Part shown: one piece after another, positions 1-16,614 of the stretch | Layout of the letters: every line of letters starts with the position of its first letter | Numbering within the stretch: the first letter of the stretch is position 1 | Source of the DNA: a virus | Taxonomy: Duplodnaviria > Heunggongvirae > Uroviricota > Caudoviricetes | Length of the DNA: 16,614 nucleotides | Virus record (IMG/VR): IMGVR_UViG_2778261297_000002 | Direction: 5' to 3' (one strand) | Translations under genes and position numbers: made by a program | The notes under the pieces: generated by a model | Told to the model about the DNA's origin: nothing | Database searches by the model: none | The model's input: the letters and a program-made list of their open reading frames with translations, nothing else

Positions 1-1227
1 ATGGCGGGCACTAACAAGCTAAGTGATAAAAAGCTCAAGGCACTCCAGGGGGCCAGCCGTGATGCGCCAGAAATGTATGCAGATGGTGAAGGTTTAAGCG
101 TCAGGGCATCAAAACAGGGTCAACTGAGTTGGGTATTCTCGTACCGGTTGGGTGGAAGGGGTAGCAAACTCGAACGTTTAACGCTTGGCCGTTACCCTGA
201 TTTGTCGCTAAAAGCTGCGAGAGAAAAGCGGGAAAAGTGTCGTCAGTGGCTGGCTGGTGGTCTTGATCCAAAAACAGAGCTTGAACTGAGCACCGAAGAA
301 ACGCTTAAACCTGTGACAGTACAGGATGCTCTCGAATACTGGCTGGTGAATTACGCCAGGAGAAAGCGCAGTGATGAGGAGCTGGTAAGGGCACAGCTAC
401 GCAAGCATATTTACCCGCGCCTTGGTCGTTATCCGCTCACCAGATGTGAAACCCGCCATTGGGTGGCCTGTTTTGATGAAATAAACCTGACCAAACCCAT
501 GACCGCCGGCCGCATGTTTCAGATTTCTAAACAGGCGTTACGTTTCTGCAAGGTTCGCCGCTATGCCGCCAGTGATGCTCTTGCCTTTCTTACCATTCAG
601 GATGTAGGCCAGCCATCCGGCCAACGTGACCGCGTATTGTCAGATAGCGAGCTGGCTGATGTGTGGCGCTCCACAGACAGCGATGATCAGCAGCCTTACT
701 ATTCACGTCTTCTCAAAATGCTAGTGCTGTTTGGTGCACGAACGATGGAGGTTCGCCTCTCTCGATGGTCAGAGTGGGATTTTTCCTCATGGATTTGGAC
801 AGTACCGAAAGAGCACAGCAAAACTCGCGAGAAAATAGTTAGATCGATACCTGAAGCAATACGTCCGTGGCTGGAAGAGTTAAAACGCGAGACAGGCAAA
901 ACGGGACTACTGCTGGGAGAAGATCGCACCCGTCAGGCTGTATCATTGAAAGGGCGCAGGCTTTATAAAGATTTCCACCATAACGAGCCTTGGACGCTTC
1001 ACGATCTGCGTCGCACGTTCTCCACGGGGTTAAACAATATGGGTATAGCACCACATATTGTAGAGCTGCTGCTGGGTCATGCCCTACCGGGCGTCATGGC
1101 TATTTATAACCGTAGCCTGTACTTGCCGGAGAAGCTCGATGCTCTGAACAAATGGTATGACCGCTTAGAACTTCTTGCGGGTAATCATCAAAATGTGGTT
1201 CTGTTATCTGTAACGAATAGAAATTAA
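1..1227 (+). CDS. int: Tyrosine recombinase / phage integrase (P4-type)
   Basis: 408-aa ORF with C-terminal tyrosine-recombinase signature (HDLRRTFSTG ... LLGH ... Y); TAA stop at 1225-1227; position at element edge. Confidence 0.9.
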   Translation: MAGTNKLSDKKLKALQGASRDAPEMYADGEGLSVRASKQGQLSWVFSYRLGGRGSKLERLTLGRYPDLSLKAAREKREKCRQWLAGGLDPKTELELSTEETLKPVTVQDALEYWLVNYARRKRSDEELVRAQLRKHIYPRLGRYPLTRCETRHWVACFDEINLTKPMTAGRMFQISKQALRFCKVRRYAASDALAFLTIQDVGQPSGQRDRVLSDSELADVWRSTDSDDQQPYYSRLLKMLVLFGARTMEVRLSRWSEWDFSSWIWTVPKEHSKTREKIVRSIPEAIRPWLEELKRETGKTGLLLGEDRTRQAVSLKGRRLYKDFHHNEPWTLHDLRRTFSTGLNNMGIAPHIVELLLGHALPGVMAIYNRSLYLPEKLDALNKWYDRLELLAGNHQNVVLLSVTNRN

Positions 1228-1319
1228 AATGATATTGCGGGTCTAGGTCGGCCAACCGAAAAGCGGGATACCCTACCCGTCTGGCCCGCAAATTATTTAG
1301 GGGCGTTGAGGGTGACGGT

Positions 1320-2144
1320 ATGGGTATGCCATTGCGTGAGTATTATCCTATAACTCGAGCGGCTAGTTTATTAGGATATGAAACGAATGATCTTTTACAC
1401 TGGGCCTCTATTGGTTCAATACGATTATTCATTAATTTCGACGTAACCAACATAACAAAAGGGTATGTTGTATTCACAGATGAAGGCCTTTCTTTGAGAA
1501 CGAAATTAATTGAAAAAGGTATCGTTTCTGATTGGTTTTCGAGGGTTTATAATTTAAAAAATATTAGGGATATTAACAGCCCAGACCCTAAAATAAATTA
1601 TGATGGAAGTGAGCTTATTTTAAAGGATGCATTGGAATGTGGGTTTAGTGGCTTTTGGCAACTACCTAAAACATTCTTTGGATTGACCGAGCTTTATGAT
1701 ATTCATCCTCAATTCTTCCAGGTGTGGATGTCAGTATCGAACAAGATGATAGTTAACTTTAATAGTGAGGAACCTATTGATTTTGATTTGGCTGATATTT
1801 ATCTCATGAAAAATGACTTTATCATGTTAAGAGATAGTAGAGATGGTGAGTCATTACCTAGTTTTTATAATGGCGGTGTATTACCTCCTGATACTGAAGT
1901 TTCAACAGTCGCGCTAAATCCAGGGAGGGCAGAACATCATGCAAAAAAGAGAGAGGAAGTATTAAAAGCTGCCATTTATATTAAAAACCACCACCCCGAA
2001 CTGTGTGATAATTATACTAACTGGGCTAATGCTATTAGTGACCATGCTCATAAATTTTGGCGCAGTGGTGAAGCACCCTTATCAATTAAAACGATTGCAG
2101 CATTAATTGGTGAGGCTCATAGGCTACCAACACCATCATCGTAA
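1320..2144 (+). CDS. Hypothetical protein, AT-rich cargo gene (274 aa), no recognisable motif
   Basis: Uninterrupted ORF with GAGG 8 nt upstream of ATG. Sampled lines are about one-third G+C versus about half in flanking genes. A hairpin terminator follows. Confidence 0.6.
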   Translation: MGMPLREYYPITRAASLLGYETNDLLHWASIGSIRLFINFDVTNITKGYVVFTDEGLSLRTKLIEKGIVSDWFSRVYNLKNIRDINSPDPKINYDGSELILKDALECGFSGFWQLPKTFFGLTELYDIHPQFFQVWMSVSNKMIVNFNSEEPIDFDLADIYLMKNDFIMLRDSRDGESLPSFYNGGVLPPDTEVSTVALNPGRAEHHAKKREEVLKAAIYIKNHHPELCDNYTNWANAISDHAHKFWRSGEAPLSIKTIAALIGEAHRLPTPSS

Positions 2145-2172
2145 GTAGGTTCCCGACTTAGCTTAATGTCTC

Positions 2173-2200
2173 CCCGAGTTATGCTAACTCGGGTTTCAAT
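2173..2200 (+). terminator. Putative rho-independent terminator after the AT-rich gene
   Basis: Inverted repeat CCCGAGTT-atgct-AACTCGGG followed by TTTCAAT. Confidence 0.4.
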
Positions 2201-2284
2201 ACCAAGAAATATGCATCAAGATTCTCCAAACAACGCCAGAACAGATAGGAGGTGTTCCTTCTGAGAGCGTTAACTGGAGGGTTT

Positions 2285-2569
2285 ATGCTAAATACTGTTT
2301 TCATCCCACCAACGGCTGAGCAGCGCCGCCAAATTCTTAGGGACTACGGATTTGAATATGACCGACGTATTCGTGAGGCCGAATGCTTGGAAATAACTAG
2401 TCTTTCCCGCTCTACCCGCTGGAATATGGAAAATGATAGTAAGTTTCCCACCCGCTGCCACTTTGGGCGTAACAGCTGCGCATGGCTCCTATCTGACATT
2501 CTTTGGTGGGTTCGTAATCCGCCTTCAGTGTTAAACGTAAATAACCCGCACAGCCGCAAGTCTGCATAA
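2285..2569 (+). CDS. alpA: AlpA-family phage transcriptional regulator / excision activator (HTH)
   Basis: Motif pattern ...LEITSLSRSTRWNMENDSKFP...W typical of AlpA-type regulators; GGAGG just upstream of ATG 2285. The six-frame ORF starts at GTG 2252, so the start is ambiguous. Confidence 0.7.
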   Translation: MLNTVFIPPTAEQRRQILRDYGFEYDRRIREAECLEITSLSRSTRWNMENDSKFPTRCHFGRNSCAWLLSDILWWVRNPPSVLNVNNPHSRKSA

Positions 2570-2685
2570 ACAGTTTAGATAAGATCATTACTGAGCATTT
2601 GTTGCGTGCTGTTGCGTTAGTTATACAGCAGTATTGCTAACGCTGTCGCGGCGGCTCTCAATGTGAATATATTGGAGCACTGAAA

Positions 2686-3498
2686 ATGGTATCGAAAAAA
2701 ATTACTACCTTAACTGGTAGCGGCCAAACTCAATCTGAAATCAGCCTAGAGGATATTTCTGGTAATAATTTTGCTGCGCGAATTCCTGTAACCCTGAGCA
2801 ATATCGGCGGGAAAGAAACTCAGTCTGTAAGCGGCCGTAAGCTGCATACGTTTCTGGCTGTAGGGCGTGACTTTACCAACTGGAGCAAAGGGCGCATCAA
2901 GCAGTACGGGTTCGTCGAAGGGATTGATTATATGATTGTCGAATATTTGACCTCGCCAAAACGGGCGAGCTCAAAATCTCGCCAGCGTATTGAGCATGAC
3001 TACATTGTCAGCCTGAATATGGCTAAAGAGCTTTCTATGGTTGAGCGCAACGCGCAAGGCAAGATGGCTCGTCAGTACTTCATCGACTGCGAAGAACGCC
3101 TGCGCCGGGTCGCCCCTGAAGAACATGAGGCGGCGTTGCTGACATGGCGTAAAAATCGTGTAGCAGCTTGCGAAGATCACAAAAGCATGGCCGAGGCGAT
3201 GAAGGGCTATATCGAACGCACTGGAGATAAGCAGCACGGCTTTGCCTACAGCAATGAATGCACCTTCCTCAATAGCCTTGCGCTGGGTATGCACCCGCGA
3301 GCATGGGCGAAACAGAAAGAAATTCCGGTAAAGCAGGTACGCGACCACATGAACACTGAACAACTGGCGCTGCTGGCCTATCTGGAAAGCCGTAACTGCG
3401 CTCTGCTGGATCTGGATACCAGTACGGCAACCCGCAAGACGAAACTCACTGAACTGGCGCAACGTTGGCTGGTTAAAAGAGTGGGAGGTACAGCATGA
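2686..3498 (+). CDS. Phage antirepressor, AntA/AntB-like
   Basis: 270 aa. N-terminal LHTFLAVGRDFTNWSKGRIKQYGFVEGIDY and central SLNMAKELSMVERNAQGKMARQYFIDCE resemble the AntA/AntB antirepressor family; GGAG 8 nt upstream of ATG. Confidence 0.7.
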   Translation: MVSKKITTLTGSGQTQSEISLEDISGNNFAARIPVTLSNIGGKETQSVSGRKLHTFLAVGRDFTNWSKGRIKQYGFVEGIDYMIVEYLTSPKRASSKSRQRIEHDYIVSLNMAKELSMVERNAQGKMARQYFIDCEERLRRVAPEEHEAALLTWRKNRVAACEDHKSMAEAMKGYIERTGDKQHGFAYSNECTFLNSLALGMHPRAWAKQKEIPVKQVRDHMNTEQLALLAYLESRNCALLDLDTSTATRKTKLTELAQRWLVKRVGGTA

Positions 3499-3802
3499 TC
3501 GCGGATAAAACAAAGGCAGCTTTGCAGAGCTGCCTATGTCACTACGAAAAACCGAAACAGATTAAGCATACTAGGGTTAATGCTGATGGTCAAAACTTCA
3601 CCCAACTCAATTTTGAGGGCGCTGATTTTATTGGTTTTTTTAGCCAGCGCAATTCTGCGCCCACTGATTTTACTCAGCTTTTATGGCAGAGCCCAAAAGT
3701 GAGCTTTGCGTATAACTCATTGATTCCCGCATTCTTCCTCACTTTTGGGAAAAAGGGCGGGAAATCAAACCCTACCCTGTGCTTTCTGTTTCTTCAGTCT
3801 GA

Positions 3803-3916
3803 TTACCGTGTTAGCCAAATAAGGGCTTTAACAATCCAGTATGTGGAATACGCAGTTGCAACTAAAAAAACAATAGCGATTGCGTCTCGCCATTTACCCC
3901 GTTCCGTATCAGGCAT
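3803..3916 (-). CDS. Small hydrophobic peptide (37 aa, one predicted TM helix); kil/toxin-like candidate
   Basis: Hand translation of minus strand: MPDTERGKWRDAIAIVFLVATAYSTYWIVKALIWLTR. GAGGA 7 nt upstream; start lies 3 nt after the preceding stop. Below the ORF-track length cut-off. Confidence 0.35.
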   Translation of the reverse strand: MPDTERGKWRDAIAIVFLVATAYSTYWIVKALIWLTR

Positions 3917-3919
3917 AAA

Positions 3920-4057
3920 TCATTCCTCTGGATCTGCCTTAGCTTTTTTGCGCTGGTCTTCCTTGAGCTTTTTGAGAAATGATTCCAGCGGGAATTGCAT
4001 TGACTTAGCTTTTGGTTCTGCTTCGACGGGTTGCGAATTCTTCTGCTCTTTTGTCAT
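3920..4057 (-). CDS. Small lysine-rich protein (45 aa), unknown function
   Basis: Hand translation: MTKEQKNSQPVEAEPKAKSMQFPLESFLKKLKEDQRKKAKADPEE. AAGGG 7 nt upstream; start 3 nt after the stop of the upstream ORF. Confidence 0.35.
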   Translation of the reverse strand: MTKEQKNSQPVEAEPKAKSMQFPLESFLKKLKEDQRKKAKADPEE

Positions 4058-4060
4058 GTG

Positions 4061-4240
4061 TCAGCCCTTAGGCTCAATGCCGCGCTGCTGTAGTTCTTTG
4101 CGGATGATGCGCTTGATCCAAGCAGCCAGTGATTCGTCGCCATCCTGTTGTTGTGCTTGTTCCATTAGCTCACGTAGCTCGGGATCTAATCTGAACTGGA
4201 ATGGAGGATTACCACGTCTTTCATTTTTGTGTGTTGACAC
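4061..4240 (-). CDS. Ribbon-helix-helix (Arc/CopG-like) DNA-binding protein, candidate repressor
   Basis: Hand translation: (V)STHKNERRGNPPFQFRLDPELRELMEQAQQQDGDESLAAWIKRIIRKELQQRGIEPKG, a beta-strand then two helices as in RHH regulators. Start uncertain (GTG 4240 or internal ATG 4165); several rare codons. Confidence 0.45.
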   Translation of the reverse strand: MSTHKNERRGNPPFQFRLDPELRELMEQAQQQDGDESLAAWIKRIIRKELQQRGIEPKG

Positions 4241-4288
4241 GTTAATTACACCCGATGTAATGTGTTTATGTGTAATGACACATTACAT
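4231..4288. promoter_or_regulatory. Divergent promoter/operator region between the RHH gene and the primase operon
   Basis: TTGACA (4233-4238) with TAATGT about 18 bp downstream on the plus strand. TGTAATGTGT (4256-4265) and the inverted repeat TGTAATG-aca-CATTACA (4271-4287). Confidence 0.45.
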
Positions 4289-4370
4289 ACAAGAAAGACA
4301 AATAGCAACGCCCCGGAGTGCGGGAACACTACCGAGGCGTCTAACCAAACCGTTATACGAGGTAACAGTT

Positions 4371-4640
4371 ATGGCTGGATCACAGCATACCCAAACTCGC
4401 CCGGAATTTACATGGTTATTCCTGGCAACCCCCGATCACACTCCTGAATGCACACCAGTAGTGCTTCGCTTTGATGCTGATACGGAAGATAAAGCCCGCG
4501 CTGCTTTTCCCGGCTGGGATTTAGTTTTTGCCGCCAAAATCCGTGCTCAGGCTCCTTGCCGCGTTGCCTTCTTCGATTACACCACCCGCCGTGGCTGGGA
4601 GTTCGACAGTGCCGCGATTCAGGAGGTGCGTCATGCGTAA
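4371..4640 (+). CDS. Icd-like / Ash-family small phage protein (89 aa)
   Basis: MAGSQHTQTRPEFTWLFLATPDHTPEC...FPGWDLVFAAKIRAQAPCRVAFFDYT...VRHA resembles Icd-like proteins of P4-type islands (from memory, not searched). ACGAGG upstream; first gene of the coupled operon. Confidence 0.55.
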   Translation: MAGSQHTQTRPEFTWLFLATPDHTPECTPVVLRFDADTEDKARAAFPGWDLVFAAKIRAQAPCRVAFFDYTTRRGWEFDSAAIQEVRHA

Positions 4641-4821
4641 GGTCAAATGGTCGGAAATTAACATTGAAGATGAACTGCGCCGCCTGGAAGCGTTGCTCTC
4701 AACATCGCTGTATATGAATTTTGATGATGAAACCGAGTACAGCGTTGCGATGGATCTGATCAGCATGTCGTTGTCCCGCGTTCGTGAACTAAAAGCGGCA
4801 AGTGAGGTGACCCATGCGTGA
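4633..4821 (+). CDS. Small hypothetical protein (62 aa)
   Basis: ATG 4633 overlaps the upstream stop (4638-4640); AGGAGG at 4621-4626. Confidence 0.5.
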   Translation: MRKVKWSEINIEDELRRLEALLSTSLYMNFDDETEYSVAMDLISMSLSRVRELKAASEVTHA

Positions 4822-5128
4822 TATTTACCATCAGCTTGTTAAGAGCACTCCTGATTTTAAAAACTTCACTAATGAGGCTTTGGCTGAATCCAGCGATTTA
4901 TATTCTGCTGGCGCATTTGCCATCAATAGTGCGCTCACACTGATCGGCAATCTGGCGTTTGATGCAACCAATGCAGAGGACTATTCCGATGAAGATGCCC
5001 GGCGTGATTTGATCCTTGTAAGCCATGCATTGCGTCACCTTCCCAGAATGGCGCAAGCACTCAATCAGAGTAGTGATGCTGCGGATTATGTGCGTACCCA
5101 GCGTAATAACGCGGGGGAGCAATCATGA
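4814..5128 (+). CDS. Hypothetical protein (104 aa)
   Basis: ATG 4814 overlaps the upstream stop (4819-4821); same-strand coupled operon. Confidence 0.55.
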   Translation: MRDIYHQLVKSTPDFKNFTNEALAESSDLYSAGAFAINSALTLIGNLAFDATNAEDYSDEDARRDLILVSHALRHLPRMAQALNQSSDAADYVRTQRNNAGEQS

Positions 5129-5493
5129 TCAGTCTCTTGAAATTTAACGAGCTGGAAAACCGTGTCGATTTGCTGGTTAACCGCGTCCTGGAGTTAGAAC
5201 AGCAGGTGCGCACACTCACCGAAAGCCAGGGGGGAGATATTCCTCCCGGTATGGCTCAGGTCGCCACGCTGGCGGCTGAGTTCGGCATATCGACGAAAAA
5301 AGCCGAAGAGCTGGCAAAAAACACGGGCGTGATGCTGGTCAGAATGAAAGCTGGTGGCTTTATCGCGCCGGATAACAAGTTCAGAGAGGTGGCGAGGCAG
5401 GTTCTGCGCAGCGCGAAGCGCAAATATGGATCGGCGTACTGGTATCACCCATTACTTGGCAAATTTCAGATGAGCGGAGGTATCCCGCAATGA
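5125..5493 (+). CDS. Hypothetical protein (122 aa), coiled-coil-like N-terminus
   Basis: ATGA start/stop overlap with the upstream gene at 5125-5128. Confidence 0.6.
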   Translation: MISLLKFNELENRVDLLVNRVLELEQQVRTLTESQGGDIPPGMAQVATLAAEFGISTKKAEELAKNTGVMLVRMKAGGFIAPDNKFREVARQVLRSAKRKYGSAYWYHPLLGKFQMSGGIPQ

Positions 5494-5855
5494 CCGATAT
5501 TTTTGAAGTGATAGGCCCATTGTTCCGCAAACTGACCGAAACCTGTATTGCTCACCAGATAGCGGAAACCGGTTCGGCAACCTTGCTGGTGGAAAGCGAT
5601 AAGTATATGGCCCGCTATCGCTTCACGCTGGAGCCGCGCGTAACTGAAAACGTATTGATGAAATATATGATTTTTGGCTGCTTTGAAGAATTCGGGCGCG
5701 ATGAGGGGTTAAGGCGTTTGCGGGATATTCTGCTGACCTGCTTTACCGACGATGGCGATATTAACGAAATGGGGTTGCAGATAGTGAAAAGCTGCCACCT
5801 TGAATACCTGCATGAAGATTTGGAAGCGGATCTTTCCAATAAGGTGCTGCACTGA
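5490..5855 (+). CDS. Hypothetical protein (121 aa)
   Basis: ATGA overlap at 5490-5493; GGAGG at 5476-5480. Confidence 0.6.
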   Translation: MTDIFEVIGPLFRKLTETCIAHQIAETGSATLLVESDKYMARYRFTLEPRVTENVLMKYMIFGCFEEFGRDEGLRRLRDILLTCFTDDGDINEMGLQIVKSCHLEYLHEDLEADLSNKVLH

Positions 5856-7987
5856 TGAAGATGAAAAACGCCCCAAACATTAAGTGTCTGCCAAAGGACA
5901 AGTTTACTGAGGCGATTATTTTTGCGGGGGAAGATGCTTATTCACACGCGCAGCACTGGATCGAGAGCGAGGGGAAAAGGGCGGGGGATGATGTGCCGCC
6001 TGTGTATCTGGGGAAAAAGCAGCTGGAGGAGCTTGAAAGGCTGAATATCATCGATCAGGGGCGTCGTTGCGTACGCGTGATTAGAGCTGGCGAGCTTTCC
6101 GAAATGCAGATAAGCACTATCGCAACCAAACTGGCGCTGGCGGATGTGAAAGAGGCCCGGCTGTTTAATGGCATGTTTGAGCCTCAGCCGAAGGAGAACT
6201 GGACGGATGTACTTCCACGGCTCAGGGAAGATGCCGAGCGTGGGGAAAGTATTGTGGTAAATCTGCCTGTGAAAAAAAGGGAGCCAAAGCCTGAACCGGG
6301 TGATGAACTGAAACCCCGCGTAGAGAGCCGTAACGATGGCCTGTACTGGATCACGCCAAAGGTGGATAAGGACAGCGGAGAAATAATCAATAACGAAACG
6401 TGGCTGTGTTCGCCGCTTGAGGTGGTGGGGTCCGGTAGTGACGGGGCCGAGCGCTATCTCGTTTTGCGCTGGCGTTCGCCACGTGGCCATGAAGATATTA
6501 CCAGGGCGATCCCCTGTGCTGATATCGGTGAGCGTGACGGCTGGCGCTCTCTAAAGGCTGGTGGGGTAAACGTAACGACTAAAAGTACATTCCGGGCAAT
6601 TCTTGCCGACTGGCTACAGCAATGTGGTGCAGGGCAGGAATGGATTATTAGCCATACCACCGGCTGGCATCACGGCGCATACATCATGCCAGATGGTGAA
6701 GTTATCGGTGATCCGGAAATGCCTATTCTCTTTAACGGTCGCAGCGCTGCATCTTCCGGTTATGCCGTGGCTGGAACTGCTGAGAGTTGGCGGGATTCAG
6801 TGGCATATCTGGCAGGAGGCAACCCATCGATGATGCTGGGTGTGGCTGCGGCATTGTCTGCGCCGCTGATCGGGCTGGTGGGCGCTGATGGCTTCGGCGT
6901 CCATTTGTTCGAACAGTCCAGCGCCGGTAAGACTACCACCGCAAATATTGCGAGCAGTATTTGGGGCGAGCCCGACGCTTTGAGGTTGACCTGGTACGGT
7001 ACCGCGCTTGGTATTGCTAACGAGGCAGAGGCGCATAACGACAGCCTGTTACCACTTGATGAGGTAGGGCAGGGCAGCAGTGCTAAAGATGTCGCCACGT
7101 CTGCTTACACTTTGTTTAACGGGGCTGGGAAGTTGCAGGGGGCTAAAGAGGGTGGCAACCGGGAGCTAAAGCGCTGGCGAACTGTTGCGATCAGTACCGG
7201 GGAAATGGATATTGAAACATTCCTGGCTGCTGGTGGAATTAGGGTGAAAGCTGGGCAGCTGGTGCGCCTGCTGAATATCCCCATGGAGAAATCCACGGCC
7301 TTTAACGGGCTGGCTAACGGAAAGGCCCACGCCGATGCACTGAAAGAGTCATGGATTGATAACCACGGCGCAGCAGGGCGTGAGTGGGTAAAATGGCTGG
7401 CAACCCACCAGCAGGAGGCTAAACAGGCTGTGCGGGATGCGCAGACGCGCTGGCGCAGTCTTATTCCGGCTGATTATGGTGAACAGGTTCATCGTGTGGC
7501 TGAGCGCTTCGCCATTCTTGAGGCTGCGCTGGTAACTGGTTCGCCGATAACTGGCTGGAGTGAACAAGCCAGCCGGGATGCTATTCAGCATAGCTTCAAT
7601 GCCTGGGTAAAAGAATTCGGAACAGGTAACAAGGAGCACCAGCAGATCATCGAGCAGTGCGAGGCCTTTCTGAACGCGCATGGTATGAGCCGCTATGCTC
7701 CGCTGCCATACTGCCCGTCAGATATGCCAATTCGTGATATGGCTGGATACCGCGAAAGGGGCAAGCATGATGATTCGCCGATGGTGTTTTATACCTTCCC
7801 TTCTGCGTTCGAAAAAGAGATAGCGCAGGGGTTCAATGCGAAGCAGTTCGCCAGAGTTCTGTCTGAATCTGGAATGTTGACACCCCCAGCAAGCGGCAGG
7901 GGATACCAGCGGAAATCACCGCGTATCGATGGGCGTCAGATTAATGTTTACGTCATTCAGTACCAGCAGGAGGGAACCGAAGAATAA
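5855..7987 (+). CDS. Phage/satellite primase-helicase-like replication protein (P4 alpha-like, P-loop NTPase)
   Basis: 710 aa; Walker A-like FEQSSAGKTTTANIASSIWG in the central region; TGATG overlap with the upstream gene; followed directly by the iteron array. Confidence 0.8.
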   Translation: MKMKNAPNIKCLPKDKFTEAIIFAGEDAYSHAQHWIESEGKRAGDDVPPVYLGKKQLEELERLNIIDQGRRCVRVIRAGELSEMQISTIATKLALADVKEARLFNGMFEPQPKENWTDVLPRLREDAERGESIVVNLPVKKREPKPEPGDELKPRVESRNDGLYWITPKVDKDSGEIINNETWLCSPLEVVGSGSDGAERYLVLRWRSPRGHEDITRAIPCADIGERDGWRSLKAGGVNVTTKSTFRAILADWLQQCGAGQEWIISHTTGWHHGAYIMPDGEVIGDPEMPILFNGRSAASSGYAVAGTAESWRDSVAYLAGGNPSMMLGVAAALSAPLIGLVGADGFGVHLFEQSSAGKTTTANIASSIWGEPDALRLTWYGTALGIANEAEAHNDSLLPLDEVGQGSSAKDVATSAYTLFNGAGKLQGAKEGGNRELKRWRTVAISTGEMDIETFLAAGGIRVKAGQLVRLLNIPMEKSTAFNGLANGKAHADALKESWIDNHGAAGREWVKWLATHQQEAKQAVRDAQTRWRSLIPADYGEQVHRVAERFAILEAALVTGSPITGWSEQASRDAIQHSFNAWVKEFGTGNKEHQQIIEQCEAFLNAHGMSRYAPLPYCPSDMPIRDMAGYRERGKHDDSPMVFYTFPSAFEKEIAQGFNAKQFARVLSESGMLTPPASGRGYQRKSPRIDGRQINVYVIQYQQEGTEE

Positions 7988-8007
7988 TTACACGTGAGGT
8001 TTATTTT

Positions 8008-8296
8008 GTTGGTTCAGTTGGTTCAGTAGGTAGTGTGTATCGTTATCGTGGTGTTTATATTGATTATTTTACACAGAAACTGAACCAACACTGAACCAAC
8101 AAATGACTGTTTTGAACCAACAAACGGGGGATTTGAACCAACATACCTACCCTGCCCGAATAAGTGTTTTTACTGAACCAACATAAAAACGGCGTTGTTG
8201 GTTCAAAACGGGGCTTTGTTGGTTCACTAAATAAAAATAAGTCTTTTAAAAACAATGTTCTTTACAAATTGAACCAACTGAACCAACTGAACCAAC
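8008..8296. repeat. Replication-origin-like iteron array
   Basis: 12 copies of the 9-mer TGAACCAAC: 8 forward (8081, 8092, 8113, 8134, 8174, 8270, 8279, 8288) and 4 inverted (8008, 8017, 8198, 8218), with an AT-rich stretch at about 8227-8269. Confidence 0.8.
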
Positions 8297-8333
8297 ATAG
8301 TTTTGTTTATATACGCAGAAAATGAGGTGAAAA

Positions 8334-8555
8334 ATGTTGGATGCCGGAATGATTGAGAAGAAATCAGCAGGAAGTGCATCGTTGTGGATGCGTGAGGCTG
8401 TGGAGGAAATAGATAAACAATTTGGCGTTGGCTATGCCAGCAACAACCCTGAGCTGGTGGCAGGGTTCATGCAGGCAGCAGCCATTGATCAGGCGGGGAT
8501 GTATATCCGGTCGCTGGTGGAAACGCTGGATTTATGGCCCGGTTCGCTGGCTTAA
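8334..8555 (+). CDS. Small hypothetical protein (73 aa)
   Basis: GAGG 6 nt upstream of ATG; directly downstream of the iteron array. Confidence 0.5.
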   Translation: MLDAGMIEKKSAGSASLWMREAVEEIDKQFGVGYASNNPELVAGFMQAAAIDQAGMYIRSLVETLDLWPGSLA

Positions 8556-8600
8556 AGCTGAGAGTAAGCCAAAAAACAACATAATTGATGGAGGTAATTT

Positions 8601-8795
8601 ATGGCCTTTAACGATTTTATGGAAGAATCGGAATTGTTTGAGCTACTGGGCAAGAAAAAAACGGCTGTATGGCGGTTACGAAAAGACCATGGTTTTCCGA
8701 ATCCTGTTCTTACCTACCCGTCGCGCTACAGCCGCAAAGCTGTAATGAAATGGCTTGAGGATGGTGGTATTAACCGTACGGTTTGTGGTTATTGA
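8601..8795 (+). CDS. Second AlpA-like HTH regulator (64 aa)
   Basis: FELLGKKKTAVWRLRKDHGFPNPV...SRYSRKAVMKWLEDGG matches the AlpA-type pattern; GGAGG 6 nt upstream; terminator follows. Confidence 0.65.
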   Translation: MAFNDFMEESELFELLGKKKTAVWRLRKDHGFPNPVLTYPSRYSRKAVMKWLEDGGINRTVCGY

Positions 8796-8811
8796 ACCTG
8801 AATTTATCTGG

Positions 8812-8839
8812 CTGCACTCTTTTGGGTGCAGTTATTTTC
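8812..8839 (+). terminator. Rho-independent terminator
   Basis: CTGCAC-tcttttgg-GTGCAG followed by TTATTTT. Confidence 0.6.
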
Positions 8840-9500
8840 CTGTCAGGTAGGGATGGATGTTGATCATTACCTGTAATCATTATTCTCCGGCATACCGTTC
8901 GCCTCTTCGCGTAAAGCTGCCAGTCCGTTAGACTCCTCGCCTTTCTGACCAGTTAGAAAAATCCTAGTGGTTAACATCTGTTGAATAAAACAGCAAAAAG
9001 GAGTTCACACCTTACGCACTATACAGTGCTACGCCCAAAGCCGCGTTAACGCTGGCTTTCTGGGGTATACACCCCTTGTGCATAAATAGTGAAACTTGTA
9101 TACAAAAATGAGGAAAATCAGCCTGCAAGGCGTACCAGATAAGGGATTTCTGTGTATACAGGTCAGCTAGTTAATAGGCCATTATTGAGCTGAGCACGGC
9201 AAGGCTGTATCGCAGGGCAGCTACACGCTGGCAGGAAGTCATGATGATTTGTGCTGAGGACGATGATCGGGAATGGGTAAAGCAGCGCCGTGAAACGTGT
9301 CTGGAGAACGTGAAGCGCCCGCCAGTGAAAACCGATGATTACGGCGATCTGCATAAAGCAGTCACTGAGACACAACACCGCATGGGGATAGCGCAACCAA
9401 ACGGCAATGCCTTCCGATTAAATGGTGGTAAGAAGCAACGACAGGCCACCAGCGGGGGCGACAGTTCGCAGTAAGGTTCGCACTAAAACGGCTGTAAATT

Positions 9501-9558
9501 CTGGACTGTCCTGGACGGATTTAAAACCCTAGCAGCGCCAGACCCGCGCCAGTAGTGG
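9501..9558. repeat. Conserved bipartite element, copy 1
   Basis: Arms CTGGACTGTCCTGGAC and AGACCCGCGCCAGTAGTGG, start positions 39 bp apart; near-identical copy at 10094-10151. Confidence 0.6.
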
Positions 9559-9686
9559 GCTGGAAGCTAAATCGTGATTCAGGACGTCCTAAATATCTGG
9601 TTAGTTCCACTGGTACGCAGTACGCAGTCAGGTGCGCAGCAAAACCGCGCATTCAGTTAGGGTTTTTGCGCACAGTGAGCCGTTAA

Positions 9687-10064
9687 ATGAAAAAAAATAG
9701 CCAACAATCAAGATCCGGATGGGGTGGCAAGCGGAAAGGCGCAGGCGCACCGTTGGGCAATACTAATGCCGTCAAACATGGCGAACGCAGTAGGCGGGCA
9801 TTCTTCCCGTTTGAGGGGGGCGAGGCGCTTTCTCCGCTGGTGCGAAATCGTGCAAGAAACCTCATGATGGCTGAGAGATACGGGCTATTACTGGCGACTA
9901 ATCCGACGCCGGGAACAGAAGAATGGCGCGAGATGACATTGATTAACGGACTCATGGGGCTACATGCCGACAGAATCGCACGGCTTGAGCTGAGTTTAGC
10001 GAGATCCGTTTCAATGCAAGCAAGGCGGGATCTGCGAAGGGTTAAAAAAAGCGGCGCATGTTAG
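9687..10064 (+). CDS. Basic N-terminus protein, possible terminase small subunit-like / packaging protein (125 aa)
   Basis: N-terminal GWGGKRKGAGAPLGNTNAVKHG Gly/Lys-rich motif reminiscent of some phage TerS N-termini; function unverified. Confidence 0.4.
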   Translation: MKKNSQQSRSGWGGKRKGAGAPLGNTNAVKHGERSRRAFFPFEGGEALSPLVRNRARNLMMAERYGLLLATNPTPGTEEWREMTLINGLMGLHADRIARLELSLARSVSMQARRDLRRVKKSGAC

Positions 10065-10093
10065 CAATCCGTATAGTCACCGATGTTGAAATA

Positions 10094-10151
10094 CTGGACT
10101 GTTCAGGACAGAACCAAAGCCCATATGAGGCGAGACCCGCACCAGTAGTGG
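10094..10151. repeat. Conserved bipartite element, copy 2
   Basis: Arms CTGGACTGTTCAGGAC and AGACCCGCACCAGTAGTGG with the same 39-bp register as copy 1. Confidence 0.6.
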
Positions 10152-10450
10152 ACAGAATCACGGGCGTGATTGAGCGTAAGACGGGGAAAGCAGCCAGAGG
10201 CATTGGCCTGACTCTGTAAAAGCAAAACGCCCGCACGGGCGTCAGGGAACGGGATAGACTTCTGCGACAATTTGCATTCGCCGCCAATATAGCAAGCCGT
10301 CCACATCAAGCAATAAACTATCACCGGGAGGGGGAGGCCAAATCTCTGCAACCCTGAGCCTTAAGGACTGCCCGCCTCATCGAATGTTTATACCCGCGAA
10401 AAATAAAATTTAATCTGGGCGTGTTTCATCCTTCCAGATGGGTATGACGT

Positions 10451-10636
10451 ATGACACCACGCGAAATAGCTTTATTGACCACCGCCAAACTGGAGCACGA
10501 AGGCCACCAGCTAACCCCGGCAGATCAACGGGAGATAGAACGCTCAGTTAATGCCGATATAGCCCGGCGTGACAAATTCCGCGAAATGATGCGATCACCT
10601 GCCTACCAGTGGAAGAAGCCAGCGCCGCGCAGGTAG
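10451..10636 (+). CDS. Small protein (61 aa), paralog of 14520-14711
   Basis: C-terminus MMRSPAYQWKKPAPRR parallels MTAPAYQWKRPDNPRR in the second copy, with similarity across the whole length; weak RBS. Confidence 0.45.
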   Translation: MTPREIALLTTAKLEHEGHQLTPADQREIERSVNADIARRDKFREMMRSPAYQWKKPAPRR

Positions 10637-10756
10637 ATATGGGATTATTCCACATGTAACTTATGCGTATTAAGCAAATTTCCTTTATTCACCTTTACAG
10701 AATTGTGAGTACGTCAGTATCGTTATCCTTCCGATTCGCATTTATTCAGGATTTGC

Positions 10757-11299
10757 ATGTACCAGCTAAAGATAACCATCCGAGACAGCAAGCCACCTAT
10801 ATGGCGGCGTGTGCTGGTTCCAGAGCAAATCCCCTTTAGTGAACTTCACGCGGTGATCCAGTTGGCTTTTGGCTGGAATGACGAACACCTGTATATGTTC
10901 GAGAAAGGGCGTAAAGGTGATCCCGGTAGCGAGTATCGCGTATGGGGTGAGGATGAAAGCATGGGTAATGCGGCAATCACACCACTATGGGCAGCGCTCC
11001 AGAATGAGGGTGACAGGCTGGTTTACACGTATGACTTTGGCGACTGGTGGGATTGCCTTATTGTGCTGGAGAAGCAAACACACGATACGAGCAATCAGCC
11101 CATTAGCTGCCTGCGTGGGAAAGGCACCACCCCGGCGGAAAACTCAGGCGGCTTGCATGGTTACAATGAATTGCTATTACAGGCCAGAGAGTCTGATAAT
11201 CCTGAGCAGGCCGAGATCCACAATTTCCTGATGCTGGATATTGAACGCCGGGTTTACGACCTGAGCCGCATCAACGACAGATTGCAGGCTATTAACTGA
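10757..11299 (+). CDS. pRiA4b ORF-3-like family protein (180 aa)
   Basis: YQLKITIRDSKPPIWRRVLVP...ELHAVIQLAFGWNDEHLYMF...YTYDFGDWWDCLIVLE matches the conserved pattern of that family (recognised from memory). Confidence 0.65.
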   Translation: MYQLKITIRDSKPPIWRRVLVPEQIPFSELHAVIQLAFGWNDEHLYMFEKGRKGDPGSEYRVWGEDESMGNAAITPLWAALQNEGDRLVYTYDFGDWWDCLIVLEKQTHDTSNQPISCLRGKGTTPAENSGGLHGYNELLLQARESDNPEQAEIHNFLMLDIERRVYDLSRINDRLQAIN

Positions 11300-11651
11300 C
11301 CCGCATGTATTCACCTGATATTGCGTTATCAGCGCCGCCACTATCTCGCACAACGGCACACTGTCCCGGTAAACCGTAGCGCACGACCGTTGCGCTGGTT
11401 TCACCGCCGCGCCGTACCTGACGGGATTCATACACTGTCATTCGCTCAAGCAGTCCACCGGCAACCATGCTTTCGAGCGTGCGGCTGGTTGATTCGAGCT
11501 GGTATCGTTTATCGAACGATCCCATGCCGTGAAGCAGGTAGGCCACGCCCGACACATCGAGTGGCGGAGCGCCGATCTCACCCGATACCCACTCGAGGTT
11601 ATCCGGCTCAAAGTAACTGAGTATCTCTTTTTTGCGGTTGGTCATTCTCAT
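11292..11651 (-). CDS. Winged-helix-like DNA-binding regulator, copy A (119 aa)
   Basis: ILSYFEPDNLEWVSGEIGAPPLDVSGVAYLL suggests a MarR/PadR-like wHTH; AAGGAA upstream; palindromic operator just upstream; paralog at 14708-15067. Confidence 0.65.
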   Translation of the reverse strand: MRMTNRKKEILSYFEPDNLEWVSGEIGAPPLDVSGVAYLLHGMGSFDKRYQLESTSRTLESMVAGGLLERMTVYESRQVRRGGETSATVVRYGLPGQCAVVRDSGGADNAISGEYMRVS

Positions 11652-11666
11652 GGCTGGCAGGTTCCT

Positions 11667-11696
11667 TATTGTGGGATAGCACTATCATACAATAAG
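11667..11696. promoter_or_regulatory. Imperfect 30-bp palindrome, putative operator of regulator A
   Basis: TTATTGTggGATAGcaCTATCatACAATAA, between regulator A and the divergent 11877 operon. Confidence 0.4.
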
Positions 11697-11876
11697 AAGC
11701 GGTGAGGAATGGCTACTTAACTTTCCCCTCCATTTTGTAACGCAATCAGTACCCCCTCATGTAGTCCGCAACTCTTTTAATTAAAATATTTTATCTTGAC
11801 GATTTATTTTATTGATCATAAGTTAACCCCATACAGAAGAAGTATGTACGTTTAACCAGTATCAGGAGGTCAGGAA

Positions 11877-12053
11877 ATGGCAGTCACTAACAAAAAGCCG
11901 ATTCTTGTTGATCAGCCGATTCTCGAAGGGTTACAGCGCCTCCGGGATGATGAATGCCGACGTTCTACCGTAGGCGCAGCCCCAAGCATTCAGGAGCTGG
12001 CGCGTCACCTTTTGCGCCAGGGTATCCACCGGCATGAGGCGGGCAAGAAGTAA
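11877..12053 (+). CDS. Small protein (58 aa), possible RHH-like regulator; first gene of four-gene operon
   Basis: AGGAGG at 11864-11869. Sequence MAVTNKKPILVDQPILEGLQRLRDDECRRSTVGAAPSIQELARHLLRQGIHRHEAGKK has a strand-helix-helix pattern. TTGACG-type promoter candidate at about 11796-11825. Confidence 0.45.
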   Translation: MAVTNKKPILVDQPILEGLQRLRDDECRRSTVGAAPSIQELARHLLRQGIHRHEAGKK

Positions 12054-12079
12054 CTCTGCTGCCCGGAAAGGAGAAACCA

Positions 12080-12856
12080 ATGCCGTTAATGAAATTACCC
12101 ACATGGGCGCTAACAGCGTTCGGTACGAAAGGTAAGAAAAAACAGCCCCAACTATCTGAGGAAAACCCATCCATGTTTGATTTCTCGCATCTGTCAGGCA
12201 AAACCAAAACGAAAGGCGAGTCCGATAACGGTAATGAGCCACTGAAACAGGATAGTGACGATATTCAGGTATATCGCCCAAACAAGCACAGTCGTGGTCA
12301 CAATGTCGCGGTGTCTACTGAGGCTAAGAACAACCCGGTTCTGGCTGTTCGTTTGCTGAAAGAAACAAAGCTTTCATCGAAGAAAATAAAGCAGCAACTG
12401 GCATCGTCGCCGATGGCGCTTTCTGTGTTTACCCAGAAATTTATGGAAGAGAACGATCCGACCTGGGAGTTTCAGGACGACGAAGAGAAAGCCCGAACGG
12501 CGCTGATGTTTTCAACGCAGAACCGTGACGCAAATGGTTACAGCGCTGCCCAGAGTAGCGCTATCAAGGCATTGAAAAAAATGGAAGAGCCTCTGACAGA
12601 GGATGAGGTCAAGGCATTAGCCAACATGACATTGAAGATGCAAAACGAGTACGACCCGATGTCACCTGACAATGTCAATGCTCGCCGCATAGCGGATGAG
12701 GAGTACCGGGAGGAAGTGGCACAGGCCACAGCACGCCGCAATGATCGTATCCGGGCATCTGGTGTGAGCCTGCCGGGAGATACCCGTCGCGTGAATGGCA
12801 AGATTGAAGGGCCAGCAGGCGAAGCCGAACGCCTTAAATCACAGGTTTCTCTCTGA
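12080..12856 (+). CDS. Hypothetical protein (258 aa), paralog of 12865-13359
   Basis: AAGGAG 7 nt upstream. Shares EAKNNPVLAVRLL and DPTWEF...DANGYSAAQSSAIKALKKMEEPLTEDEV with the downstream gene. Confidence 0.7.
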   Translation: MPLMKLPTWALTAFGTKGKKKQPQLSEENPSMFDFSHLSGKTKTKGESDNGNEPLKQDSDDIQVYRPNKHSRGHNVAVSTEAKNNPVLAVRLLKETKLSSKKIKQQLASSPMALSVFTQKFMEENDPTWEFQDDEEKARTALMFSTQNRDANGYSAAQSSAIKALKKMEEPLTEDEVKALANMTLKMQNEYDPMSPDNVNARRIADEEYREEVAQATARRNDRIRASGVSLPGDTRRVNGKIEGPAGEAERLKSQVSL

Positions 12857-12864
12857 GAGGTGCG

Positions 12865-13359
12865 GTGGTGAGCATTATGAACTTTCAGCATCTCAATCCG
12901 CCGCAGCCCGATGCGCAGGCATATGGCTTTTCCGGGCGCCGTATGCAGCGCATGCATCGACTTCAGCAGTCTGTTGAAGACGAGCAACCCCCTGAACGTC
13001 GCCATTCTGATGCACATCTGATCGCGGTGAGAAAAGAGGCCAAACAAAACCCGATACAGGCACTTCATCTTATCGCTGAAGGGATACCACACCAGCGTGC
13101 CATCGCCTTACTGCAGGGCAGCGTTCGGCAGCTCAGTCGTTTTACCCGTCGGGCCATGGAGAAAGCCTATCCTGGCTGGGAACTCCTTGATGCCGAAGAC
13201 CAGAACATGGCGGCATTCCAGCACAGCATGATTAACGGCGACACCAACGGCTATCGGGCTGGTTTTAACGCTGCTCTGTCGGCGCTGGAGAAGTTTGTAG
13301 AGCCAGTTACGTTTGACGATATCGTGAATAGCGTTAATTCGCTGGTGGAGGAAGTATGA
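12865..13359 (+). CDS. Hypothetical protein (about 160 aa), paralog of 12080-12856
   Basis: EAKQNPIQALHLI and YPGWEL...DTNGYRAGFNAALSALEKFVEPVTFDDI parallel the upstream gene. Start ambiguous (GTG 12865, GTG 12868 or ATG 12877). Confidence 0.65.
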   Translation: MVSIMNFQHLNPPQPDAQAYGFSGRRMQRMHRLQQSVEDEQPPERRHSDAHLIAVRKEAKQNPIQALHLIAEGIPHQRAIALLQGSVRQLSRFTRRAMEKAYPGWELLDAEDQNMAAFQHSMINGDTNGYRAGFNAALSALEKFVEPVTFDDIVNSVNSLVEEV

Positions 13360-13535
13360 GTAATTCATTCGATTTTGAGCTGGTTGCTGATGACAGGGCC
13401 AGTGCTGCCATTGACGACATTAATGAGGCTATTCGCAATCTTGGACCGCATCTGGAGAAGACGCGGGAAAGCCTCAGGCTGGGCGGCCTTCCGCCGTCGC
13501 CTTACAAAAATGGGTCCTTCCTGAGCCTTTTGTAA
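13356..13535 (+). CDS. Small acidic protein (59 aa), last gene of operon
   Basis: ATGA overlap with the upstream stop at 13356-13359; hand translation MSNSFDFELVADDRASAAIDDINEAIRNLGPHLEKTRESLRLGGLPPSPYKNGSFLSLL. Confidence 0.4.
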   Translation: MSNSFDFELVADDRASAAIDDINEAIRNLGPHLEKTRESLRLGGLPPSPYKNGSFLSLL

Positions 13536-13586
13536 GGCACGGGCATTGCGCGCCGCGGTGTTTTCCTAGCTACAGGTTTTGAATTT

Positions 13587-13792
13587 GATTGACACTTTAC
13601 ACTAAGGTTTTTCCGGTTGCTGGGTTGTTAACTCCCTTGAGCGGCAAGGGATTACCGGGAATAACCGCCGATCCTGATTGACAGTTAGATTGACACTTTC
13701 TGCCTGAAAAGTGTCAACCGGACAGAAAAAGTGTCAAGTAGCTGGCGCTTTACAGTTTGATTGACAGTTTCCCGCCGGTGGGTTGACACATT
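13587..13792. repeat. Array of 7 TTGACA(C/G) motifs in both orientations upstream of the 13826 gene
   Basis: Forward copies at 13589, 13678, 13690, 13761, 13783; inverted at 13711 and 13731. Includes the palindrome TTGACACTTT-ctgcctg-AAAGTGTCAA. Confidence 0.6.
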
Positions 13793-13825
13793 GCCTGCCA
13801 ATGATAATTACCCAGGAGAAAAAAT

Positions 13826-14413
13826 ATGTCGCTGATGAGTGTGAGTCAGTACGCTAAACACGCAGGGCTAAGTCGTCAGGCCCTCTACAACTGGGAGGCT
13901 AAGCAAGGTTTCCCCGCACGAGTGGACGGCAAGATTGACCAACTGGCCTGTGATGCCTACCTGGCCCGATACCGCAGCGCCAGTGACCCGCGCACGAAGA
14001 ATGCCAGGGGGAAAACCAAATCTGCTCCAGCCGGTCAGGCGCAGGGGAGTGCGCTGGTGGAAATGAGTGTTGCGGAGATTAAGCGCATCATAGTGTCAGG
14101 TGCCGGTAAGGTGGCCGGGATGGATCCGGACGAACGAGCCCAACTGGCTGCAAAGGCCGTAGAGCTGTTTGTAAGCGAAGGGCCTTATAACCCTCCTGTA
14201 ACGTTCGGCGGCTACCGGCTGTCGATTGTTGAAACGCCAGATGTTGAAATCGGGCAGATCATCGCGGGCGGCGCGTTCGGCCTGTCTGCATATGATGTGA
14301 TTTACGAGTGCCGGGATTACACCCTGACTCTCATGAGCGATGAAACCGAAGAAACAGCCATGCGGAGAGTGATCCCTTCGTTGCTGTATGCCCTGGCCGA
14401 CGATACCGACTAA
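13826..14413 (+). CDS. HTH-containing protein (195 aa), N-terminal MerR/Nu1-like helix-turn-helix
   Basis: N-terminus SVSQYAKHAGLSRQALYNWEAKQGFP looks like a phage HTH; AGGAG 7 nt upstream; strong terminator downstream. Confidence 0.65.
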   Translation: MSLMSVSQYAKHAGLSRQALYNWEAKQGFPARVDGKIDQLACDAYLARYRSASDPRTKNARGKTKSAPAGQAQGSALVEMSVAEIKRIIVSGAGKVAGMDPDERAQLAAKAVELFVSEGPYNPPVTFGGYRLSIVETPDVEIGQIIAGGAFGLSAYDVIYECRDYTLTLMSDETEETAMRRVIPSLLYALADDTD

Positions 14414-14443
14414 AGCAAAGTGTGCCAGCGGGCTCCTGTTATT

Positions 14444-14469
14444 CCAGCCCTCCGGGGCTGGCTTTTTAT
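14444..14469 (+). terminator. Rho-independent terminator
   Basis: CCAGCCC-tccg-GGGCTGG followed by CTTTTTAT. Confidence 0.65.
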
Positions 14470-14519
14470 AACGATGCTCAGGGCGTAGCCGGTGAGCCTA
14501 TAGAGCAGGAAGATATAGC

Positions 14520-14711
14520 GTGTTAAAACAGAAGAAAATCGAGGCGGTAATTGAAGAGCTGGCCCGCCTGCAGGGGAATGAGCTGAATGCCACCGATATG
14601 CTGGAGTTACGTTGCAGGGTTGCGGGAACGCTCGTTGCTAAAGAACGGCACCGCCGGAGGATGACGGCACCAGCCTACCAGTGGAAGAGGCCAGATAATC
14701 CACGTCGTTAA
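14520..14711 (+). CDS. Small protein (63 aa), paralog of 10451-10636
   Basis: GTG start with AGGA 8 nt upstream; shares the C-terminal PAYQWK(K/R)P...PRR motif; stop overlaps the convergent regulator B. Confidence 0.45.
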   Translation: MLKQKKIEAVIEELARLQGNELNATDMLELRCRVAGTLVAKERHRRRMTAPAYQWKRPDNPRR

Positions 14712-15067
14712 ACGACCCGCACATATTCGCCTTCTATCGTGCCGTCTGCACCTCCCGTATCGCGTACCACTGAAACGGTACCCGGCAGGCCGTAACGGAC
14801 AACGGTAGCGGTCGTCTCGCCGCCCATAACGATACTCCGCGCCTCCCTGCTCCGGTACCTCTCCAGCAACCCATCTTTCACCATTGCTTCCAGCGTTCGT
14901 CTGGTGGATTCGAGCCAGTGCCGGTTGTCTTCGAGGCCTGTCCCATACAGCAGGTACGCCACGCCGGATACATCAAGGGGAGGTGCGCCGATCTCACCCG
15001 TCACCCAGTCGCGGTTATCCGGTTCGAAGTAGCTGAGTATCGTCTTTTTGCGGCTGGTTAGTCTCAT
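14708..15067 (-). CDS. Winged-helix-like DNA-binding regulator, copy B (119 aa from ATG 15067)
   Basis: MRLTSRKKTILSYFEPDNRDWVTGEIGAPPLDVSGVAYLL aligns along its length with copy A; AAGGA upstream of ATG 15067 (the six-frame ORF extends to 15103). Confidence 0.65.
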   Translation of the reverse strand: MRLTSRKKTILSYFEPDNRDWVTGEIGAPPLDVSGVAYLLYGTGLEDNRHWLESTRRTLEAMVKDGLLERYRSREARSIVMGGETTATVVRYGLPGTVSVVRDTGGADGTIEGEYVRVV

Positions 15068-15080
15068 AGTGGGAGATTCC

Positions 15081-15106
15081 TTATTGTATGACAGTGCTAT
15101 CATACA
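15081..15106. promoter_or_regulatory. Palindromic putative operator of regulator B
   Basis: TTATTGTATGAcagtgcTATCATACA with arms TGTATGA / TCATACA; same position relative to the start as operator A. Confidence 0.4.
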
Positions 15107-15320
15107 TTAGTAATTCATGACAATCCGCCGTCATGGCTGGTGGTCACAGTCATGATAAATGTGCTCAGCCCATTCCCGGTTGAGTATGGGGGACGCATTC
15201 AACATCGAGGCATTTATAACTAATTGATGGTTATGTTTATGGAATTTGATGTTTTATAGCAGTAGGATGAAATCGCATAGACTATGCACAGCTATTACTC
15301 TGGATATACAAGGAATTTAT

Positions 15321-15860
15321 ATGTCATTAGCTAACAAAATGAAACTACAAGATCTTAAAGCAAAAATTGAAGAATTCAGCGCTCCTCGGCGCGAGTTGTT
15401 GAATAAACAAATAAATGATGCTGCTACTGCTATTCAGAAAGATGTTTTGGAATTTTTTAAATCTAAAGGATTTACAATTACAGGCCAGACTCCTAAGTTG
15501 AAAGCCACTTATAACGGCGGCCTTGATACTCTCATTGATTTCTCAAAACTCACAGGAAGCTTCTTTGGTTGTGATGGTGCAGTTGAGTTCAAATATGAAA
15601 ATAAAGAATTTTCGCTTAATTACTCTATAAAACGTGGAAAGTCCCCGGAGCGTAATTCTTGGGCTGGTAGGCCTGATGAAATGCTACTAAAAGAAATTGA
15701 GTTCTATGAGAAAGAATTATTGCCGTATTTAGAGTCAACTGGTGTTTCAGACCTAAGCGGCGAGGTGGTTTTGTTCTCAATGGTTAAAAACGCAACAGGT
15801 AAACCAACTACGCAGAAGTATGAAAGTGTTGAGCAAGCACTGAACAGCCTCATGGATTAA
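15321..15860 (+). CDS. Hypothetical protein (179 aa), AT-rich cargo gene at the right edge
   Basis: AGGAA 5 nt upstream of ATG 15321 (ORF track extends to 15246); sampled lines about 27-38 percent G+C; terminator follows. Confidence 0.6.
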   Translation: MSLANKMKLQDLKAKIEEFSAPRRELLNKQINDAATAIQKDVLEFFKSKGFTITGQTPKLKATYNGGLDTLIDFSKLTGSFFGCDGAVEFKYENKEFSLNYSIKRGKSPERNSWAGRPDEMLLKEIEFYEKELLPYLESTGVSDLSGEVVLFSMVKNATGKPTTQKYESVEQALNSLMD

Positions 15861-15868
15861 ATGTCTGC

Positions 15869-15905
15869 ACCATGCCTGCAATCGTAAGCAGGCATGGTAT
15901 TCATT
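15869..15905 (+). terminator. Hairpin terminator / possible element boundary
   Basis: ACCATGCCTGC-aatcgtaa-GCAGGCATGGT followed by ATTCATT. Confidence 0.5.
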
Positions 15906-16077
15906 ACCCCTACAATATTTCCTTGCTATAATCCCCAGCTCTTTGGAATGTGCTCATGCTTATGCGTGATTTCGGCTCTGTGCGATAATCCGTATATCAA
16001 TCGGTGTATCAATATTTACTGAATTGCATAGTGTGAGATTGAATTTAACTGATTAAAATCAGTGAGATATATAGATT

Positions 16078-16614
16078 ATGAAACATATTGTAGAAGTAAT
16101 GATCCCCGAAGCGGAGATTAAAGCGCGTATCGCCGAACTGGGTCGTCAGATTACTGAGCGTTACAAAGACAGCGGCAGCGATATGGTGCTGGTGGGTCTG
16201 CTGCGTGGCTCATTTATGTTTATGGCGGACCTGTGCCGTGAAGTTCAGGTATCTCATGAAGTCGACTTTATGACCGCCTCCAGCTACGGTAGCGGCATGT
16301 CCACCACCCGTGATGTGAAAATCCTCAAAGATCTGGATGAAGATATCCGTGGCAAGGACGTGCTGATTGTTGAAGATATCATCGACTCGGGGAATACACT
16401 GTCGAAAGTGCGTGAGATCTTAAGCCTGCGCGAACCGAAGTCGTTGGCGATTTGTACGCTGCTGGATAAACCGTCCCGTCGTGAAGTGAACGTCCCGGTT
16501 GAATTTATCGGTTTCTCGATCCCGGATGAGTTTGTGGTGGGTTACGGCATTGATTACGCACAGCGTTACCGTCATCTGCCGTATATCGGCAAAGTGATTC
16601 TGCTGGACGAGTAA
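16078..16614 (+). CDS. hpt: Hypoxanthine phosphoribosyltransferase
   Basis: 178 aa, near-identical by recall to enterobacterial Hpt ([32 protein letters not shown] ... [18 protein letters not shown]-binding motif); normal composition. Confidence 0.95.

Follow-up and report, generated by a model that had tools for sequence, protein, structure and literature searches.

The DNA analysed here (16,614 nt, referred to as the window) is 100% identical to the chromosome of E. coli EC09, where it is located between gcd and the purine-salvage gene hpt. Its features are listed in Table 1. The integrase is 94-98% identical to those of four further islands at hpt. The order int, alpA, antirepressor, primase and origin given by the original prediction was confirmed by Pfam and PHROG matches and by the twelve iterons following the primase gene. 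The accessory slot between int and alpA, which in relatives holds DUF6387 or other genes, encodes a 274-aa protein with no match in Pfam, PHROG, PADLOC or NCBIfam. The Icd-like gene was identified by NF033153 (E 1e-17), and the stretch comprising this gene and the four ORFs leading into the primase gene matched phrog_1743, 7465, 6805, 6610 and 7417 (E 5e-41 to 1e-83). Only 0.35 copies of the iteron would be expected, and none of 200 shuffles reached 12. A hairpin downstream of the array, which in a terminator scan showed a stem of 11 bp and then a T run, appears to close the early/replication operon.

Table 1: Features of the window and the evidence for them.
Feature	Position	Strand	Evidence or remark
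int, P4-type tyrosine integrase, arm-binding N-terminal domain	1-1227	+	Pfam Arm-DNA-bind_3, Phage_int_M, Phage_integrase
int-alpA RNA motif, Rfam RF02996	1236-1303	+	cmscan 60.8 bits (gathering score 35.8), E 1e-10, full-length
Hypothetical, 274 aa, int-alpA accessory slot	1320-2144	+	low G+C, 0.35
AlpA-family regulator/excisionase	2285-2569	+	PF05930 E 2e-10; phrog_2790 E 6e-37
AntA/Bro-network antirepressor-type protein ('Bro zone')	2686-3498	+	PF08346 E 9e-24; phrog_5817 E 1e-38
45-aa ORF and YlcI/YnfO, Arc-like 59-aa protein	3920-4240	-	RefSeq; phrog_228 'Arc-like repressor' E 3e-6
Icd-like gene, then four small conserved satellite/phage ORFs	4371-5855	+	run into primase gene
DUF927 primase/helicase (pri-rep)	5855-7987	+	PF06048 E 6e-49; phrog_1139 'DNA primase' E 2e-177
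Iteron array, origin-like, 12x GAACCAAC, both orientations	8008-8296		AT-rich stretch, directly 3' of primase
Two small genes (73 aa; 64-aa HTH protein), terminator-like hairpin 8809-8834	8334-8834	+	phrog_1231, phrog_33798
PerC-family transcriptional activator	9181-9474	+	PF06069 E 5e-24
125-aa ORF, just 5' of cos	9687-10064	+	unannotated in EC09
cos-like site, phiP27/ST64B/SfV type	10326-10413	+	88 bp; blastn
61-aa protein	10451-10636	+	phrog_7271; paralogue of 63-aa protein at 14520-14711
PRiA4_ORF3-family protein, predicted cargo	10757-11299	+	PF07929 E 2e-42
Conserved 119-aa protein, divergent from late operon	11292-11651	-	paralogue at 14708-15067
Late operon: 58-, 258-, 160-aa proteins, 59-aa tape-measure/SLT remnant	11877-13535	+	
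Six TTGACASTT repeats, both orientations, 5' of 195-aa gene	13589-13769		candidate binding sites
195-aa protein ('terS-like'), ORF 13826-14413	13826-14461	+	terminator-like hairpin at 14444-14461
63-aa protein (+) and second 119-aa paralogue (-), convergent	14520-15067		63-aa 14520-14711; paralogue 14708-15067
Hypothetical cargo, 179 aa, right end	15321-15860	+	low G+C; phrog_14564 E 5e-22
Strong hairpin, then TGCTATAAT extended -10-like element	hairpin 15869-15898; element 15924-15932	+	candidate hpt promoter
Doubled arm-type repeat GTATATCAAT-cg-GTGTATCAAT, P arm	15992-16013	+	partner in P' arm, L001 5950-5971, outside window
attR core TATGAAACATATTGTAGAAG	16077-16096	+	three-way alignment with K-12 empty site; repeat family D12
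hpt, intact, 178 aa	16078-16614	+	Thr4Ile; 5' end island-derived

As had been proposed, alignment of the flanks against an island-free relative yielded the att repeat. Compared to the empty site of K-12, the insert is 16,275 bp long and flanked by direct repeats of 20 bp, TATGAAACATAYTGTAGAAG. The left copy, attL, is located 179-198 bp ahead of window base 1 (L001 5802-6000, together with the 179-bp P' arm), so that the window lacks the left end of the island and does not contain it whole, contrary to the original prediction. Nor does the insertion lie upstream of hpt, as the attR core covers the ATG and codons 2-6. The predicted neighbourhood, with hpt adjoining the island and int at its far end, was correct, and so was the non-tRNA locus: the att core lies in hpt and no tRNA gene was found within the window. 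In the three-way alignment, the left junction matches K-12 as far as ...TGTAGAAG and the right junction starting at TATGAAAC.... Core position 12 is C in attL and T in attR of all five islands, whereas uninterrupted sites all carry C and none T; this split places strand exchange 3' of that base. The crossover segment is probably TGTAGAAG (16089-16096), and judging from the alignment, integration takes place in the first 19 nt of the coding sequence of hpt. Each of the two att cores is accompanied by doubled integrase arm-type repeats; GTRTATCAAT occurs four times in 28.6 kb (0.08 expected), only at the two arm sites. Both arms and their doubled repeats are kept in 5/5 islands, whatever the cargo. 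No attP junction was found in the viral, metagenome or genome collections searched.

The Hpt protein is 99.4% identical to K-12 Hpt, and the identical protein (WP_000680691.1) was found in all five island-bearing genomes. The island replaces the ribosome binding site and first codons of hpt and presumably also its promoter. Integration would leave hpt intact because attP brings along a copy of the hpt start, thereby providing an island-borne 5' region and the Thr4Ile exchange, and the native promoter and first six codons would remain at attL, facing int. The hairpin in front of the -10-like element has a fold energy of -22.1 kcal/mol (z -4.6), and the element itself occurs at the equal position in 5/5 islands. 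As a consensus promoter scan made no call at this element, we infer its promoter function.

Consistent with the original prediction, empty sites are the rule in related genomes: hpt is uninterrupted in 5354 of 5426 complete E. coli genomes (98.7%), and the EC09 integrase is present in 19 of the 5426. The four further islands inspected comprise two capsid-forming PICIs, one BREX island and one capsid-less relative. Insertion site and island family are not new, since 49 PICIs in hpt with attL and attR sequences identical to those of EC09 were published in 2023 (Mageeney et al., PMC10111431), the supplement of which also gives sequences identical to the attR core. That study provides maps and att blocks only; new here are the phiP27/ST64B/SfV-type cos, the doubled arm repeats at both att cores, the effect on hpt and a late module that lacks capsid genes and is conserved in other satellites.

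The cos-like site matches the ends of SfV, SfII and ST64B as well as the annotated phiP27 cos with 77-90% identity (blastn). Within it, TGCCCGCCTC (10369-10378) aligns to the phiP27 cos CGCCCGCCCC, with two of the ten annotated bases differing. This likeness to phiP27, ST64B and SfV at their cos region or genome ends points to a helper of that type. The proposed helpers have genomes of 37-43 kb, far larger than the island monomer of 16.3 kb, so that the island would have to be packaged as multimers or in small capsids. The ORF just 5' of cos has a 98%-identical, annotated copy in another island. Its likeness to TerS is limited to a GNxNAxKHG-type motif (phrog_1889, E 0.004 over 20 residues), and its NF040601 score of 18.9 bits falls short of the cut-off of 120. 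The 195-aa protein, which the original prediction had called terS-like, did not qualify as a TerS. Its TerS PHROG match is confined to the N-terminal HTH (residues 1-73, E 2e-9), it matched no Pfam terminase family and it is a member of no TerS family. It consists of an N-terminal winged helix like that of TerS, RppC, Xis or MerR and an unmatched C-terminal domain. The TTGACASTT repeats in front of its gene (6 copies) compare to 0.20 expected, and 0/200 shuffles reached six.

The PerC and PRiA4_ORF3 genes look like cargo, and the 179-aa protein at the right end is 99% identical in VG1046-3E9. Members of the 61/63-aa family are also found 3' of terL in capsid-forming PICIs. The divergent 119-aa protein is a candidate regulator; its 467 homologues are all annotated as hypothetical, the two island paralogues are approximately 70% identical, and its structure model (pLDDT 50) was too poor for use. 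The 258- and 160-aa proteins are paralogues, and the late operon is syntenic in L005, L009 and L014-L022. Its last gene (phrog_2276, E 1e-9) encodes 59 aa here but 600 aa in relatives, the intact form in L020 comprising a TMP N-terminus and an SLT domain. Except for this fragment, Pfam and PHROG revealed no genes for capsid, portal, terminase, holin or tail proteins in the window. The late module was also found behind a different integrase at yicC-dinD, with most proteins 92-100% identical (exceptions h61, 75%, and h63, 89%), and in nine IMG/VR elements with 58-72% identity.

These findings make it likely that the island is a PICI-type phage satellite of 16,275 bp belonging to the published 'hpt PICI' subfamily. 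The original assignment as PICI-type holds for a site-specifically integrated, satellite-like island. By the five-component definition of de Sousa et al. 2023, in which such elements are 'Type C' and treated as ambiguous (PMC10085698), the island contains only three of five core components (int, alpA, primase), and a bona fide terS is missing. The P4-type integrase would recombine attP with an attB spanning the hpt start codon and first codons, probably positioned by the doubled GTGTATCAAT sites on both arms. If the life cycle resembles that of EcCICFT073, alpA would be turned on by a helper phage, and the island would then excise and replicate via the DUF927 primase/helicase and the iteron origin. 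Since the island lacks capsid, portal and terminase genes of its own, helper machinery would be used for packaging: concatemers might be cut and packaged at the island cos by the HNH, TerS(P27-family) and TerL proteins of an SfV/ST64B/phiP27-like helper. The late module (58-, 258- and 160-aa proteins, tape-measure remnant, 195-aa winged-helix, 63-aa and divergent 119-aa proteins) probably provides regulation or helper interference.

The shortened tape-measure/SLT gene indicates that the element may be partly decayed. It might even be a derivative that is no longer mobilisable and persists as a fixed cargo island, with its int/att, regulatory and replication modules preserved and its hijacking module broken. 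The rarity of the island, the lack of terS, capsid-morphogenesis and rpp homologues, several pseudogenes in the same region of VG1046-3E9 and an ISKpn26 insertion in 1368KP are in favour of this explanation. We nevertheless consider it unlikely, as the int, alpA and primase ORFs, both att cores, arm repeats, iterons and cos are all intact, and the 195- and 119-aa families are full-length across Enterobacterales. Moreover, the same truncated arrangement recurs behind the unrelated integrase at yicC-dinD, which suggests that it was mobile or exchanged recently.

The BREX system of LR-29-1, carried on the same integrase and arms but without alpA or primase, together with the many hypothetical genes and the cargo-like PerC and PRiA4_ORF3, might suggest a generic cargo or defence island on a PICI integrase/att chassis that is independent of phages. 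The phage-type cos, alpA, Bro-type gene, Icd-like gene, primase and iterons in satellite-typical order make this quite improbable, and PADLOC detected no defence system. A defective prophage would explain the phage-related integrase, antirepressor, primase and cos and the tape-measure fragment, but is hardly credible for a compact 16.3-kb element with precise att repeats, no structural, terminase or lysis (holin, lysin) genes and an organisation kept across several genomes and loci. In addition, when 50,697 phage records were searched by megablast, all matches fell inside the first ~8.3 kb (int 3' end to origin), and the late region had none.

The EC09 island shares with the hpt PICIs described by Mageeney et al. 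in 2023 (PMC10111431; e.g., Eco10586.16.hpt) the target gene, attL/attR with TATGAAACATA, the P' arm and the C/T difference, as well as the four-zone layout (integration, Bro, replication and late zones). A doubled arm motif, TGTATTGC, was reported to be absent outside helper-embedded PICIs (PMC10111431); the hpt islands carry an analogous doubled motif of unlike sequence. The model Gram-negative PICI EcCICFT073 (Fillol-Salom 2018, 2019), for which AlpA-dependent induction and cos packaging have been described (PMC6092414, PMC6739421), has the same order int - alpA - primase - origin. Both islands lack their own terS, have a cos resembling that of the presumed helper and encode a small winged-helix protein with TerS-like fold in the late region. 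EcCICFT073 differs in its att site, its lambda/phi80-type cosN, which was not found in the EC09 island, and in encoding RppA and capsid/decoration homologues, whereas the EC09 island has no Rpp sequence homologue or capsid-like gene.

With P4, the EC09 island has in common a P4-type integrase with arm-binding domain, an AlpA/Vis-like regulator, a large primase-helicase adjoining an iteron origin and, presumably, cos packaging by a helper. P4 integrates into a tRNA-Leu gene. Unlike P4, the EC09 island lacks homologues of psu, delta and sid as well as a P2/P4 cos sequence, and no CI/C4-type RNA was detected. The capsid-forming PICIs at hpt in E. coli D8 and QL57EC have integrases 94-98% identical to that of EC09, the same attP arms and Hpt Thr4Ile, an alpA ~75% identical, the 61/63-aa family and a phage-like cos. 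Where these two carry major capsid, protease, portal, connector, HNH, TerS(P27) and TerL genes, none of which is present in EC09, the EC09 island has its different late module.

The sequence is identical to positions 711886-728499 (reverse strand) of the E. coli EC09 chromosome (NZ_CM169492.1), and the gene order around the island is speE-yacC-cueO-gcd, island, hpt-can-yadG (locus L001, the EC09 region with 6 kb of flank; window coordinates equal L001 minus 6000). In K-12, gcd and hpt are adjacent with 205 bp between them, and the boundaries of the element were set by aligning this empty site with both EC09 junctions. At the left junction EC09 follows K-12 as far as GGTTAGAGATATGAAACATACTGTAGAAG and diverges beyond, and at the right junction it is divergent up to TATGAAACATATTGTAGAAG and K-12-like thereafter. 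A 20-bp direct repeat, TATGAAACATAYTGTAGAAG (repeat family D12), thus delimits the element; its two copies are identical at 19 of 20 positions and spaced by 16,275 bp, and int has a terminal position, starting 179 bp from attL, the left att copy. A satellite island integrated next to hpt, outside of any tRNA gene, had been predicted, together with an alignment of the flanks against an island-free relative as a check. The K-12 comparison yielded the att repeat, empty sites are present in relatives, and no tRNA genes were found in the window, all as expected. Two details had to be revised. The window does not hold the whole island as had been assumed, attL lying outside of it, and the insertion is not upstream of hpt but in the 5′ end of its coding sequence, where the right copy, attR, covers the ATG and five further codons.

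The hpt site was uninterrupted in 5354 of 5426 complete E. coli genomes and split in about 63-71 of them; the integrase of the EC09 island together with its P′ arm, which lies beside attL and int, is carried by 19 (coverage of at least 80%, P′ arm included). Patterns of the attP junction were detected neither in the viral contigs nor in the genome contigs searched. A single metagenome match to the attP pattern (L013, contig OIEP01000017.1) was rejected as being the attL of another enterobacterial species, in which the native hpt leader resembles the pattern. At 3401-4820 of this contig, an integrase with 94% identity is accompanied by the same attL core and arm repeats beside a diverged gcd-hpt intergenic region, showing that hpt islands also occur in another enterobacterial species.

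The two att copies allowed the crossover to be narrowed down. In five out of five islands, attL has C and attR has T at position 12 of the core. A T-bearing query against the 5426 complete E. coli genomes found no uninterrupted site with T at this position; the best matches were all 98.4% identical and thus carry C. With C in attB and attL and T in attR, strand exchange would have taken place 3′ of position 12, inside TGTAGAAG, a stretch whose length fits the overlap region typical of tyrosine recombinases (7-8 bp). In addition, the 28.6-kb locus contains four copies of the motif GTRTATCAAT (0.08 expected), arranged as two tandem pairs with one pair per arm (L001 5950-5971; window 15992-16013). 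The doubled motif GTGTATCAAT-cg-GTGTATCAAT has the same orientation on the two arms. Since the integrase possesses an Arm-DNA-bind_3 domain, these pairs are most simply explained as putative arm-type integrase binding sites. An alignment of five islands with differing cargo showed a mean column identity of 93% for the P′ arm and approximately 165 conserved bp for the P arm, which lies beside attR and hpt. A doubled TGTATTGC motif has been described in helper-embedded PICIs and reported absent from other PICIs (PMC10111431); the doubled motif of the hpt island has a similar layout but a different sequence.

As a consequence of the insertion, attL retains the whole native region between gcd and hpt, with the hpt promoter and ribosome-binding site, and codons 1-6 of hpt, all joined to island DNA. 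The fusion creates a 19-codon open reading frame, MKHTVEAKNFMFSCFYMIS, just outside the window (L001 5803-5862), which reads toward int, and host hpt transcription may run into int while the island is integrated. The hpt gene itself now starts with island-derived sequence; its protein is nevertheless intact with 178 aa and 99.4% identity to K-12 Hpt, carrying Thr4Ile, and one Hpt accession is shared by the five genomes inspected that bear an island. Ahead of the new start of hpt, the island carries a strong hairpin and an extended −10-like element, TGCTATAAT, the equivalent of which is found at the same position in five out of five islands. Because a simple promoter scan did not call the TGCTATAAT element, we can only infer that transcription of hpt is driven by the island. 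Island DNA takes the place of the promoter, ribosome-binding site and first codons of a housekeeping gene, and hpt expression, hence purine salvage and thiopurine sensitivity, may fall under island control.

The predicted backbone order of int, AlpA, AntA/Bro-type protein, primase and origin was borne out by Pfam and PHROG matches and by 12 copies of the iteron GAACCAAC within 290 bp directly 3′ of the primase gene (0.35 expected). From int to the terminator, the layout agrees with published descriptions of Gram-negative PICIs, in which an integration zone, a Bro zone and a replication zone are distinguished. The int-alpA RNA motif was the only Rfam match; C4, IsrK or P4 CI-type immunity RNAs were not found at E values up to 0.1. 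The longest open reading frame of the stretch (381 aa, 3495-4640, plus strand) is almost certainly spurious: its translation is of low complexity and rich in Cys and Ser, and it overlaps the Icd-like gene as well as two small genes annotated on the minus strand.

Features of the EC09 island and its att sites (window coordinates except for attL, which is given on L001)
Feature	Position	Strand	Description
attL	L001 5802-5821		179-198 bp before window base 1
Integrase	1-1227		Pfam integrase domains incl. Arm-DNA-bind_3
int-alpA RNA motif RF02996	1236-1303	+	full-length, 60.8 bits, E 1e-10; directly after int stop codon
274-aa gene			low GC; int-alpA accessory slot; no matches
AlpA	2285-2569		PF05930, phrog_2790; after int, co-oriented
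AntA/Bro-type protein	2686-3498		
Two small genes		−	one Arc-like; between Bro-type and Icd-like genes
Icd-like gene, then four small ORFs			four ORFs with strong PHROG matches, function unknown
Primase/helicase			710 aa; DUF927, phrog_1139
Two small genes, then good terminator	8809-8834 (terminator)		3′ of iterons
125-aa ORF	9687-10064	+	just 5′ of cos; GNxNAxKHG motif as in some TerS proteins
Hairpin	15869-15898		strong, island-borne, upstream of new hpt start; −22.1 kcal/mol, z −4.6
TGCTATAAT	15924-15932		extended −10-like element
attR	16077-16096		contains hpt ATG (16078) and next five codons

For classification, the features of Gram-negative PICIs were taken from Fillol-Salom 2018 (PMC6092414) and the five core components from de Sousa 2023 (PMC10085698). 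The EC09 island shows the structural features of the former: an int gene located at one end, AlpA after int, a primase with iterons, att repeats with empty sites, a size of 16,275 bp compared to about 10-16 kb without tail, holin and lysis genes, and a putative packaging signal related to that of a helper phage, namely an 88-bp cos-like segment. No capsid-related Pfam or PHROG match was obtained for any ORF, which leaves the island without a recognizable capsid-morphogenesis gene, and neither the 195-aa nor the 125-aa ORF of the late region qualifies as a homologue of the small terminase subunit. With int, alpA and primase it has three of the five core components, a combination designated 'Type C' and regarded as ambiguous by de Sousa et al. 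(PMC10085698). Genes of capsid-forming PICIs (major capsid, protease, portal, connectors, HNH, TerS, TerL) are absent from the window, and the P4-like psu-delta-sid operon had no PHROG or Pfam matches there. Rpp was judged by homology to RppA/B/C, and by a TerS-like winged-helix-turn-helix plus a dimerisation domain binding the helper TerS; in comparison to EcCICFT073 (PMC6739421), the EC09 island differs in its type of cos and lacks sequence homologues of Rpp. Mageeney et al. have described 49 PICIs in hpt as a new PICI subfamily (PMC10111431), and their supplement files 5 and 6 agree with the EC09 alignment both in the att identity block, TATGAAACATA, over the start of hpt and in the attL and attR flanks. 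The EC09 element is a real PICI-type satellite island with exact boundaries and belongs to this published subfamily. The original prediction holds in outline but was wrong on three points: where the island lies with respect to hpt, whether the window contains all of it, and terS. Since site and family were published in 2023, a satellite at the non-tRNA hpt site adds little; with locus and family already known, the added value is modest and mechanistic, the remaining interest being the replacement of the 5′ end of hpt, the predicted helper type and the uncharacterised, conserved late module.

No ORF of the window matched capsid, portal, protease, terminase, tail, holin or lysin families of Pfam or PHROG, and the sole trace of a tail gene in the island is a 59-aa tape-measure N-terminal fragment. 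The gene that had been called terS-like is most likely 13826-14413, encoding 195 aa. This protein matches a TerS PHROG (E 2e-9) only over residues 1-73, the HTH. No Pfam terminase family was matched, whereas TerS of SfV, of phiP27 and of a capsid-forming PICI all match Terminase_4; searches against PDB sequences gave no match at E values up to 10, and neither this protein nor the product of the 125-aa ORF had a BLASTP match to SfV TerS. With a TerS match confined to the N-terminus and no terminase domain, the protein is classed as a winged-helix DNA-binding protein, with a predicted fold common to TerS, Rpp and Xis, and not as a proven TerS or Rpp. Just 5′ of the gene lie six TTGACASTT repeats (0.2 expected), and the 119 homologues detected, all annotated as hypothetical, are spread across Enterobacterales. 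The 125-aa ORF is missing from the EC09 RefSeq annotation, which leaves approximately 1 kb geneless; strain 2022CK-00450 has an annotated copy with 98% identity, and the ORF scored 18.9 bits with the NCBIfam TerS model, the cut-off of which is 120. Screening of the hypothetical genes with PADLOC and NCBIfam revealed no defence system and yielded sub-threshold matches only. Paralogy within the island is covered by repeat families D1, D4 and D7 and comprises three gene pairs (10451-10636/14520-14711, 11292-11651/14708-15067 and 12080-12856/12877-13359). The 119-aa gene, divergent from the late operon, is present twice, with 5′ leaders approximately 80% alike; its structure model (pLDDT 50) was too poor to interpret.

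A sensitive blastn search of 8800-16077 against 50,697 phage records yielded one segment only, the 88-bp cos-like segment at 10326-10413, which shares 77-90% identity with the left ends of SfV, SfII and SfIV, the right end of ST64B and the annotated cos of phiP27. In the phages, the matching segment sits between the HNH endonuclease gene and terS, and the island sequence TGCCCGCCTC (10369-10378) aligns with the phiP27 cos CGCCCGCCCC with both flanks conserved. Other cos types were also considered: the lambda-type cosN GGGCGGCGACCT had one match at up to two mismatches, which is the level expected by chance, and the P2/P4 cos 19-mer was absent even at three mismatches. The island has a cos signal and no packaging enzymes, for which the simplest model is packaging by a helper terminase, and the cos similarity provides a concrete prediction of the helper: the terminase of an SfV/ST64B/phiP27-like phage would package the island at its cos-like site. 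As the island monomer of 16.3 kb is less than half of the proposed helper genomes (37-43 kb), multimers or small capsids would be needed. The cos-like segment is present in 1617 of the 5426 E. coli genomes. A 101-bp cos-like query matched two places in the EC09 chromosome, one of them the island; the second may represent a resident helper prophage.

The late block, consisting of PerC, the 125-aa ORF, cos, the 61-aa gene, PRiA4_ORF3, the minus-strand 119-aa gene and the 58-, 258-, 160-, 59-, 195- and 63-aa genes, is not restricted to EC09. It was found in an island between yicC and dinD with 92-100% protein identity for most genes (75% for the 61-aa protein, 87% for PerC and 89% for the 63-aa protein); the integrase of that island is just 26% identical to that of EC09, and its primase is different. 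The block is also partly present in VG1046-3E9 at hpt. Nine IMG/VR elements with 195-aa homologues of 58-72% identity have kept the order 58-258-160-(tape-measure-like)-195-63-119, the last on the minus strand. In one of the IMG/VR relatives (L020, 7864-9666), a 600-aa protein combines a tape-measure N-terminal region with an SLT transglycosylase domain. The 59-aa ORF of EC09 (13356-13535) corresponds to the N-terminus of this protein, which identifies the EC09 gene as a remnant; the intact 600-aa form is found in more distant relatives. The same module of L020 also contains a tail-fibre-assembly-like gene, approximately 1.3 kb upstream, before the 258-aa homologue. It appears rather unlikely that the capsid-less islands at hpt and yicC-dinD represent an undescribed satellite lineage with the late module acting as a new hijacking system against SfV/ST64B/phiP27-type helpers. 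Such a module would consist of the 58-aa protein, the paralogous 258- and 160-aa proteins, a short tape-measure-SLT protein, the 195-aa winged-helix protein of TerS fold together with the TTGACASTT repeats, the 63-aa protein and the 119-aa protein encoded divergently, possibly acting as a TerS mimic on a P27-family terminase or by interfering with tail assembly. If this were true, the system would be distinct from those of Rpp-type PICIs and capsid-forming PICIs.

At hpt, one integrase type (94-98% identity) with its arms is combined with several kinds of cargo. D8 and QL57EC carry capsid-forming PICIs with genes for major capsid, protease, portal, head-tail connector, HNH, TerS-P27 and TerL, and VG1046-3E9 carries a capsid-less relative. 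In LR-29-1 (L006, 19180-33583) the site is occupied by a BREX-type cluster with brxC, a truncated pglX, a WYL protein and IS fragments, and neither alpA nor a primase is present in this island. The BREX-type cargo on the same int and att indicates that the hpt chassis is not confined to satellites, and a single integrase/att chassis shared by capsid-forming PICIs, capsid-less satellites and BREX makes a clean case of module swapping. The capsid-forming PICIs at hpt each contain two cos-like sequences (27110-27233 and 32439-32713 in the D8 locus L003; 33410-33492 and 30762-30882 in the QL57EC locus L004), of which one is divergent and lies between their own HNH and terS genes and the other is phage-like, as in EC09, ST64B and SfV. 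This arrangement recalls cos1 and cos2 of EcCICFT073.

Follow-up and report, generated by a model that had tools for sequence, protein, structure and literature searches.

The immI region of phage P22 holds Arc, Mnt and ant. By analogy, the locus described here shares with it a small Arc-type ribbon-helix-helix (RHH) protein encoded first in a short operon, apparently acting at an operator within overlapping divergent promoters and repressing both. It differs from immI in that the downstream genes encode two tiny proteins rather than an antirepressor, in that the opposing transcript is a satellite replication operon rather than mnt, and in that the whole operon is proposed to lie antisense within another translated frame. 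In SaPI and other phage-inducible chromosomal islands (PICIs) of Gram-positive bacteria, the repressor Stl (Rpr) is a large helix-turn-helix protein which is inactivated by helper-phage proteins. Its gene is divergent from the satellite excision/replication module (str/xis-replication in SaPI), and this is also the position of the candidate repressor gene here; however, the candidate is an RHH protein of only 59 amino acids, and the known induction of Gram-negative PICIs occurs via the activator AlpA and not via a known anti-repressor. The lambda cI-rexA-rexB operon offers a looser analogy, in that the transcript of the maintenance repressor also carries accessory genes, including one for a membrane protein, which would therefore be expressed in quiescence, but there is no sequence similarity and the products in our case are 45 and 37 residues long.

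The closest described arrangement is the eta/kil region of phage P4, where translation of eta prevents Rho-dependent termination of transcription from the upstream promoter (Forti et al., 1999, J Bacteriol 181:5225, as cited in PMC10111431). PICIs have a four-zone layout, which has been described in the same source (PMC10111431). [quoted passage not shown]

The window analysed here is the whole 16,614-nucleotide stretch of DNA in IMG/VR record IMGVR_UViG_2778261297_000002. It matches the chromosome of E. coli EC09 at 100%, and is a Gram-negative PICI/P4-like satellite island of this strain. Its integrase, AlpA-like, AntA, Icd-like, DUF927 primase and PerC genes are co-oriented, and gcd adjoins. 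The integrase CDS is named tyrosine-type recombinase/integrase in RefSeq, the AlpA-like regulator belongs to Pfam PF05930, and the int-alpA RNA motif RF02996 is found at 1236–1303 (60.8 bits). The Bro zone is represented by an AntA/AntB antirepressor-family gene (2686..3498, plus strand; PF08346 at 8.8e-24; a RefSeq CDS). The gene content therefore comprises int, alpA, a Bro-zone gene and a primase-type replication module in a single orientation, as in PICIs; the definition that we used also includes a size of approximately 10–15 kb, and our assignment is made on the genes.

The stop codon of antA overlaps the start of a 381-codon open frame on the plus strand (3495..4640), which we refer to as eta-like. 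Its ATG at 3495 overlaps the antA stop as ATGA, within the sequence CAGCATGA, and is preceded by GGAGG 6 nt upstream. The frame runs antisense to an sRNA candidate, three small genes and a promoter region, and joins icd in-frame, so that it ends as the Icd/Kil-like gene. This gene (4371..4640, plus strand; a RefSeq CDS) forms the C-terminal part of the long ORF and is the first of the replication operon. It encodes an 89-residue Icd-like protein that matches NF033153 at 1.3e-17 and phrog_1743 at 4.7e-41. Transitive BLASTP connects it to P4: the protein is 38% identical to its counterpart in the related locus L007 (E 3e-9), which in turn is 48% identical to P4 Kil (E 2e-16). Judged by this homology, the true Kil homologue of the island is the plus-strand Icd-like gene and not the 37-residue peptide discussed below.

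The arrangement apparently resembles P4 eta/kil, with an antisense protein repressor operon and RNA candidates added inside the frame. The P4 eta ORF opens with ATGATGATG, which overlaps the stop of vis, and its end forms kil. Both elements have a Kil homologue as the first gene of the primase operon and a kil gene that is the end of a longer ORF begun upstream of the early promoter; in both, the start of the long ORF overlaps the stop of an upstream alpA/vis-type or Bro-zone gene (ATGA or ATGATGATG); and in both, as with the P4 promoters PLE and PLL, the upstream promoter is the induced one. There are also clear differences. The P4 frame has about 200 codons as against 381 in the window, and P4 has an Ash region (PF10554), the CI (C4) immunity RNA and seqA/seqC targets, which the window does not have, whereas in the window the opposite strand of the frame holds the protein repressor operon and two candidate antisense RNAs. 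Scans for the C4, isrK and c4-a1b1 RNAs gave no match in the window at E ≤ 1, while identical scans find them in P4 and in the related locus L006. With neither an Ash domain nor the C4/CI RNA in the window, the P4 mechanism is not simply transferable to it.

A preliminary description of this DNA reported three minus-strand ORFs of 59, 45 and 37 codons opposite the long frame, and all three are present at the coordinates given there. They lie in a single common frame, separated by stop-to-start gaps of exactly 3 nt (TGA-cac-ATG and TGA-ttt-ATG), and all are shorter than 60 residues, which places them below the length cut-off of the ORF track, as had been stated. Each had been credited with a ribosome binding site. 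Judged by eye, the 37-residue ORF has a strong Shine-Dalgarno-like motif (GAGGAA, 6 nt before its ATG), the 45-residue ORF a fair one (AAGGG) and the 59-residue ORF a weak one (GGGTG). The trio had further been called hidden, which is true of the 37-residue ORF only, because RefSeq already lists the other two for this genome.

The coding status of the minus strand was assessed from relatives. A search for frameshifts or stops, which would have spoken against the proposal that this strand is coding, instead found the ORFs to be intact and conserved. In seven independent Klebsiella/Raoultella/E. coli loci, the pair of 45- and 37-residue ORFs is spaced identically and both frames are intact, and the start codons, stops and 3-nt spacers of the small ORFs are retained at 76–96% protein identity, with length changes that are in-frame. 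For the 45+37 module, pN/pS is 0.25–0.31 in the minus frame versus 0.36–0.54 in the open antisense frame, only a modest separation of the two strands, whose third codon positions coincide; for this reason, pN/pS was dropped as sole arbiter of the coding strand. The whole trio is found in only 2 of 5426 E. coli genomes, and the RHH gene in about 250. With the pair conserved in other genera and the RHH gene widespread, the coding status of the trio is beyond chance: the three small minus-strand genes are real, and very probably constitute the repressor operon of the island.

The first gene of the operon (4061..4240, minus strand, GTG start; RefSeq CDS WP_012600012.1) encodes a 59-residue Arc-like RHH protein, the putative island repressor. 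In a PHROG search, residues 5–57 match the Arc-like repressor family phrog_228 at 2.7e-6. When the PDB was searched with a profile of seven relatives, residues 12–51 aligned in register to the N-terminal RHH residues 3–42 of NikR (E 0.041), and the RHH proteins HP0222 and SvtR were also matched. The AF2 monomer model has helices at 20–31 and 36–52 following an extended N-terminal segment, in which the β-strand is unformed, and a Foldseek search of this model against the PDB gave no match. The RHH domain of the Arc/MetJ/CopG proteins comprises approximately 45 residues, with an N-terminal β-strand and then two helices, and such proteins bind, as dimers or dimers of dimers, to DNA sites that are repeated or inverted. 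Sequence profiles recognise this domain in the window protein, with modest scores, and the earlier assignment of the first gene as an RHH regulator is upheld.

RefSeq names the protein ‘YlcI/YnfO family protein’. Its likeness to the YlcI/YnfO family of lambdoid prophages (DUF3950, NF041551) lies in this name and in its relatives, since the RHH genes of related islands (L016 and L033) match PF13132 (DUF3950). The window protein itself differs in scoring below the NF041551 cut-off (21.2 bits versus 30, E 2.2e-4), and has no PF13132 match in Pfam at E ≤ 1. A literature search found no study of this family. Among 5426 complete E. coli genomes, about 250 have the gene at ≥80% identity (250 of 573 matching records). 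The RHH gene with a matching operator is widespread without either partner gene: behind it, 12 species-representative loci have either no such gene, or one for a membrane protein of 147 or 165 residues, or one for a relative of 58 residues.

Operator-like repeats had been noted at 4256–4287. These are real, and the repeat search identifies them as a perfect 11-nt inverted repeat with a 12-nt spacer, the arms being at 4255–4265 (ATGTAATGTGT) and 4278–4288 (ACACATTACAT), each of which contains the hexamer TGTAAT. There is no second exact copy of the inverted repeat within the window, and no extra copies of the RHH operator beyond chance near alpA or int. We infer two back-to-back promoters here, both assigned by eye from their sequence. 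The candidate promoter of the icd/kil-primase operon (4234..4261, plus strand) has a −35 hexamer TTGACA at 4234–4239, a 16-nt spacer and a −10 hexamer TGTAAT at 4256–4261, within the left operator arm; it was missed by the promoter scan because the scan requires A at position 2 of the −10 hexamer. The candidate promoter of the RHH operon (4282..4308, minus strand) is weak, with a −35 hexamer TTGCTA at 4308–4303, a 15-nt spacer and a −10 hexamer TGTAAT at 4287–4282, within the right operator arm. The first codons of the 59-residue gene, GTG TCA AC, are the reverse complement of the divergent −35 TTGACA, which is conserved in this guise, as the reverse complement of the N-terminal M-S-T codons, across specificity types.

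Islands that share the RHH type of the window have an identical or near-identical inverted repeat; those with other RHH types have different inverted repeats in its place. Each of five RHH types has an inverted repeat of its own in this position, whereas the leader downstream is conserved among them. The repeats therefore behave like a putative RHH operator, as had been suggested. Because the inverted repeat changes with the specificity type of the protein across islands, the putative RHH protein very probably acts as local repressor at the divergent promoter of the icd/kil-primase operon, to which it presumably binds. With type-specific operators at the replication-operon promoter, it is a concrete candidate for the missing repressor of Gram-negative PICIs, and one that occurs in hundreds of E. 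coli genomes as well as in several further genera of enterobacteria.

The stretch of approximately 1 kb thus holds a minus-strand repressor operon and a plus-strand open frame, apparently both in use. In the mechanism that we propose, the minus operon would encode the Arc-like RHH repressor, a soluble basic protein of 45 residues and a membrane peptide of 37 residues. An RHH dimer-of-dimers would bind the 11-bp inverted repeat at 4255–4288 and so cover the −10 hexamers of the back-to-back promoters; as the repeat covers both, binding would shut the icd/kil-primase operon and autoregulate the RHH operon in quiescence. The 381-codon plus-strand frame would be the counterpart of P4 eta: ribosomes on it would shield the long antisense read-through transcript from Rho until the icd/kil and primase genes are reached, a role for Rho and translation that is suggested by the depletion of stop codons in the frame, and the convergent read-through transcription would simultaneously silence the repressor operon. 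Taking this explanation as a whole, we consider it reasonably probable that this stretch is the immunity/switch region of the satellite, in which both strands are used, and that the selected property of the plus frame is its openness and not its product.

A fuller reading can be proposed only tentatively, and we would not yet favour it. Here the operon for the RHH protein and two micro-proteins would lie wholly antisense in a translated, stop-free ‘spacer’ frame, and would form a convergent-transcription switch together with the two candidate antisense RNAs described below. In quiescence, the repressor strand would be transcribed and the two RNAs would block translation at the eta-like and kil starts; on helper infection, AlpA-driven, ribosome-protected read-through would cross and silence the repressor operon and deliver kil and primase. 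If true, Gram-negative PICIs would have the repressor that has been said to be lacking in them, and the frame would clearly exemplify selection that favours translation itself and not a protein product, acting over three real genes on the opposite strand.

The second gene of the operon (3920..4057, minus strand, ATG start; RefSeq CDS WP_157921956.1, hypothetical) encodes a hydrophilic protein of 45 residues with the conserved core MQFPLESFLKKLKE. It had been described as a small basic protein, and small it is, although it is only mildly basic (pI 9.05, with 11 K+R against 9 D+E). Homologues in Klebsiella and Raoultella are 76–96% identical. A profile search started from this protein reaches E. 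coli and Shigella proteins of 57–70 residues, one of them in 811 contigs, which match phrog_21027; the protein thus belongs to a wider family of 45–70 residues (phrog_21027) that often follows an RHH gene in PICI-like islands. In the relatives, a strongly basic stretch (RKRRRRKK) precedes the conserved amphipathic motif F-x-LE-x-[FY]LK, and the N- and C-terminal parts are highly variable within the family. Relatives of 57 residues sit behind a different RHH gene, without a TM peptide. The 45–51-residue subfamily is always followed by a membrane protein, either a peptide of 37–40 residues or, in L016, a protein of 121 residues with an N-terminal TM segment.

The third gene (3803..3916, minus strand, ATG start) is an ORF that is absent from the RefSeq annotation. 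Its product, MPDTERGKWRDAIAIVFLVATAYSTYWIVKALIWLTR, is a single-pass hydrophobic membrane peptide of 37 residues, as had been claimed, with a maximum Kyte-Doolittle value of 1.70 in the 19-residue window at residues 15–33. The ORF is intact, 3 nt after the 45-residue gene, in loci L003, L007 and L009–L015, and in L012 it was called by the gene caller. The peptide has the homologues P0008 (65% identity) and P0009 (70%), and a HMMER search against 1.8 billion representative proteins found one relative. A hairpin right behind the ORF is not a convincing terminator (fold z = −0.38). Neither of the two small proteins was found in phage genomes by tblastn or has a match in Pfam, NCBIfam or PADLOC; the PHROG search gave only weak matches to families with no assigned function, phrog_2191 for the 45-residue protein (E 0.014) and phrog_12319 for the 37-residue peptide (E 0.23).

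We suggest that the two genes would be variable cargo on the repressor transcript, made in the quiescent state; these two unstudied micro-protein families (phrog_21027 and the 37-residue peptide) are likely to be products of that state. Our best guess, made only from position and physical properties, is a membrane-directed accessory role, for example exclusion of or interference with incoming phage, or host modulation, and not that of a kil toxin. It has to be asked whether the 45-residue protein and its 57–70-residue relatives might instead be regulatory partners of the RHH protein (a co-repressor, an anti-repressor or a nucleic-acid-binding modulator), the TM peptide being a late add-on. In many islands, and for several specificity types, the family lies behind the RHH gene, which points this way, as do the basic stretch and amphipathic motif of the relatives and the joint conservation of the RHH C-terminus ELQQRGIEPKG with the start of the next gene. 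Nevertheless, many islands have the same RHH gene and operator without the 45-residue family, and variable termini are more typical of cargo, or of proteins that face a changing target, so that we regard a regulatory partnership as unlikely.

The preliminary description suggested a repressor plus a kil/toxin-like module. One form of this would be a three-part toxin-antitoxin system like omega-epsilon-zeta, with the 45-residue protein as antitoxin and the 37-residue peptide as membrane toxin, which would stabilise the island or kill infected cells. The order of regulator, small soluble protein and hydrophobic peptide fits such a module, the 3-nt spacing suggests coupled translation, the peptide is within the range of type I toxins in size and hydrophobicity, and, as noted above, a membrane protein always lies behind the 45–51-residue subfamily. 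We nevertheless find a toxin distinctly unlikely. There is no similarity to toxin, antitoxin or defence families; the RHH gene occurs with the same operator in hundreds of genomes without either partner; the 57–70-residue relatives, in 811 contigs, have no TM peptide behind them; a constitutive toxin on the repressor transcript would require an ever-present partner; and a Kil homologue is already present in the island, on the opposite strand. The type I toxins (Hok, Ldr, TisB, Ibs, ShoB etc.) are small hydrophobic peptides, mostly transcribed as units of their own and each paired with an antisense RNA as antitoxin; the 37-residue peptide is encoded by the third of a set of closely spaced genes and matches no such family, and no dedicated antisense RNA is seen over its ORF. 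In three-part systems of the omega-epsilon-zeta type, RHH regulator, antitoxin and toxin are invariably found together, whereas the three genes here are separable in nature, again with no match to a toxin family. The proposal of a kil/toxin-like module is therefore not borne out, and we retain that of accessory cargo.

The plus-strand frame had been set aside as an open frame whose product is not protein-like. The product is certainly unusual: its first 292 residues contain 13% Ser and 5.5% Cys, it has no Pfam match, and it is unconserved outside the portions that overlap the minus-strand genes. The frame, on the other hand, is no artefact. It contains no stops between 3507 and 4371, a segment in which each of the other two plus frames has 21. 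Of 13 related loci, 12 have an ORF whose start, on ATGA, overlaps the stop of the upstream alpA or Bro gene and which ends inside icd or 5–27 nt before the icd ATG, the exception being L012, where the frame is broken by eight stops. The codons of the trio avoid stops in the plus frame: synonymous resampling of the trio gives a probability of 0.003 of finding no antisense stop (0.003, 0.0004, 0.003 and 0.005 in four loci), and the empirical antisense stop rate gives P = 0.008 for the open frame in the window. Non-coding spacers, which are unalignable between loci, are also stop-free; the window spacer of 304 nt has 0 stops versus 2–11 in the other frames, and that of L007, 804 nt long, has 0 versus 11–17 in the other five frames. 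Finally, a 93-nt insertion in strain VG1046 preserves the frame. Together with the layout shared with P4 eta/kil, these results indicate a plus frame that is apparently held open by selection as a P4-style translated read-through frame.

It could be argued that the frame is merely a passive and functionless by-product of coinciding third codon positions and common ancestry. The two frames do share many synonymous sites because third positions coincide, and the lack of a family match, the odd composition and the broken frame of L012 are in keeping with this view; moreover, in L033, L004, L005 and L024 the minus-strand genes seldom give antisense stops anyway (P 0.15–0.6). Such a by-product would not, however, be expected to extend through unalignable non-coding spacers, to have its start in every case on the upstream gene's stop, preceded by a Shine-Dalgarno sequence, and its end at or in icd, to survive the 93-nt insertion, or to give resampling probabilities of 0.0004–0.005 in four loci, and P4 provides an experimentally studied precedent for a functional frame. 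We thus consider a passive origin improbable. The converse idea, that only the 381-codon ORF is real and the three minus-strand ORFs are chance antisense frames, gains something from the length and maintenance of the plus frame but is extremely improbable, given that the RHH family matches are independent of the locus and relatives carry Pfam DUF3950, that the operator co-varies with RHH type, that the small ORFs, at 76–96% protein identity, keep their starts, stops and 3-nt spacers, that the plus product is unconserved beyond its overlap with the minus genes, and that two of the three minus ORFs are annotated in RefSeq.

If the plus frame is held open in this way, the P4 eta/kil device, in which a frame is translated to keep a transcript alive, looks general in these islands, where it coexists with opposite-strand genes whose codon choice is visibly constrained by the eta-like frame. 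The locus thus offers a well-defined system in which to test dual-strand coding and the protection from Rho that translation can give.

Two antisense RNA candidates flank the repressor operon. Both are conserved, and both are omitted from the genome annotation, along with the 37-residue gene and the long frame. The first (4298..4384, minus strand) is a candidate cis-antisense RNA that would cover the translation start of the Icd/Kil-like gene, both its Shine-Dalgarno sequence and its start codon. It would consist of two hairpins and a U-rich tail, forming an intrinsic terminator just upstream of the RHH promoter, and the promoter/terminator scan reports a terminator-like site at 4333–4304 on the minus strand. 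The predicted folding energy is −34.8 kcal/mol on the minus strand (z = −4.4) versus −24.7 on the plus strand (z = −2.7). Across 12 loci, a 14-pair stem is maintained by G.U pairs, with double changes at six pairs on the minus strand. An interpretation of the conserved leader hairpin as a structure of the plus-strand mRNA was rejected, as the pair counts favour the minus strand. The candidate resembles SymR in shape and position only: its match to RF01809 (4304–4376, minus strand) scores 25.9 bits against a gathering threshold of 61 (E 0.31).

The second (3504..3593, minus strand) is a candidate sRNA gene with a transcript of approximately 55 nt, having a −35 hexamer TTGACC at 3593–3588, a −10 hexamer TATGCT at 3570–3565, and a terminator hairpin at 3535–3514 followed by a U-tail; the promoter/terminator scan reports both the promoter-like and the terminator-like site. 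It matches no Rfam family. Pairing of the RNA (3504–3558) in trans with the icd leader, in the style of P1 c4 or P4 CI, was considered and rejected, the matches being only 6–7 nt long and failing in L005. The candidate is antisense to codons ~4–21 of the eta-like frame and ends beside the antA stop. It is conserved in 14 loci from several genera, with compensatory changes at three stem pairs and a fold z-score of −2.7.

The E. coli strain EC09 chromosome matches the window at 100% identity, and the element, which adjoins gcd, is on the basis of its gene order a P4-like satellite of the Gram-negative phage-inducible chromosomal island (PICI) class. Reading along the plus strand, the integrase gene (1-1227) comes first and is directly followed by the int-alpA RNA motif (Rfam RF02996, 1236-1303, 60.8 bits, E 1e-10), a 274-aa gene (1320-2144), an AlpA-like regulator (PF05930), the AntA/AntB "Bro-zone" gene (antA, 2686-3498), the Icd-like gene (icd, 4371-4640), four small genes, a DUF927 primase (5855-7987) and a PerC-family regulator. 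These are the same four zones, Integration, Bro, Replication and Late, that are given for such islands (PMC10111431).

The minus strand between antA and icd carries three ORFs, of 59 aa (4240-4061, GTG start), 45 aa (4057-3920) and 37 aa (3916-3803), positioned as in the preliminary description. They share one frame, with 3 nt from each stop to the next start, and the 381-codon plus-strand ORF described as antisense to them is present at 3495-4640. RefSeq annotates the 59-aa gene as WP_012600012.1 ("YlcI/YnfO family protein") and the 45-aa gene as WP_157921956.1; the 37-aa ORF and the long plus frame are both missing from its annotation. Relatives of the 45-aa protein with 76-96% identity occur in Klebsiella and Raoultella. 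The 45-aa gene begins 3 nt past the preceding gene in the related islands L007, L009-L015 and L003 (E. coli VG1046); this preceding gene encodes a ribbon-helix-helix (RHH) protein, with the exception of Raoultella L007. All of these loci have an intact ORF of 37-40 aa 3 nt after the 45-aa gene, with 73-97% identity to the window peptide by alignment, which one gene caller predicts in L012; two further, more distant relatives of the peptide were found. Pairwise pN/pS for the 45- and 37-aa module is 0.25-0.31 in the minus frame and 0.36-0.54 in the open antisense frame, a contrast that is only modest because third codon positions coincide in the two frames. The minus ORFs of the relatives contain no frameshifts or stops, the signs that had been proposed as refuting minus-strand coding, which is therefore not refuted.

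The 59-aa protein matches an Arc-like repressor family in PHROG at 2.7e-6. A profile built from seven relatives shows an in-register alignment to the NikR RHH domain and picks up two other RHH proteins, HP0222 and SvtR; the single-sequence AlphaFold model has an extended N-terminus followed by two helices, as expected for an RHH monomer. These lines of evidence agree with the earlier identification of the first gene of the trio as an RHH regulator. Its NCBIfam YlcI/YnfO score is under the cut-off, and we therefore name it an Arc-like RHH protein rather than a tested YlcI/YnfO member.

The region between the RHH gene and icd consists of two parts: an icd-proximal part conserved in all types, and an RHH-proximal part that varies between islands, together with the N-terminal (DNA-reading) sequence of the RHH protein. 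In the window the variable part holds an inverted repeat with perfect 11-nt arms (4255-4265 and 4278-4288; ATGTAATGTGT / ACACATTACAT). The arms are GTGTGTACCTAT / ATAGGTACACAC for the L007 RHH type, GTACGTACATAAC / GTTACGTACGTAC for the L013 type, and GTGGCATTCACTT / AAGTGCATGCCAC plus a third copy for the L004 type, while the L032 type has another pair, different again. The strongest evidence at hand for RHH proteins binding type-specific repeats is this co-variation, and it supports the suggestion that the repeats are the RHH operator.

A near-consensus candidate promoter for the icd operon was identified by eye (TTGACA 4234-4239, 16-nt spacer, TGTAAT 4256-4261). Its -10 falls within the left repeat arm, and its -35 is the reverse complement of the first RHH codons, which accounts for the conservation of M-S-T at the N-terminus of all RHH types; an element of the putative divergent promoter thus constrains the RHH protein sequence. 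At 4238-4240 and in the related loci, M/V-S-T is kept across specificity types, the reverse-complemented -35 reading ATGTCAAC. The right arm holds a second TGTAAT, which could belong to a weak RHH-operon promoter. With the -10 elements of both candidate promoters in the repeat arms, one bound repressor would shut both; in P22 immI, a single bound Arc repressor closes both promoters. There are no further operator copies within the window, and the RHH regulon therefore appears local. A repressor role for the RHH protein is highly probable. The global repressor of Gram-negative PICIs has been described as "unclear", AlpA being an activator (PMC6092414), and the RHH protein is a candidate for it.

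The Icd-like protein is by sequence similarity a homologue of phage P4 Kil (window protein against L007 protein, 3e-9; L007 protein against P4 Kil, 48% identity, 2e-16). The P4 kil gene forms the end of a longer ORF, eta, which carries a Pfam "Ash" domain and starts (ATGATGATG) on the stop of the alpA-like gene vis. Forti et al. (1999), as cited in PMC10111431, reported that only transcripts from the upstream late promoter give rise to eta translation, and that this translation prevents premature termination so that transcription gets to the replication genes. The plus-strand frame of the window is similar: its start codon (ATG, 3495) shares bases with the stop of antA (gcATGA) and has a GGAGG 6 nt before it, and the frame is open for 298 codons into the icd start, with no stops where the other two plus frames have 21 each. 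In 12 of 13 anchorable related loci, an ORF of 137-684 codons begins on or beside the stop of the upstream gene and ends in frame within icd or stops 5-27 nt short of the icd ATG, with 5-36 stops in the other frames; the frame is broken in L012 only. It is also open over spacers that cannot be aligned between loci (Raoultella L007: 804 nt, no stops, against 11-17 in the other five frames), and stays open through a 93-nt insertion in L003 (E. coli VG1046-3E9, 3237-3330, aligned between window 3600 and 3610).

When codons were redrawn from the island's own usage, with the amino acids of the minus genes fixed, the plus frame was open in 0.3% (window), 0.04% (L007), 0.3% (L013) and 0.5% (L006) of trials. 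The antisense-register stop rate in real island and host genes, 0.033 per codon, gives P = 0.008 for the 438-nt trio span (146 codons). The predicted product has no family match and is not conserved outside the overlaps, and the frame therefore appears to be selected for openness and not for its product. Its dismissal as noise in the preliminary description was probably wrong, and we consider an eta-like role rather likely. The window differs from P4 in having neither the Ash domain nor the C4/CI immunity RNA, both of which the same scans detect in P4 and in L006 (E. coli 2013C-3033); that space is filled instead by an opposite-strand protein repressor operon. In L006 (3196-4468), RHH and operator occur together with P4-type RNA immunity (two C4 copies and isrK/c4-a1b1 matches inside an "ash family" pseudo-CDS) and two Icd-like genes, so protein- and RNA-based immunity can coexist in this island class.

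Two candidate RNAs, neither of which matches Rfam or is annotated in RefSeq, lie on the minus strand. The first, a candidate sRNA gene (3504-3593), has a -35 TTGACC (3593-3588), a 17-nt spacer, a -10 TATGCT (3570-3565) and a terminator (3535-3514); a variable 5' part of about 30 nt is followed by the terminator hairpin and then CTTTGTTTT. It is found in 14 loci from Escherichia, Klebsiella, Raoultella, Rosenbergiella, Edaphovirga, Pluralibacter and Citrobacter, and compensatory changes are seen in the stem of its terminator. It is antisense to codons about 4-21 of the eta-like frame, and hence well placed to block translation of that frame. The second, a candidate cis-antisense RNA (about 4384-4298), covers the Shine-Dalgarno sequence and ATG of icd/kil and terminates intrinsically just upstream of the RHH promoter. 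The predicted fold is stronger on the minus strand (-34.8 kcal/mol, z -4.4) than on the plus strand (-24.7 kcal/mol, z -2.7). Across 12 loci its 14-pair terminator stem shows double changes at six pairs and is held together by G.U pairs, which would correspond to C.A mismatches in a plus-strand stem; its resemblance to SymR is weak (25.9 bits). We note that the L003 insertion resembles its neighbouring unit (AAGTGAGGA...AATCAATGA..TTA..GCAAAGC...TGCCATAAAA), which suggests that a repeated unit makes up the spacer separating the 37-aa gene from the sRNA candidate.

The RHH gene and its operator are widespread (80-100% identity in about 250 of 573 matching records); the whole trio was found in two of 5426 complete E. 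coli genomes. The 45- and 37-aa pair is absent from all 12 species-representative genomes carrying this RHH, where the RHH gene is followed by no gene, by a multi-pass membrane protein of 147 or 165 aa, or by a 58-aa relative of the 45-aa protein (Shigella). By profile search, the 45-aa family extends to E. coli and Shigella proteins of 57-70 aa that carry the motif F-x-LE-x-[FY]LK and a basic stretch; one of these proteins is present in 811 contigs. The 57-70-aa proteins match phrog_21027, a PHROG family with no assigned function, and lie directly after a DUF3950-type RHH in PICI-like islands, with no TM peptide behind; the gene after a 50-51-aa variant encodes another protein, with an N-terminal TM segment. 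From these sequences, the 45- and 37-aa genes appear to behave as variable cargo. A 113-aa gene between the RHH and 45-aa genes of L007 (3656-3997), with weak matches to a SWIM zinc finger (E 0.019) and the PADLOC candidate PDC-S62 (E 1.8e-4), may be a further sign that the repressor operon accepts cargo. P0010, an 83-aa predicted protein from one Logan contig (1734 nt), joins the 45- and 37-aa products via a frameshifted linker; it is a natural fusion variant or else the result of an assembly error.

Being on the repressor transcript, the two small products should be made in the quiescent island; the 37-aa one is a membrane peptide. Our tentative preference, drawn from the analogy of lambda cI-rexAB, is for an exclusion/interference or host-modulating function. 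Alternatively, the 45-aa protein may be a regulatory partner, or the pair may be a toxin-antitoxin system. The trio products match no toxin, antitoxin or defence family, and the small proteins have no match in phage genomes; of the preliminary interpretation, the regulator and operator thus stand, and the kil/toxin module is unsupported.

AlpA activates its own promoter and downstream PICI genes, as shown for EcCICFT073 (PMC6092414). In the quiescent island, the RHH operon would be transcribed leftwards, yielding the cargo products, and the RHH protein, to judge from its family, position and co-variation, would keep both the icd-primase promoter and its own closed. On induction, a helper phage would raise AlpA, whose transcript would run on through antA into the eta-like frame. 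Coupled translation would then, as in P4, keep some 900 nt of RNA, otherwise antisense, covered by ribosomes and so shielded from Rho, allowing the transcript to get to icd/kil and the primase genes, while convergent transcription and antisense RNA would silence the repressor operon. Arc-like repressors and P4 eta/kil are already known. What is new is a repressor operon with micro-protein cargo lying antisense inside a frame apparently kept open by selection, in a satellite class whose repressor had been undefined, with two unannotated RNA candidates alongside.

Window 4059-4415 (RHH, operator and the first 45 nt of icd) also has a 99.7% identical counterpart on about 33 E. coli plasmids (60-145 kb), where an IS3 fragment cuts it on one side and a hypothetical gene, BrxR (WYL) and a BREX system flank it on the other. 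This appears to be an island fragment that has recombined and may now act as a regulated promoter for BREX. Low G+C (35% over 1501-2000) marks the region of the 274-aa gene, which separates int from alpA and has no match in Pfam or PADLOC. Other genes, of 264-323 aa and in one case with DUF6387, take this slot in related islands; the slot has the appearance of a variable cargo site and is possibly a defence hotspot.

Follow-up and report, generated by a model that had tools for sequence, protein, structure and literature searches.

The repeat array lying directly downstream of the rep gene, at 8008-8296 of the window (the whole stretch of 16,614 nucleotides analysed here), very probably serves a Gram-negative satellite island of the PICI type, located between gcd and hpt, as its Rep-specific origin of replication. 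The array is read in this way because of its position, the arrangement of its iterons around AT-rich spacers, the selection acting on these iterons, their co-variation with the C-terminus of Rep and the homology of Rep itself. The existence of closed 12-kb and 16-kb circular records carrying the rep-ori module provides circumstantial support. The array is a new example of the known PICI origin design rather than a new kind of element. What the analysis adds to this design is a series of specificity pairs between iterons and Rep C-termini, a two-unit architecture, and rep-less units that adjoin perC.

Genetic context of the array

The window covers an island of about 16 kb in E. coli, inserted between gcd and hpt, whose genes almost all point in one direction. 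The segment 7900-8400 is 100% identical to strains 1368KP and EC09. The landmarks used below are the following:

1-1227: integrase
1236-1303: int-alpA RNA (Rfam)
2252-2569: AlpA
5855-7987, plus strand: rep, encoding a 710-aa DUF927 initiator-helicase (Pfam, PDB sequence matches, Foldseek)
13826-14413: weak TerS-like ORF, in the cargo region

The AlpA gene is followed by an AntA antirepressor gene, an Icd-like gene, three small ORFs, rep and the array, after which come two small ORFs (8334, and an HTH protein at 8601), perC (9241-9474) and the cargo region. For the cargo genes, PADLOC returned two weak sub-threshold matches and nothing else. The coordinate offset between the window and locus L001 is 2181 at int and 2101 at rep and the origin.

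The layout of a Gram-negative PICI is found here, i.e., int, alpA, rep and ori in one direction, a length of about 10-16 kb, a specific chromosomal site, and perC-type accessory genes. For induction, packaging and transfer by a helper phage, the one hint is the weak TerS-like ORF. The same layout is seen in EcCICFT073, EcCIIHE3034, EcCI042, EcCI11128, EcCIRM13514 and EcCI224; in EcCICFT073, for instance, int, alpA, an icd-like gene, small ORFs, rep, ori and perC likewise follow one another in one direction. Two closed circular records carry the same module. NZ_CP069874 (16.0 kb, Klebsiella) encodes a Rep 91% identical to that of the window and keeps the layout of the array with 11 of the 12 sites; the rep-ori module is also present in NZ_CP148430 (12.2 kb, E. 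coli). Although deposited as 'plasmids', they are plainly a cf-PICI and a PICI, respectively. PICIs and capsid-forming PICIs with a DUF927 Rep occur in Escherichia, Klebsiella, Salmonella, Enterobacter, Pantoea, Serratia, Yersinia and other genera, and the present description fills in the replication module of this widespread, uncharacterised class of Gram-negative satellites.

Organisation of the iteron array

The 9-mer TGAACCAAC has 12 perfect sites in the window, all of them at 8008-8296, and only two sites with one mismatch lie elsewhere in its 16.6 kb (1410 and 15800). With one mismatch allowed, 14 sites are observed, against a mean of 3.25 and a maximum of 9 in dinucleotide shuffles, and none of the 200 shuffles reaches 14; the twelve-copy array reported in a preliminary description of this DNA is confirmed by these counts. 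The first iteron starts 21 nt past the stop codon of rep, the last one is followed by the ORF at 8334 after 37 nt, and no annotated CDS of the identical E. coli record overlaps the array.

The array is not a simple direct one. From 8008 to 8296 the strand order is - - + + + + + - - + + +, with four iterons on the minus strand (8008, 8017, 8197, 8218), eight on the plus strand (8081, 8092, 8113, 8134, 8174, 8270, 8279, 8288), and start-to-start distances of 9, 64, 11, 21, 21, 40, 23, 21, 52, 9 and 9 nt. It can be divided into the following elements:

8008-8025, minus strand: two tandem iterons, GTTGGTTCA twice at 9-nt spacing; outer set of the left unit
8026-8080: AT-rich spacer 1, candidate unwinding region of the left unit (from composition and stability)
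8081-8182, plus strand: five direct iterons, geometry kept across classes
8197-8226, minus strand: two inverted iterons at 21-nt spacing; inner set of the right unit
8227-8269: AT-rich spacer 2 (from composition and stability), containing the conserved CTTTACAAAT
8270-8296, plus strand: three tandem iterons at 9-nt spacing; outer set of the right unit
8186-8312, minus strand: right unit as a whole, collinear with the single 6-site origin of short-form relatives
8300-8314, plus strand: motif GTTTTGTTTATATAC, independent of iteron class, directly 3' of the last iteron and 20 nt before the ORF at 8334

The outer pair at 8008-8025 is unchanged in L002, L004 and L005, and its position and orientation are the same across all iteron classes. 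The five direct iterons are spaced by 11, 21, 21 and 40 nt, i.e., by near whole helical turns, and the last of them, 8174(+), and the inverted iteron 8197(-) point toward each other. The GC content falls from 0.49 in the window to 0.33 in spacer 1 and 0.16 in spacer 2. Among all 30-mers of the window, 8227-8256 is the third least stable and 8054-8083 ranks 11th. Spacer 2 is also kept in single-unit origins and in the rep-less units described below, and it is most likely the predicted unwinding region, ahead of spacer 1.

The triple at 8270-8296 is found in 61 IMG/VR stretches, 39 of which adjoin the C-terminus of Rep and 12 the start of perC. It is followed by TTTTGYWTAYMTA (8301-8313 in the window) in the 12-site origins of seven iteron classes as well as in rep-less units, and the motif GTTTTGTTTATATAC may be a putative promoter element. 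Scans of 7900-8700 for consensus sigma-70 promoters and for intrinsic terminators found none within or just 3' of the array. Neither GATC nor the IHF consensus is present in the array, and no Rfam RNA family overlaps it. A DnaA box was considered and rejected, the single relaxed match, at 8067, not being kept in relatives.

Rep is homologous to the SaPI initiator-helicase

Rep is composed of an alpha/beta N-terminal domain (aa 1-144), a DUF927 region (aa 160-439) and a C-terminal, putatively DNA-binding domain (aa ~620-710). Pfam recognises DUF927 alone (E = 6e-49). Matches to PDB sequences are 8tch_A, the SaPIbov1 Rep (E = 7e-15), and 5dgk, the SCCmec Cch helicase. The same two structures are the only significant Foldseek matches (probability 1.0) of a full-length AF2 model, whose pLDDT of 56 restricted its use to the Cch/SaPI-Rep fold and the confident alpha/beta N-terminal domain. 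By these matches, Rep is clearly homologous to SCCmec Cch as well as to the initiator-helicase of SaPIbov1.

The gene upstream of the array had been called a primase. The adjacency of gene and array holds, but no primase domain was detected in the protein by Pfam, BLAST or hhalign; residues 1-144 have no Pfam match and no BLAST similarity to a primase N-terminus, and no primase gene was found elsewhere in the window. In relatives of about 900 aa (e.g., L002), Zn_Ribbon_Prim and Toprim_3 make up the N-terminus, which has kept the catalytic Glu and DxD motifs. The idea of a 'degenerate primase' N-terminus, which came from weak PHROG matches, was rejected on an hhalign probability of 0.5% against Zn-ribbon/TOPRIM N-termini. 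The 710-aa form is common in Enterobacterales. The analysis corrects the annotation 'primase' for this DUF927 protein. DUF927 proteins have so far been pooled in a generic 'Primase' family of Gram-negative PICIs (PMC10111431). The earlier proposal of a satellite origin bound by its own primase/initiator keeps its initiator half, to which conserved geometry, co-variation with the Rep C-terminus and homology to SaPIbov1 Rep lend comparative support, and loses the primase.

Over its C-terminal ~65 residues, the Rep family matches Pfam HTH_56, the HTH of Cch, in 13 of 29 relatives (best E = 2.5e-5), and the C-terminal domain of the window Rep itself gives a weak match (E = 0.02-0.03). A profile of this domain found no meaningful match among PDB sequences. 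Both AF2 runs place two helices and then a beta-hairpin at the C-terminus, at a confidence too low to use; the model of the C-terminal domain alone, at pLDDT 45, is unusable.

The repeat changes as a block on a fixed geometry

Relatives were collected by scanning one genome per species, which gave 58 loci with Rep identities of 62-91%. In every locus for which downstream DNA is available, the stop codon of rep is followed, at an offset of about 21-31 nt (44 in a single case), by a cluster of repeated 8-9-mers. An 8-mer repeated at least five times is present in 51 of 60 windows downstream of rep, compared with 6 of 1472 control windows of the same loci.

Within E. coli, the capsid-forming PICIs L002, L004 and L005 have different flanking genes and about 75% DNA identity in this region, and all 12 sites are exact in each. 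Between the window and L002, 108 of 108 iteron positions are identical versus 117 of 203 spacer positions (Fisher p = 6e-20); on this comparison, the 9-mers are under selection. Across about 60 related loci, a constant site geometry (pattern of orientations, offsets) carries a repeat that changes as a block and defines at least nine classes:

TGAACCAAC: most loci
TGAACCACG: L007
TGAACCGA: L045
TGAGACAAC: L040, L043, L046, L051
TGGGACAAC: L017
TGGGACAAG: L011
TGGGATAAG: L012, L016, L056
TAACCCAC: L008, L039
TAACCCGT: L049, L052, L053

In other species, the 12-site geometry is kept with TGAACCACG, TGAACCGA, TGAGACAAC, TGGGACAAC, TGGGATAAG, TAACCCAC or TAACCCGT as the repeat. Since all sites of an array change together, the specificity of one binding protein must have changed, which is the sole explanation retained here. 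A full-text literature search for the TGAACCAAC 9-mer returned unrelated primer sequences alone and no paper describing the iteron, and the supplements of Fillol-Salom 2018 contain neither this iteron nor the gcd/hpt site.

Iteron class follows the C-terminus of Rep

The part of Rep that tracks the iteron class is confined to the end of the protein:

7760-7984, plus strand: C-terminal segment of Rep (aa 636-710), to which the tracking of iteron class is limited
7892-7954, plus strand: class-specific motif SGRGYQRKSPRIDGRQINVYV, aa 680-700, within this segment

Over aa 636-710, identity to the window Rep is 0.67-0.77 for relatives with the same iteron and 0.34-0.57 for those with a different one, whereas over aa 136-610 the two groups are equally similar to it. 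Pairwise comparisons give the following identities by class:

core, aa 150-610: same class 0.772, different class 0.741
C-terminal domain, aa 620-705: same class 0.717, different class 0.525

Label permutation reached this contrast in 0 of 2000 trials, a statistic inflated by phylogenetic non-independence, the sequences being related. The nearest neighbour belongs to the same class for 47 of 48 sequences when the C-terminal domain is compared, and for 40 of 48 with the core. The differences between classes are concentrated in one short motif of the C-terminus:

TGAACCAAC class: SGRGYQRKS-PRI-DGRQINVYV
TGAGACAAC class: SGRGYQGRV--RE-DGRQIRVYV
TGAACCACG class: DGQRFQQKS-PRI
TGGGACAAC class: SGRGWQGRT-PRLKHQNNARQRAYI
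TAACCCAC class: RGRYKKKAL-RKM-GGKQHVFYV

Natural module swaps offer a control that is independent of phylogeny, and they are cleaner evidence than the permutation. The window and L002 share Rep aa 143-710 and the array alone, and their iterons are identical. L040 has the downstream perC and pRiA4b genes of the window and L007 has its integrase and AlpA, and both carry a different iteron class. The iteron class, then, goes neither with the N-terminal domain of Rep nor with AlpA, the integrase or the genes downstream.

From these comparisons we strongly infer that the 9-mers are what the C-terminal HTH domain of the DUF927 initiator-helicase encoded upstream recognises, and Rep and origin would form a matched specificity pair. 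The earlier suggestion that the 9-mer defines a replicon specificity of its own gains support in that the block-wise change of the iteron co-varies with the C-terminal domain alone, and the comparison across related islands that had been proposed gives one geometry and at least nine repeat classes tracking the Rep C-terminus. Such a series, in which each natural class on the fixed 12-site scaffold is paired with a change of about 10 residues in the Rep C-terminus (e.g., YQRKSPRI with TGAACCAAC versus YQGRV-RE with TGAGACAAC), is a ready system for studying the reading of DNA by these self-loading helicases and for predicting whether co-resident satellites would be incompatible or cross-replicate. 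It is the most useful product of the analysis.

Comparison with known replication systems

The origins of Gram-negative PICIs have been described as two sets of iterons around an AT-rich region, 3' of rep (Fillol-Salom 2018, PMC6092414). The rep-ori pair of EcCICFT073 was shown to replicate (PMC6092414); its Rep belongs to a different family from that of the window, and the design is the same. The array resembles these origins in lying directly 3' of rep and in its short iterons, present in both orientations around an AT-rich region. It differs from the six published E. coli PICIs examined in its initiator, which is of the DUF927 type where theirs are P4-alpha-like proteins of the 'DNA primase family' or RepA helicases, and in its iterons, which are GGTAGAYA (10-11 copies) or AAGTGAG (6 copies) in the published islands and TGAACCAAC here, in a double, near-palindromic 12-site arrangement. 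A literature search found no replication, binding or melting experiment on any DUF927-type Gram-negative PICI.

Along with the PICI origins, the appropriate reference, in place of P4, is provided by the SaPIs, whose origins have 6-12 iterons just 3' of rep and an AT-rich centre, with at least two opposed iterons per side (Qiao 2022, PMC9371898). In SaPI Rep, the iterons are read by a C-terminal HTH domain, and each Rep is matched in specificity to its ori (PMC9371898). Hexameric SaPI Rep binds iterons through its C-terminus without ATP, melts AT-rich DNA and loads itself (PMC9371898). The window shares with SaPIbov1, SaPI1 and SaPI5 a homologous initiator-helicase and opposed iterons around AT-rich DNA after rep, and the PICI/SaPI layout is found in it as (-)(-) AT1 (+)x5 and (-)(-) AT2 (+)x3. 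The differences lie in the Gram-negative host, in the presence of two AT-rich spacers, in the iteron length (9 nt, versus 5-6 nt in SaPIs), and in a Rep whose N-terminal domain is neither a primase nor absent and whose sequence identity to 8tch is about 13-20%.

Iteron plasmids such as pSC101, R6K, RK2 and P1 also have an initiator gene adjoining repeated sites and an AT-rich unwinding region. However, their iterons are direct repeats of 17-22 bp in one orientation, not 9-mers in both, and their WH1-WH2 initiators of the Rep_3 type recruit DnaB, whereas the initiator of the window is itself a helicase and has no Rep_3 match in Pfam. They also possess conserved DnaA boxes, unlike the window with its single non-conserved DnaA-like box.

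Proposed mode of initiation

By homology with SaPI Rep (PMC9371898), a model can be proposed for the island. After its induction and excision, Rep hexamers would dock through their C-terminal domains on the opposed iteron sets that flank an AT-rich spacer. Needing no separate loader, Rep would then melt this spacer and thread itself onto the DNA, probably with one hexamer per side, to act as the replicative helicase. Since the Zn-ribbon/TOPRIM primase domain present in the ~900-aa relatives is missing from the window Rep, priming would have to be supplied by the host.

Two core units and rep-less units

In about half of the relatives, the entire array consists of a single 6-site cluster, to which the right part of the window array (8186-8312), read on the minus strand, aligns site for site. 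In this cluster, three tandem iterons are followed by ATTTGTAAAG and an AT-rich stretch of about 45 nt, and these in turn by two or three opposite iterons at 11- or 21-nt spacing. The left part of the window array is a more diverged copy of the same core unit in forward orientation. Because the right part aligns with the single cluster and the left part is this diverged forward copy, the 12-site array is, as read from the alignments, two inverted 6-site core units fused via the central phased iterons. One core unit would be enough in many relatives.

The two units are not always fused. In L075 (a 12-kb circular PICI), in L057 and in several IMG/VR contigs they lie apart: one follows rep, and the other directly precedes perC, some 1.8-2.3 kb further downstream; in four IMG/VR cases both units are on one contig. 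In most loci with a single unit, no further cluster lies within 4 kb. A right unit without rep is also found alone in about 495 of 5426 complete E. coli genomes (~9%), 20-45 nt upstream of a perC-family gene. In the copies read, L003 and L070, all six 9-mers are intact and no DUF927 rep is nearby; in L003, TTTTGYWTAYMTA is TATAAT-like. The role of the second unit may be to load another hexamer, to act in the manner of P4 crr, or to couple the binding of Rep to the expression of the downstream genes, perC included.

Alternative roles for the array

The position of these perC-proximal units raises the question of whether the array, or at least the right unit at 8197-8314, serves mainly as an operator/promoter for the downstream operon (8334, 8601, and perC at 9241), bound by Rep or another regulator, the origin then being located in the left unit or elsewhere. 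Such a role is consistent with the solitary right units just upstream of perC in E. coli genomes, with the placement of one unit before perC some 2 kb from the rep-proximal unit in L075, L057 and several IMG/VR contigs, and with the class-independent TTTTGYWTAYMTA after the last triple and its TATAAT-like form in L003. However, the right unit is collinear, in its sites and its AT-rich spacer, with the sole cluster of single-unit relatives, which directly follows rep, and its anatomy is therefore that of an origin. The sigma-70 scan found no consensus promoter, and the iteron class tracks Rep, not the downstream genes. A mainly regulatory array is, on balance, rather unlikely. The two roles are compatible, and it is possible that the right unit has a regulatory function in addition to, and not in place of, its function as an origin.

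The preliminary description had also drawn an analogy with the ori and crr repeats of P4. P4 and the window do share the status of a satellite replicon with its own multidomain initiator and two clusters of short iterons; P4 alpha binds its iterons through a C-terminal DNA-binding domain, as is predicted for the window Rep, and the alpha protein ends in a winged-helix domain (PMC2777425). In the stronger form of the analogy, one unit would be ori and the other a crr-like cis enhancer, bound by the initiator with looping and needed for the start of replication. Two clusters of the same sequence, inverted relative to each other, are indeed present, fused in the window, separated by 1.8-2.3 kb in L075 and L057 and found on one contig in four IMG/VR cases, and the ~900-aa relatives have the Zn ribbon and Toprim of the P4 alpha type. 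Yet roughly half of the related loci have only one unit, with no other cluster within 4 kb, and a second element would therefore not be generally required; the clusters of the window, contrary to those of P4, are adjacent, and the second would be dispensable in many relatives. Furthermore, P4 alpha unites a primase of the DnaG type with an SF3 helicase and a winged helix, whereas the helicase of the window is DUF927/MCM-like. The P4 type I iteron TGTTCACC is missing from the array and has a single chance copy in rep (7478), and the ORFs scanned include no sid, psu or delta gene. Because TGTTCACC is absent from the array, the helicase is not SF3 and Rep is without a primase domain, the array is not P4-like in the strict sense and the analogy is loose, its surviving part being the two origin-like units; an obligate ori-crr pair is improbable. 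Still further from the evidence is a centromere-like partition site or a packaging (pac) site, with repeats bound by a ParR-like or TerS-like protein. The two sets of clustered short repeats recall parC of plasmid R1, and the island has its TerS-like ORF, but no par genes were found in the window, the array accompanies Rep aa 143-710 into islands whose downstream and packaging genes are unrelated, and the iteron class co-varies with the Rep C-terminus, which together leave this reading hardly any credit.

Rep-less units as potential Rep-responsive elements

The reading of the array as the origin recognised by Rep bears on the rep-less units. It can be speculated, as a long shot, that the 6-site core unit is a portable Rep-responsive cis element, on which the Rep of an induced or incoming PICI or cf-PICI of the TGAACCAAC class would act in trans. 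If so, Rep would either set off local replication at the rep-less unit, amplifying the perC region, or switch the perC promoter, and either outcome would tie the induction of a satellite to a family of virulence regulators.

Core units lacking rep

The six-site core unit of the origin also occurs as copies that carry no DUF927 rep gene, in approximately 495 of the 5426 complete E. coli genomes and at a median of 2 places per genome; the full combination of rep and origin is present in only 7 genomes. In the rep-less unit, an AT-rich spacer separates three inverted iterons from three tandem copies of TGAACCAAC, and the sites show no mismatch in any copy read. Counterparts of the right-hand unit of the window array (window 8186-8312) are located in the compared loci as follows:

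L003, 7975-8125: rep-less core unit
L070 and L071, 7001-7117: rep-less core unit
L072 and L073, 6001-6117: rep-less core unit

A perC-family gene lies 20-45 nt downstream of the rep-less unit, which is itself part of a conserved module in which an HTH gene on the minus strand is followed, further along, by the unit, perC, a hypothetical gene and pRiA4b_ORF3. This module is frequently located where a P22-like prophage ends, adjoining dinD, or close to ykgL.

Sequences flanking the array and array variation

The motif GTTTTGTTTATATAC (TTTTGYWTAYMTA) is positioned directly 3′ of the last tandem iteron (window 8300-8314), both in the rep-less perC units and in 12-site origins that belong to seven iteron classes. 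A function as promoter element or as binding site of a host factor is possible; the consensus promoter scan gave no match here. A short CAYRTGHG-like motif (window ACACGTGAGG, 7991-8000) is located between the rep stop codon and the first iteron, and it occupies the same position in nearly all of the loci L002-L063, independently of the iteron class.

The array itself varies among relatives. Its tandem part is expanded in L058 (29-91 nt 3′ of the rep stop codon) and in the IMG/VR loci L077, L095, L116 and L123, reaching up to 6-7 head-to-tail 9-mers, and some IMG/VR 9-mer runs have neither rep nor perC nearby. In L006, an insertion of ~170 nt between sites 6 and 7, about 160-320 nt 3′ of the rep stop codon, splits the 12-site array and leaves the sites intact. 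Yersinia pekkanenii (L014) harbours extra TGAACCAAC clusters upstream of rep, at distances of ~0.9-1.2 kb and 5.5-5.7 kb from its stop codon; these clusters point to elements in a tandem or nested arrangement, or to disruption of the rep gene.

Rep N-terminal domain and other window features

Residues 1-144 of Rep (window 5855-6286) are confidently predicted to form an alpha/beta domain (pLDDT 74-91), which stands where the ~900-aa relatives have a Zn-ribbon/TOPRIM primase domain. This region has no match in Pfam and matches PHROG 2850, a family of unknown function; no primase domain was detected among the window ORFs scanned. Two further features were assigned:

Window 1236-1303: int-alpA RNA (Rfam RF02996, 60.8 bits), between the integrase stop codon and the next ORF
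Window 13826-14413: 195-aa ORF, residues 1-73 of which match the terminase small subunit family of PHROG (E = 1.9e-9)

The same 73 residues have a weaker second match to an excisionase/regulator HTH family. The 195-aa protein may be the packaging specificity factor of the satellite. ORFs of the cargo region (window 9600-16000) mostly lack a family assignment. The matches obtained there are to pRiA4b ORF-3 and PHROG 14564, together with sub-threshold PADLOC matches to DrmD and mad1, and the cargo ORFs may be defence or accessory genes.

Related elements in circular records

Two related elements were deposited as circular non-mobilizable plasmids, i.e., L074 (NZ_CP069874.1, 15,995 bp), which encodes int, alpA, a DUF927 rep, capsid, portal, protease and TerS/TerL, and L075 (NZ_CP148430.1, 12,152 bp), which encodes int, antA, a TOPRIM-DUF927 rep and perC. 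Despite the plasmid label, L074 is in fact a capsid-forming PICI and L075 a PICI, and both are presumably excised episomal forms.

Follow-up and report, generated by a model that had tools for sequence, protein, structure and literature searches.

Duplicated leaders of a PICI-like satellite island share a tandem hexamer pair with the region before the DUF2280 gene of lambdoid phages, a candidate pac-type recognition site

The window, i.e., the whole 16,614-nucleotide stretch of viral DNA analysed here (IMG/VR record IMGVR_UViG_2778261297_000002), matches part of the chromosome of Escherichia coli EC09 at 100% identity, and the host genes gcd and hpt flank the island. Judged from its genes alone, the window is an integrated PICI-like satellite island. 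As in Gram-negative PICI-like satellites, it has an integrase, an excisionase-type regulator and a primase with an iteron origin, and it lies within some 10 to 16 kb between host genes (Table 1). It also encodes an AntA-domain protein. No virion or structural gene was found among its annotated genes, the island has no psu, sid or delta gene, and a DUF2280 gene, which will be important below, is absent from the window. The PerC-family gene corresponds to a CDS called by PGAP in the identical EC09 record. A gene of this family adjoins the leader described below in many islands, and PICIs of E. coli are known to carry PerC variants together with duplicated cos sites (PMC6092414). Sequence searches with the 195-aa protein of the island returned no PDB or Rpp match.

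Table 1. Features of the island and of the region around gene A (positions in the window)
Feature	Position	Strand	Remarks
Tyrosine integrase	1-1227		
Excisionase-type regulator	2252-2569		PHROGs phrog_2790
DUF927 primase	5855-7987		
Iteron array	8000-8300		TGAACCAAC units; directly after primase
HTH_17 protein	8601-8795		
PerC-family gene	9181..9474	+	Pfam PF06069, E 7e-15; adjoins copy 1 upstream
Leader unit, copy 1	9493..9686	+	short form of a module of 150-400 nt; precedes gene A
Left arm, copy 1, extended	9496..9520	+	AAATT-CTGGAC-TGTC-CTGGAC-GGAT; hexamers 10 bp apart
Left arm, copy 1	9501-9516	+	CTGGACTGTCCTGGAC
Right arm, copy 1	9540-9558	+	AGACCCGCGCCAGTAGTGG
Right arm, copy 1, plus conserved GCTGGAAGC	9540..9567	+	
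AATAT	9592..9596	+	invariant in 11/11 copies (alignment A2); possible weak -10
GT(A/G)CGCA(G) array	9612..9675	+	one inverted copy; just before gene A
Gene A	9687..10064	+	125 aa; conserved satellite protein
Left arm, copy 2, extended	10089..10113	+	AAATA-CTGGAC-TGTT-CAGGAC-AGAA; 30 nt past the gene A stop
Left arm, copy 2	10094-10109	+	CTGGACTGTTCAGGAC
Right arm, copy 2	10133-10151	+	AGACCCGCACCAGTAGTGG; ends at deletion junction
Gene B, 3' remnant	10152..10219	+	ends in DRITGVIERKTGKAARGIGLTL and stop; alignment to L003
195-aa protein	13826-14413		N-terminus matches PHROGs phrog_57; resembles lambda small terminase Nu1

The preliminary description of this DNA had singled out two non-coding segments on either side of gene A as a pair of 58-bp bipartite elements, with conserved arms in a common register and divergent centres. 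The left arms agree at 14 of 16 positions and the right arms at 18 of 19, and both pairs are offset by 593 bp, which bears out the shared register of the 16-bp and 19-bp arms. The centres do diverge, with matches at 10 of 23 positions. The similarity also exceeds chance, as the right-arm pattern did not occur in 200 dinucleotide shuffles; the left-arm pattern had a mean of 0.30 matches per shuffle and was found at least twice in 8 of the 200. The similarity begins 5 nt further upstream than had been noted (AAATT in copy 1, AAATA in copy 2). Copy 1 is indeed non-coding, being located between the stop codon of the PerC-family gene and the start of gene A, whereas copy 2 sits within a 53-aa open reading frame (10058-10219) that PGAP did not call in the identical EC09 record. 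The notion of a discrete element did not hold: the segments belong to a longer duplicated leader, of which copy 2 has been cut by a deletion.

Each of the two segments forms the 5' end of one copy of a duplicated, long non-coding leader; one copy precedes gene A and the other a second gene, gene B. A profile built with nhmmer from a six-copy seed matched positions 9493-9648 with an E value of 8e-49. We compared the window with islands of E. coli (L002-L005), Atlantibacter and Shimwellia (L006, L021), and Klebsiella/Enterobacter (L045-L048). In these related islands the leader copies are 150 to 400 nt long, and both, whether in front of gene A or of gene B, extend some 100 to 340 nt beyond the point that matches position 10151. 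Full-length copies before both genes are found in L003 (strain S43) and L004 (strain D5), and the Klebsiella leaders of L045 and L048 are about 190 nt longer than the copy 1 unit. The continuation in the relatives consists of GCTGGAAGCC, GATTYAGG, GTCC, the invariant AATAT and CCACTGGT, followed by GT(T/A/G)CGCA(G) arrays. Because the copies differ by 1-nt indels in an 11-copy alignment (A2), the leaders are non-coding.

The island of strain S43 has the order leader, gene A (125 aa), leader and gene B (203 aa). The window aligns to positions 3036-3154 of that island and then jumps to 3871-4018, so that about 716 bp are missing; window positions 10154-10300 are 95 to 98% identical to the latter interval. 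Microhomology at the junction is provided by CCAGTAG(C/T)GG, which lies in the leader, and CCGGTAGTAG, close to where gene B ends. A microhomology deletion of about 716 bp has thus taken away the remainder of copy 2 along with most of gene B. The similarity between the two segments stops at 10151 because the deletion junction lies there, and this position is not the edge of an element. The 53-aa reading frame that covers copy 2 is a chimera made by the deletion, and the final 22 codons of gene B make up its tail. L002 went through an event of the reciprocal kind: it is a recombinant between the two leaders that has lost gene A.

Gene A has 108 homologues, all annotated as 'hypothetical', and they share an invariant N-terminal motif; it is therefore a real gene, though PGAP missed it in EC09. 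It had been labelled 'terS-like' in the preliminary description, a weak label, whose sole basis is a faint match (E 0.004) over a 20-residue motif to the terminase small-subunit family PHROGs phrog_1889. The AlphaFold2 model of the protein has a disordered N-terminus and a helical hairpin, and a Foldseek search of the PDB with it retrieved generic coiled coils only, with no structural match. A tblastn search against phages yielded no match to gene A, the protein has no homology to the phage metallopeptidase mentioned below, and the PDB yielded nothing usable when searched by sequence with DUF2280, the 195-aa protein or gene A. Gene B is intact in the S43 island (3325-3936), where its 203-aa product has two CxxC pairs. 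In gene-B-type copies of the leader an ATG follows about 15 nt past the arm. A seven-codon mini-ORF after these arms was considered and dropped, as its length is not conserved.

The left arm reads CTGGAC-N4-CTGGAC-GGAT, and the same 20-mer, with 19 of 20 positions identical, is found in a gap of about 31 nt before the DUF2280 gene of Klebsiella and E. coli lambdoid phages. Such matches occur in Klebsiella phage ST899-OXA48phi17.1 and in about 38 IMG/VR phage contigs. Taken alone, a 19/20 match is not significant at the scale of whole genomes, and its weight comes from position and recurrence. A scan of IMG/VR with CTGGACNGTNCTGGACGG retrieved 73 stretches, of which about 38 are phage contigs of 25 to 90 kb with an identical context, GGCTTAATAA-CTGGACTGTACTGGACGGATGGTGAAAC-ATG, always directly before a gene that begins MAALKPEVKA. 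The order in ST899-OXA48phi17.1 is lysis genes, metallopeptidase (PF18894), the 31-nt gap with the arm, DUF2280, terminase, a gene at the portal position and head genes. Record MK448236 has metallopeptidase, arm, DUF2280, terminase and portal-position gene. The phage record OZ035751.1 opens 1 nt before the arm, which would be a weak hint, and the sole one, that the small terminase binds and the packaging series starts nearby. Apart from the arm, no part of the leader had a significant match in the phage sequences compared, and the DNA of the region as a whole has no similarity to the phage collection. The right arm and the rest of the satellite leader are without counterpart in the phage sequences compared. 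Thus, of the two arms that the preliminary description proposed to look for upstream of late genes in candidate helpers, the left one lies directly before a packaging gene and the right one is absent from the phages compared; in related satellites, where they were also to be sought, the arms are present, with both copies in full-length leaders.

A tblastn search detected DUF2280 in 328 phage records. The regions inspected come from phages of Klebsiella, Salmonella (Oslo), Pseudomonas, Vibrio, Acinetobacter, Erwinia and Rhizobium, and in each of them the large terminase gene follows immediately after DUF2280. The large terminase is annotated as PBSX-family or ES18-like, and some records annotate DUF2280 itself as a small terminase, e.g., that of Burkholderia phage Magia. 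The AlphaFold2 model of DUF2280 is of low confidence (pLDDT 52), with an N-terminal three-helix bundle at 65 to 85; in a Foldseek search of the PDB its top six matches were all to the Sf6 small terminase, albeit weak (E 0.08-0.24). From the gene order, some of the annotations and these weak structural matches, we infer that DUF2280 is a small terminase.

The Klebsiella/Enterobacter satellites link the arm to this gene. In these relatives gene A is followed by 30 to 49 nt, then TCTGGAC(A)GTYCTGGACGGAT, about 11 nt and the start of a DUF2280 gene (PF10045, PHROGs phrog_546). The arm is found at 30 to 49 nt after gene A (136 nt in one case) in 16 related satellite loci. With the order gene A, arm, DUF2280, the companion of the arm is DUF2280, and neither the metallopeptidase nor the large terminase moves with it. 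The gene of terS type to which the left arm is linked is DUF2280 rather than the 125-aa gene A, and since the satellite site stays with DUF2280, this protein would be the most economical candidate for its binder. In the E. coli lineage that includes the window, the DUF2280 gene is absent and the two arms flanking gene A are retained. Both the history of duplication and deletion and the identity of the left arm with the element that precedes DUF2280 in phages are well supported.

The hexamer pair is a recurrent feature of the DNA before DUF2280. A direct repeat of 6 to 7 nt, one helical turn apart, was present in 11 or 12 of 14 diverse phage types. In 11 diverse phages the best direct repeat was at offset 10 or 11 (Fisher combined p = 3e-8 by shuffling), and the best-match profile summed over 11 types peaked at offset 10, with 59 versus 35-43 elsewhere; three further phages gave two more positives. 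Four Klebsiella-type lineages have CTGGAC/CTGGAC, (C/T)TGGAA/TTGGAA, CAGGAC/TAGGAC and TTATAC/TTATAC, respectively. The pair is TATGAC/TATGAC in phage Oslo, ATAGAC/ATAGAC in Pseudomonas phage MR13, two copies of GTTATAC in Acinetobacter phage Acba_11, two of TACGTTG in Acinetobacter phage phi4197, and two of CTTGAT in a Rhizobium phage. Among satellites, L053 has TTGGAC/TTGGAC and the upstream copies of L004 and L005 have TAGTAC/TAGTAC. The halves hence change in concert by DUF2280 lineage, with at least seven distinct types, and the two copies of one island can differ, L004 having both a TAGTAC pair and a CTGGAC pair. Half-sites that remain alike while their sequence shifts are what one would expect if the same protein domain, present twice, reads the site, and the one-turn phasing points to recognition of DNA rather than RNA. 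The earlier suggestion of a protein-binding site thus fits the anatomy of the left arm, with its near-identical hexamers 10 bp apart, but the right arm is missing from the phages. The co-variation in phages could stem partly from linkage, and we found no simple code between the recognition helix of DUF2280 and the hexamer.

A first alternative is that the pair is an operator for terS expression, through which DUF2280 would repress its own gene, or a different late regulator would act on the ribosome-binding site or the DNA before terS. The satellites would then have inherited the pair with the DUF2280 cassette, and in this island it would be a relic, or the helper's small terminase would regulate gene A and gene B through it. 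In phages of many genera the repeat ends 10 to 13 nt, mostly 12, before the ATG of DUF2280, right against the Shine-Dalgarno sequence (GGATGG). DUF2280-bearing satellites keep this spacing, and the short distance to the ATG in gene-B-type copies also agrees with an operator. Such tight spacing fits control of terS expression equally well. However, the arm of copy 1, in the window and in relatives, is 186 to 390 nt away from the next start, yet the pair is conserved there, including in its TAGTAC/TAGTAC form. The phasing in turn favours recognition of DNA over mRNA, with which an operator at the DNA level is still compatible. We regard this explanation as possible but rather unlikely.

It is also conceivable that the pair has no present function. 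It would then be a residue of the duplication and deletion of the leader, the left arm marking a recombination joint from an exchange of the DUF2280 cassette. Duplication, deletion and recombination between copies are all documented here, and the leader region is a mosaic with large indels. Nevertheless, a matched pair has been conserved in 16 satellite loci amid unconserved surroundings, and its halves change together in at least seven types, unlike neutral relics. This makes a functionless residue very unlikely. A recombination signal, as had been proposed for the paired elements, found no backing either, since no recombination machinery was found at them.

Eleven satellite copies share a conserved right-arm core, CCGCGCCAG..GGCTGG. 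Like AATAT and the CGCA arrays, the right arm (CCGCGCCAG..GGCTGGAAGC) is conserved in front of genes that differ, and all three have a regulatory appearance. The CGCA motif has six matches in 9455-9686 versus 0.87 expected, and gene A of Rosenbergiella and of a Serratia MAG is preceded by the same array of direct copies and one inverted copy, with a different central base. A scan of viral contigs for the right arm gave mostly chance matches in GC-rich DNA; one cluster of matches adjoins the portal gene of P2-like prophages.

These properties raise the possibility that each leader is an activator-dependent promoter or operator region, with the arms as sites for the PerC-family protein, the HTH_17 protein or a late activator of the helper. 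The unit is always directly upstream of a gene and in the same orientation, and the cargo varies (gene A, gene B, other genes in L105). AATAT and TGGTNCGCAGTNCGCA are invariant in 11 copies, the CGCA arrays and the palindrome TGCGAATTCGCA resemble operators, and the PerC-family gene is a frequent neighbour. Against this, a sigma-70 scan detected no site in 9475-9686 or 10065-10260 and did not pick up AATAT, for which there is no matching or conserved -35 hexamer. No TGT-N12-ACA motif is seen in the aligned copies, and neither copy has a terminator before it. Sigma-54 sites, Ogr/Delta boxes and CsrA GGA motifs, sought by eye, were rejected, as key bases are not conserved and the TAGTAC and CTAGAC variants have no GGA. 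Moreover, the phage arm lies in a 31-nt gap within a late operon, where a promoter is unexpected. As no promoter consensus was found, the activator-dependent promoter that had been suggested did not gain ground, and as an account of both arms we consider it unlikely. It may nevertheless be apt for the right arm together with the unit's 3' half, and there it is compatible with our main explanation for the left arm.

We also considered that the segments might be lambda-type cos sites, like cos1 and cos2 of EcCICFT073 (PMC6092414), or a structured RNA, nut-like or sRNA. The 195-aa protein of the island with its Nu1-like N-terminus would agree with the former, and the bipartite layout is superficially like boxA/boxB. 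For the lambda cosN sequence GGGCGGCGACCT, the best matches in the window have two to three mismatches and are no commoner than in shuffles; none lies in the unit, and the only one within two mismatches is inside a coding ORF. Two apparent P2 cos halves (GGCGAG at 10128, CGGGGAAAGCA at 10182) were discarded, as they are 48 nt apart and the second is in a codon run of gene B and unconserved in relatives. The region has no DNA match in the phage collection and none in Rfam, and an RNAalifold prediction from 11 copies had no compensatory change in any of its 20 pairs, with a positive, i.e., unfavourable, covariation term. Both proposals are thus largely refuted and extremely improbable. The suggestion of a packaging signal therefore survived in part: the left arm recurs before a phage packaging gene, but no lambda-type cos was found.

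Of the mechanisms considered, the best supported, to which we assign a probability of about 0.5 on the basis of sequence comparisons, is that the left arm is a docking site for a small terminase, of the pac type, which the satellite has copied. The hexamer pair would be the DNA site for the DUF2280 small terminase and the recognition part of a pac-type signal. Satellites with a DUF2280 gene of their own would use the site with their own protein. For an island that has none, the small terminase of the helper phage would dock on the island DNA once this has replicated, and so initiate its headful packaging. As expected of a pac-type signal, the phage arm is located directly before the gene at the small-terminase position, which precedes that of the large terminase, and its repeated motifs suit a multimeric HTH protein. 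As expected of mimicry by a satellite, a short, near-identical sequence is found at the packaging region of candidate helpers and is conserved among related satellites. The other conserved parts, namely the right arm, AATAT and the CGCA arrays, would belong to the satellite's own leader, probably a promoter or operator region that lies outside the phage-derived signal.

We then asked how gene A and DUF2280 prophages are distributed in 5,426 E. coli genomes. Gene A was present in 42 and a DUF2280 prophage in 52, with an overlap of 4 genomes versus 0.40 expected (P 6e-4), which is supporting but weak evidence; two of the four genomes are probably one clone. EC09 itself carries a DUF2280 prophage, whose hexamers are TTTGAC/TATGAC and not CTGGAC. 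With hexamers that differ, this resident prophage has no direct support as the helper. The prophage of strain 35 has CTGGAC/TAAGAC. These two prophages speak against the proposed docking site, as do the tight spacing to the ATG, the hexamer types that can differ within one island and the lack of a simple code between helix and hexamer.

The hexamers might also act as a sensor and not solely as a packaging signal. DUF2280 would be a sequence-specific DNA-binding protein and tune its own gene, and the small terminase of the helper, late in infection, would switch on satellite genes, the same site heading the leaders of gene A and gene B and driving genes for interference and packaging. We find this quite doubtful. 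If true, a terminase subunit would be the inducing signal for satellite late genes.

Several known systems resemble the candidate site. In SPP1 and SF6, the pac region comprises the direct repeats boxA, boxB and boxC, which span the promoters and the start of the small-terminase gene, and the small terminase of the SPP1-like phage SF6 binds the box repeats weakly and non-specifically in vitro, the boxes adding little to its binding (PMC4737164). The likeness lies in short direct repeats at the 5' end of a small-terminase gene in a headful phage, the SPP1/SF6 terS having an N-terminal HTH. Here, in contrast, the protein is DUF2280, without a Pfam terminase domain, and the putative site is one pair of 6- to 7-nt repeats in a 31-nt gap. 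The satellite PLE mimics 14 bp of the pac of phage ICP1, within an 89-bp region, and needs them for transduction (PMC11417361). There too, an otherwise unrelated satellite shares one short sequence with the packaging region of its helper, the sequence is conserved among satellites, and it lies between the satellite origin and a cluster of small uncharacterised genes. The ICP1 pac is known, however, and the 14 bp were shown to be needed, whereas here we infer both; in addition, there are two copies in this case, and some relatives encode their own DUF2280. Gram-negative PICIs with cos and Rpp have been described, among them EcCICFT073 with cos1 and cos2 (PMC6092414, PMC6739421). The island resembles EcCICFT073 in having int, primase followed by an iteron origin and a PerC-family gene, and in the duplication of its candidate packaging signals, which come after the origin. 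It differs in that no lambda cosN or cosQ was found and the candidate helper is a pac-type lambdoid phage with DUF2280, not a Nu1-type cos phage.

In lambda, the R elements of cosB are 16-bp sites bound by gpNu1, in mixed orientation around an IHF site and beside cosN. Repeated small-terminase sites, candidate ones in our case, thus lie beside the small-terminase gene in both, but the arm is a simple tandem pair and no nicking site was identified with it. The late promoters of P4, Psid and PLL, are activated by P2 Ogr, Delta or Cox, and Cox binds phased direct repeats. The island would share with P4 a satellite cis-element that responds to a late protein of the helper, although it has no TGT-N12-ACA motif, no promoter consensus and no psu, sid or delta.

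That satellites copy the packaging signals of their helpers is a known strategy; what would be new here, by analogy with those systems, is an uncharacterised small-terminase family. DUF2280 has about 3,900 homologues, and in hundreds of temperate phages, with hosts such as Klebsiella, E. coli, Salmonella, Pseudomonas, Acinetobacter and Vibrio, it occupies the small-terminase position. A PDB search returned no solved structure of it, and no functional study was found in the literature searched. A phased hexamer pair that co-varies with DUF2280 at the start of its gene is thus a concrete candidate for a pac recognition site that can be tested cheaply. If the proposal is true, it would explain how widespread PICI-like islands of enterobacteria, even those without a terminase, are packaged by pac-type lambdoid phages. 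Helper-satellite pairs would then be predictable from sequence by the type of hexamer, and the site would provide a small portable packaging tag for the engineering of transducing particles.

We examined the non-coding leader that precedes both gene A, a 125-aa open reading frame (ORF), and gene B. Between positions 9455 and 9686 it contains arrays of the motif GT(T/A/G)CGCA(G), with 6 matches against 0.87 expected. These arrays comprise several direct copies and one inverted copy, adjoin gene A and gene B on their upstream side, and are also found at four other loci (L012, L023, L024 and the Klebsiella leader L045). The same array architecture is present in Rosenbergiella and Serratia, in which the central base differs, and two perfect TGCGAATTCGCA palindromes lie within Klebsiella leaders. 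The leader is also joined by an inverted repeat to the 3' end of a 61-aa gene (see the table). In a Serratia metagenome-assembled genome, a GGTACGCAG array directly follows the end of the counterpart of that gene.

Gene A (9687-10064) has no PGAP annotation in the record of Escherichia coli EC09 that is identical to the window. It is nevertheless a member of a conserved protein family from Enterobacterales that numbers at least 108 and shares the invariant motif GWGGKRxGAGAPxGNTNAVKHGERS. Gene B, intact in E. coli strain S43, encodes 203 aa with two CxxC pairs, and in the window its 3' end survives as the final 22 codons of a chimeric ORF.

Features of the island, with positions in the window
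Feature	Position	Strand or orientation	Remarks
int-alpA RNA motif (RF02996)	1236-1303	+	Rfam, score 60.8 bits (gathering threshold 35.8)
Dense TGAACCAAC iteron array	8000-8300	Direct and inverted	Just 3' of the DUF927 primase gene
24-nt inverted repeat	9597-9620 and 10599-10622		83% complementary; one half in the leader, the other at the 3' end of a 61-aa gene (10451-10636)
53-aa ORF	10058-10219		Chimera from a deletion of ~716 bp
195-aa protein	13826-14413	+	N-terminus matches PHROGs phrog_57, small-terminase family, E 2e-9

Elsewhere in the island, the int-alpA RNA motif is found immediately 3' of the integrase gene, and the iteron array is probably the replication origin. The 195-aa protein may be an Rpp-like packaging redirector; we take phrog_57 to be a Nu1-like small-terminase family. 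A PDB sequence search with this protein returned no match, and a search for the lambda cosN across the window found none.

DUF2280 genes, which occupy the small-terminase (terS) position of lambdoid phages, are preceded in most lineages by a hexamer pair. Outside the window, the island's own strain, EC09, harbours a lambdoid prophage (L232, chromosome 3781625-3782113). This prophage encodes a metallopeptidase, DUF2280 and a terminase, and its pre-terS repeat is TTTGAC-tgat-TATGAC and not of the CTGGAC type. Genomes with gene A and genomes with a DUF2280 prophage coincided in 4 cases, compared with 0.40 expected. In the deposited genome of Lambdavirus PDP110P1 (OZ035751.1; L236/L235, positions 1 and 48490), the point of opening precedes the hexamer pair by exactly 1 nt and the DUF2280 ATG by 29 nt. 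This point could reflect packaging-terminus mapping or be no more than a choice made by the pipeline.

The right arm of the leader, followed by GCTGGAAG and AATAT, is resembled by a stretch of P2-like prophage contigs (L239, 1530-1640; also L242, L259, L281, L283 and L290) that reads CCGCGCCAGTTCTGGGCTGGAAG..AAAAATATT between TGTGCA repeats. It adjoins the portal (Q-like) gene, beside which the P2 cos site lies, and is followed by genes resembling a defence cassette. The P2-like prophage group represents a single independent event, and the other matches are mostly due to chance.

A diverged element (L105, 5560-6300; IMGVR_UViG_3300011647_000018) has two leaders of the same type, each comprising the arm, GTCCTAAAAAATA and a GTACGCA array, with a tape-measure-like ORF adjoining. 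That these two copies precede unrelated genes shows the leader to be a portable upstream module.

Follow-up and report, generated by a model that had tools for sequence, protein, structure and literature searches.

The island and its gene content

The island in the window (the whole stretch of 16,614 nucleotides that was analysed) is inserted between gcd and hpt in E. coli. It begins with a tyrosine integrase gene and the int-alpA RNA, after which come AlpA-like HTH, AntA and Icd-like genes, and it continues with a DUF927 primase gene and a set of iterons. Two small ORFs lie between the iterons and a gene for a PerC-family regulator; these are followed by the gene under study (hereafter the target gene) and by about 6 kb of accessory genes. 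The features that matter for what follows are these:

1-1227, tyrosine integrase gene (int)
1236-1303, + strand, int-alpA RNA (Rfam RF02996, 60.8 bits), between the integrase gene and the next gene
5855-7987, DUF927 primase gene
7999-8310, direct and inverted TGAACCAAC iterons, immediately 3' of the DUF927 primase gene
9181-9474, + strand, PerC-family regulator gene (PF06069, E = 5e-24; PGAP), directly upstream of the target leader
9496-9686, + strand, leader copy 1, between perC and the target gene (repeat families D14 and D19; alignable core 9496-9626)
9687-10064, + strand, target gene (ATG at 9687, TAG at 10062-10064, 125 aa), encoding a conserved satellite protein with a small-terminase (TerS) motif at its N-terminus and a helical hairpin
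9717-9785, + strand, Gly/Lys motif of the target protein (residues 11-33, GWGGKRKGAGAPLGNTNAVKHGE), near-invariant, common to PF10668/NF040601-type small terminases and predicted to be disordered
9834-10058, + strand, predicted helical hairpin of the target protein (residues 50-124; helices 50-71 and 77-124), two long antiparallel helices with pLDDT above 90 (AlphaFold2)
10089-10148, + strand, partial leader copy 2, carrying a CTGGAC/CAGGAC box (10094-10109) and the first part of the hairpin segment, cut at 10142-10148
10142-10219, + strand, deletion junction (7-bp overlap, 10142-10148) and remnant, the last ~25 codons of a lost 203-aa gene

An integrase, an AlpA-type regulator, a primase-replicase with adjacent iterons and accessory genes at the far end are all PICI-type features, and PICI-type size (roughly 10-16 kb) and the absence of structural and lysis genes also fit the island; among its genes there was no family-level match to a capsid or terminase family. 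From this gene content we take the island to be a PICI-type phage satellite. In the published PICI layout a small terminase gene comes after the replication module and is followed by accessory genes (PMC10085698). The gene order of the island agrees with this layout and puts the target gene at the terS position. The TGAACCAAC iterons are probably the satellite origin of replication; relatives carry different iterons at the same place (GAGGTAACC in locus L018, GTTTCCA/TGGAAAC in Serratia L014). In a Salmonella relative (L016) a Q-antiterminator-like gene takes the place of PerC. A search of the window for a lambda-like cosN (GGGCGGCGACCT, up to 2 mismatches) gave one match, at 5258, which is the chance level, and no P2/P4 cos was found in the window.

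The accessory region has features of its own. A 195-aa ORF at 13826-14413 (+ strand) matches phrog_57 'terminase small subunit' over its first 73 residues (E = 1.9e-9), a segment that is apparently an N-terminal HTH, and it is preceded by three copies of the repeat GATTGACA(C/G)TTT at 13567-13770. This ORF had no tblastn match in phages and no sequence match in the PDB; it could be another gene of the island, independent of the target gene, with a packaging or Rpp-like role. A two-gene module, consisting of a ~61-aa ORF (phrog_7271) and a convergent ORF of ~119-131 aa, is present twice (10451-10636 with 11292-11651 on the - strand, and 14520-14711 with 14708-15103 on the - strand; ~77-83% DNA identity), and a similar 40-bp segment comes after each copy (11655-11694 and 15070-15109). 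Many relatives have this pair of ORFs beside the target gene.

The target ORF is a real and conserved gene

Homologues of the target protein form 108 clusters at 45-98% identity in a search of 5.8 billion proteins. They are typically ~120-130 aa long (nearly all are 115-140 residues), are annotated as 'hypothetical' throughout and have no Pfam domain in any cluster. The hosts are Enterobacterales, namely Klebsiella, Kluyvera, Serratia, Salmonella, Dickeya, Pectobacterium, Brenneria, Rosenbergiella and Erwinia. Over its first ~40 residues an alignment of 32 diverse members is near-invariant (MKKxxQQSRSGWGGKRxGAGAPxGNTNAVKHGERSRRAFFP; invariant motif columns G20, A21, P22, N25, N27, V29, G32 and E33), and the remainder of the protein is variable yet alignable. 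PGAP annotates the protein as WP_060616406.1 in related islands.

The target ORF is a real gene and belongs to the conserved core of a lineage of PICI-type phage satellites in Enterobacterales. One could argue instead for a spurious ORF or a decaying pseudogene without function, given that in E. coli EC09, whose chromosome is 100% identical to the window, PGAP calls no gene at this position and that copies survive in degraded island remnants of Dickeya and Pectobacterium. Against this, dN/dS is 0.19-0.33 in comparisons with divergent orthologues at 47-66% identity, indicating purifying selection, the N-terminus is near-invariant across the 32 diverse sequences, and the length and start of the gene are conserved, with many genomes annotating it. 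Because of these conservation data we consider the spurious-ORF reading effectively refuted and would give it hardly any weight. In EC09 the whole 1-kb stretch around the gene (L001 10076-11051, corresponding to 9475-10450 of the window) is without any PGAP annotation; other E. coli genomes do have an annotation for this gene.

Relation to small terminases

In the earlier note this ORF was proposed to be a TerS-like packaging gene on the strength of its Gly/Lys-rich N-terminus, from which a peptide was quoted (GKRKGAGAPLGNTNAVKHG) that corresponds to residues 14-32. The target protein does match TerS profiles at this motif. The best PHROG match, to phrog_1889 (TerS; E = 0.004), covers the motif only (residues ~9-35), phrog_509 and phrog_370 (both TerS) match the same residues more weakly, and NCBIfam NF040601 (TerS_not_xtmA) matches residues 9-33 only (E = 9e-4) with 18.9 bits against a curated cut-off of 120 bits. 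In all, there are motif-level matches to four TerS PHROGs and to NF040601, and distant family members give likewise motif-level matches. Pfam gave no match, PF10668 being absent even at E up to 10. At family thresholds, then, no terminase profile recognises the protein, an outcome that the earlier note had named as counting against its own proposal; the homology that lies below those thresholds is nevertheless real.

As a reference we took the TerS of the Streptococcus phage Javan247, a bona fide NF040601 member (140.7 bits). In profile-profile comparison with hhalign, the profile of the target family aligned to this single TerS with 92.6% probability and to an alignment of 15 Streptococcus-phage TerS with 94.8% probability (E = 5e-8). 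The latter alignment spans residues 18-62 of the target protein and residues 63-110 of TerS; it takes in the motif and the basic turn and stops just inside the first core helix. Two unrelated neighbouring proteins used as negative controls, DUF2280 and the phrog_57-like protein of the window, gave 0.03% and 1%, and homology of the target protein to either of them is rejected on the same comparison. In total, the TerS similarity is limited to ~40 residues that are partly compositionally biased. The target protein is related to TerS in one segment, and none of the terminase families in their present definitions includes it; these alignments show that it descends from, or shares a module with, the small terminases of the PF10668/YjcR/NF040601 type, whose Gly/Lys-rich linker motif, GAPxGNxNAxKHG, is present in it. 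Of TerS it keeps the Gly/Lys-rich linker (GAGAPxGNxNAVKHG) and the beginning of the first core helix. We found no useful literature on DUF2280 or YjcR terminases.

How widely the motif occurs was seen in an HMM search of 1.8 billion representatives, which returned 179 matches. Beyond the target family most of them cover the motif only, and they comprise many small proteins that start with the motif as well as some TerS that have two or three copies of it. Among 50,697 phage records, tblastn with the target protein matched only three Streptococcus TerS (E = 0.5) and tblastn with a motif-bearing relative (P0130) matched nothing, so that no enterobacterial phage TerS with this motif was found in these records. 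Small proteins beginning MPRGGKRKGAGAPKGNTNALKHG are encoded 2-3 kb downstream of an integrase gene in marine Gammaproteobacteria (L048 7013-7288, Pseudoalteromonas; also L050, L053 and L055). In L048 the gene comes after an AlpA-like HTH gene and a 230-aa ORF and before cargo genes. These motif-first proteins beside integrases may mark unrecognised minimalist satellites.

Architecture of the target protein

In TerS of the PF10668/NF040601 type the motif comes after an N-terminal HTH. In Javan247 TerS this HTH occupies residues ~4-37 (sigma-70 region-4-like matches), and PF10668 and PF13384 match the HTH region of its relatives. The target protein starts only 10 residues before the motif and has no such domain; it has thus lost, or never had, the N-terminal helix-turn-helix, as the comparison shows. 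This bears on the reading of the motif (GGKRKGAGAPLGNTNAVKHG) as a DNA-binding N-terminus of TerS: it is indeed a hallmark of several small-terminase families, but in terminases of this type it forms the linker that follows the HTH and is neither the N-terminus nor the recognised DNA-binding domain.

AlphaFold2 predicts that residues 1-36 are disordered (pLDDT below 50) and that the rest of the protein is dominated by the helical hairpin listed above. Fold searches of the PDB and BFVD with this model returned generic alpha-hairpin matches only, with no terminase among them. From the model, the hairpin is a probable oligomerisation or partner-binding element.

The leader, its duplication and a deletion scar

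The target gene had also been described as flanked by conserved bipartite elements. These elements (9496-9529/9537-9558 and 10089-10122/10130-10151) are real and lie on both sides of the gene, their two parts recurring at the same spacing of 593 bp with 76% and 91% identity, but they do not form a symmetric pair that brackets it. Comparison with relatives shows that they are two copies of a leader of ~130-200 bp, the second of which has been cut by a deletion. In the E. coli relatives L009 and L011 the leader is present twice, before the target homologue and before a gene for a 203-aa zinc-ribbon (CxxC...CxxC) protein that follows it and has no Pfam, PHROG or NCBIfam assignment; in L010 the second copy is retained without the zinc-ribbon gene. 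The copies are 77-79% identical to each other, and the full second copy of L009 (6691-6821) is 77% identical to 9496-9626 of the window.

Relative to L009, the window lacks 705 bp. The alignment falls into two blocks, window 9400-10148 with L009 6001-6750 and window 10142-10700 with L009 7455-8013, and the deletion took the 3' part of leader copy 2 together with most of the zinc-ribbon gene, of which the final ~25 codons are left. The C-terminal sequence PVVDRITGVIERKTGKAARGIGLTL is identical in the ORF at 10058-10219 of the window and in the L009 zinc-ribbon gene. Because the deletion removed the rest of that gene, the ORF at 10058-10219 is a remnant and not a gene.

Leader copy 1 contains two tandem CTGGAC boxes 10 bp apart (9501-9506 and 9511-9516), a small hairpin, CCCGC-N7-GTGGG, at 9543-9559 and, in its 3' half, an array of CGCA-type repeats (9613-9673) made up of xCGCA words (GTACGCAG, GTGCGCAG, TTGCGCAC). 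CGCA/TGCG words occur 7 times in 9600-9699, compared with a window mean of 1.0 per 100 bp. Words of this class (GTACGCA, CTGCGCA, ATTCGCA) are the most repeated upstream 7-mer at most Enterobacterales loci, including the distant L018; arrays of GTACGCA/CTGCGCA/TTCGCA are found at 6515-6620 and 7095-7335 of L018 (at least 12 copies) and at about 7400-7950 of L016 and L017. Motif-only proteins in other taxa and Streptococcus phage TerS have no such words upstream. The array is a candidate DNA site for the target protein and may be either pac-like or an operator. Of these, an operator is favoured: in relatives the leader and its CGCA array are duplicated before the unrelated zinc-ribbon gene, which suits a shared promoter or operator better than a pac site.

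The CTGGAC boxes appear to be a separate matter. In a Shimwellia island (L039, about 6630-6650) both hexamers read TAGTAC and the target protein is 98% identical; a box that changes when the protein does not should be a DNA site read by another protein. The parallel change of both hexamers suggests a DNA-binding protein that may co-evolve with them. The possibility that the leader acts as a structured RNA was set aside in favor of a DNA-level site, there being no covariation support (the RNAalifold covariation term is positive, +1.06); the single-sequence fold has z = -2.35. The only Rfam match in the window is the int-alpA RNA, which lies elsewhere than the leader, and no sigma-70 promoter or intrinsic terminator was found on the + strand of the leader.

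Gene neighbourhood in relatives

Every locus screened that carries the target family is an integrase/primase island or a remnant of one. No TerL gene adjoins a target family gene in ~75 loci (57 loci screened by tblastn with three TerL queries, 18 further loci by their called genes, and the annotation of the window record). A missing TerL neighbour is expected for a satellite TerS and argues against a 'phage TerS' but not against a 'satellite TerS'.

The downstream partner of the target family varies and is a DUF2280 gene, the zinc-ribbon gene or none. In 14 of the 18 IMG/VR loci a DUF2280 gene adjoins the target homologue, and the gap between the two is mostly 70-160 bp. In the Klebsiella islands L003-L005 the order is PerC, target homologue, DUF2280, a 97-aa ORF and int, and the pairing is seen also in Serratia (L043). 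In Salmonella phage Oslo and Klebsiella phage 2 LV-2017, DUF2280 (PF10045, phrog_546) lies directly upstream of TerL, and this place in Oslo-like phages is the canonical TerS position. The satellite copies of DUF2280 are full length and differ in their C-terminal tail. The island in the window is without a DUF2280 gene. Minimal satellites (L018-L020) carry int, AlpA, AntA, a 96-aa ORF, primase, ori iterons, CGCA arrays and a target-family gene, whose product, the distant member P0129, is encoded by the last and sole gene after the primase/ori region.

Possible role of the target protein

We favor the possibility that the target protein is TerS-derived and related to packaging, to which we would assign a probability of about 0.5. 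A packaging role is favoured because of the DUF2280 pairing and because of the minimal satellites L018-L020. In our working model, the protein would be part of a satellite packaging module that works on or with the terminase, acting as an HTH-less small-terminase-like subunit or adaptor: it would self-associate through its hairpin, its flexible basic arm would contact DNA or a terminase partner, and it would help to divert the packaging motor of the helper phage to satellite DNA. In most relatives the target homologue might act jointly with the adjacent DUF2280 small-terminase homologue of the satellite, and in the window island, where there is no DUF2280, the target protein might act alone or with another partner. 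The original idea of a TerS-like packaging gene therefore survives in part; motif-level homology to TerS, the post-replication position in a satellite and the DUF2280 neighbour of relatives speak for it, whereas the score of 18.9 against 120 bits, the lack of an HTH and the lack of a TerL neighbour do not. We would describe the gene as a plausible packaging gene that is not a recognisable terminase. A more ambitious version, to which we give much less weight, is that the target family would supply the packaging determinant that the abundant Gram-negative 'terS-less' PICIs (Type C) are missing; as an HTH-less TerS derivative it would use its invariant basic arm to read the CGCA array in front of its own gene as a pac-like site and would recruit the helper terminase with or without DUF2280.

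Two further readings have to be set beside these. If DUF2280 is the satellite TerS, a second TerS is not obviously needed, which favours an accessory or inhibitory role. The target protein might be an interference-only decoy, like Ppi of the SaPIs, in which a headless TerS fragment binds helper TerS or TerL and blocks helper packaging, the real redirecting subunit being encoded elsewhere (DUF2280 in relatives or perhaps the phrog_57-like ORF at 13826-14413 in the window). That the protein is without an HTH yet retains a TerS segment would suit a decoy, as would its tight pairing with a full-length satellite TerS homologue, which echoes the SaPI TerS and Ppi (PMC6739421), and the second TerS-like candidate in the window (phrog_57, E = 1.9e-9). 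We think a decoy unlikely, given that the gene is the sole post-replication gene of the minimal satellites, which would be left with no packaging determinant, and that the 50,697 phage records yielded no motif-bearing enterobacterial phage TerS and thus no obvious helper subunit to mimic.

The other reading is that the target protein is a DNA-binding regulator of late or accessory genes that places its basic arm on the CGCA arrays and dimerises through its hairpin, the likeness to TerS reflecting a reusable arm. Arrays of this type are constantly present upstream of the gene across Enterobacterales, the entire leader is duplicated before a second, unrelated gene, as would be expected of a shared operator/promoter, the gene comes after a regulator gene (PerC or Q-like), and hundreds of small non-terminase proteins in other phyla start with the same motif. 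On the other hand, the target protein has no known DNA-binding fold, its N-terminus is predicted to be disordered, the hhalign match continues past the motif into the core helix of TerS, the close pairing with DUF2280 speaks for packaging and not for transcription, and the CTGGAC part of the leader, altered in Shimwellia, would be read by another protein. A regulator seems to us as doubtful as a decoy, and we return to the packaging reading as our preferred one.

The choice matters for how islands of this kind are understood. A large number of PICI-like islands in Gram-negative bacteria encode an integrase, AlpA and a primase, yet nothing in them can be recognised as a terminase or capsid gene, and they are scored as doubtful or defective for that reason. 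For such islands a conserved gene that derives from TerS, sits where one is expected and is usually paired with DUF2280 gives a concrete packaging candidate and could improve satellite detection models. If the more ambitious version were true, related motif-first proteins, encoded near integrase genes in bacteria such as Pseudoalteromonas and Colwellia, would mark a much wider set of unrecognised minimalist satellites. If the target protein were only a regulator, the finding would be an ordinary one.

Comparison with known systems

Satellite-encoded small terminases and TerS-derived hijackers (SaPI TerS, Ppi, Rpp) are already known. The target family is unnamed and uncharacterised, and it is architecturally different in that it consists of a linker and core start without a DNA-binding head. 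Its closest likeness is to TerS of the PF10668/YjcR/NF040601 type, such as that of Javan247, with which it has in common (i) the motif GAPxGNxNAxKHG; (ii) an R/K-rich turn, RRxF(F/L)P; (iii) the residues that lead into the first core helix (P-L/I ... N-L/I) and (iv) a helical region of comparable size class after the motif. Javan247-type TerS differs in having an HTH (residues 1-40) and two copies of the motif, where the target protein has no HTH and one copy. The target protein is also ~100 residues shorter, leaving the C-terminal half of TerS unmatched, is never encoded beside TerL and occurs in integrative satellites of Enterobacterales rather than in phages.

With the SaPIs the likeness is one of arrangement. 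A 'two-shot' arrangement of TerS and Ppi has been described (PMC6739421), and here, too, a satellite small-terminase homologue lies beside a small accessory protein after the replication module. In relatives the SaPI-like pair is the target homologue and DUF2280; the island in the window has no DUF2280 partner, its next gene being the deleted zinc-ribbon gene. The TerS of the SaPIs belongs to a different family from DUF2280, and the hosts here are Gram-negative. Rpp of Gram-negative cos PICIs (e.g. EcCICFT073) resembles the target protein in being small, satellite-encoded and related to part of a small terminase, in having its gene after the replication module and in its proposed terminase-directed role. 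In design, however, the two are opposites: Rpp mimics the winged-HTH DNA-binding domain of lambda TerS, and the target protein has no HTH and retains, from another TerS class, the linker and the beginning of the core. Rpp-type PICIs carry a lambda-like cos (PMC9026076, PMC6739421), which the window island does not. Homology to Rpp, of which RppA and RppC have solved structures, was rejected, phmmer and profile searches against all PDB chains (E up to 10) giving only chance lectin matches. PICMI satellites were rejected as a matching family as well; their authors report no terS-like gene, and their core genes are different.

The only relative to have been characterised experimentally is EcCIMP1, an E. 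coli PICI (E. coli MP1, L081) that is mobilised by phage Kapi1 (PMC11773190). According to its authors, EcCIMP1 has no identifiable terminase gene, transfers at very low frequency and is packaged by an unknown mechanism; they class it as a 'Type C' PICI, without a recognisable terS or capsid gene (PMC11773190). Its right-hand end is of the same island family as that of the window island (PerC 78%, 61-aa ORF 92%, pRiA4b ORF-3 98%, 119-aa ORF 89%), and its DUF927 primase is 70% identical to that of the window. It lacks exactly window 9457-10325 (compared with L081 9361-9523), the segment with the leader and the target gene, and carries ejection-protein and DUF2824 genes instead. Low transfer in an island without the target segment is no more than a correlation, if a suggestive one. 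Two designs of packaging hijack are already known, a whole satellite TerS in the SaPIs and a mimic of the TerS DNA-binding domain in Rpp; if its packaging role is confirmed, the target family would represent a third, one that has the linker and core of TerS and dispenses with its DNA-binding head.

Follow-up and report, generated by a model that had tools for sequence, protein, structure and literature searches.

Gene content of the island and its two right-end modules

The stretch of DNA analysed here (hereafter the window; 16,614 nucleotides, IMG/VR record IMGVR_UViG_2778261297_000002) contains an island that is inserted between gcd and hpt and carries genes for int, an AlpA-like helix-turn-helix (HTH) protein, AntA/B, an Icd-like protein, a DUF927 primase and PerC, with a 19-bp att repeat on its flanks. 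Its right end is formed by the attR core (TATCAATCGGTGTATCAAT, 15995-16013), a direct repeat of attL that lies 65 bp upstream of hpt. This gene set, a length of 10-20 kb, the att repeats and the lack of a virion structural or lysis module are those of an EcCIMP1-type phage-inducible chromosomal island (PICI), to which we assign the island on the basis of its genes and att repeats. Of structural-like items, only a tape-measure-like remnant of 59 aa is present (13356-13535).

Towards the right end, a gene for a short protein with a PAYQWK motif (small) is found twice, each time convergent with a gene for a 119-aa protein (reg). In copy A, smallA (10451-10636, plus strand; 61 aa, phrog_7271) is the last conserved gene of the rightward operon, and regA (11292-11651, minus strand) is separated from it by a gene of the pRiA4b ORF-3 family (10757-11299, plus strand; PF07929, E = 1.8e-42), which overlaps regA by 8 bp at its stop and has its own promoter-like site at 10694-10723. 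In copy B, the stop of smallB (14520-14711, plus strand; 63 aa, GTG start) overlaps that of regB (14708-15067, minus strand) by 4 bp, so that the slot between the two genes is empty. A longer 131-aa regB ORF (start at 15103) was rejected, as it begins within the palindrome described below and homologues give no support for it. In pairwise protein alignments, RegA and RegB were identical at 83 of 118 residues (70%, E = 2e-60), and the two small proteins at 17 of 46 (37%, E = 5e-10), including the PAYQWK motif. This bears out the sequence-only reading of the window, which had described two diverged copies of a convergent gene pair, the first of them split by the pRiA4b gene. Furthermore, in the identical record from E. 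coli EC09, both small genes, both reg genes and the pRiA4b ORF are CDS called by PGAP.

Between the two copies lie an operon on the plus strand (11877-13535, with ORFs at 11877-12053, 12080-12856, 12865-13359 and 13356-13535, the last being the tape-measure-like remnant), which corresponds to the post-primase operon of sister islands, and a gene for a 195-aa protein (13826-14413, plus strand; phrog_57, E = 1.9e-9) with a terminase-small-subunit-like or excisionase-like HTH N-terminus, followed by a terminator-like hairpin (14444-14461). An AT-rich gene for a 179-aa protein (15321-15860, plus strand; phrog_14564) occupies the space between regB and attR, a position that it keeps in E. coli VG1046-3E9 and in K. 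quasipneumoniae. In PADLOC, no occupant of the window matched a known defence family, apart from two weak and partial matches to DrmD (12080-12856, E = 5.7e-4) and mad1 (13826-14413, E = 1.3e-4).

The small and Reg protein families

The small family comprises 68 clusters in Enterobacterales and is under purifying selection (median dN/dS 0.35), a conservation on which the sequence-only reading had made its proposal depend. Scans against Pfam, NCBIfam and PADLOC assigned small to no named family, the PHROGs match is to families of unknown function, and PDB sequence and profile searches returned nothing useful. We also observed that positions 9594-9620 are complementary to the PAYQWK-coding DNA, which is probably a coincidence.

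Selection on reg is also purifying, with a median dN/dS of 0.15. As dS between regA and regB is approximately 2, the two genes are old xenologues rather than the products of a recent duplication. Scans of the window proteins against Pfam, NCBIfam, PHROGs and PADLOC placed reg in no named family, and PDB sequence and profile searches gave no match. A search among 1.84 billion proteins revealed a family of 92 representatives at 50% identity, in distant members of which winged-helix Pfam families reach sub-threshold matches; one distant member carries a fused T5orf172 nuclease domain. While AlphaFold2 (AF2) with a shallow alignment resulted in a poor model (pLDDT 52), the addition of these distant members yielded a better one of moderate confidence (pLDDT 76.5) with a helix-helix-helix-helix-hairpin topology. 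In this model, Reg has the three-helix bundle, recognition helix and beta-hairpin wing of a winged-helix DNA-binding fold, and we therefore class it as a winged-helix protein. The invariant residues include L52, E53, S54, R57, T58 and L59, located in the model helix H49-64 directly before the hairpin, as well as R91, Y92, G93, L94 and G96, located within or just past the second hairpin strand (E84-93). A fold search of BFVD with Reg returned one homologue only, probably a protein of a Klebsiella phage encoded in the early region.

The reg gene occurs across Enterobacterales and is present in 504 of 5426 E. coli genomes (approximately 9% of complete genomes). In some lineages (L050, L023), including widespread islands, it has decayed to a pseudogene, and its role is therefore dispensable or conditional.

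A conserved palindrome upstream of reg

Both reg genes are preceded by a related palindrome, as the sequence-only reading had pointed out, although the limits determined here are slightly wider. Palindrome A (11665-11696) reads CTTATTGTATGATAG-TG-CTATCCCACAATAAG on the reg strand, followed by AAGGAA and the regA ATG; palindrome B (15080-15111) is a B-type variant upstream of regB with the core TGTATGAcAGTGCTaTCATACA at 15085-15106. The two are 87% mutually complementary (11667-11696 versus 15080-15109), and within the window the half-site TTGTRKGATAG occurs only in them. The 32-bp element sits 7-9 nt 5' of the reg start codon and was present in all full-length reg loci examined, from E. coli to Proteus, with fifteen invariant columns and an unconserved flank. 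For the 35-nt consensus, 0 chance occurrences are expected. All 15 matches in IMG/VR lie upstream of reg or a reg remnant, no match was found in 50,697 phage genomes, and the palindrome occurs in 441 of the 5426 E. coli genomes, compared to the 504 with reg; it is therefore not a core-genome site. There is no support for Reg acting in trans to regulate the helper phage or alpA, since the palindrome is absent from phage genomes, from IMG/VR beyond reg, from the core genome and from the rest of the window.

The arms of the palindrome contain promoter-like hexamers for both orientations, TTATTG-16-CACAAT facing reg and TTATTG-16-TACAAT facing outwards, and the outward TACAAT is always present in the outer arm. 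A consensus promoter scanner called no promoters in the palindromes, and the assignments thus rest on reading the hexamers by eye; the -35 hexamers are weak. Moreover, a start site set by the inward CACAAT would land past the conserved AAGGA Shine-Dalgarno sequence, which leaves the real reg promoter uncertain. It is extremely improbable that the palindrome functions within the reg leader as a hairpin of RNA, controlling translation or termination, rather than as protein-binding DNA: its 3' arm does end with the AAG of AAGGA, which a stem would partly mask, but the arms do not covary (0.050 versus 0.054 in shuffles) and hence are conserved as sequence and not as an RNA stem, 4 of 15 positions are commonly unpaired with changes in either arm unmatched by the other, the loop would be just 2 nt, and a U-run is absent in both directions.

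Variable slots on both sides of reg

In the usual build of these islands, small closes the rightward operon, and reg is the last gene, inward-facing and adjoining attR. The gap between small and reg ranges from 6 bp to 3.6 kb across approximately 50 loci; the pRiA4b ORF-3 gene fills 17 of these slots, and other occupants, identified by eye from their translations, include Panacea-type toxin-antitoxin pairs, IS256, integrases and ImmA/IrrE. On the other side of reg, the outer edge of the palindrome is the exact limit of homology between islands, with different DNA beyond. In EcCIMP1 and in Klebsiella L013, L008 and L009, only attR and chromosomal genes follow; where genes are present upstream of reg, they occur in either orientation. 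These comparisons establish both the anatomy and the conservation of the right-end module. In the literature on pRiA4b, EcCIEDL933 and PICI hotspots, we found no description of the small, pRiA4b or reg genes.

Origin of the tandem modules

Sister islands carry a single module each, and the tandem form was found in only 2-3 of the 5426 genomes. Homology blocks in the window break at 11696/11713 and at 14692/14708: EcCIMP1-like homology stops at 11696 and VG1046-3E9-type homology starts at 11713, placing a mosaic junction at 11697-11712. Module A is approximately 95% identical to islands (L002) at the tRNA-Thr site of EcCIMP1. Sequence comparison thus demonstrates that the tandem modules are a rare mosaic of two island lineages; there are two modules in the window because the outer edge of palindrome A is where these lineages became fused. 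To the left of this point, the DNA ending with smallA, the pRiA4b gene and regA stems from an EcCIMP1-like lineage; to the right, the DNA with the 11877 operon, the TerS-like gene, smallB, regB, the 15321 gene and attR stems from a VG1046-3E9-like lineage. Tandem "duplicated modules" can accordingly arise through mosaic recombination at a conserved regulatory site, without selection for a reusable cassette.

A proposed autoregulated module at the right end of the island

The palindrome combines what is expected of an autorepressor's site, a dyad next to the gene's own promoter that is conserved together with the gene, and Reg is most likely a repressor of its own gene, with an operator that coincides in part with a compact divergent promoter. 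We favor, as fairly probable overall, a right-end PICI module with an autorepressing Reg and two accretion slots, of which the tandem form resulted from lineage fusion. In this module, the small gene closes the rightward post-replication operon, while reg, as the last gene, is transcribed inward from a putative promoter region facing attR. A Reg dimer would bind the 32-bp palindrome and repress its own synthesis; as the arms carry promoter-like hexamers both ways, bound Reg would also shut the outward promoter where a gene is present there. Accessory DNA accumulates in two slots, from small to reg and from the palindrome to attR, both bounded by conserved sequence and with contents swapped by recombination between islands. 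However, pure autoregulation would leave a satellite no reason to retain reg, and the pseudogenes in L050 and L023 weigh against this reading as well.

The sequence-only reading had instead proposed a reusable cassette in which the regulator and its palindrome, with small, gate a divergent accessory cargo. Parts of this proposal stand: the palindrome is a dedicated and strongly conserved partner of reg, variable DNA begins exactly at the edge of the palindrome with the outward TACAAT in its outer arm, and the pair of copy A is indeed split by the pRiA4b gene. Furthermore, the ORF closest upstream runs outward as well in approximately two-thirds of the loci, and in the O157:H7 island 42 nt separate the PerC ATG from the palindrome and TTGTTG-16-TACAAT precedes PerC, so that the PerC promoter must overlap the palindrome; this one case fits gating. 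Nevertheless, the pair is not a mobile cassette but the fixed right end of EcCIMP1-type PICIs, and many islands, EcCIMP1, L013, L008 and L009 among them, have no island gene beyond the regulator, while in L009, L020 and L021 the neighboring gene faces reg. Nor is the 11877 operon its cargo, as had been suggested. It has its own promoter-like site approximately 100 bp away, as read from the sequence, and in VG1046-3E9 and K. quasipneumoniae the corresponding normal operon directly follows the primase with no palindrome in front. The 15321-type gene persists beside a reg pseudogene, and small lies on the far side of reg and is also found without it. We therefore consider a portable cassette that switches divergent cargo to be doubtful.

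A stronger version of the favored module, in which EcCIMP1-type satellites end in a conserved switch made up of Reg and the palindrome, with overlapping back-to-back promoters through which Reg sets outward transcription, appears unlikely to us but would have broader consequences. Outward transcription would then reach the 3' slot, the host gene by attR and, once the island has been excised, also int on the other side of attP. The switch and small would jointly bound two precisely delimited hotspots in approximately 8-9% of E. coli genomes. These could be screened for new anti-phage genes; the pRiA4b ORF-3 protein, itself very common, would be the one to start with.

It is improbable that Reg is a life-cycle regulator at the island junction, either controlling int outward from the attP side or acting as an architectural or directionality factor. 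An analogue for an outward promoter that drives int in the excised circle is Pcirc of ICEclc. Reg is the terminal island gene in many genomes, and excision would place the palindrome 95-160 bp from attP, facing int, given its distance to the att core of 95 bp in L013 and 158 bp in EcCIMP1; in the window, int starts 30 nt after the attL core, which leaves no room for a promoter of its own. However, 0.9 kb with one gene and a hairpin (15871-15897, read from the sequence) separate palindrome B from attR in the window, and this distance reaches approximately 5 kb in L002. A separate extended -10 element (TGcGATAAT) lies directly by attR, the usual binding sites of known directionality factors are direct repeats within att arms, and the occurrence of reg pseudogenes in widespread islands also argues against such a role.

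Finally, we consider it very improbable that small and Reg form a functional pair, be it a toxin-antitoxin system, a repressor and anti-repressor or a switch based on convergent transcription. The genes are convergent within 3.7 kb in approximately 49 of 68 loci, A-type small accompanies A-type reg and B-type small B-type reg (window, L013), and the transcripts of copy B must overlap, as the genes do. However, type matching is confounded by linkage, the arrangement is unlike a toxin-antitoxin operon, and the widely varying distance includes unrelated genes. Contrary to an obligate pairing, each gene is found without the other: a capsid-forming PICI has small but no reg, as does the second module of strain 2022CK-00450, and O157:H7 and approximately 19 other loci have reg but no small.

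Comparison with known systems

The known system closest to the window island is EcCIMP1, a PICI of E. coli MP1 for which mobilisation by Kapi1 was demonstrated experimentally (Pick et al. 2025, PMC11773190). Like the window island, EcCIMP1 has int, AlpA, AntA/B, Icd-like, DUF927 primase and PerC genes, and it ends with the three genes small, pRiA4b ORF-3 and reg (minus strand), followed by an identical palindrome at the above-mentioned distance from the att core. While EcCIMP1 has one module and resides at the tRNA-Thr site, the window island resides at the gcd-hpt site and has a second module. The small, pRiA4b and reg genes are not discussed in the available portion of the paper by Pick et al. 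(2025, PMC11773190). Thus, a module annotated as "hypothetical protein", yet found in roughly one in eleven complete E. coli genomes, lies at the end of an experimentally mobilised satellite family, and a named regulator family with a defined operator would provide an experimental handle on the control of the PICI right end.

Among regulators, those of the BrxR/CapW type are the closest analogue of the earlier cassette idea, as both they and Reg are winged-helix proteins with a palindromic operator (in the case of Reg, a proposed one) beside changing accessory genes. However, Reg has 119 aa without a WYL or PADLOC match and neither precedes a defined defence operon nor runs in the same direction as one; with cargo absent or in either orientation, we do not class it as a BrxR/CapW defence regulator. 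Unlike MarR/ArsR-type repressors, Reg reaches no Pfam/NCBIfam threshold, matches no PDB entry and has no evident ligand or metal site, but a long wing and a conserved 20-residue C-terminal tail, and it was not placed in that family. An Stl-like PICI/SaPI master repressor was rejected, since palindrome and half-site occur only before reg genes, as was a type II/IV toxin-antitoxin system (AbiEi-like), given convergent genes with a variable gap that each occur alone; the sole AbiEi_4 match came from one distant Reg member (E = 0.055).

The 3'-end accessory (immune) region of PICIs and the hotspots of P2/P4 are known from PMC11364771, which cites Fillol-Salom et al. 2022, and from Rousset et al. 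2022 (PMC9122126). Like these, the right end of EcCIMP1-type islands gathers variable, defence-like genes bounded by conserved ones; its boundaries differ in being exact, and there are two slots. The 3' end of small, reg and the palindrome edge provide precise anchors for cataloguing accessory and defence genes, and the right-end gene pair is thus a useful landmark rather than a new kind of system.

Two diverged copies of the gene pair

Both genes of the pair occur twice in the window, as the sequence-only reading had stated. ORF calls place smallA (10451-10636) and smallB (14520-14711), which encode small proteins with a PAYQWK motif, on the plus strand, and the 119-aa ORFs regA (11292-11651) and regB (14708-15067), which encode the predicted winged-helix protein Reg, on the minus strand; E. 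coli EC09 has a chromosome with the identical sequence, where all four are CDS according to the NCBI pipeline. In protein alignments, RegA and RegB share 83 of 118 residues (E=2e-60), and SmallA and SmallB share 17 of 46 (E=5e-10), PAYQWK included. With dN at 0.27 and dS at about 2, the two reg genes are, judging by their sequences, old relatives and not a fresh duplication. The splitting of copy A by a pRiA4b-ORF3-like gene was likewise confirmed (PF07929, E=1.8e-42). The small ORFs, whose conservation had been left to be checked, encode a conserved protein of 61-66 aa (68 clusters, median dN/dS 0.35) with the motif R..M.AP.Y.WKKP.PRR, for which neither a known family nor a solved relative was found.

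Apart from the genes themselves, an intergenic element of ~130 nt is present in two copies in the window (9496-9627 and 10089-10151, after PerC and after a 125-aa gene), and also twice in an EcCIMP1-like island (L002; 10760-10960 and 11522-11732). Over its stretch 9597-9620, 20 of 24 positions can pair with the DNA that encodes PAYQWK in both small genes, a complementarity that may reflect chance, a protein-binding repeat, or RNA pairing.

Reg as a winged-helix protein

Reg had no family match in Pfam, NCBIfam, PHROGs, or PADLOC. Its relatives form 467 clusters at 90% identity, those with a named source all being a "hypothetical protein" from Enterobacterales, and when 1.84 billion representative proteins were searched with a profile, only 92 matched, many of them fragmentary. 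From a shallow alignment, AlphaFold gave a poor first model (pLDDT 52); with distant members in the alignment, pLDDT reached 76.5, with local values of 81-91 for most 10-residue blocks of residues 1-70 and 66-77 over the hairpin. This model has helices at residues 5-12, 16-26, 33-46, and 49-64, followed by a hairpin with strands 69-78 and 84-93. Invariant residues include L52, E53, S54, R57, T58, and L59 in helix 49-64, immediately ahead of the hairpin, as well as R91, Y92, G93, L94, and G96 inside or right past its second strand. Together with sub-threshold matches to winged-helix Pfam families in distant members, the model supports the earlier label "winged-helix regulator" at the level of fold, but not as membership of a named family. 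A 200-aa distant member from the representative search (P0253) has a T5orf172/MUG113 (GIY-YIG-like) nuclease domain at its C-terminus, a fusion suggesting that the Reg-type domain also serves as a DNA-targeting module.

A conserved palindrome ahead of reg

A related palindrome does precede each 119-aa gene (palindrome A, 11665-11696, before regA; palindrome B, 15080-15111, before regB), sites 11667-11696 and 15080-15109 being 87% complementary to one another, and within the window the half-site TTGTRKGATAG is confined to these two. We surveyed the upstream DNA of every full-length reg in ~65 loci, taken from species genomes and from IMG/VR, and the 35-nt consensus CTTATTGTAkGATAGnnCTATCCyACAwTAAGGAA, for which the chance expectation is zero, was present at each of them, from E. 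coli to Proteus, always 7-9 nt ahead of the ATG. It has 15 invariant columns, and the DNA immediately flanking it is unrelated between loci. An exact-pattern scan of IMG/VR gave 15 matches, 14 directly ahead of reg and 1 ahead of a four-codon reg remnant, and nothing similar was found in 50,697 phage genomes. Among 5426 E. coli genomes, 441 contain the palindrome compared with 504 that contain a reg homologue, so it is not a site of the core genome.

The arms showed no compensatory covariation (0.050 versus 0.054 in shuffles), which favours conserved DNA half-sites and promoter elements over an RNA stem. Coding from ORFs borne by the palindromes (a regB lengthened to 131 aa by starting at the ATG at 15103, and a 58-aa plus-strand ORF at 11529-11705) was rejected, since their similar "...IALSYNK..." peptides are an artefact of dyad symmetry.

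A terminal module in a mosaic island

The island is flanked by a 19-bp direct repeat (attR core, 15995-16013) and its genes are those of a PICI (int, AlpA-like HTH, AntA/B, Icd-like, DUF927 primase, and PerC). The rightward operon has the primase and PerC genes further upstream and ends with small. EcCIMP1, a PICI for which excision and transduction by phage Kapi1 have been shown (PMC11773190), ends on the right with small, pRiA4b ORF-3, and reg (-), with no gene beyond reg and with an identical palindrome 158 bp away from the att core. This distance is 95 bp in a Klebsiella island of 9.7 kb integrated at hpt, and in other genomes chromosomal yicG/ligB, an SDR/LysR pair, or hpt, identified from translated sequences, come straight after reg. 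Islands of this family therefore end in reg, which faces inward.

Window segments 1-4427 (blocks 1-1414, 2342-3594, and 3642-4427) and 11713-16614 (several blocks) are 77-98% identical to the island of strain VG1046-3E9, which occupies the same gcd-hpt site, and segment 9203-11696 is 82-96% identical to EcCIMP1-like islands, with the switch from one homology to the other at the outer edge of palindrome A. There is another breakpoint exactly where smallB meets regB, identity being 77.5% on its left and 98.6% on its right. VG1046-3E9 has a single module, in the order primase, SSB, 11877-type operon, TerS-like gene, small, pRiA4b, reg, 15321-type gene, and then hpt, and K. quasipneumoniae islands have the same build. 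Because the 11877-type operon (ORFs 11877-13535, + strand, in the window) follows the primase in these sister islands, it is their ordinary post-primase operon and not cargo gated by regA, as had been proposed. The tandem form was found in two genomes only; a third, at a different integration site, has KilA-N replacing regB.

The tape-measure-like gene is intact (624 aa) in the K. quasipneumoniae islands, compared with a 59-aa remnant in the window. This ORF (13356-13535) encodes only the N-terminal part of a tape-measure-like protein (phrog_2276). Three repeats containing GATTGACAsTTT (13567-13770) lie in the non-coding gap between it and the TerS-like gene (region 13356-13825). Elsewhere in the island, an Rfam int-alpA RNA motif (RF02996; 60.8 bits, E=9.8e-11) lies directly 3' of the integrase gene at 1236-1303 (+), and dense TGAACCAAC iterons, direct and inverted, at 8000-8310, just downstream of the DUF927 primase gene, are probably the replication origin. 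The att core, within window 15960-16078 and within positions 1540-1625 of locus L001, is TATCAATCGGTGTATCAAT. At attL, a chromosomal TTGACT-16-TATCAAT, by its sequence probably the native hpt promoter, comes to sit 30 nt ahead of the start codon of int, and at attR the island contributes an extended -10 (TGcGATAAT, about 15981-15989) that points at hpt; this looks like a promoter swap upon integration.

Variable slots around reg

Small and regulator had been read as a reusable cassette gating accessory cargo; what we found instead are two variable slots and two separable genes. In about 50 loci, small and reg lie between 6 bp and 3.6 kb apart; the slot between them is empty in copy B, and its commonest occupant elsewhere is pRiA4b ORF-3, others, read from translations, being Panacea-type toxin-antitoxin pairs, an IS256 transposase, integrases, a ribbon-helix-helix protein, and an ImmA/IrrE peptidase with a membrane protein. 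The slot between palindrome and attR is either empty or occupied, with genes pointing either way; among its occupants are integrases and a DUF262 protein (assigned from sequence), IS elements, and PerC genes. Furthermore, small occurs without reg, in one capsid-forming PICI at the same terminal position; reg occurs without small in the O157:H7 island and about 19 loci; and a widespread K. quasipneumoniae island has a reg pseudogene, while the palindrome and the 15321-type gene persist.

In one K. quasipneumoniae locus (L050; 6338-6500 and 9115-9340), reg is reduced to 41 codons with a B-type palindrome kept, and at the slot junction an extra 3' fragment of small (aa 22-63) adjoins an insert of three genes, whose products are a DUF4325 protein, a 203-aa protein weakly matching PIN, and a 305-aa protein that has no annotation. 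This arrangement looks like the scar of a cargo exchange via recombination at the 3' end of small.

Proposed autoregulation

We propose, as the most likely mechanism, that a Reg dimer would bind the palindrome and repress its own gene. The palindrome arms can be read as promoters, TTATTG-16-CACAAT towards reg and TTATTG-16-TACAAT outwards. This reading has weak points: the -35 parts are poor, a promoter scanner called none within the palindromes, and transcription from CACAAT would start past the conserved AAGGA. A related island between dinD and yicG of E. coli O157:H7 G5295 has a reg of 128 aa, and its palindrome is a variant (TTGTATGAGGGATTCATCCTACAA); two genes of the PerC family run divergently from reg. 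Here, the first PerC start lies 42 nt from the palindrome and is preceded by TTGTTG-16-TACAAT, an outward element that, we infer in this one clear case, must be a working promoter. Hence, Reg may also dampen transcription in the outward direction at loci that have a gene there. The suggested gating of divergent cargo fits the O157:H7 PerC gene and does not hold for the 11877 operon. Reg as an Stl-like master repressor is unsupported, since neither the island nor the host core genome nor phages yielded a second Reg target.

Comparison with known systems

The papers searched gave no description of the Reg family or its operator. For the surroundings of the module, the closest concept is the known PICI 3' accessory region (PMC11364771), and the module has practical use in marking PICI ends and hotspots. 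It is no new type of system. The closest element to the island is EcCIMP1, and the closest mechanistic class for Reg, with its predicted autoregulation, is that of the MarR/ArsR-like autoregulated repressors.

Follow-up and report, generated by a model that had tools for sequence, protein, structure and literature searches.

The pRiA4b-ORF3-like gene of this viral DNA (the window, 16,614 nt) is, in the reading that we prefer and regard as rather probable, old cargo of a chimeric PICI-like satellite. It would occupy a slot between a small-protein gene, S, and an inward-facing gene, R, would have been lost from the second of the island's two S/R modules, and would be a moron-like gene with a role in conflicts between mobile elements. 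We call the gene pRiA4, the module that holds it A, the other module B, and relatives of either module A-type and B-type; related loci carry numbers beginning with L, and features of the window are collected in Table 1.

We identify the window as a PICI-like phage satellite of ~16 kb that has integrated between gcd and hpt, where a perfect direct repeat of 19 bp (L001 2354-2372 and 18396-18414) encloses ~16.06 kb. The island carries a tyrosine integrase ORF (1-1227, recognized by its integrase domains), an Rfam int-alpA RNA (1236-1303; 60.8 bits against a threshold of 35.8), AntA-like and Icd-like genes, a PerC-family gene (RefSeq annotation) and, as its replication module, a DUF927 primase-type protein (5855-7987). 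HTH_17 matched once, in the protein encoded at 8601-8795, at E=0.0011 and 19.6 bits, under the 27-bit cut-off. Matches to terminase-small-subunit-like PHROGs are weak, and capsid, tail, portal and lysis families had no match among 20 ORFs searched with Pfam or among 10 right-arm ORFs searched with PHROGs. The 125-aa and 195-aa proteins of Table 1 were also considered as Rpp and set aside, as sequence searches of the PDB gave nothing for either of them and no Rpp chain in it (6HLK/6HN7) matched at E up to 1. Two further records support the satellite reading: a 19-kb circular Klebsiella "plasmid" with the order int-attP-R-pRiA4-S, which is most simply an excised satellite, and a 16.5-kb "phage" from induced particles, a capsid-forming relative in which an S-like gene is the last before int.

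Table 1. Features of the window, with positions counted from its first letter.
Feature	Position	Strand	Remarks
125-aa protein	9687-10064	+	TerS-like N-terminal motif; phrog_1889 E=0.004; NF040601 E=9e-4, far below cut-off
S_A, 61 aa	10451-10636	+	last gene of rightward operon, left slot border; phrog_7271 E=4.9e-5
Cassette leader, 120 bp	10637-10756	+	promoter-like TTTACA-N18-TATCGT (10694-10723); AGGA Shine-Dalgarno (10748-10751)
pRiA4b-ORF3-like gene (pRiA4)	10757-11299	+	180 aa; PF07929 / MM3350-like fold
R_A, 119 aa	11292-11651	-	inward-facing terminal gene, right slot border
24-bp palindrome TTGTGGGATAG-CA-CTATCATACAA	11669-11692		operator-like; directly upstream of R_A ribosome-binding site
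195-aa protein	13826-14413	+	N-terminal HTH, TerS/excisionase-like; precedes S_B; phrog_57 E=1.9e-9
S_B, 63 aa	14520-14711	+	S_A paralogue; phrog_7271 E=4.8e-24
R_B, 119 aa	14708-15067	-	R_A paralogue
Second copy of R-upstream palindrome	15084-15107		upstream of R_B
Probable attR core TATCAATCGGTGTATCAAT	15995-16013		same 19-mer also upstream of int, its end 29 bp before window position 1

The right arm of the island joins material from two satellite lineages. Positions 9203-11695 match the right end of a common satellite of the dinD/yicG site (L002) at 85-96% identity. This homology ends at 11695, the end of the palindrome upstream of R_A, which in L002 is ~90 bp before the adjacent dinD gene. 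Positions 11713-16614 match the right arm of an hpt-site satellite (L003) at 77-99%, the satellite part of this arm being 11713-16013; in L003 the arm directly follows the replication module. On these alignments the right arm is chimeric, a dinD-site block joined to an hpt-site right arm, and both blocks share one end layout of S, cargo slot and inward-facing R behind a conserved palindrome. The same dual-module island is carried by Enterobacter roggenkampii (95.6% identity) and is rare in E. coli, where 80% or more of the region is covered in 3 of 5,426 genomes. The first-pass annotation had described a duplicated module. The two S/R units are real, but they are the right ends of two satellite lineages rather than a true duplication, with R_A and R_B 70% and S_A and S_B 37% identical. 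That annotation had also proposed aligning module A against module B to define insertion junctions; in such a DNA alignment, ~230 nt of R and its upstream region account for nearly all that aligns. Judged by these identities, the "duplication" is ancient or xenologous.

The protein itself is a genuine member of PF07929, and all three family features that we tested are present. The Pfam model (PRiA4_ORF3) matches at E=1.8e-42 and 145.5 bits, against a gathering score of 26.6, over model positions 3-167 of 173; PDB entry 2I1S (MM3350) matches at E=1.5e-21, in agreement with an MM3350-like fold; and the WRR, YxYDFGDxW and PxE..GG.xGY motifs are all in place, as are the 14 invariant and 19 nearly invariant columns of a 62-sequence family alignment. 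The ORF starts with ATG, 5 nt behind its Shine-Dalgarno sequence, and its dN/dS of 0.1-0.2 shows purifying selection. The first-pass annotation had named this family and had called it widespread on plasmids and mobile elements and functionally uncharacterized, and each statement holds. A protein search matched 2,796 plasmid records, a family protein is known as a transposon passenger (PMC3942029), and an IS66 passenger in a Pseudomonas phage is also a member. Literature searches for PF07929, MM3350 and PRiA4_ORF3 returned no functional paper, and a 2026 survey of Enterobacter satellites does not mention PF07929. PADLOC, PHROG and NCBIfam gave no match for pRiA4. A fold search against BFVD viral structures gave nothing significant. 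Distant family members lie in heterogeneous neighborhoods with no common partner gene. The enterobacterial clade is monophyletic, with at least 57% identity inside it and at most 39-41% to anything else, and in the loci examined it is mostly tied to the satellite S...R slot, the exceptions being L028 and L050/L051.

We set the limits of the cassette by comparing the window with the empty A-type module of L012. Homology stops at the S stop codon (10636) and restarts at 11299, and the leader and ORF together (10637-11298, ~663 bp) are exactly what L012 is without. The promoter-like element in the leader came from a promoter scan and by itself is not above chance; every A-type locus nevertheless has both hexamers, and Serratia L028 retains them around a spacer of different sequence. 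B-type leaders differ from A-type leaders and contain a perfect TATAAT. We infer that pRiA4 has its own sigma-70 promoter, active in the integrated state. Neither terminal inverted repeats, nor a target-site duplication, nor an adjacent transposase could be seen by eye at the junctions 10637 and 11298, and the sole direct match between the cassette ends, CCRCATGTA, is a 9-bp imperfect one that we judge compatible with chance. A transposon-type insertion was set aside on this reading by eye. The segments of the module have unequal affinities: against L002, pRiA4 is 98%, R 90% and S 74% identical, while against L004, L009 and L010 S is 97-98% and pRiA4 93-94% identical. This mosaic indicates frequent homologous exchange within the S-pRiA4-R module, as far as segment identities can tell.

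pRiA4 does lie between the small protein and the inward-facing gene in module A, as the first-pass annotation had observed. It had gone on to read module B, where the S_B and R_B stop codons overlap by 4 bp and the slot is empty, as the intact copy and module A as secondarily interrupted. That S-R is the ancestral state now seems to us quite unlikely. It would fit the existence of empty S-R modules (window B, L031, L012 and L041), the more distant R loci that are without pRiA4, and the exact coincidence of the cassette limits with the S and R stop codons. Prevalence, occupied B-type slots, a shared junction and the scars of deletion all argue the other way, and at the cassette ends the target-site duplication and terminal inverted repeats of an insertion are not visible by eye.

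Of 5,426 complete E. coli genomes, 376 have the cassette, 371 of them with coverage of at least 80%, and 377 have an A-type R at that coverage; with the two counted as separate sets, ~98% of E. coli A-type loci (~371/~377) hold pRiA4. In 27 of 28 sampled full-length R entries, pRiA4 is listed under the match. Sister islands fill the B slot as well: at the hpt site of E. coli, L003 has the order S_B-like gene, 400 bp, pRiA4, R_B-like gene, and the B slot of L014 (Klebsiella, hpt site) and of L030 is likewise filled by pRiA4. The alignment of module A with L003 runs without gaps from 10756 to 11694 at 74%, crosses the pRiA4/R boundary and shows the same 8-bp stop-codon overlap in both, and a third pRiA4 subclade (L048/L049, 81% identity) has the identical overlap. 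Between A-type and B-type, pRiA4 is 73% identical in amino acids with dS ~1.3, and R 69-70% with dS of at least 1.6; these values suggest that pRiA4 diverges roughly in step with R.

Two empty A-type modules keep parts of the leader. In E. coli X14-3 (L041), S is followed by 24 bp of leader (to 10660), 16 bp and an R whose end is of the pRiA4 type, TTAACTGAC; in E. coli ET479 (L040), it is followed by 63 bp of leader (to 10699), 136 unrelated bp and R from 11291. Given these remnants, both are deletions of a pRiA4-bearing module. Module B holds no remnant of a B-type cassette, and the trace there is of another kind. Compared with the R of L003 in blocks of 51 nt, R_B is 90-100% identical over nt 1-306 (100% over nt 1-153) and 71% in the last 51 nt, whereas L003 and L014 still agree at 92% there. 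Left of the B slot the window is 77-87% identical to L003, and right of it 95-99%. The drop in the R_B tail and the contrast between the two sides place a recombination breakpoint, by our alignments, exactly at the B slot. A first NJ tree of R had put R_B outside L003 and L014; its topology was set aside, as block-wise identity shows that the recombinant 3' tail caused it. On parsimony, given the occupied B slots of sister islands, the shared junction and the parallel divergence, module B most likely is the version that lost pRiA4. The breakpoint in R_B could equally reflect import of an ancestrally empty allele. The empty modules of Shimwellia (L011 and L012) carry no scar, and the tail of their R (...RVG) resembles those of distant R genes; these modules may have been empty from the outset or may have been replaced.

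A single acquisition of pRiA4 that predates the A/B split is a better fit than several insertions at one and the same position, as judged from the shared junction, the parallel divergence of pRiA4 and R, and a monophyletic clade far from all others. We therefore find no support for a copy B left intact and a copy A interrupted later; for the lineage that holds both modules this view is largely refuted, and relatives largely show the copy-A arrangement to be the ancestral one. What stands of the insertion idea is cargo acquired once on a deeper timescale, with slot contents that differ in distant relatives; a recent insertion into A does not stand. In the course of events that we propose, pRiA4 would have entered the S...R slot once, before A-type and B-type parted, creating the 8-bp stop/stop overlap with R. 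It would then have been inherited and shuffled through homologous recombination, and deletion or allelic replacement would have removed it on several occasions, most likely from module B too.

Slot contents were compared across R loci from three sources: a set with one genome for each species, contigs of metagenomes and genomes, and E. coli. pRiA4 stands alone in L002, L004-L009, L029, L038 and L048/L049; L029, a JGI locus with a pRiA4 of "62%", was used for gene order only, since its fragmented primase and gapped alignment point to a probably noisy assembly. It is accompanied by a SocA/Panacea-domain gene and a 145-aa partner in L010, which we read as a toxin-antitoxin pair, and by an IS256-like transposase (by N-terminal sequence) in L014. 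Elsewhere the slot holds an M78 peptidase (CapP/RmrA-like) with a membrane protein (L013), a CHAD protein (L022), integrase-bearing inserts (L015 and L021) or, in K. pneumoniae, ~3.5 kb of strain-variable unknown genes (L034-L037), for which PADLOC and Pfam returned just weak HTH matches. The position occupied by pRiA4 is thus one at which relatives carry known defense systems, SoFic in L023 (E=1.6e-46) and ShosT/ShosA in L024 (E=4e-49 / 2e-100). R is truncated or degenerate at both of these loci, and the frame of the slot is not intact there. In Serratia L028 a Phd/Doc pair adjoins pRiA4, and a capsid-forming PICI of Salmonella has R as its terminal gene. The S-pRiA4-R arrangement also occurs in Enterobacter, Kluyvera, Lonsdalea, Atlantibacter and Klebsiella. 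Judged by gene content, the S...R interval is shown to be a variable cargo slot on the deeper scale.

S homologues border the slot in most R loci, and S_A has a conserved C-terminus, APAYQWKKPxPRR; PHROG lists phrog_7271 as of unknown function, and no PADLOC family matched S. R had no match in Pfam, NCBIfam, PADLOC, PHROG or the PDB. Its family is narrow, with 467 clusters at 90% identity, of which all named ones are from Enterobacterales, and a profile search of 1.84 billion representatives returned 93 matches, mostly fragments. An AF2 model of R from a 26-sequence alignment reached a pLDDT of 47, unusable for a fold search. Among distant R homologues, Pfam gave one sub-threshold match to HVO_A0114, and in one homologue a T5orf172/MUG113 domain is fused to an R-like N-terminus. 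The palindrome is conserved upstream of all 23 R genes compared, while the sequence farther upstream is unrelated between loci. Its half-site has 4 matches in the window against 0.8 expected, only at the two R genes, and the same search found no R-type palindrome upstream of pRiA4 or S. Because of the conserved palindrome and the fusion to T5orf172/MUG113, R is probably an autoregulated winged-helix DNA-binding protein that acts on its own palindrome, and the label of regulator that the first-pass annotation gave to this 119-aa protein is plausible.

R is probably not a dedicated partner of either S or pRiA4. A functional pair of pRiA4 and R, whether toxin-antitoxin or sensor-effector, or an arrangement in which convergent transcription of R silences pRiA4, has some appeal: the 8-bp convergent overlap (11292-11299 in the window) is kept in L002-L010, L003, L014, L029 and L048, the two genes co-diverge, no terminator is predicted between them, and a terminator-like hairpin on the minus strand lies beyond S_A (10243-10226), so that an R transcript could run antisense through pRiA4. 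We nevertheless give this reading little credence, because many loci, capsid-forming PICIs among them, have R but no pRiA4, because Serratia L028 and L050 have pRiA4 but no R, and because the R-type palindrome stands upstream of R and not of pRiA4. R is also found without S (L011 and L032), S without R (L047), and pRiA4 without either in L028. Since each of the three is found apart from the others, S, pRiA4 and R are neighbors and form no obligate system.

As to function, our best guess is an anti-phage role or another role in inter-element conflict. In the integrated island, a sigma-70 promoter of its own would drive pRiA4 in the manner of a moron, and the gene would probably serve to exclude competing phages or to interfere with the helper. 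Because no catalytic domain is recognizable in it, the protein would act by binding rather than catalysis, as a small non-enzymatic protein with a beta-grasp-like core and a helical tail. Its near-invariance in the A lineage (~98%) is unlike the fast turnover of defense cargo and fits a role in the satellite core equally well. A quasi-core life-cycle gene, acting in helper interference, packaging or capsid redirection, or control of induction, is unlikely in our estimate, though it accommodates several observations: besides being near-invariant in A-type islands and under purifying selection, pRiA4 sits directly behind TerS-like and S genes on the same strand, with no predicted terminator between, and is kept by islands that differ in primase and integration site. 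Other satellites of this family nevertheless manage without it (empty slots, other cargo, capsid-forming relatives), it has its own conserved promoter-like leader, and PF07929 occurs for the most part on plasmids and transposons, elements without a helper phage (PMC3942029). Service to the mobile element itself, as an anti-defense factor or as a DNA-binding accessory for recombination or transposition, is a further reading, of which old "TnpR/resolvase" labels suggest the accessory role; we consider it improbable.

Beyond this island, we raise as a tentative possibility that PF07929 is an unrecognized single-gene effector of conflicts among mobile elements, working by phage exclusion or helper interference, and that the S...R interval with its palindrome is a dedicated site for exchangeable cargo. 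If true, a conflict-effector role would explain the presence of the family on thousands of plasmids, on transposons and in a satellite defense slot. A single cassette of 663 bp, for which natural alleles with and without it exist at two slots, offers a clean and cheap experimental entry. Should the cassette show a phage phenotype, the finding gains interest; should pRiA4 have none, it is an ordinary conserved hypothetical cargo gene, already annotated in RefSeq. In either case the island is a worked example of right-end shuffling in satellites, with a breakpoint exactly at the slot.

Compared with known systems, pRiA4 belongs to the same family as 2I1S (Methanosarcina mazei MM3350), a structural-genomics entry described only as of unknown function, and as ORF-3 of Agrobacterium pRiA4b; the window gene falls in a tight, slot-tied enterobacterial subclade. 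Among described defense families, no PADLOC model matches pRiA4, S or R. P4-like satellites and P2-like phages reportedly carry defense hotspots in which conserved flanking genes surround variable cargo (the work being that of Rousset et al. from 2022). The S...R slot follows that concept, but the island belongs to another satellite family and differs from such hotspots in its flanking genes and in having no P4 alpha, sid, psu or delta among the ORFs scanned. Transposons of the p-MULT (ISAzba1) group, and IS1096 with its "TnpR", carry the same family as non-transposase cargo (PMC3942029). Unlike these passengers, the cassette of the window is without transposase, terminal repeats or target duplication, and it moves with satellites and recombines between them. 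The setting is equivalent to the accessory, immune regions of PICIs known from the Penades laboratory: a published summary (PMC11364771) describes PICIs as carrying immune systems at their 5' or 3' ends, and pRiA4 likewise lies at the 3' end, after packaging-type genes and beside attR. This is also where SoFic, ShosTA and toxin-antitoxin pairs are found in relatives. Unlike those regions, the slot described here is precisely bounded by S, R and the palindrome, and its cargo in the A lineage is almost fixed. New here are this precise S...R slot with its palindrome, the chimeric island with two right ends, and the reversed polarity; one tight clade of a domain that is widespread on plasmids, transposons and satellites is now placed in a bounded satellite slot.

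The pRiA4b-ORF3-like gene (pRiA4) recurs in other mobile elements. On small circular Klebsiella and Raoultella 'plasmids' (CP031370.2, 19,229 bp; NZ_CP033626.1; NZ_CP146545.1) it is 90-93% identical to the window gene. CP031370.2, the one circular record of the three that was inspected, carries int, attP, R, pRiA4 and S, and from this content appears to be an excised satellite that entered the database as a plasmid. Two further loci, L050 (565-3959) and L051, contain an empty S-R module with an integrase fragment after it and pRiA4 after that. Here the convergent gene that shares an 8-bp overlap with the pRiA4 stop codon is not R but a DUF2254 gene of 429 aa. This arrangement may represent a decayed tandem element. 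In the Serratia locus L028 (1609-2892), a pRiA4 of 75% identity occurs without S and R, with a Phd/Doc toxin-antitoxin pair downstream and a DUF2280 protein upstream; a DUF2280 protein likewise comes before R in a second Serratia locus, L019.

We next consider sequences in and around the S-R modules. A 24-bp palindrome is kept upstream of all R-family genes (23 loci, many genera), and the DNA beyond it is unrelated; the palindrome is operator-like. The 3' ends of the two S genes (10596-10622 and 14668-14694) are unusually similar, sharing 92.6% DNA identity over 27 nt, for proteins that are just 37% identical. An inverted, partly complementary copy of this S 3' end is found at 9594-9620, in the intergenic DNA before the 125-aa gene. 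The conserved 3' end could be a DNA site, or it could reflect mere protein constraint. Two terminator-like hairpins were also found, and a leftward transcript from an R_A promoter could end at the minus-strand hairpin, which it would reach only past pRiA4 and S_A, in antisense. Between the modules, two neighboring ORFs are paralogues (39% identity across ~109 aa); neither had a significant family match, the lone marginal match being to DrmD in PADLOC (E=5.7e-4).

Features located in the window
Feature	Position	Strand	Remarks
int-alpA RNA (Rfam RF02996)	1236-1303	+	60.8 bits; gathering score 35.8
Terminator-like hairpin	10226-10243	-
24-bp palindrome, copy 1	11669-11692		Upstream of R gene
ORF, 258 aa	12080-12856
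ORF, 164 aa	12865-13359
Terminator-like hairpin	14444-14461	+	Between 195-aa gene and S_B
24-bp palindrome, copy 2	15084-15107		Upstream of R gene

The int-alpA RNA lies immediately 3' of the integrase gene. In L001, the longer sequence holding the island with its flanks, a 19-bp perfect direct repeat, TATCAATCGGTGTATCAAT, flanks the island (2354-2372 and 18396-18414; window copy 15995-16013) and is the probable att core. A 20-bp repeat of the hpt 5' end, 95% identical, is also present on the gcd side (L001 2203-2222 against 18478-18497); it suggests that the island integrated where hpt begins.

Related satellites are filed under other names. CACSKA010000004.1, titled Chryseobacterium sp., holds an enterobacterial-type satellite with ShosTA, and this mismatch with its title suggests contamination or a mislabelled assembly; its primase is 71% identical in amino acid sequence to the window primase. 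The 16.5-kb 'Escherichia phage vB_KppS-Ant' (LR881103.1) is a record derived from induced particles. Its 2.3-kb gene labelled 'tape measure' sits between TerL and an S-like gene and may be cargo of the S-R interval. The element is not a phage, but a capsid-forming PICI-like element.

What the first reader, a model, noticed from the sequence alone, without database searches (positions are those of the whole stretch)
11652..13535. Four-gene operon with two paralogous proteins, divergent from a palindrome-controlled regulator
Genes 11877-12053 (RHH-like), 12080-12856, 12865-13359 and 13356-13535 are tightly linked. The two larger proteins share blocks (EAK.NP...L and ..WE...D.NGY.A...A..AL.K..EP.T.DE) but I recognise no known family. 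The operon sits in the accessory half of the satellite, where such elements carry helper-interference or anti-phage cargo. This is my strongest candidate for an undescribed system.
Basis: partly seen in the sequence, partly recalled or inferred. Interest (0 to 1): 0.7.

Follow-up and report, generated by a model that had tools for sequence, protein, structure and literature searches.

The report
Satellite operon mimicking helper phage scaffold
This is the conserved virion-assembly operon of an E. coli phage satellite, not optional cargo: it encodes a small regulator-like protein, two uncharacterised paralogs that resemble the helper phage's head-scaffolding protein, and the dead stump of a satellite tape-measure gene.

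Summary
The four ORFs exist and are tightly linked, and the two larger proteins are true paralogs (39% identity, E=5e-22). The interpretation needs revising.

1. The fourth ORF is not a gene of its own. It holds the first 44 codons of a satellite tape-measure-protein (TMP) gene. A 1,704-bp deletion fused these to the non-coding flank of the cos site.
2. The conserved unit is a trio (small protein, A, B). It occurs in every related island examined across about 12 Enterobacterales genera. It always reads towards cos and a TerS-like HTH gene. A full TMP is present in some relatives.
3. The trio is core, not cargo. The variable defence slot (Kiwa, Shosta, PDC systems in relatives) lies just upstream of it.
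4. A and B match no known family or fold. They do share an N-terminal FxF[AS]HL motif and a Nu3-type segment with the scaffolding protein of the likely helper. That helper is a lambda-head/Mu-tail prophage with the same cos, present in all three E. coli genomes that carry the island.

Best reading (confidence about 0.4): A and B are scaffold mimics that remodel or block helper capsid assembly. The mechanism is inferred, not shown.

The parts
11724..11876 (+). Upstream non-coding leader and presumed promoter region of the operon. This is the left edge of the block shared with related islands.
   Evidence: Nucleotide homology to the Raoultella islands L006 and L005 begins at window 11724 and 11775 (87-92% identity). 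No consensus sigma-70 site passed the scan. The promoter is inferred only.
11877..12053 (+). 58-aa small protein, the first gene of the unit. It is possibly a ribbon-helix-helix regulator.
   Evidence: A homolog lies upstream of A in all 18 loci that have upstream sequence (E 1e-17 to 1e-33). dN/dS is 0-0.14. The AF2 model (pLDDT 76) shows an extended N-terminus plus helices 13-29 and 38-55. There is no Pfam or PDB match.
12080..12856 (+). Paralog A (258 aa). It has a disordered N-terminus carrying the FDFSHL motif, then an all-helical core (residues 70-258).
   Evidence: The family has 65 clusters, all annotated hypothetical and all Enterobacterales. The AF2 core has pLDDT above 90. No fold match was found. 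Similarity to the helper Nu3-type scaffold is reported.
12877..13359 (+). Paralog B (160 aa from ATG 12877, or 164 aa from GTG 12865). MNFQHL lies at the N-terminus, followed by the same helical core as A without the C-terminal extension.
   Evidence: 39% identical to A, E=5e-22. B is always immediately downstream of A. dN/dS is 0.15-0.23. The RefSeq start is given.
13356..13535 (+). Remnant of a satellite tape-measure-protein gene. Codons 1-44 (13356-13487) are the TMP N-terminus. The deletion junction lies at 13483-13486 (GCGG microhomology). Codons 45-59 are read-through of the cos flank.
   Evidence: phrog_2276 E=1e-9. 64% identical to the BZS1 TMP N-terminus. There is a 1,704-bp deletion relative to L005, whose TMP is 609 aa and ends at L005 13106. 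Full-length TMPs follow B in L004, L005, L006, L007 and L010.
13499..13560 (+). cos site. It has a cosQ-like left flank and a 12-nt cohesive-end sequence, GCATTGCGCGCC, at 13543-13554.
   Evidence: The 12 nt are identical to the annotated cosL of Serratia phage BZS1, and the flank matches the BZS1 right end. The site is conserved in six related islands. Matches covering this cos segment account for nearly all of the 363 E. coli genomes that hit the 2.1-kb query. The one such locus opened (EC2641) is a helper-type prophage.
13589..13795 (.). Array of TTGACA(C/G)TT repeats in both orientations, in the cosB position. They are presumed binding sites for the TerS/HTH complex.
   Evidence: Repeat families D2 and D5 and inverted pairs I5-I12. 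The array is conserved in L005. Binding is inferred by analogy with Rpp/cosB (PMC6739421).
13826..14413 (+). 195-aa HTH protein resembling the N-terminal DNA-binding domain of the small terminase. It is Rpp-like by position, and it is the downstream neighbour of the operon in all relatives.
   Evidence: phrog_57 terminase small subunit, E=2e-9. 28% identical to BZS1 Nu1. It follows B or the TMP in the relatives. It has no sequence match to solved Rpp structures, so Rpp membership is untested.
11292..11696 (-). Neighbour, not part of the unit. This is the 119-aa divergent gene plus a 15-nt imperfect palindrome (11665-11696) upstream of its start. It lies in the variable defence slot.
   Evidence: The palindrome is reported. 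A 70%-identical paralog with a similar palindrome lies at 14708-15109. The gene is not adjacent to the operon in L004-L008.

Best explanation
The window is a PICI-type phage satellite, about 16 kb, inserted between gcd and hpt. The region 11.7-14.4 kb is its virion-hijacking module: small protein, A, B, (TMP), cos, TerS-like HTH protein.

A and B are satellite-specific paralogs derived from, or mimicking, the N-terminal two-thirds of the helper phage's Nu3-type head-scaffolding protein. They share its N-terminal FxF[AS]HL peptide, a variable linker and the segment 'S-x-EAK-x-NP-x-LA-xx-L-xx-ET-x-LSS...LASSP'. Their C-terminal helical domain is different.

The proposed mechanism is as follows. 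When the helper is induced, A and B (possibly as a heterodimer) occupy the partner sites of the helper scaffold. Candidates are the major capsid protein, the portal and the separate S49 protease. This would either redirect procapsid assembly to a satellite-sized shell or poison helper head assembly. Known satellites do this with CpmB, Rcm, Sid and TcaP.

Ancestrally the same operon also supplied an alternative tape measure protein for the helper's Mu-type tail. In this E. coli island a deletion has destroyed that gene.

Shown: gene structure, paralogy, conservation, the deletion, cos identity with the helper type, co-residence with the helper prophage, and the statistical sequence similarity to the scaffold. 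Inferred: binding partners, any effect on capsid size, and the role of the small protein as the operon's regulator.
For: Module anatomy and conservation:
- The small-protein homolog lies upstream of A in 18 of 18 loci.
- A is followed directly by B in all loci with downstream sequence, except one deletion fusion.
- The operon always reads into cos and the TerS-like HTH gene.

Helper identity:
- The cos cohesive end is identical to that of phage BZS1, which has a lambda-type head and a Mu-type tail.
- The same helper type is an E. coli prophage.
- Its head module occurs in only 58 of 5,426 E. coli genomes. These include all three genomes that carry this island, at 99.8-99.9% identity.

The helper protein (BZS1 p06 and its E. 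coli equivalent L027 21646-22236) is a Nu3-type scaffold:
- It sits between the S49 protease and the decoration gene.
- A Nu3 motif HMM built without it scores it at E=3e-11.
- hhalign against lambda Nu3 gives P=0.003.

Similarity of A and B to that scaffold:
- The A/B profile searched against 986 helper ORFs gives the scaffold as top hit, E=0.009, with both motifs co-linear.
- The reverse search against 3,943 ORFs gives A orthologs as the top 9 non-self hits, E 9e-4 to 0.01.
- hhalign of A/B against the scaffold family scores 25.8, P=0.005. None of 300 column shuffles reach it.
- hhalign of A/B against the Nu3 motif alignment from 11 diverse phages plus p06 gives probability 64%, P=7e-5. The maximum of the shuffled null is 19.3 against the observed 31.7. 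Without p06, P=0.007.
- F-x-H-L within the first 45 residues occurs in only about 0.5% of unrelated ORFs.

Precedent: satellite scaffold mimics CpmB and Rcm (PMC12409344). The size ratio of satellite to helper (16 kb to 45 kb) is typical of capsid-remodelling satellites.
Against: - The scaffold similarity is remote: about 35 aligned motif columns plus a 4-6 residue peptide. HH probability is only 7-64%. The direct comparison with lambda Nu3 is not significant, although it falls in the predicted register.
- The shared part is N-terminal and central. In CpmB and Rcm the mimicry is of the capsid-binding C-terminus.
- In the A model this segment is part of a well-folded domain, whereas Nu3 is reported to be intrinsically disordered (my recollection of the literature, not checked here).
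- The best-studied E. coli PICI, EcCICFT073, is packaged in phage-sized capsids (PMC6739421). A trimer of this island (about 48 kb) could fit a helper head.
- A and B are physically coupled to a tape-measure gene in several relatives. In Xenorhabdus they lie next to a chaperone plus a TMP. This points to tails rather than heads.
- There is no experimental data of any kind.
Confidence: 0.4

Rival explanations
1. A and B are tail-assembly factors that serve the satellite's own tape measure protein. They could act as a dedicated chaperone or selector that favours the satellite TMP in helper tails, or as a restriction factor against the helper TMP in the manner of PLE11 Rta.
For: - B is translationally coupled (ATGA overlap) to the TMP gene or its stump.
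- Full-length TMPs follow B in L004, L005, L006, L007 and L010. A chaperone plus a TMP precede A in L023.
- Other tail cargo sits beside the unit: a tail fibre plus Caudo_TAP in L003, a glycine-rich fibre-like protein in L011, and a minor tail protein in L004.
- The position immediately upstream of a TMP is where tail chaperones normally lie.
- PLE satellites encode an alternative TMP that is selectively incorporated by an unknown mechanism (PMC11838301).
Against: - A and B are kept intact and under purifying selection in at least seven lineages that have lost the TMP or never had it: the window, L003, L008, L009, L011, L013 and L029. These lineages still keep cos and the HTH packaging gene. 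So the function does not need a satellite TMP, and it cannot be a blanket block of the helper TMP.
- There is no similarity to any tail chaperone family or fold.
- There is no programmed-frameshift architecture.
- There is no homolog in 50,697 phage genomes.
Confidence: 0.2
2. The operon is an undescribed anti-phage defence or helper-interference cargo system carried in the accessory part of the satellite.
For: - A and B are unknown proteins with no family assignment.
- PICIs do carry defence genes in internal hotspots (PMC11364771).
- Interference with the helper would itself protect the population.
Against: - The unit is invariant across the whole island lineage rather than variable.
- The true variable slot, with Kiwa, Shosta, PDC-M02 and PDC-S31, lies just upstream of it.
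- There is no PADLOC match of note.
- It is not related to Tai, which is a single gene with phage homologs. A has no phage homolog.
- The family is tiny: 46 representatives in 1.84 billion proteins. It is confined to satellites of one helper type, unlike broadly spread defence systems.
Confidence: 0.1
3. A and B are regulatory or anti-regulatory proteins. For example, they could modulate helper late transcription or satellite induction. Their resemblance to the scaffold would then be a chance helix-turn-helix-like motif.
For: - The shared segment (NP-x-LA-xx-L...T-x-LSS...I-xx-L) looks like a helix-turn-helix.
- Weak scattered HTH-type hits appear: HTH_23 for B, and WH_Rok for 9 of 32 A orthologs. 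All are below threshold.
- The operon begins with a putative DNA-binding protein.
Against: - No HTH family reaches significance.
- The reciprocal top-hit behaviour with the helper scaffold, together with the independent N-terminal motif, is hard to ascribe to chance.
- The location is in the packaging module rather than the regulatory module.
Confidence: 0.1

Closest known systems
SaPI CpmB and SaPIpT1028 Rcm (satellite internal-scaffold mimics that redirect helper capsid size)
   Same: They are satellite-encoded, helical, and lie in the packaging/interference operon. They have partial sequence resemblance to the helper's scaffolding protein. Their satellite is about one third of the helper genome (PMC12409344).
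   Different: There is no sequence or fold relationship to A or B. In CpmB and Rcm the mimicry is of the capsid-binding C-terminal part of the scaffold. Here the resemblance is to the N-terminal peptide and the central Nu3 motif. Here there are also two paralogs. No small capsids have been shown.
Lambda gpNu3 and the C-terminal scaffold domain of S49 head proteases (helper p06, phrog_6382)
   Same: They share the motif segment EAK-x-(N/G)-x-x-LA-xx-L-xx-T-x-(L/M)S...LA-x-x-P. With the helper's own scaffold they also share the N-terminal FSFAHL peptide.
   Different: A and B are encoded in a satellite, not in a head-gene cluster. They lack the scaffold's acidic linker and its C-terminal tail. 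They have an unrelated WEF...D-x-NGY helical domain. Statistical support is only moderate.
PLE alternative tape measure protein / chimeric tails, and Rta (Vibrio cholerae PLE-ICP1)
   Same: Relatives of this island encode their own TMP, 36% identical to the helper's over about 400 residues (the rest aligns only at the extreme C-terminus) and of similar length. It lies next to proteins of unknown function (PMC11838301).
   Different: The satellite family (PICI, Enterobacterales) and the helper type are different. In this window the TMP is deleted to a 44-codon stump. Neither A nor B resembles Rta, TAC or BhuB by any search done here.
Rpp-cos packaging redirection of E. coli PICIs (EcCICFT073)
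   Same: The downstream neighbour is an HTH protein resembling the TerS DNA-binding domain. It lies beside a cos with helper-type cosQ/cosN and a distinct repeat-rich cosB.
   Different: There is no detectable sequence match to solved Rpp proteins. The helper here is a lambda-head/Mu-tail myophage rather than lambda or phi80. EcCICFT073 is not reported to carry the A/B genes (not checked here).
Tai tail-assembly-inhibition systems of PICIs and prophages
   Same: They are PICI-borne and act on virion assembly.
   Different: Tai is a single gene in the variable slot next to pri, with most homologs in phages. A has no homolog in the phage collection searched, in which phi80 is held, at E up to 1. 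It lies in the conserved module.

Membership tests
Nu3-type phage head scaffolding domain | Conserved motif segment (E-x-x-R-I-x-x-I...EAKGRE-x-LA-xx-LA-xx-T-x-MS-x-E-x-AK-xx-LAAAP) | tested here: inconclusive
   hhalign of the A/B profile against the motif alignment gives probability 64%, P=7e-5. With the helper family left out, P=0.007. No shuffled control reaches either score. hmmsearch E-values are 9e-4 to 1e-2. The direct comparison with lambda Nu3 is not significant.
Nu3-type phage head scaffolding domain | Encoded in the head-gene cluster between or within the protease gene and the decoration/major capsid genes | tested here: not met
   A and B lie in a satellite, upstream of cos. No head genes are present in the window.
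Nu3-type phage head scaffolding domain | Binds the major capsid protein and is required for procapsid assembly | not testable with these tools
   This needs biochemistry or genetics.
Satellite capsid-size redirection proteins (CpmB/Rcm type) | Satellite-encoded protein with partial similarity to the helper scaffold, located in the packaging/interference operon | tested here: met
   The similarity is moderate.
Satellite capsid-size redirection proteins (CpmB/Rcm type) | Necessary and sufficient for small capsids; binds the helper major capsid protein | not testable with these tools
   No EM or interaction data are available. The related PICI EcCICFT073 uses phage-sized capsids.
Tail assembly chaperone (gpG/GT, Mu gp41 type) | Homology or fold of a known TAC family, with two products sharing an N-terminus through a programmed frameshift | tested here: not met
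   There is no TAC hit in Pfam or PHROGs. The model is all-helical with no PDB match. A and B are separate paralogous ORFs. The real helper chaperone (Mup41, phrog_166) is unrelated to them.
Tail assembly chaperone (gpG/GT, Mu gp41 type) | Located immediately upstream of the tape measure gene | tested here: met
   This holds in L004, L005, L006, L007 and L010, and vestigially in the window.
Tape measure protein (ORF4) | Full-length TMP homologous along its length to phage TMPs | tested here: not met
   Only the first 44 codons are TMP-derived, and the remainder has been deleted. Relatives keep 609-643-aa TMPs.
Ribbon-helix-helix regulators (Arc/MetJ/CopG) | About 50-aa beta-alpha-alpha fold recognisable by profile or structure | tested here: inconclusive
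   The secondary-structure pattern fits: extended residues 1-12, then helices 13-29 and 38-55. No Pfam, NCBIfam or Foldseek PDB match was found. The model is a monomer from a single sequence.
Known anti-phage defence systems (PADLOC), including Tai | Match to a defence-protein model, or homology to Tai proteins of phages such as phi80 | tested here: not met
   PADLOC gives only a marginal DrmD fragment hit for A (E=6e-4, 16 bits). There is no homolog of A in the phage collection.
Rpp (redirecting phage packaging) - neighbour gene 13826-14413 | Homology to characterised Rpp proteins; heterodimer with the helper TerS | tested here: inconclusive
   It is similar to the TerS N-domain and lies next to cos. 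It has no sequence match to solved Rpp structures. Interaction is not testable here.

The most novel reading that the evidence does not exclude
A and B are a new class of scaffold decoys built from the helper's own Nu3-type scaffolding protein. With the satellite-encoded tape measure protein kept in relatives, this enterobacterial PICI lineage would then reprogramme both the head and the contractile tail of a lambda-head/Mu-tail helper. It would yield satellite-specific virions with a remodelled capsid and a chimeric tail. That combination has not been described for Gram-negative PICIs.
Probability: 0.25. Interest if true: 0.7.

Novelty: new variant of a known kind. Interest (0 to 1): 0.55.

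Why it matters
For Gram-negative PICIs the only described hijacking device is Rpp, and the model element does not remodel capsids. A conserved pair of scaffold-like proteins would be a second, unexplored layer of helper exploitation in Enterobacterales satellites. A satellite tape-measure gene is also ancestrally linked to this pair. Satellite-encoded TMPs and chimeric tails have so far been demonstrated only in Vibrio PLEs, so this would extend the idea to another satellite class.

The work also gives a directly testable natural system. The island and its probable helper prophage sit together in three sequenced E. coli strains. TMP-plus and TMP-minus variants of the same module exist in nature.

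Finally, it moves the search for novel defence cargo in this window to the neighbouring slot (10451-11651) and to the 3' end (14520-15860).

Tried and rejected
- Family searches for all four proteins in Pfam, PHROGs, PADLOC and NCBIfam, and for 32 A orthologs individually in Pfam. Nothing consistent was found. The ART-PolyVal and DrmD hits are isolated and below threshold, so I dropped them.
- PDB sequence search with the A/B profile returned only designed or calmodulin-like noise.
- Exhaustive profile search of 1.84 billion representatives found only 46 proteins, essentially the same family. There were no informative fusions.
- I first read ORF4 as an in-frame internal TMP deletion that kept both termini. 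I rejected this once the L005 TMP was seen to stop at 13106, before the right-hand junction.
- Tai membership is rejected.
- The idea that the divergent 119-aa gene controls the operon is rejected as a conserved feature.
- Foldseek on the small-protein model could not confirm RHH.
- The Nu3 motif HMM without the helper family did not reach significance by hmmsearch (E about 1.4). Only the profile-profile comparison did.
Full report
**Context**

The 16.6-kb window is 100% identical to a chromosomal island of E. coli EC09 inserted between gcd and hpt. The island has:
- a tyrosine integrase (1-1227);
- a DUF927 primase (5855-7987);
- an AlpA-like gene and an Icd-like gene;
- no capsid genes and no tail genes other than the tape-measure stump described below.

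This is the make-up of a PICI-type phage satellite.

**Checking the observation**

The four ORFs are present and closely packed. RefSeq calls all four hypothetical proteins. The two larger proteins, A (12080-12856) and B (12877-13359; GTG 12865 is an alternative start), are genuine paralogs. They are 39% identical over 109 residues, E=5e-22.

Family alignments show a shared architecture:
- an N-terminal F-x-H-L peptide;
- a variable linker;
- a core of about 105 residues with invariant H70, H74, E81, P86, W129, E130, D150 and G153.

The small first protein has a secondary-structure pattern compatible with ribbon-helix-helix. No search confirmed that.

**The fourth ORF is a stump**

Its first 44 residues match the N-terminus of tape measure proteins: phrog_2276, E=1e-9, and 64% identity to the TMP (Mup42) of Serratia phage BZS1. 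In related islands a full TMP gene follows B. Its length is 609 aa in Raoultella L005 and 617 aa in Pectobacterium L004. In L004 it carries an SLT domain and is 36% identical to the BZS1 TMP over 400 residues.

Aligning the window with L005 shows a clean 1,704-bp deletion with 4-bp GCGG microhomology at window 13483-13486. The L005 TMP stops at 13106, just before the right junction. So the last 15 codons of the window ORF are read-through of non-coding DNA.

That non-coding DNA is the cos site. Window 13505-13554 matches the right end plus the 12-nt cohesive end (GCATTGCGCGCC, 13543-13554) of BZS1, and it is conserved in six related islands.

An independent deletion in IS-flanked copies on Klebsiella variicola plasmids removed the TMP and the last codons of B. 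In Morganella the N-terminus of B is fused to the C-terminus of the TMP. The TMP was therefore probably ancestral and has been lost repeatedly.

**What the conserved unit is**

A scan of one genome per species (100,044 species) found 21 loci, all in Enterobacterales. Further loci came from contig look-ups.
- A homolog of the small protein precedes A in 18 of 18 loci that have upstream sequence.
- B follows A directly wherever downstream sequence exists.
- The operon always reads towards cos and a 195-aa HTH protein that resembles the DNA-binding domain of the small terminase.

Nucleotide homology with the Raoultella islands covers window 11724/11775-14684 at 87-92%. The rest of the island is much more diverged. 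So the module is small protein, A, B, (TMP), cos, HTH protein, and it is a core feature of this satellite lineage.

The slot just upstream of the small protein is variable and holds defence systems in relatives:
- Kiwa in L004;
- Shosta in L011;
- PDC-M02 and PDC-S31 in L005.

In the window that slot holds a 61-aa ORF, a PRiA4_ORF3 protein and the divergent 119-aa gene with its palindrome.

**The helper**

BZS1 and Citrobacter phage phiNP combine a lambda-type head and cos packaging system with a Mu-type contractile tail. An E. coli prophage of this type carries the same cos. Its head module occurs in only 58 of 5,426 complete E. coli genomes. All three genomes that carry this island are among them, at 99.8-99.9% identity. 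The three strains may be related, so this is not three independent events.

**The lead on function**

I searched the A/B profile against all ORFs of the two helper genomes. The top hit was the 196-200-aa protein encoded between the S49 head protease and the decoration protein (E=0.009). Two co-linear matches were found:
- the N-terminal peptide, helper TFSFAHLIG against A MFDFSHLSG and B MNFQHL;
- a segment of about 50 residues, helper SKHAAANPSLAASLAFNTGMSSAAAINVLASSAP against A STEAKNNPVLAVRLLKETKLSSKKIKQQLASSP.

That helper protein is a Nu3-type scaffold:
- a motif HMM built from 11 diverse phage protease/Nu3 proteins, without it, scores it at E=3e-11;
- it aligns with lambda Nu3 at P=0.003.

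Controls on the A/B-scaffold similarity:
- The reverse search with the scaffold family against 3,943 ORFs gave A orthologs as the top nine non-self hits.
- hhalign of A/B against the scaffold family scored 25.8 (P=0.005). None of 300 column shuffles reached it.
- hhalign of A/B against the broad Nu3 motif alignment gave probability 64%, P=7e-5. With the helper family removed, P=0.007. The shuffled maxima were well below both scores.
- F-x-H-L near the N-terminus occurs in about 0.5% of unrelated ORFs.
- The direct A-lambda Nu3 alignment is not significant, but it falls exactly in the register predicted by transitivity.

I regard the resemblance as real but remote, with about two-thirds confidence. 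Its functional meaning is inferred.

**Most likely mechanism**

A and B keep the parts of the helper scaffold that presumably contact a partner, and they replace its C-terminal part with a different helical domain. This is the logic of satellite scaffold mimics such as CpmB and Rcm. In those proteins, however, the mimicked part is the C-terminal one.

The best-supported reading is that A and B compete with, or co-assemble with, the helper scaffold to remodel or block helper procapsid assembly. The adjacent HTH protein redirects packaging to the satellite cos. The ancestral TMP customised the tail, as shown for Vibrio PLEs.

The main rival is a tail-related role tied to the TMP. Against it, A and B persist intact in many TMP-less islands that still keep cos and the packaging gene. 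A defence-cargo role is unlikely given the invariance of the unit and its restriction to one satellite lineage.

**Novelty and verdict**

The protein family is undescribed and tiny: 46 representatives in 1.84 billion. As a whole the locus is a new variant of a known kind, the satellite virion-hijacking module. It is not a new defence system. It offers a testable candidate for capsid manipulation in Gram-negative PICIs and evidence for PICI-encoded tape measure genes.

Noticed in passing
window 10451-11651: This slot corresponds to the defence hotspot of related islands (Kiwa, Shosta, PDC-M02/S31 there). Here it holds a 61-aa ORF, a PRiA4_ORF3-domain protein (180 aa, Pfam E=2e-42) and a divergent 119-aa protein of no known family. 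This is the better place to look for novel cargo.
   Followed up: partly
window 14520-15860: A second copy of the small-ORF plus divergent-protein pair is present: a 63-aa ORF, and a 131-aa protein 70% identical to the 119-aa one. A 204-aa protein follows (phrog_14564, unknown function). Both divergent genes have a similar imperfect palindrome just upstream of their start (11665-11696 and 15082-15109).
   Followed up: partly
window 13499-13800: There is a complete cos region. The cosQ-like flank has an 11-bp perfect inverted repeat (13499-13538). The 12-nt cohesive end matches phage BZS1. About eight TTGACA(C/G)TT repeats in both orientations sit in the cosB position.
   Followed up: yes
E. 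coli EC09 NZ_CM169492.1 11557-14566 (also 1368KP and 2022CK-00450): All three E. coli genomes that carry this island also carry the rare lambda-head/Mu-tail prophage (58 of 5,426 genomes). Its cos and scaffold match the island's module. It is a probable natural helper.
   Followed up: partly
L004 9236-11792 (Pectobacterium aroidearum island): This island carries a full satellite TMP with an SLT lytic-transglycosylase domain. It also carries a 213-aa minor tail protein that is 72% identical to a BZS1 protein encoded just upstream of the phage cos. The satellite's cos-proximal region is therefore syntenic with the helper's.
   Followed up: partly
L023 7093-9435; L011 11199-12241; L003 6301-7442: Other islands place different tail cargo beside the A/B unit. 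Xenorhabdus hominickii has a tail chaperone plus a 643-aa TMP upstream of A. Hafnia has a glycine-rich fibre-like protein between B and cos. Xenorhabdus has a tail fibre plus Caudo_TAP upstream.
   Followed up: no
L020 9351-11167 (Morganella morganii): This copy is degenerate. The small protein is fused to a primase zinc-ribbon fragment. The N-terminus of B (YSFAHL...) is fused to the C-terminal 130 or so residues of a TMP.
   Followed up: no
L029-L031 (Klebsiella variicola plasmids, 230-375 kb): An IS1/ISL3-flanked fragment holds only small protein, A, B, cos, the HTH protein and a small ORF. It sits on large plasmids next to a RES-Xre toxin-antitoxin pair. An independent deletion has removed the TMP.
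   Followed up: no
L027 21529-22236 and protein P0185: The helper scaffold reading frame is open for 117 nt upstream of its ATG, overlapping the end of the S49 protease gene in another frame. One database entry (P0185, 306 aa) joins an S49 domain to the whole scaffold. This hints at a protease-scaffold fusion product, as with lambda C/Nu3.
   Followed up: no

Follow-up and report, generated by a model that had tools for sequence, protein, structure and literature searches.

Repeats downstream of a lambda-type cosN in an Escherichia coli phage-inducible chromosomal island as the probable cosB of a satellite-encoded terminase-like protein

The dense array of TTGACAC motifs preceding the gene of a 195-aa protein in the window (here the whole analysed stretch of DNA, 16,614 nucleotides) is probably the private cosB of the island, built into a lambda-type cos and read by the adjacent 195-aa protein, which would steer the terminase of a helper phage. 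The initial annotation had placed two readings side by side, an operator array or a packaging-recognition site bound by the Nu1-like helix-turn-helix (HTH) protein encoded downstream. The second of them gained strong support from comparison, namely from the location of the array in the position of cosB, from its conservation and from the covariation of the repeats with residue 18 of the proposed reader; the first one obtained no specific support, and regulation could be a second role of the same site.

By its gene content and location the window is assigned to phage-inducible chromosomal islands (PICIs), being inserted between gcd and hpt. Segment 13400-14450 is 100% identical to an island found between these two genes in E. 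coli 1368KP, and Pfam and RefSeq assign to the island an integrase, an AntA/Bro gene, a DUF927 primase, PerC, a PRiA4_ORF3 protein and several unknowns, with hpt located directly beyond the 195-aa gene (13826-14413) and small ORFs. The set of integrase, Bro/AntA zone, primase with origin, late zone with cos and insertion at hpt is that of Gram-negative hpt-PICIs, and the island matches the description of such hpt-integrated elements given by Tommasini, Mageeney and Williams (bioRxiv 10.1101/2022.07.18.500453); its length of about 16.6 kb from int to hpt is well below that of a lambda-sized genome (48.5 kb). An Rfam match to int-alpA RNA (60.8 bits, gathering score 35.8) was registered at 1236-1303, right behind the integrase gene. 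The E. coli record matching the island at 100% (L001) contains at 12251-12814 a transposase fragment of ISKpn26 (IS5-like), the window counterpart of which falls at ~10280-10760, and gene offsets in this record imply ~630 bp more DNA in the ISKpn26 region than there is in the window. Two conserved genes of unknown function (258 and 164 aa) occupy 12080-13359 directly upstream of cos; their products gave no match in Pfam, PHROG or PDB, both genes are retained in related E. coli islands, and they are candidates for other helper-manipulating functions. Pfam returned nothing for the neighbours of the 195-aa gene, and PDB sequence searches with four other island ORFs were uninformative.

Between these two genes and the array the following elements are distinguished:

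13511-13574, plus strand: cosQ-cosN block of 64 nt, matched at every position by the cos of a lambdoid prophage that resides alongside the island in its E. coli strain (L028 4001-4064)
13512-13518, plus strand: cosQ-like heptamer GGGTCCT, 23 nt upstream of the putative top-strand nick by alignment with the lambda cos junction
13542-13553, plus strand: putative 12-nt cohesive end GGCATTGCGCGC within cosN, by analogy with lambda GGGCGGCGACCT

The stretch 13512-13566 of the window aligns with cosQ (GGGTCCT) and cosN of lambda, the heptamer and its 23-nt spacing to the putative nick being identical in both. The flanks of cosN are similar as well (ACG, then 12 nt, then CGCGG.TTTTC), so written in full the island sequence CACG, GGCATTGCGCGC, CGCGGTGTTTTCC aligns with TTACG, GGGCGGCGACCT, CGCGGGTTTTCGC of lambda. 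By this analogy the top strand may be nicked after 13541 and the bottom strand after 13553; the putative cohesive end is unique in the window.

In the E. coli 1368KP prophage the block, identical at 64 of 64 positions, sits between lysis genes and the series TerS-TerL(gpA)-gpW-portal. This prophage occupies ~2.658-2.667 Mb of record NZ_CM173843, its TerS and TerL being WP_000210383.1 and WP_016239512.1. The region ~13499-13587 of the window also matches unannotated DNA in about 50 other E. coli genomes, again between lysis genes and a TerS/gpA-type TerL/gpW/portal block, and such a location between lysis and head genes is the place of a lambdoid cos site. A prophage with this cos is present in all three E. 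coli genomes carrying the TTGACAC island, versus 60 of the 5426 genomes overall; the E. coli genome carrying an island variant with TTCACAC has no prophage with this cos. Island and 1368KP prophage diverge straight after the shared 64 nt. From there on TGTCCCA occurs eight times in the prophage, in both orientations (L028 4078-4225), between cosN and the gene of a 189-aa TerS; counted from the cohesive end, the first two copies lie at bp 47 and 54 and the TerS gene starts at bp 194; the island has TTGACAC/TTTACAC at bp 48/55, six further repeats and the start of the 195-aa gene at bp 285. Phage phiNP carries GGTAACA repeats in the corresponding place, and phiNP, the 1368KP prophage and lambda each have their own repeat family after cosN, followed by terS. 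Since the first repeat of the island follows cosN at the position equivalent to R3 (bp 48-57, versus bp 50-65 for R3 of lambda; PMC9026076) and 7-9 repeats precede the ATG (bp 285), the array occupies the position of cosB. When the cos-plus-array region was compared with phages by blastn, the only match was cosQ-cosN of Citrobacter phage phiNP. Within the phage group of the candidate helper each variant of the TerS DNA-binding domain seems to have its own repeat. Two side observations concern the surroundings of cosQ. A perfect hairpin with 11-bp arms (GCCTTACAAAA/TTTTGTAAGGC, 13499-13538) holds the cosQ heptamer in its loop; it is retained in close relatives, partly in the helper prophage, and is absent from distant loci. 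A 59-aa ORF (13356-13535), the 3′ end of which runs into cosQ, gave a match to phage tape-measure proteins over their first 44 residues (phrog_2276, E 1e-9) and seems to be a remnant of late-gene DNA captured from a helper.

The array itself is composed of four groups of repeats:

13587-13602, plus strand: first repeat GATTGACACTTT and an overlapping degenerate TTTACAC, the heptamers starting at bp 48 and 55 from base 1 of the cohesive end
13676-13699, plus strand: tandem pair GATTGACAGTTA and GATTGACACTTT, 12 bp apart, a pair that relatives also have at -150 and -138 with respect to the ATG
13708-13739, minus strand: two repeats in inverted orientation, GGTTGACACTTT (13708-13719) and ACTTGACACTTT (13728-13739)
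13747-13792, plus strand: three direct repeats, GCTTTACAGTTT (13747-13758), GATTGACAGTTT (13759-13770) and GGTTGACACATT (13781-13792)

Exact search of the window located TTGACA(C/G) on the plus strand at 13589, 13678, 13690, 13761 and 13783 and on the minus strand at 13711 and 13731, which reproduces the seven copies in both orientations initially described and confines them to 201 bp (13589-13789). The palindrome with 10-bp arms reported at the same time is present as well, the repeat 13708-13719 being paired with 13690-13699 (TTGACACTTT at 13690-13699 and AAAGTGTCAA at 13708-13717, 8 nt apart). The full repeat unit is longer than the heptamer and represents a ~12-mer, GATTGACACTTT, found in seven copies with 0-2 mismatches; an eighth, degenerate copy is GCTTTACAGTTT, and TTTACAC at 13596-13602 abuts or overlaps the first copy of the array. 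Among 2000 shuffles of the window by a first-order Markov model the largest cluster did not exceed 3 copies per 210 bp versus 7 observed (Poisson P ~1e-13 for seven copies in the array), and chance accumulation of TTGACA is thus excluded. Outside the array only two copies were found, at 4234 and 7877, with 3.8 expected for the whole window. The former, originally given as 4233-4239 and in fact covering 4234-4240, had been linked to the promoter of the primase operon; this link did not hold, since a copy with 3 mismatches to the 12-mer, no promoter called at it by the scan and fewer non-array copies than expected is consistent with chance. Centres of the six proximal strong sites are spaced at ~0, 1.1, 3.1, 5.0, 7.9 and 10.0 helical turns, and this near-integral spacing puts them roughly on one face of the helix, which, by our own inference, is compatible with DNA wrapped on an oligomer. 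A scan with the IHF consensus gave no match in 13603-13675, within the 77-bp gap after the first repeat, and a single match with 1 mismatch at 13750-13762, which is the chance level for the window without any enrichment.

The region downstream of the array contains the gene of the proposed reader and a possible end of its transcript:

13826-14413, plus strand: gene of the 195-aa protein, with an N-terminal TerS/Nu1-type winged HTH and an orphan alpha/beta C-terminal domain
14444-14461, plus strand: hairpin resembling an intrinsic terminator, the sole one called in 13300-14600

In the AlphaFold model of the protein (pLDDT 74) residues 1-57 are folded as a winged HTH (helices 6-12 and 17-24, wing strand 36-38, helix 39-47), where helix 17-24 with Gln18 is predicted to be the recognition helix; a disordered linker (58-74) connects them to an alpha/beta domain (78-190). 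Residues 1-73 match PHROG 57 (phrog_57, "terminase small subunit") with E 1.9e-9, and residues 1-60 are 38-42% identical to prophage TerS proteins, including 42% to the DNA-binding domain of the resident prophage TerS; BLASTP against prophage TerS gave E from 1e-11 to 9e-14, the similarity ending by ~aa 60-94. The best fold matches of the model are TerS DNA-binding domains, RppC and lambda TerS, all of them over the N-terminal domain. Pfam had no match for the protein, PDB sequence searches with it and with the family profile found no informative relative, phmmer against RppC chains of PDB gave no match (E up to 1, and up to 10 for the family profile), and tblastn of the DNA-binding domain returned nothing from 50,697 phage records. 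For the C-terminal domain (aa 75-195, 14048-14413) no PDB fold match was obtained, and the search among 1.84 billion representative proteins retrieved 12 representatives, all from its own family; as the domain has no detectable relative, any connection of it with TerS or TerL is guesswork.

In a multiple alignment bridged by intermediate TerS proteins, residue 18 coincides with R17 of lambda Nu1 in the alpha-2 recognition helix (residues 17-24), an equivalence based on alignment only, as direct BLASTP comparison with lambda Nu1 was not significant. The same position adjoins that of R21 and T22 in RppA, where the R21A T22A mutation abolished recognition of cos1 (PMC6739421). In sequence the DNA-binding domain is closest to TerS proteins that have a gpA-type TerL after them. 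In one genuine phage locus (L024) the TerS combines a DNA-binding domain of the island type with a C-terminal half of the prophage TerS type, and over its full length it is 48% identical to the true TerS of the 1368KP prophage (L028), both being followed by gpA-type TerL; such a makeup implies that the DNA-binding domain is a TerS module fused in islands to a different C-terminal domain. The C-terminal region by which Nu1-type proteins oligomerise and bind TerL is absent, and downstream there are small ORFs and then hpt instead of terL, so that the 195-aa protein is not a full TerS. The scan for sigma-70 promoters called no site within 13300-14600, and as neither a promoter nor a terminator was called to separate the co-oriented genes upstream (11877-13535) from the ATG, transcription can read through cos into the gene.

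Database search revealed 119 members of the 195-aa family across Enterobacterales, all of them unnamed apart from one source label "MerR regulator" (P0014), and the correspondence between protein and repeats was followed in 24 loci with upstream DNA from many genera of this order (L023 of Moellerella, with its decayed gene fragment, is uninformative). The motif search across related islands, proposed at the outset as a check, revealed an array conserved in position: it is present in 24 of 24 loci, those with TTGACAC having matching offsets from the ATG, and the same offsets are kept in Raoultella, Morganella, Edaphovirga, Rahnella, Hafnia, Brenneria, Serratia, Lelliottia and Salmonella. Twenty aligned loci plus L030-L032 were confirmed to contain the cosQ-cosN block and TTTTGAATTTGATTnACAC, TGGGTCC of cosQ being invariant in 20 related loci; in L033 (Salmonella) neither cosQ nor cosN was found in the 330 bp examined. 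The sequence of the repeats divides the loci in accordance with the recognition helix:

SRQ helix (Gln18), 13 loci: TTGACAC, with 6-10 copies of TTGACA and 0 of TTCACA
SRR helix (Arg18), 10 loci: TTCACAC, with 5-8 copies of TTCACA and 0 of TTGACA
SRT helix (Thr18), 1 locus: TTTACAC, with 4 copies of TTTACA and 2 of TTGACA

The repeat tracks residue 18 in all 24 loci with no exception, and retention of TTGACAC together with a protein of the RQAF type indicates that the variable base is tracked by residue 18 and not by residue 20. In the tree of C-terminal domains the SRR type appears at five separate places among SRQ types, and the near-isogenic L031 and L032, having nearly identical cosQ-cosN and C-terminal domains of 92% identity, possess opposite helix types and opposite arrays. 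Since the region coding for the DNA-binding domain is less than 300 bp away from the array, their co-transfer by recombination is expected. Simple linkage of this kind explains joint travel of the array and the DNA-binding domain but not the concerted change of all copies, which requires selection for a matched reader. The same module of cos, array and gene occurs in islands located elsewhere, L030 (Serratia fonticola) and L004 (E. coli 2022CK-00450); one of the sites is by fis, with P2-like baseplate genes upstream, and another by dinD/yicG. By this distribution the module moves between island backbones.

Covariation testifies to binding rather than to its purpose, and the same repeats might belong to a transcriptional operator, by means of which a MerR- or excisionase-like HTH protein regulates its own gene or the late genes of the island with no packaging role. 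The fold class is indeed common to MerR regulators and excisionases, the label given to P0014 points in this direction, and the array, including its palindrome, lies directly upstream of the gene. However, the array follows cosQ-cosN at a fixed distance with the first repeat at the R3 position, helper phages share this layout and have true TerS genes in it, the DNA-binding domain has its nearest relatives by sequence among TerS proteins with gpA-type TerL following, and the region has no promoter called; moreover, in SRR-type loci only ~20-30 nt separate the last repeat from the ATG, too little for a promoter or a -35 role. A purely regulatory array is thus considered rather improbable. Much lower is the probability that the repeats are iterons of the island replication origin bound by a replication protein. 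Short phased repeats in both orientations are typical of many origins, but the island has a separate classical field of 12 copies of TGAACCAAC (8 direct and 4 inverted, 8005-8299, 36.5% GC) directly after the DUF927 primase gene, which is probably its replication origin; once this true field had been found, the iteron identity of the array was dropped. The variable base of TTNACAC covaries with the adjacent HTH protein, and the cos-plus-array module is present also in islands with another replication module (toprim primase and SSB); comparison of TTGACAC and TTCACAC islands by replication module did not discriminate between the explanations, since both modules differ. A cluster of sigma-70 promoters, suggested by the coincidence of TTGACA with the -35 consensus and by GATAAT after the last copy, is the least credible explanation along with chance accumulation, which the shuffles exclude: no -35/-10 pair with a 16-18 nt spacer was called (GATAAT stands 14 nt from the last TTGACA), copies lie on both strands, and sister arrays carry TTCACAC or TTTACAC at the same positions, so that with the -35 consensus lost in TTCACAC arrays and no sigma-70 call the early remark about too many copies for -35 boxes proved correct.

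For the array as cosB the following course of events may be proposed. The island would have copied cosQ and cosN exactly from a lambdoid helper, making its cosN a substrate that the helper large terminase would be able to cut, and downstream of cosN the TGTCCCA repeats, presumably bound by the helper TerS, would have been replaced by 7-9 repeats of the island's own GATTGACACTTT. The 195-aa protein, probably synthesized owing to read-through from upstream co-oriented genes as in the case of lambda Nu1, would bind these repeats by its TerS-type winged HTH, residue 18 reading the third base of TTNACAC. Being bound to the array it would bring the helper terminase to the island cosN, and island concatemers would be packaged instead of, or alongside, helper DNA. 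As for the mode of TerL recruitment, residues shared with the helper TerS concentrate in alpha-3 and just after it ("ID..A.DA.L...R...DPR..NA"), and in lambda TerS the alpha-3 region forms the dimer interface of DNA-binding domains, which is mimicked by Rpp (PMC9026076). Because of this clustering we lean slightly towards an Rpp-like heteromer with the helper TerS, formed via the alpha-3 surface, over direct recruitment of TerL by the orphan domain. A more far-reaching proposal, in which the family is an undescribed class of satellite packaging specificity, with the orphan domain recruiting TerL directly and bypassing TerS, and with Gln, Arg or Thr at residue 18 versus G, C or T in the repeat making up a swappable code, is possible but seems to us less likely than its opposite.

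Comparison with known systems sets the island apart from each of them. With lambda it shares the order of cosQ, cosN, repeat array and terS-like gene, repeats in both orientations and a reader predicted to be a winged HTH; it differs by its putative 12-nt end, by 7-9 repeats of another sequence versus three R sites, by the absence of an IHF site recognised by the consensus scan where lambda has R3-I1-R2-R1 (N15 is also devoid of I1; PMC9026076), and by a protein without the Nu1-type C-terminal region and without terL behind it. The logic of redirection proposed for the island is that known from EcCICFT073-type PICIs with their Rpp and cos1 (Fillol-Salom 2019, PMC6739421; Murialdo and Feiss 2022, PMC9026076), and likewise that of the R3-PICI proposal (PMC9026076); Rpp, too, has an N-terminal TerS-like winged HTH and is further characterised by forming a heterodimer with the helper TerS and by blocking helper packaging. 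Nevertheless, RppC has no sequence similarity to the 195-aa protein; Rpp proteins are all-alpha, 135-153 aa in length, with a helical C-terminal dimerisation region (alpha3-alpha6) (PMC9026076), whereas for the 195-aa island protein the model predicts a mixed alpha/beta C-terminal domain; no repeated R sequences are reported for Rpp islands, where rpp starts near bp 102 (PMC9026076), compared to 7-9 repeats and a start at bp 285 here; and the helper of the present island belongs to another lambdoid group with another cosN. Thus, relative to Rpp-type hijacking, the multi-repeat site and the different protein family are probably novel, and the redirecting logic is known. Small terminases of SaPIs (pac-type Gram-positive PICIs) provide a parallel in the form of a satellite-encoded packaging-specificity subunit with a matching site, acting with the helper large terminase. 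TerS proteins of SaPIs are complete TerS homologues that act on a pac site in headful packaging; in contrast, the island site is cos and only the DNA-binding domain of its protein is TerS-like. In addition to their own TerS, pac SaPIs have Ppi, an inhibitor separate from it that blocks the TerS-TerL complex of the phage (PMC6739421).

It is through recognition of cosB by TerS that a cos phage selects the DNA to be packaged. In vitro the DNA binding of lambda TerS is weak and non-specific, so that genetic approaches had to be used (PMC6739421), and for the binding site of Rpp-type islands there is so far only a proposal (PMC9026076). In this respect the family represents a natural experiment, comprising a multi-copy site, three specificity variants differing in one base, one helix residue tracking them and near-isogenic pairs, and with such natural variants and the tracking residue at hand the recognition rule becomes directly testable by a single Q18R swap, a candidate helper prophage being named in the same strain as the island. 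The 195-aa proteins appear to be a second family, unrelated in sequence to Rpp, by which Gram-negative islands redirect helper packaging, and knowledge of their specificity may help to predict the islands that a given phage mobilises and to engineer transducing particles based on cos.

Follow-up and report, generated by a model that had tools for sequence, protein, structure and literature searches.

We found that the gene at positions 13826–14413 (plus strand) of the stretch of DNA analyzed here (16,614 nucleotides, hereafter the window) encodes a 195-aa protein that is probably the packaging-specificity factor of a PICI-type phage satellite, with the segment at 13512–13789 as the satellite's lambda-type cos site. 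The general function that we propose for the protein, redirection of helper packaging, is likewise likely from the sequence comparisons and predicted structure described below. An initial annotation of this DNA had left the choice between a packaging-redirection factor and a regulator. The former is now favored over the latter by a repeat array at the position of cosB, a helix-turn-helix (HTH) domain like that of the terminase small subunit (TerS), covariation between this domain and the repeats, and a satellite context without an adjacent TerL.

In E. coli, the island that makes up the window is inserted between gcd and hpt (a Klebsiella relative, L020, likewise adjoins hpt). It carries a tyrosine integrase gene (int, 1–1227), AlpA (2285–2569) and a DUF927 primase-helicase (5855–7987), and it also encodes AntA, PerC, and PRiA4_ORF3. 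The attR site, a 19-bp direct repeat (TATCAATCGGTGTATCAAT), is at 15995–16013, and attL lies just 5' of int (2023–2041 in L001, the locus of strain 1368KP). No capsid or terminase genes were found in the island and no TerL in the window, structural-gene matches being limited to a tape-measure fragment. Because int, AlpA, a primase, and att repeats occur together without capsid or terminase genes, the window is, by its gene content, a PICI-type phage satellite. The gene for the 195-aa protein is near the attR end, 2.2 kb from attR. The proteins encoded at 12080–12856 and 12865–13359 are paralogous (39% identity over 109 aa) and have no match in Pfam, PHROGs, or NCBIfam; a gene pair of similar size (~200–240 aa and 130–200 aa) and unassigned function is present 5' of cos in every enterobacterial relative examined. 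Another small-gene pair is duplicated within the island (10451–10636 and 11292–11651 on the minus strand, against 14520–14711 and 14708–15103 on the minus strand), with 37% and 70% protein identity between the copies; the second copy lies directly 3' of the terminator of the 195-aa gene, and the 63-aa protein of the pair matches PHROG 7271, which has no assigned function. Tandem satellites were ruled out as the source of this duplication, since there are only two att copies and hence a single unit. A 125-aa ORF at 9687–10064 with the motif GAPLGNTNAVKHG gave weak matches to another small-terminase type (phrog_1889, E = 4e-3; NF040601, E = 9e-4) and may be a second packaging-related remnant of the island.

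The tape-measure fragment is a 59-aa ORF at 13356–13535 (plus strand; phrog_2276, E = 9.8e-10), whose first 44 codons show 70% identity over 44 aa to the tape-measure protein of a co-resident prophage and whose 3' end runs into cosQ. At the same position, the Klebsiella relative L020 has a full 624-aa homologue, 57% identical to the tape-measure protein of the prophage. The corresponding segments of related satellites (L020 3818–5692, L015 7738–9354, and L013 8111–9630) contain either a tape-measure homologue of 538–624 aa with a transglycosylase domain or, in a Serratia relative, a tail fibre and a tail-fibre assembly chaperone. Satellites with helper-type tail genes beside cos may alter helper tails. 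The island of strain 1368KP is near-identical to that of the window apart from an IS5-family (ISKpn26) transposase fragment (L001 12351–12914), which is absent from the window at ~10280. Given the loss of the tape-measure gene in the window and the IS fragment in one strain, this particular island may be decaying.

The ORF at 13826–14413 has the signals of a real gene. A ribosome-binding site (AGGAG, 13814–13818, plus strand) can be read directly from the sequence 7 nt 5' of the ATG. Downstream, a putative intrinsic terminator of consensus form occupies 14444–14469 (plus strand), consisting of the hairpin CCAGCCC-TCCG-GGGCTGG (14444–14461) and a T run (CTTTTTAT). The product was modeled with AlphaFold from a 62-sequence alignment, and the model was rated confident (mean pLDDT 80.5). 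It places a winged HTH at residues 1–50, a disordered basic linker at 61–74, and an alpha/beta domain at 78–190, with block-mean pLDDT values of 81–96 across residues 81–190. On the DNA, codons 1–60 (13826–14005, plus strand) make up a TerS(Nu1)-type winged-HTH DNA-binding domain with its recognition helix at residues 17–27; codons 61–74 (14006–14047, plus strand) the linker, which is variable in alignments and has pLDDT below 50; and codons 75–195 plus the stop (14048–14413, plus strand; pLDDT 81–96) a family-specific domain with the motifs ERAxLAAK, TFGGYRL, AGGAFGL, CR, and LLYxL. The specificity residue of the recognition helix is Q18, which is aligned with the residue that begins the lambda recognition helix.

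The initial annotation had seen a phage-like HTH in the N-terminal 30 residues and nothing recognizable in the remaining ~165, within a self-contained unit of upstream repeat array, gene, and strong terminator. Each of these observations held: the HTH is of the winged Nu1/MerR type and extends over residues 1–60, nine repeats lie 5' of the gene with the terminator 3' of it, and the C-terminal domain has no match in any sequence or fold library searched (PDB, BFVD, Pfam, PHROGs, and NCBIfam). Residues 1–73 match phrog_57, 'terminase small subunit' (E = 1.9e-9), and hhalign against genuine TerS proteins aligned 66 N-terminal columns with a probability of 99.7 (E = 6e-27) and nothing in the C-terminal part. 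Genuine TerS proteins are covered by phrog_57 over their whole length (residues 1–190), compared with only the first ~55–105 residues in the family described here. The head of the protein is 42% identical over 64 residues to the TerS of an E. coli prophage (L003 type) and 49% identical over 97 aa to the TerS of phage contig L002 (P0119), and a DPRxxNA segment after helix 3 is common to this protein and lambda-like TerS. An HMM of the C-terminal domain, run against all ORFs of the candidate helper prophage and three phage loci, returned nothing better than E = 6, and a search of the entire protein against NCBIfam gave no match. By these comparisons, the N-terminus is homologous to the DNA-binding domain of genuine TerS and the body is not.

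Upstream of the gene, we observed a block of the lambda cosQ-cosN type. A cosQ-like element (GGGTCCTTCC, 13512–13521, plus strand) matches lambda GGGTCCTTTCC and is followed by a putative cosN cohesive-end segment (GGGCATTGCGCG, 13541–13552, plus strand), where the alignment to the lambda cos junction pairs ...CAC|GGGCATTGCGCG with lambda ...ACG|GGGCGGCGACCT; the flank that comes next, CCGCGGTGTTTTCC, resembles lambda CGCGGGTTTTCGC. On the basis of the alignment with lambda cosQ, cosN, and this flank, we place a putative top-strand nick between 13540 and 13541, which gives a cosQ-to-nick spacing of 29 nt, compared with 30 nt in lambda. For phages with this cos, no mapped ends were found in the libraries searched. 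The cosQ/cosN block spans 13512–13570, and positions 13502–13581 are identical at 74 of 80 positions to the L003 prophage sequence located 5' of its TerS and GpA-type TerL, with identity at chance level from ~13582 onward. The gene order after cos in L003 is PHROG-57 TerS, GpA-type TerL, gpW, and portal, and the same block precedes terS-terL in phage contig L002 and terS-terL-gpW-portal in Citrobacter phage phiNP. Of the 16 satellite loci analyzed, 15 have the cosQ-like element (it was not found in Providencia L022), which also occurs 5' of TerS in phages L002, L003, and L023. An identical putative cosN core, GGGCATTGCGCGCCGCG, is shared by the satellite and the prophage of E. coli and by a Rhodanobacteraceae and a Variovorax genome, and in L006 and L009 it lies ~80–100 bp 5' of the homologue; such identity across bacterial classes is unusually strong for a putative nicking site. 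A perfect 10-bp inverted repeat (CCTTACAAAA at 13500–13509 and TTTTGTAAGG at 13528–13537) brackets the cosQ-like element; it is partial in the E. coli prophage and does not occur in Serratia or Pectobacterium.

The repeats follow this block. TTGACASWTT occurs six times in the window, always within 13589–13792 (0.12 occurrences expected), and the pattern TT[GT]ACA[CG] has nine sites upstream of the gene, seven on the plus strand and two on the minus strand. The array occupies the cosB position, because its first, overlapping pair (TTGACAC and TTTACAC, 13589–13602, plus strand) lies at bp 49–62 from the putative left end and is thus the equivalent of lambda R3, which is found at bp 50–65 (PMC9026076). 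Seven further R-type repeats form the rest of cosB at 13678–13789, on both strands (plus at 13678, 13690, 13749, 13761, and 13783; minus at 13711–13717 and 13731–13737). A search between the first pair and this cluster revealed no convincing IHF site, and no helper-type GTCCCA sites are present in the island cosB.

TTGACA is also the sigma-70 -35 hexamer, and the repeats lie directly 5' of the gene's own start codon, as would fit autoregulation. A MerR-, AlpA-, or Xis-type transcription factor or autorepressor without a packaging role, for which the repeats would be operators or a promoter cluster, would furthermore agree with the fold of the winged HTH, which is common to MerR, AlpA, and excisionases, with the weak Pfam HTH matches (all below threshold), with the match to phrog_66 'excisionase/regulator' (E = 1.3e-4), and with a Foldseek search of PDB using a first, weaker model, which gave only weak MerR-type matches. 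Against such a regulator, the DNA-binding domain is specifically TerS-like in profile comparisons, and the size of the protein, its extra domain, and the cos context set it apart from MerR, AlpA, and Xis regulators. The repeats follow the conserved cosQ-cosN block at cosB distance, five related loci carry TTCACA, which is not the -35 consensus, and a promoter scan of 13300–14800 found no promoter. The island moreover has its own AlpA, and attR is distant from the gene. The results do not point to a canonical transcription factor unrelated to packaging, and we regard a purely regulatory role as very unlikely, although the protein may have regulation as a side-role.

The correspondence between protein and repeats also speaks for a packaging-specificity factor. 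In 11 loci with the recognition helix (S/T)RQALY, we found 6–12 TTGACA repeats and zero TTCACA, whereas the five loci with SRR[AS]FY have 6–7 TTCACA repeats and zero TTGACA. The covariation thus holds in 16 of 16 satellite loci, with helix residue 18 and the third base of the repeat changing together. As the two helix types are interleaved by overall sequence identity, this pattern does not simply reflect two separate clades. Other helices are accompanied by other repeats: the L002 phage TerS (SRTAFY) has mainly TTTACA, the TerS of the L003-type prophage (DRKTIG) has seven TGTCCCA (GTCCCA type), and relatives in Burkholderiales and Xanthomonadales with the helix SRKxVT, found in three loci, have GGTAACA in those three. 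We infer that the winged HTH of the 195-aa protein reads the upstream repeats. The covariation predicts that a Q18R substitution would switch binding from TTGACA to TTCACA.

The protein belongs to a widespread family. Close homologues, 119 in total, occur in Escherichia, Klebsiella, Serratia, Yersinia, Pectobacterium, Morganella, Providencia, and Salmonella; almost all of them are unnamed or 'hypothetical' (one source labels one of them a MerR-type regulator). In Serratia, Pectobacterium, Salmonella, Klebsiella, and Providencia, the homologue is located 3' of a primase or replicative ATPase, with a conserved gene pair of unassigned function and then a 270–450-bp gap before its start; an Enterobacter locus has the same local arrangement without the remainder of the island. 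Through an exhaustive profile search and another, indexed search, we also found distant full-length relatives (195–234 aa, ~25–30% identity, same C-terminal motifs) in Burkholderia, Paraburkholderia, Ralstonia, Bordetella, Variovorax, and Rhodanobacteraceae. An integrase is close to the gene in three of five distant loci examined, and six of seven have a GGGTCC-type cosQ and a cosN-like segment upstream, followed by short repeats of their own; the cosN core is the same as in the window in two of them. None of the six enterobacterial and five distant loci examined has a TerL beside the gene, whereas TerL adjoins TerS in the phage loci L002, L003, and L023. Small genes 3' of the homologues were considered as terL remnants and rejected, as they show no similarity to GpA-type TerL. 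A tblastn search of 50,697 phage genomes with the 195-aa protein gave no match, and we found no description of the family or of its cos in the searchable literature (by accession, cohesive-end sequence, and topic).

This distribution bears on whether the locus has a present function in packaging at all. The truncated tape-measure gene adjoining it in the window could suggest the relic cos-terS end of a degraded prophage, and repeats in both orientations can resemble replication iterons bound by an initiator. The family is intact in hundreds of genomes of two proteobacterial classes (gamma and beta), however, with the synteny of cos and gene kept without terL, and its C-terminal domain is absent from phages, all of which speaks against these readings, as does the DUF927 primase-helicase that the island encodes separately, at a distance of 6 kb. 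We give a relic or an iteron array the least credence of the explanations considered here.

To our knowledge, Gram-negative cos-type satellites redirect helper packaging via one protein family only, Rpp ('redirecting phage packaging'). RppA, RppB, and RppC are encoded by E. coli PICIs such as EcCICFT073 (PDB 6HLK and 6HN7; PMC6739421, PMC9026076), and the system described here shares with them a gene located directly 3' of a lambda-type cos in an int-alpA-pri satellite, a helper-like cosQ/cosN combined with a cosB that is not helper-like, an N-terminal winged HTH with the lambda TerS fold, and the expected outcome, namely helper terminase redirected to the island. If the 195-aa protein were an Rpp family member, an Rpp dimer would bind helper TerS through mimicry of the TerS DNA-binding domain, and the heterocomplex would read the island cosB. 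Yet there is no detectable sequence homology: phmmer against PDB gave no match at E ≤ 10, and PDB searches with two profiles yielded no more than a non-significant HTH match to RppC (E = 0.85 at best, over 32 residues). The proteins also differ in length (195 aa versus 139–154 aa) and in their C-terminal halves, where Rpp has a three-helix coiled-coil dimeriser and the 195-aa protein a predicted alpha/beta domain of ~115 residues with an unmatched fold. The DNA-binding domain here is a true homologue of that of helper-clade TerS, whereas the RppC domain shares 25% identity with lambda TerS across 51 superposed positions. Repeated R sequences are reportedly missing from Rpp islands (PMC9026076), in contrast to the nine R-type repeats here, and the island cosB is without the helper-type GTCCCA that a mixed dimer would use. 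Nor did a test of 16 further island ORFs (those besides int, alpA, antA, the primase, and PRiA4) reveal an RppC-like protein. Membership in the Rpp family is thus unlikely.

The protein differs from TerS itself in other respects. It shares with lambda-like TerS (gpNu1; PHROG 57, SfV/phiNP-like prophages) the homologous N-terminal DNA-binding domain, cosQ-cosN-R repeats 5' of the gene at lambda-like spacing, and a similar overall length, but the central oligomerisation and C-terminal TerL-binding regions are replaced by an unrelated domain, no terL is next to the gene, and the gene is seen only in satellites. [quoted passage not shown] A DNA-recognition component that the satellite itself supplies, so that the helper's TerL packages satellite DNA, is also found with SaPI TerS and the PLE packaging specifiers GpsA and GpsB. 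However, SaPI TerS is homologous to TerS over its full length and serves pac (headful) packaging, as opposed to the chimeric protein and cos system here, and GpsA and GpsB are unrelated proteins that work together with a TerL inhibitor.

The L003-type prophage is a candidate helper of the satellite. The full module was found in three E. coli genomes (1368KP, EC09, and 2022CK-00450), each of which also carries the L003-type cos, TerS, and TerL at another locus with 99.9% identity, although these strains may be related and thus represent fewer than three independent events; the prophage is found in only 47–60 of 5426 genomes (~1%). A fourth genome, which has a diverged copy, is without the prophage. 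The accessions of the candidate helper proteins are WP_000210383.1 for TerS and WP_016239512.1 for TerL. In 1368KP the prophage looks complete: its early genes are lambdoid, its head module is of the lambda type, and its tail is contractile and of the Mu/SfV type. Of the island ORFs, only two have homologues in this prophage, the 195-aa protein (through its head) and the 59-aa tape-measure remnant. Instead of serving island packaging, the protein might be an interference decoy that binds helper terminase or cos and blocks phage packaging as a defense. Satellites commonly carry packaging inhibitors, such as Ppi and PLE Gpi (bioRxiv 10.1101/2024.04.22.590561), and the C-terminal domain is not TerS-like, as a decoy would allow. 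But a decoy would need neither private repeats beside a functional-looking cos in cis nor strict covariation of protein and DNA, and, since the island repeats differ from those of the helper, it would not compete at the helper cosB. We consider a decoy highly improbable.

For a packaging-specificity factor, we propose the following sequence of events. Upon helper induction, the island would excise, replicate, and make the 195-aa protein, several copies of which would bind the repeats via the winged HTH. The C-terminal domain would hold these copies together and dock the helper's lambda-type terminase, whose TerL would then nick the shared cosN and package the 16-kb island into helper virions. 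Because the helper cosB uses GTCCCA, helper TerS presumably cannot read the island repeats. Terminase drawn to the island would be lost to the phage, and some interference with the helper is therefore to be expected. The coupling to the terminase could be direct, with TerL docking independently of TerS, or could run through helper TerS as an Rpp-like bridge. We lean slightly towards direct docking, because the array forms a complete cosB with only one type of repeat and no helper-type sites, because the protein is as long as TerS, and because the C-terminal domain and cosN are both conserved across bacterial classes. A bridge is nearly as plausible, given the homology between the DNA-binding domains and the dimerisation of such domains of the lambda type (PMC6739421). 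No known module that binds TerL or TerS resembles the C-terminal domain. It is possible, though we propose this only tentatively, that this domain is a new fold that docks GpA-type TerL, making the protein a satellite-invented, non-homologous replacement for TerS across gamma- and beta-proteobacteria with a code of one residue to one base (Q18 for G, R18 for C, and T18 for T). If true, such a code would let satellites diversify private cosB specificities.

Overall, our findings point to a second solution, unrelated to Rpp, for the redirection of packaging by cos-type satellites, in which a DNA-binding head taken from the small terminase of the helper itself has been retuned to a private repeat and joined to a new domain. 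The same arrangement extends from E. coli and Klebsiella to Burkholderia and Ralstonia, and, as the sequenced strains also contain a candidate helper prophage, the system lends itself to direct tests, which would bear on how lambda-type terminases anchor at cos and on how pathogenicity and defense islands spread.
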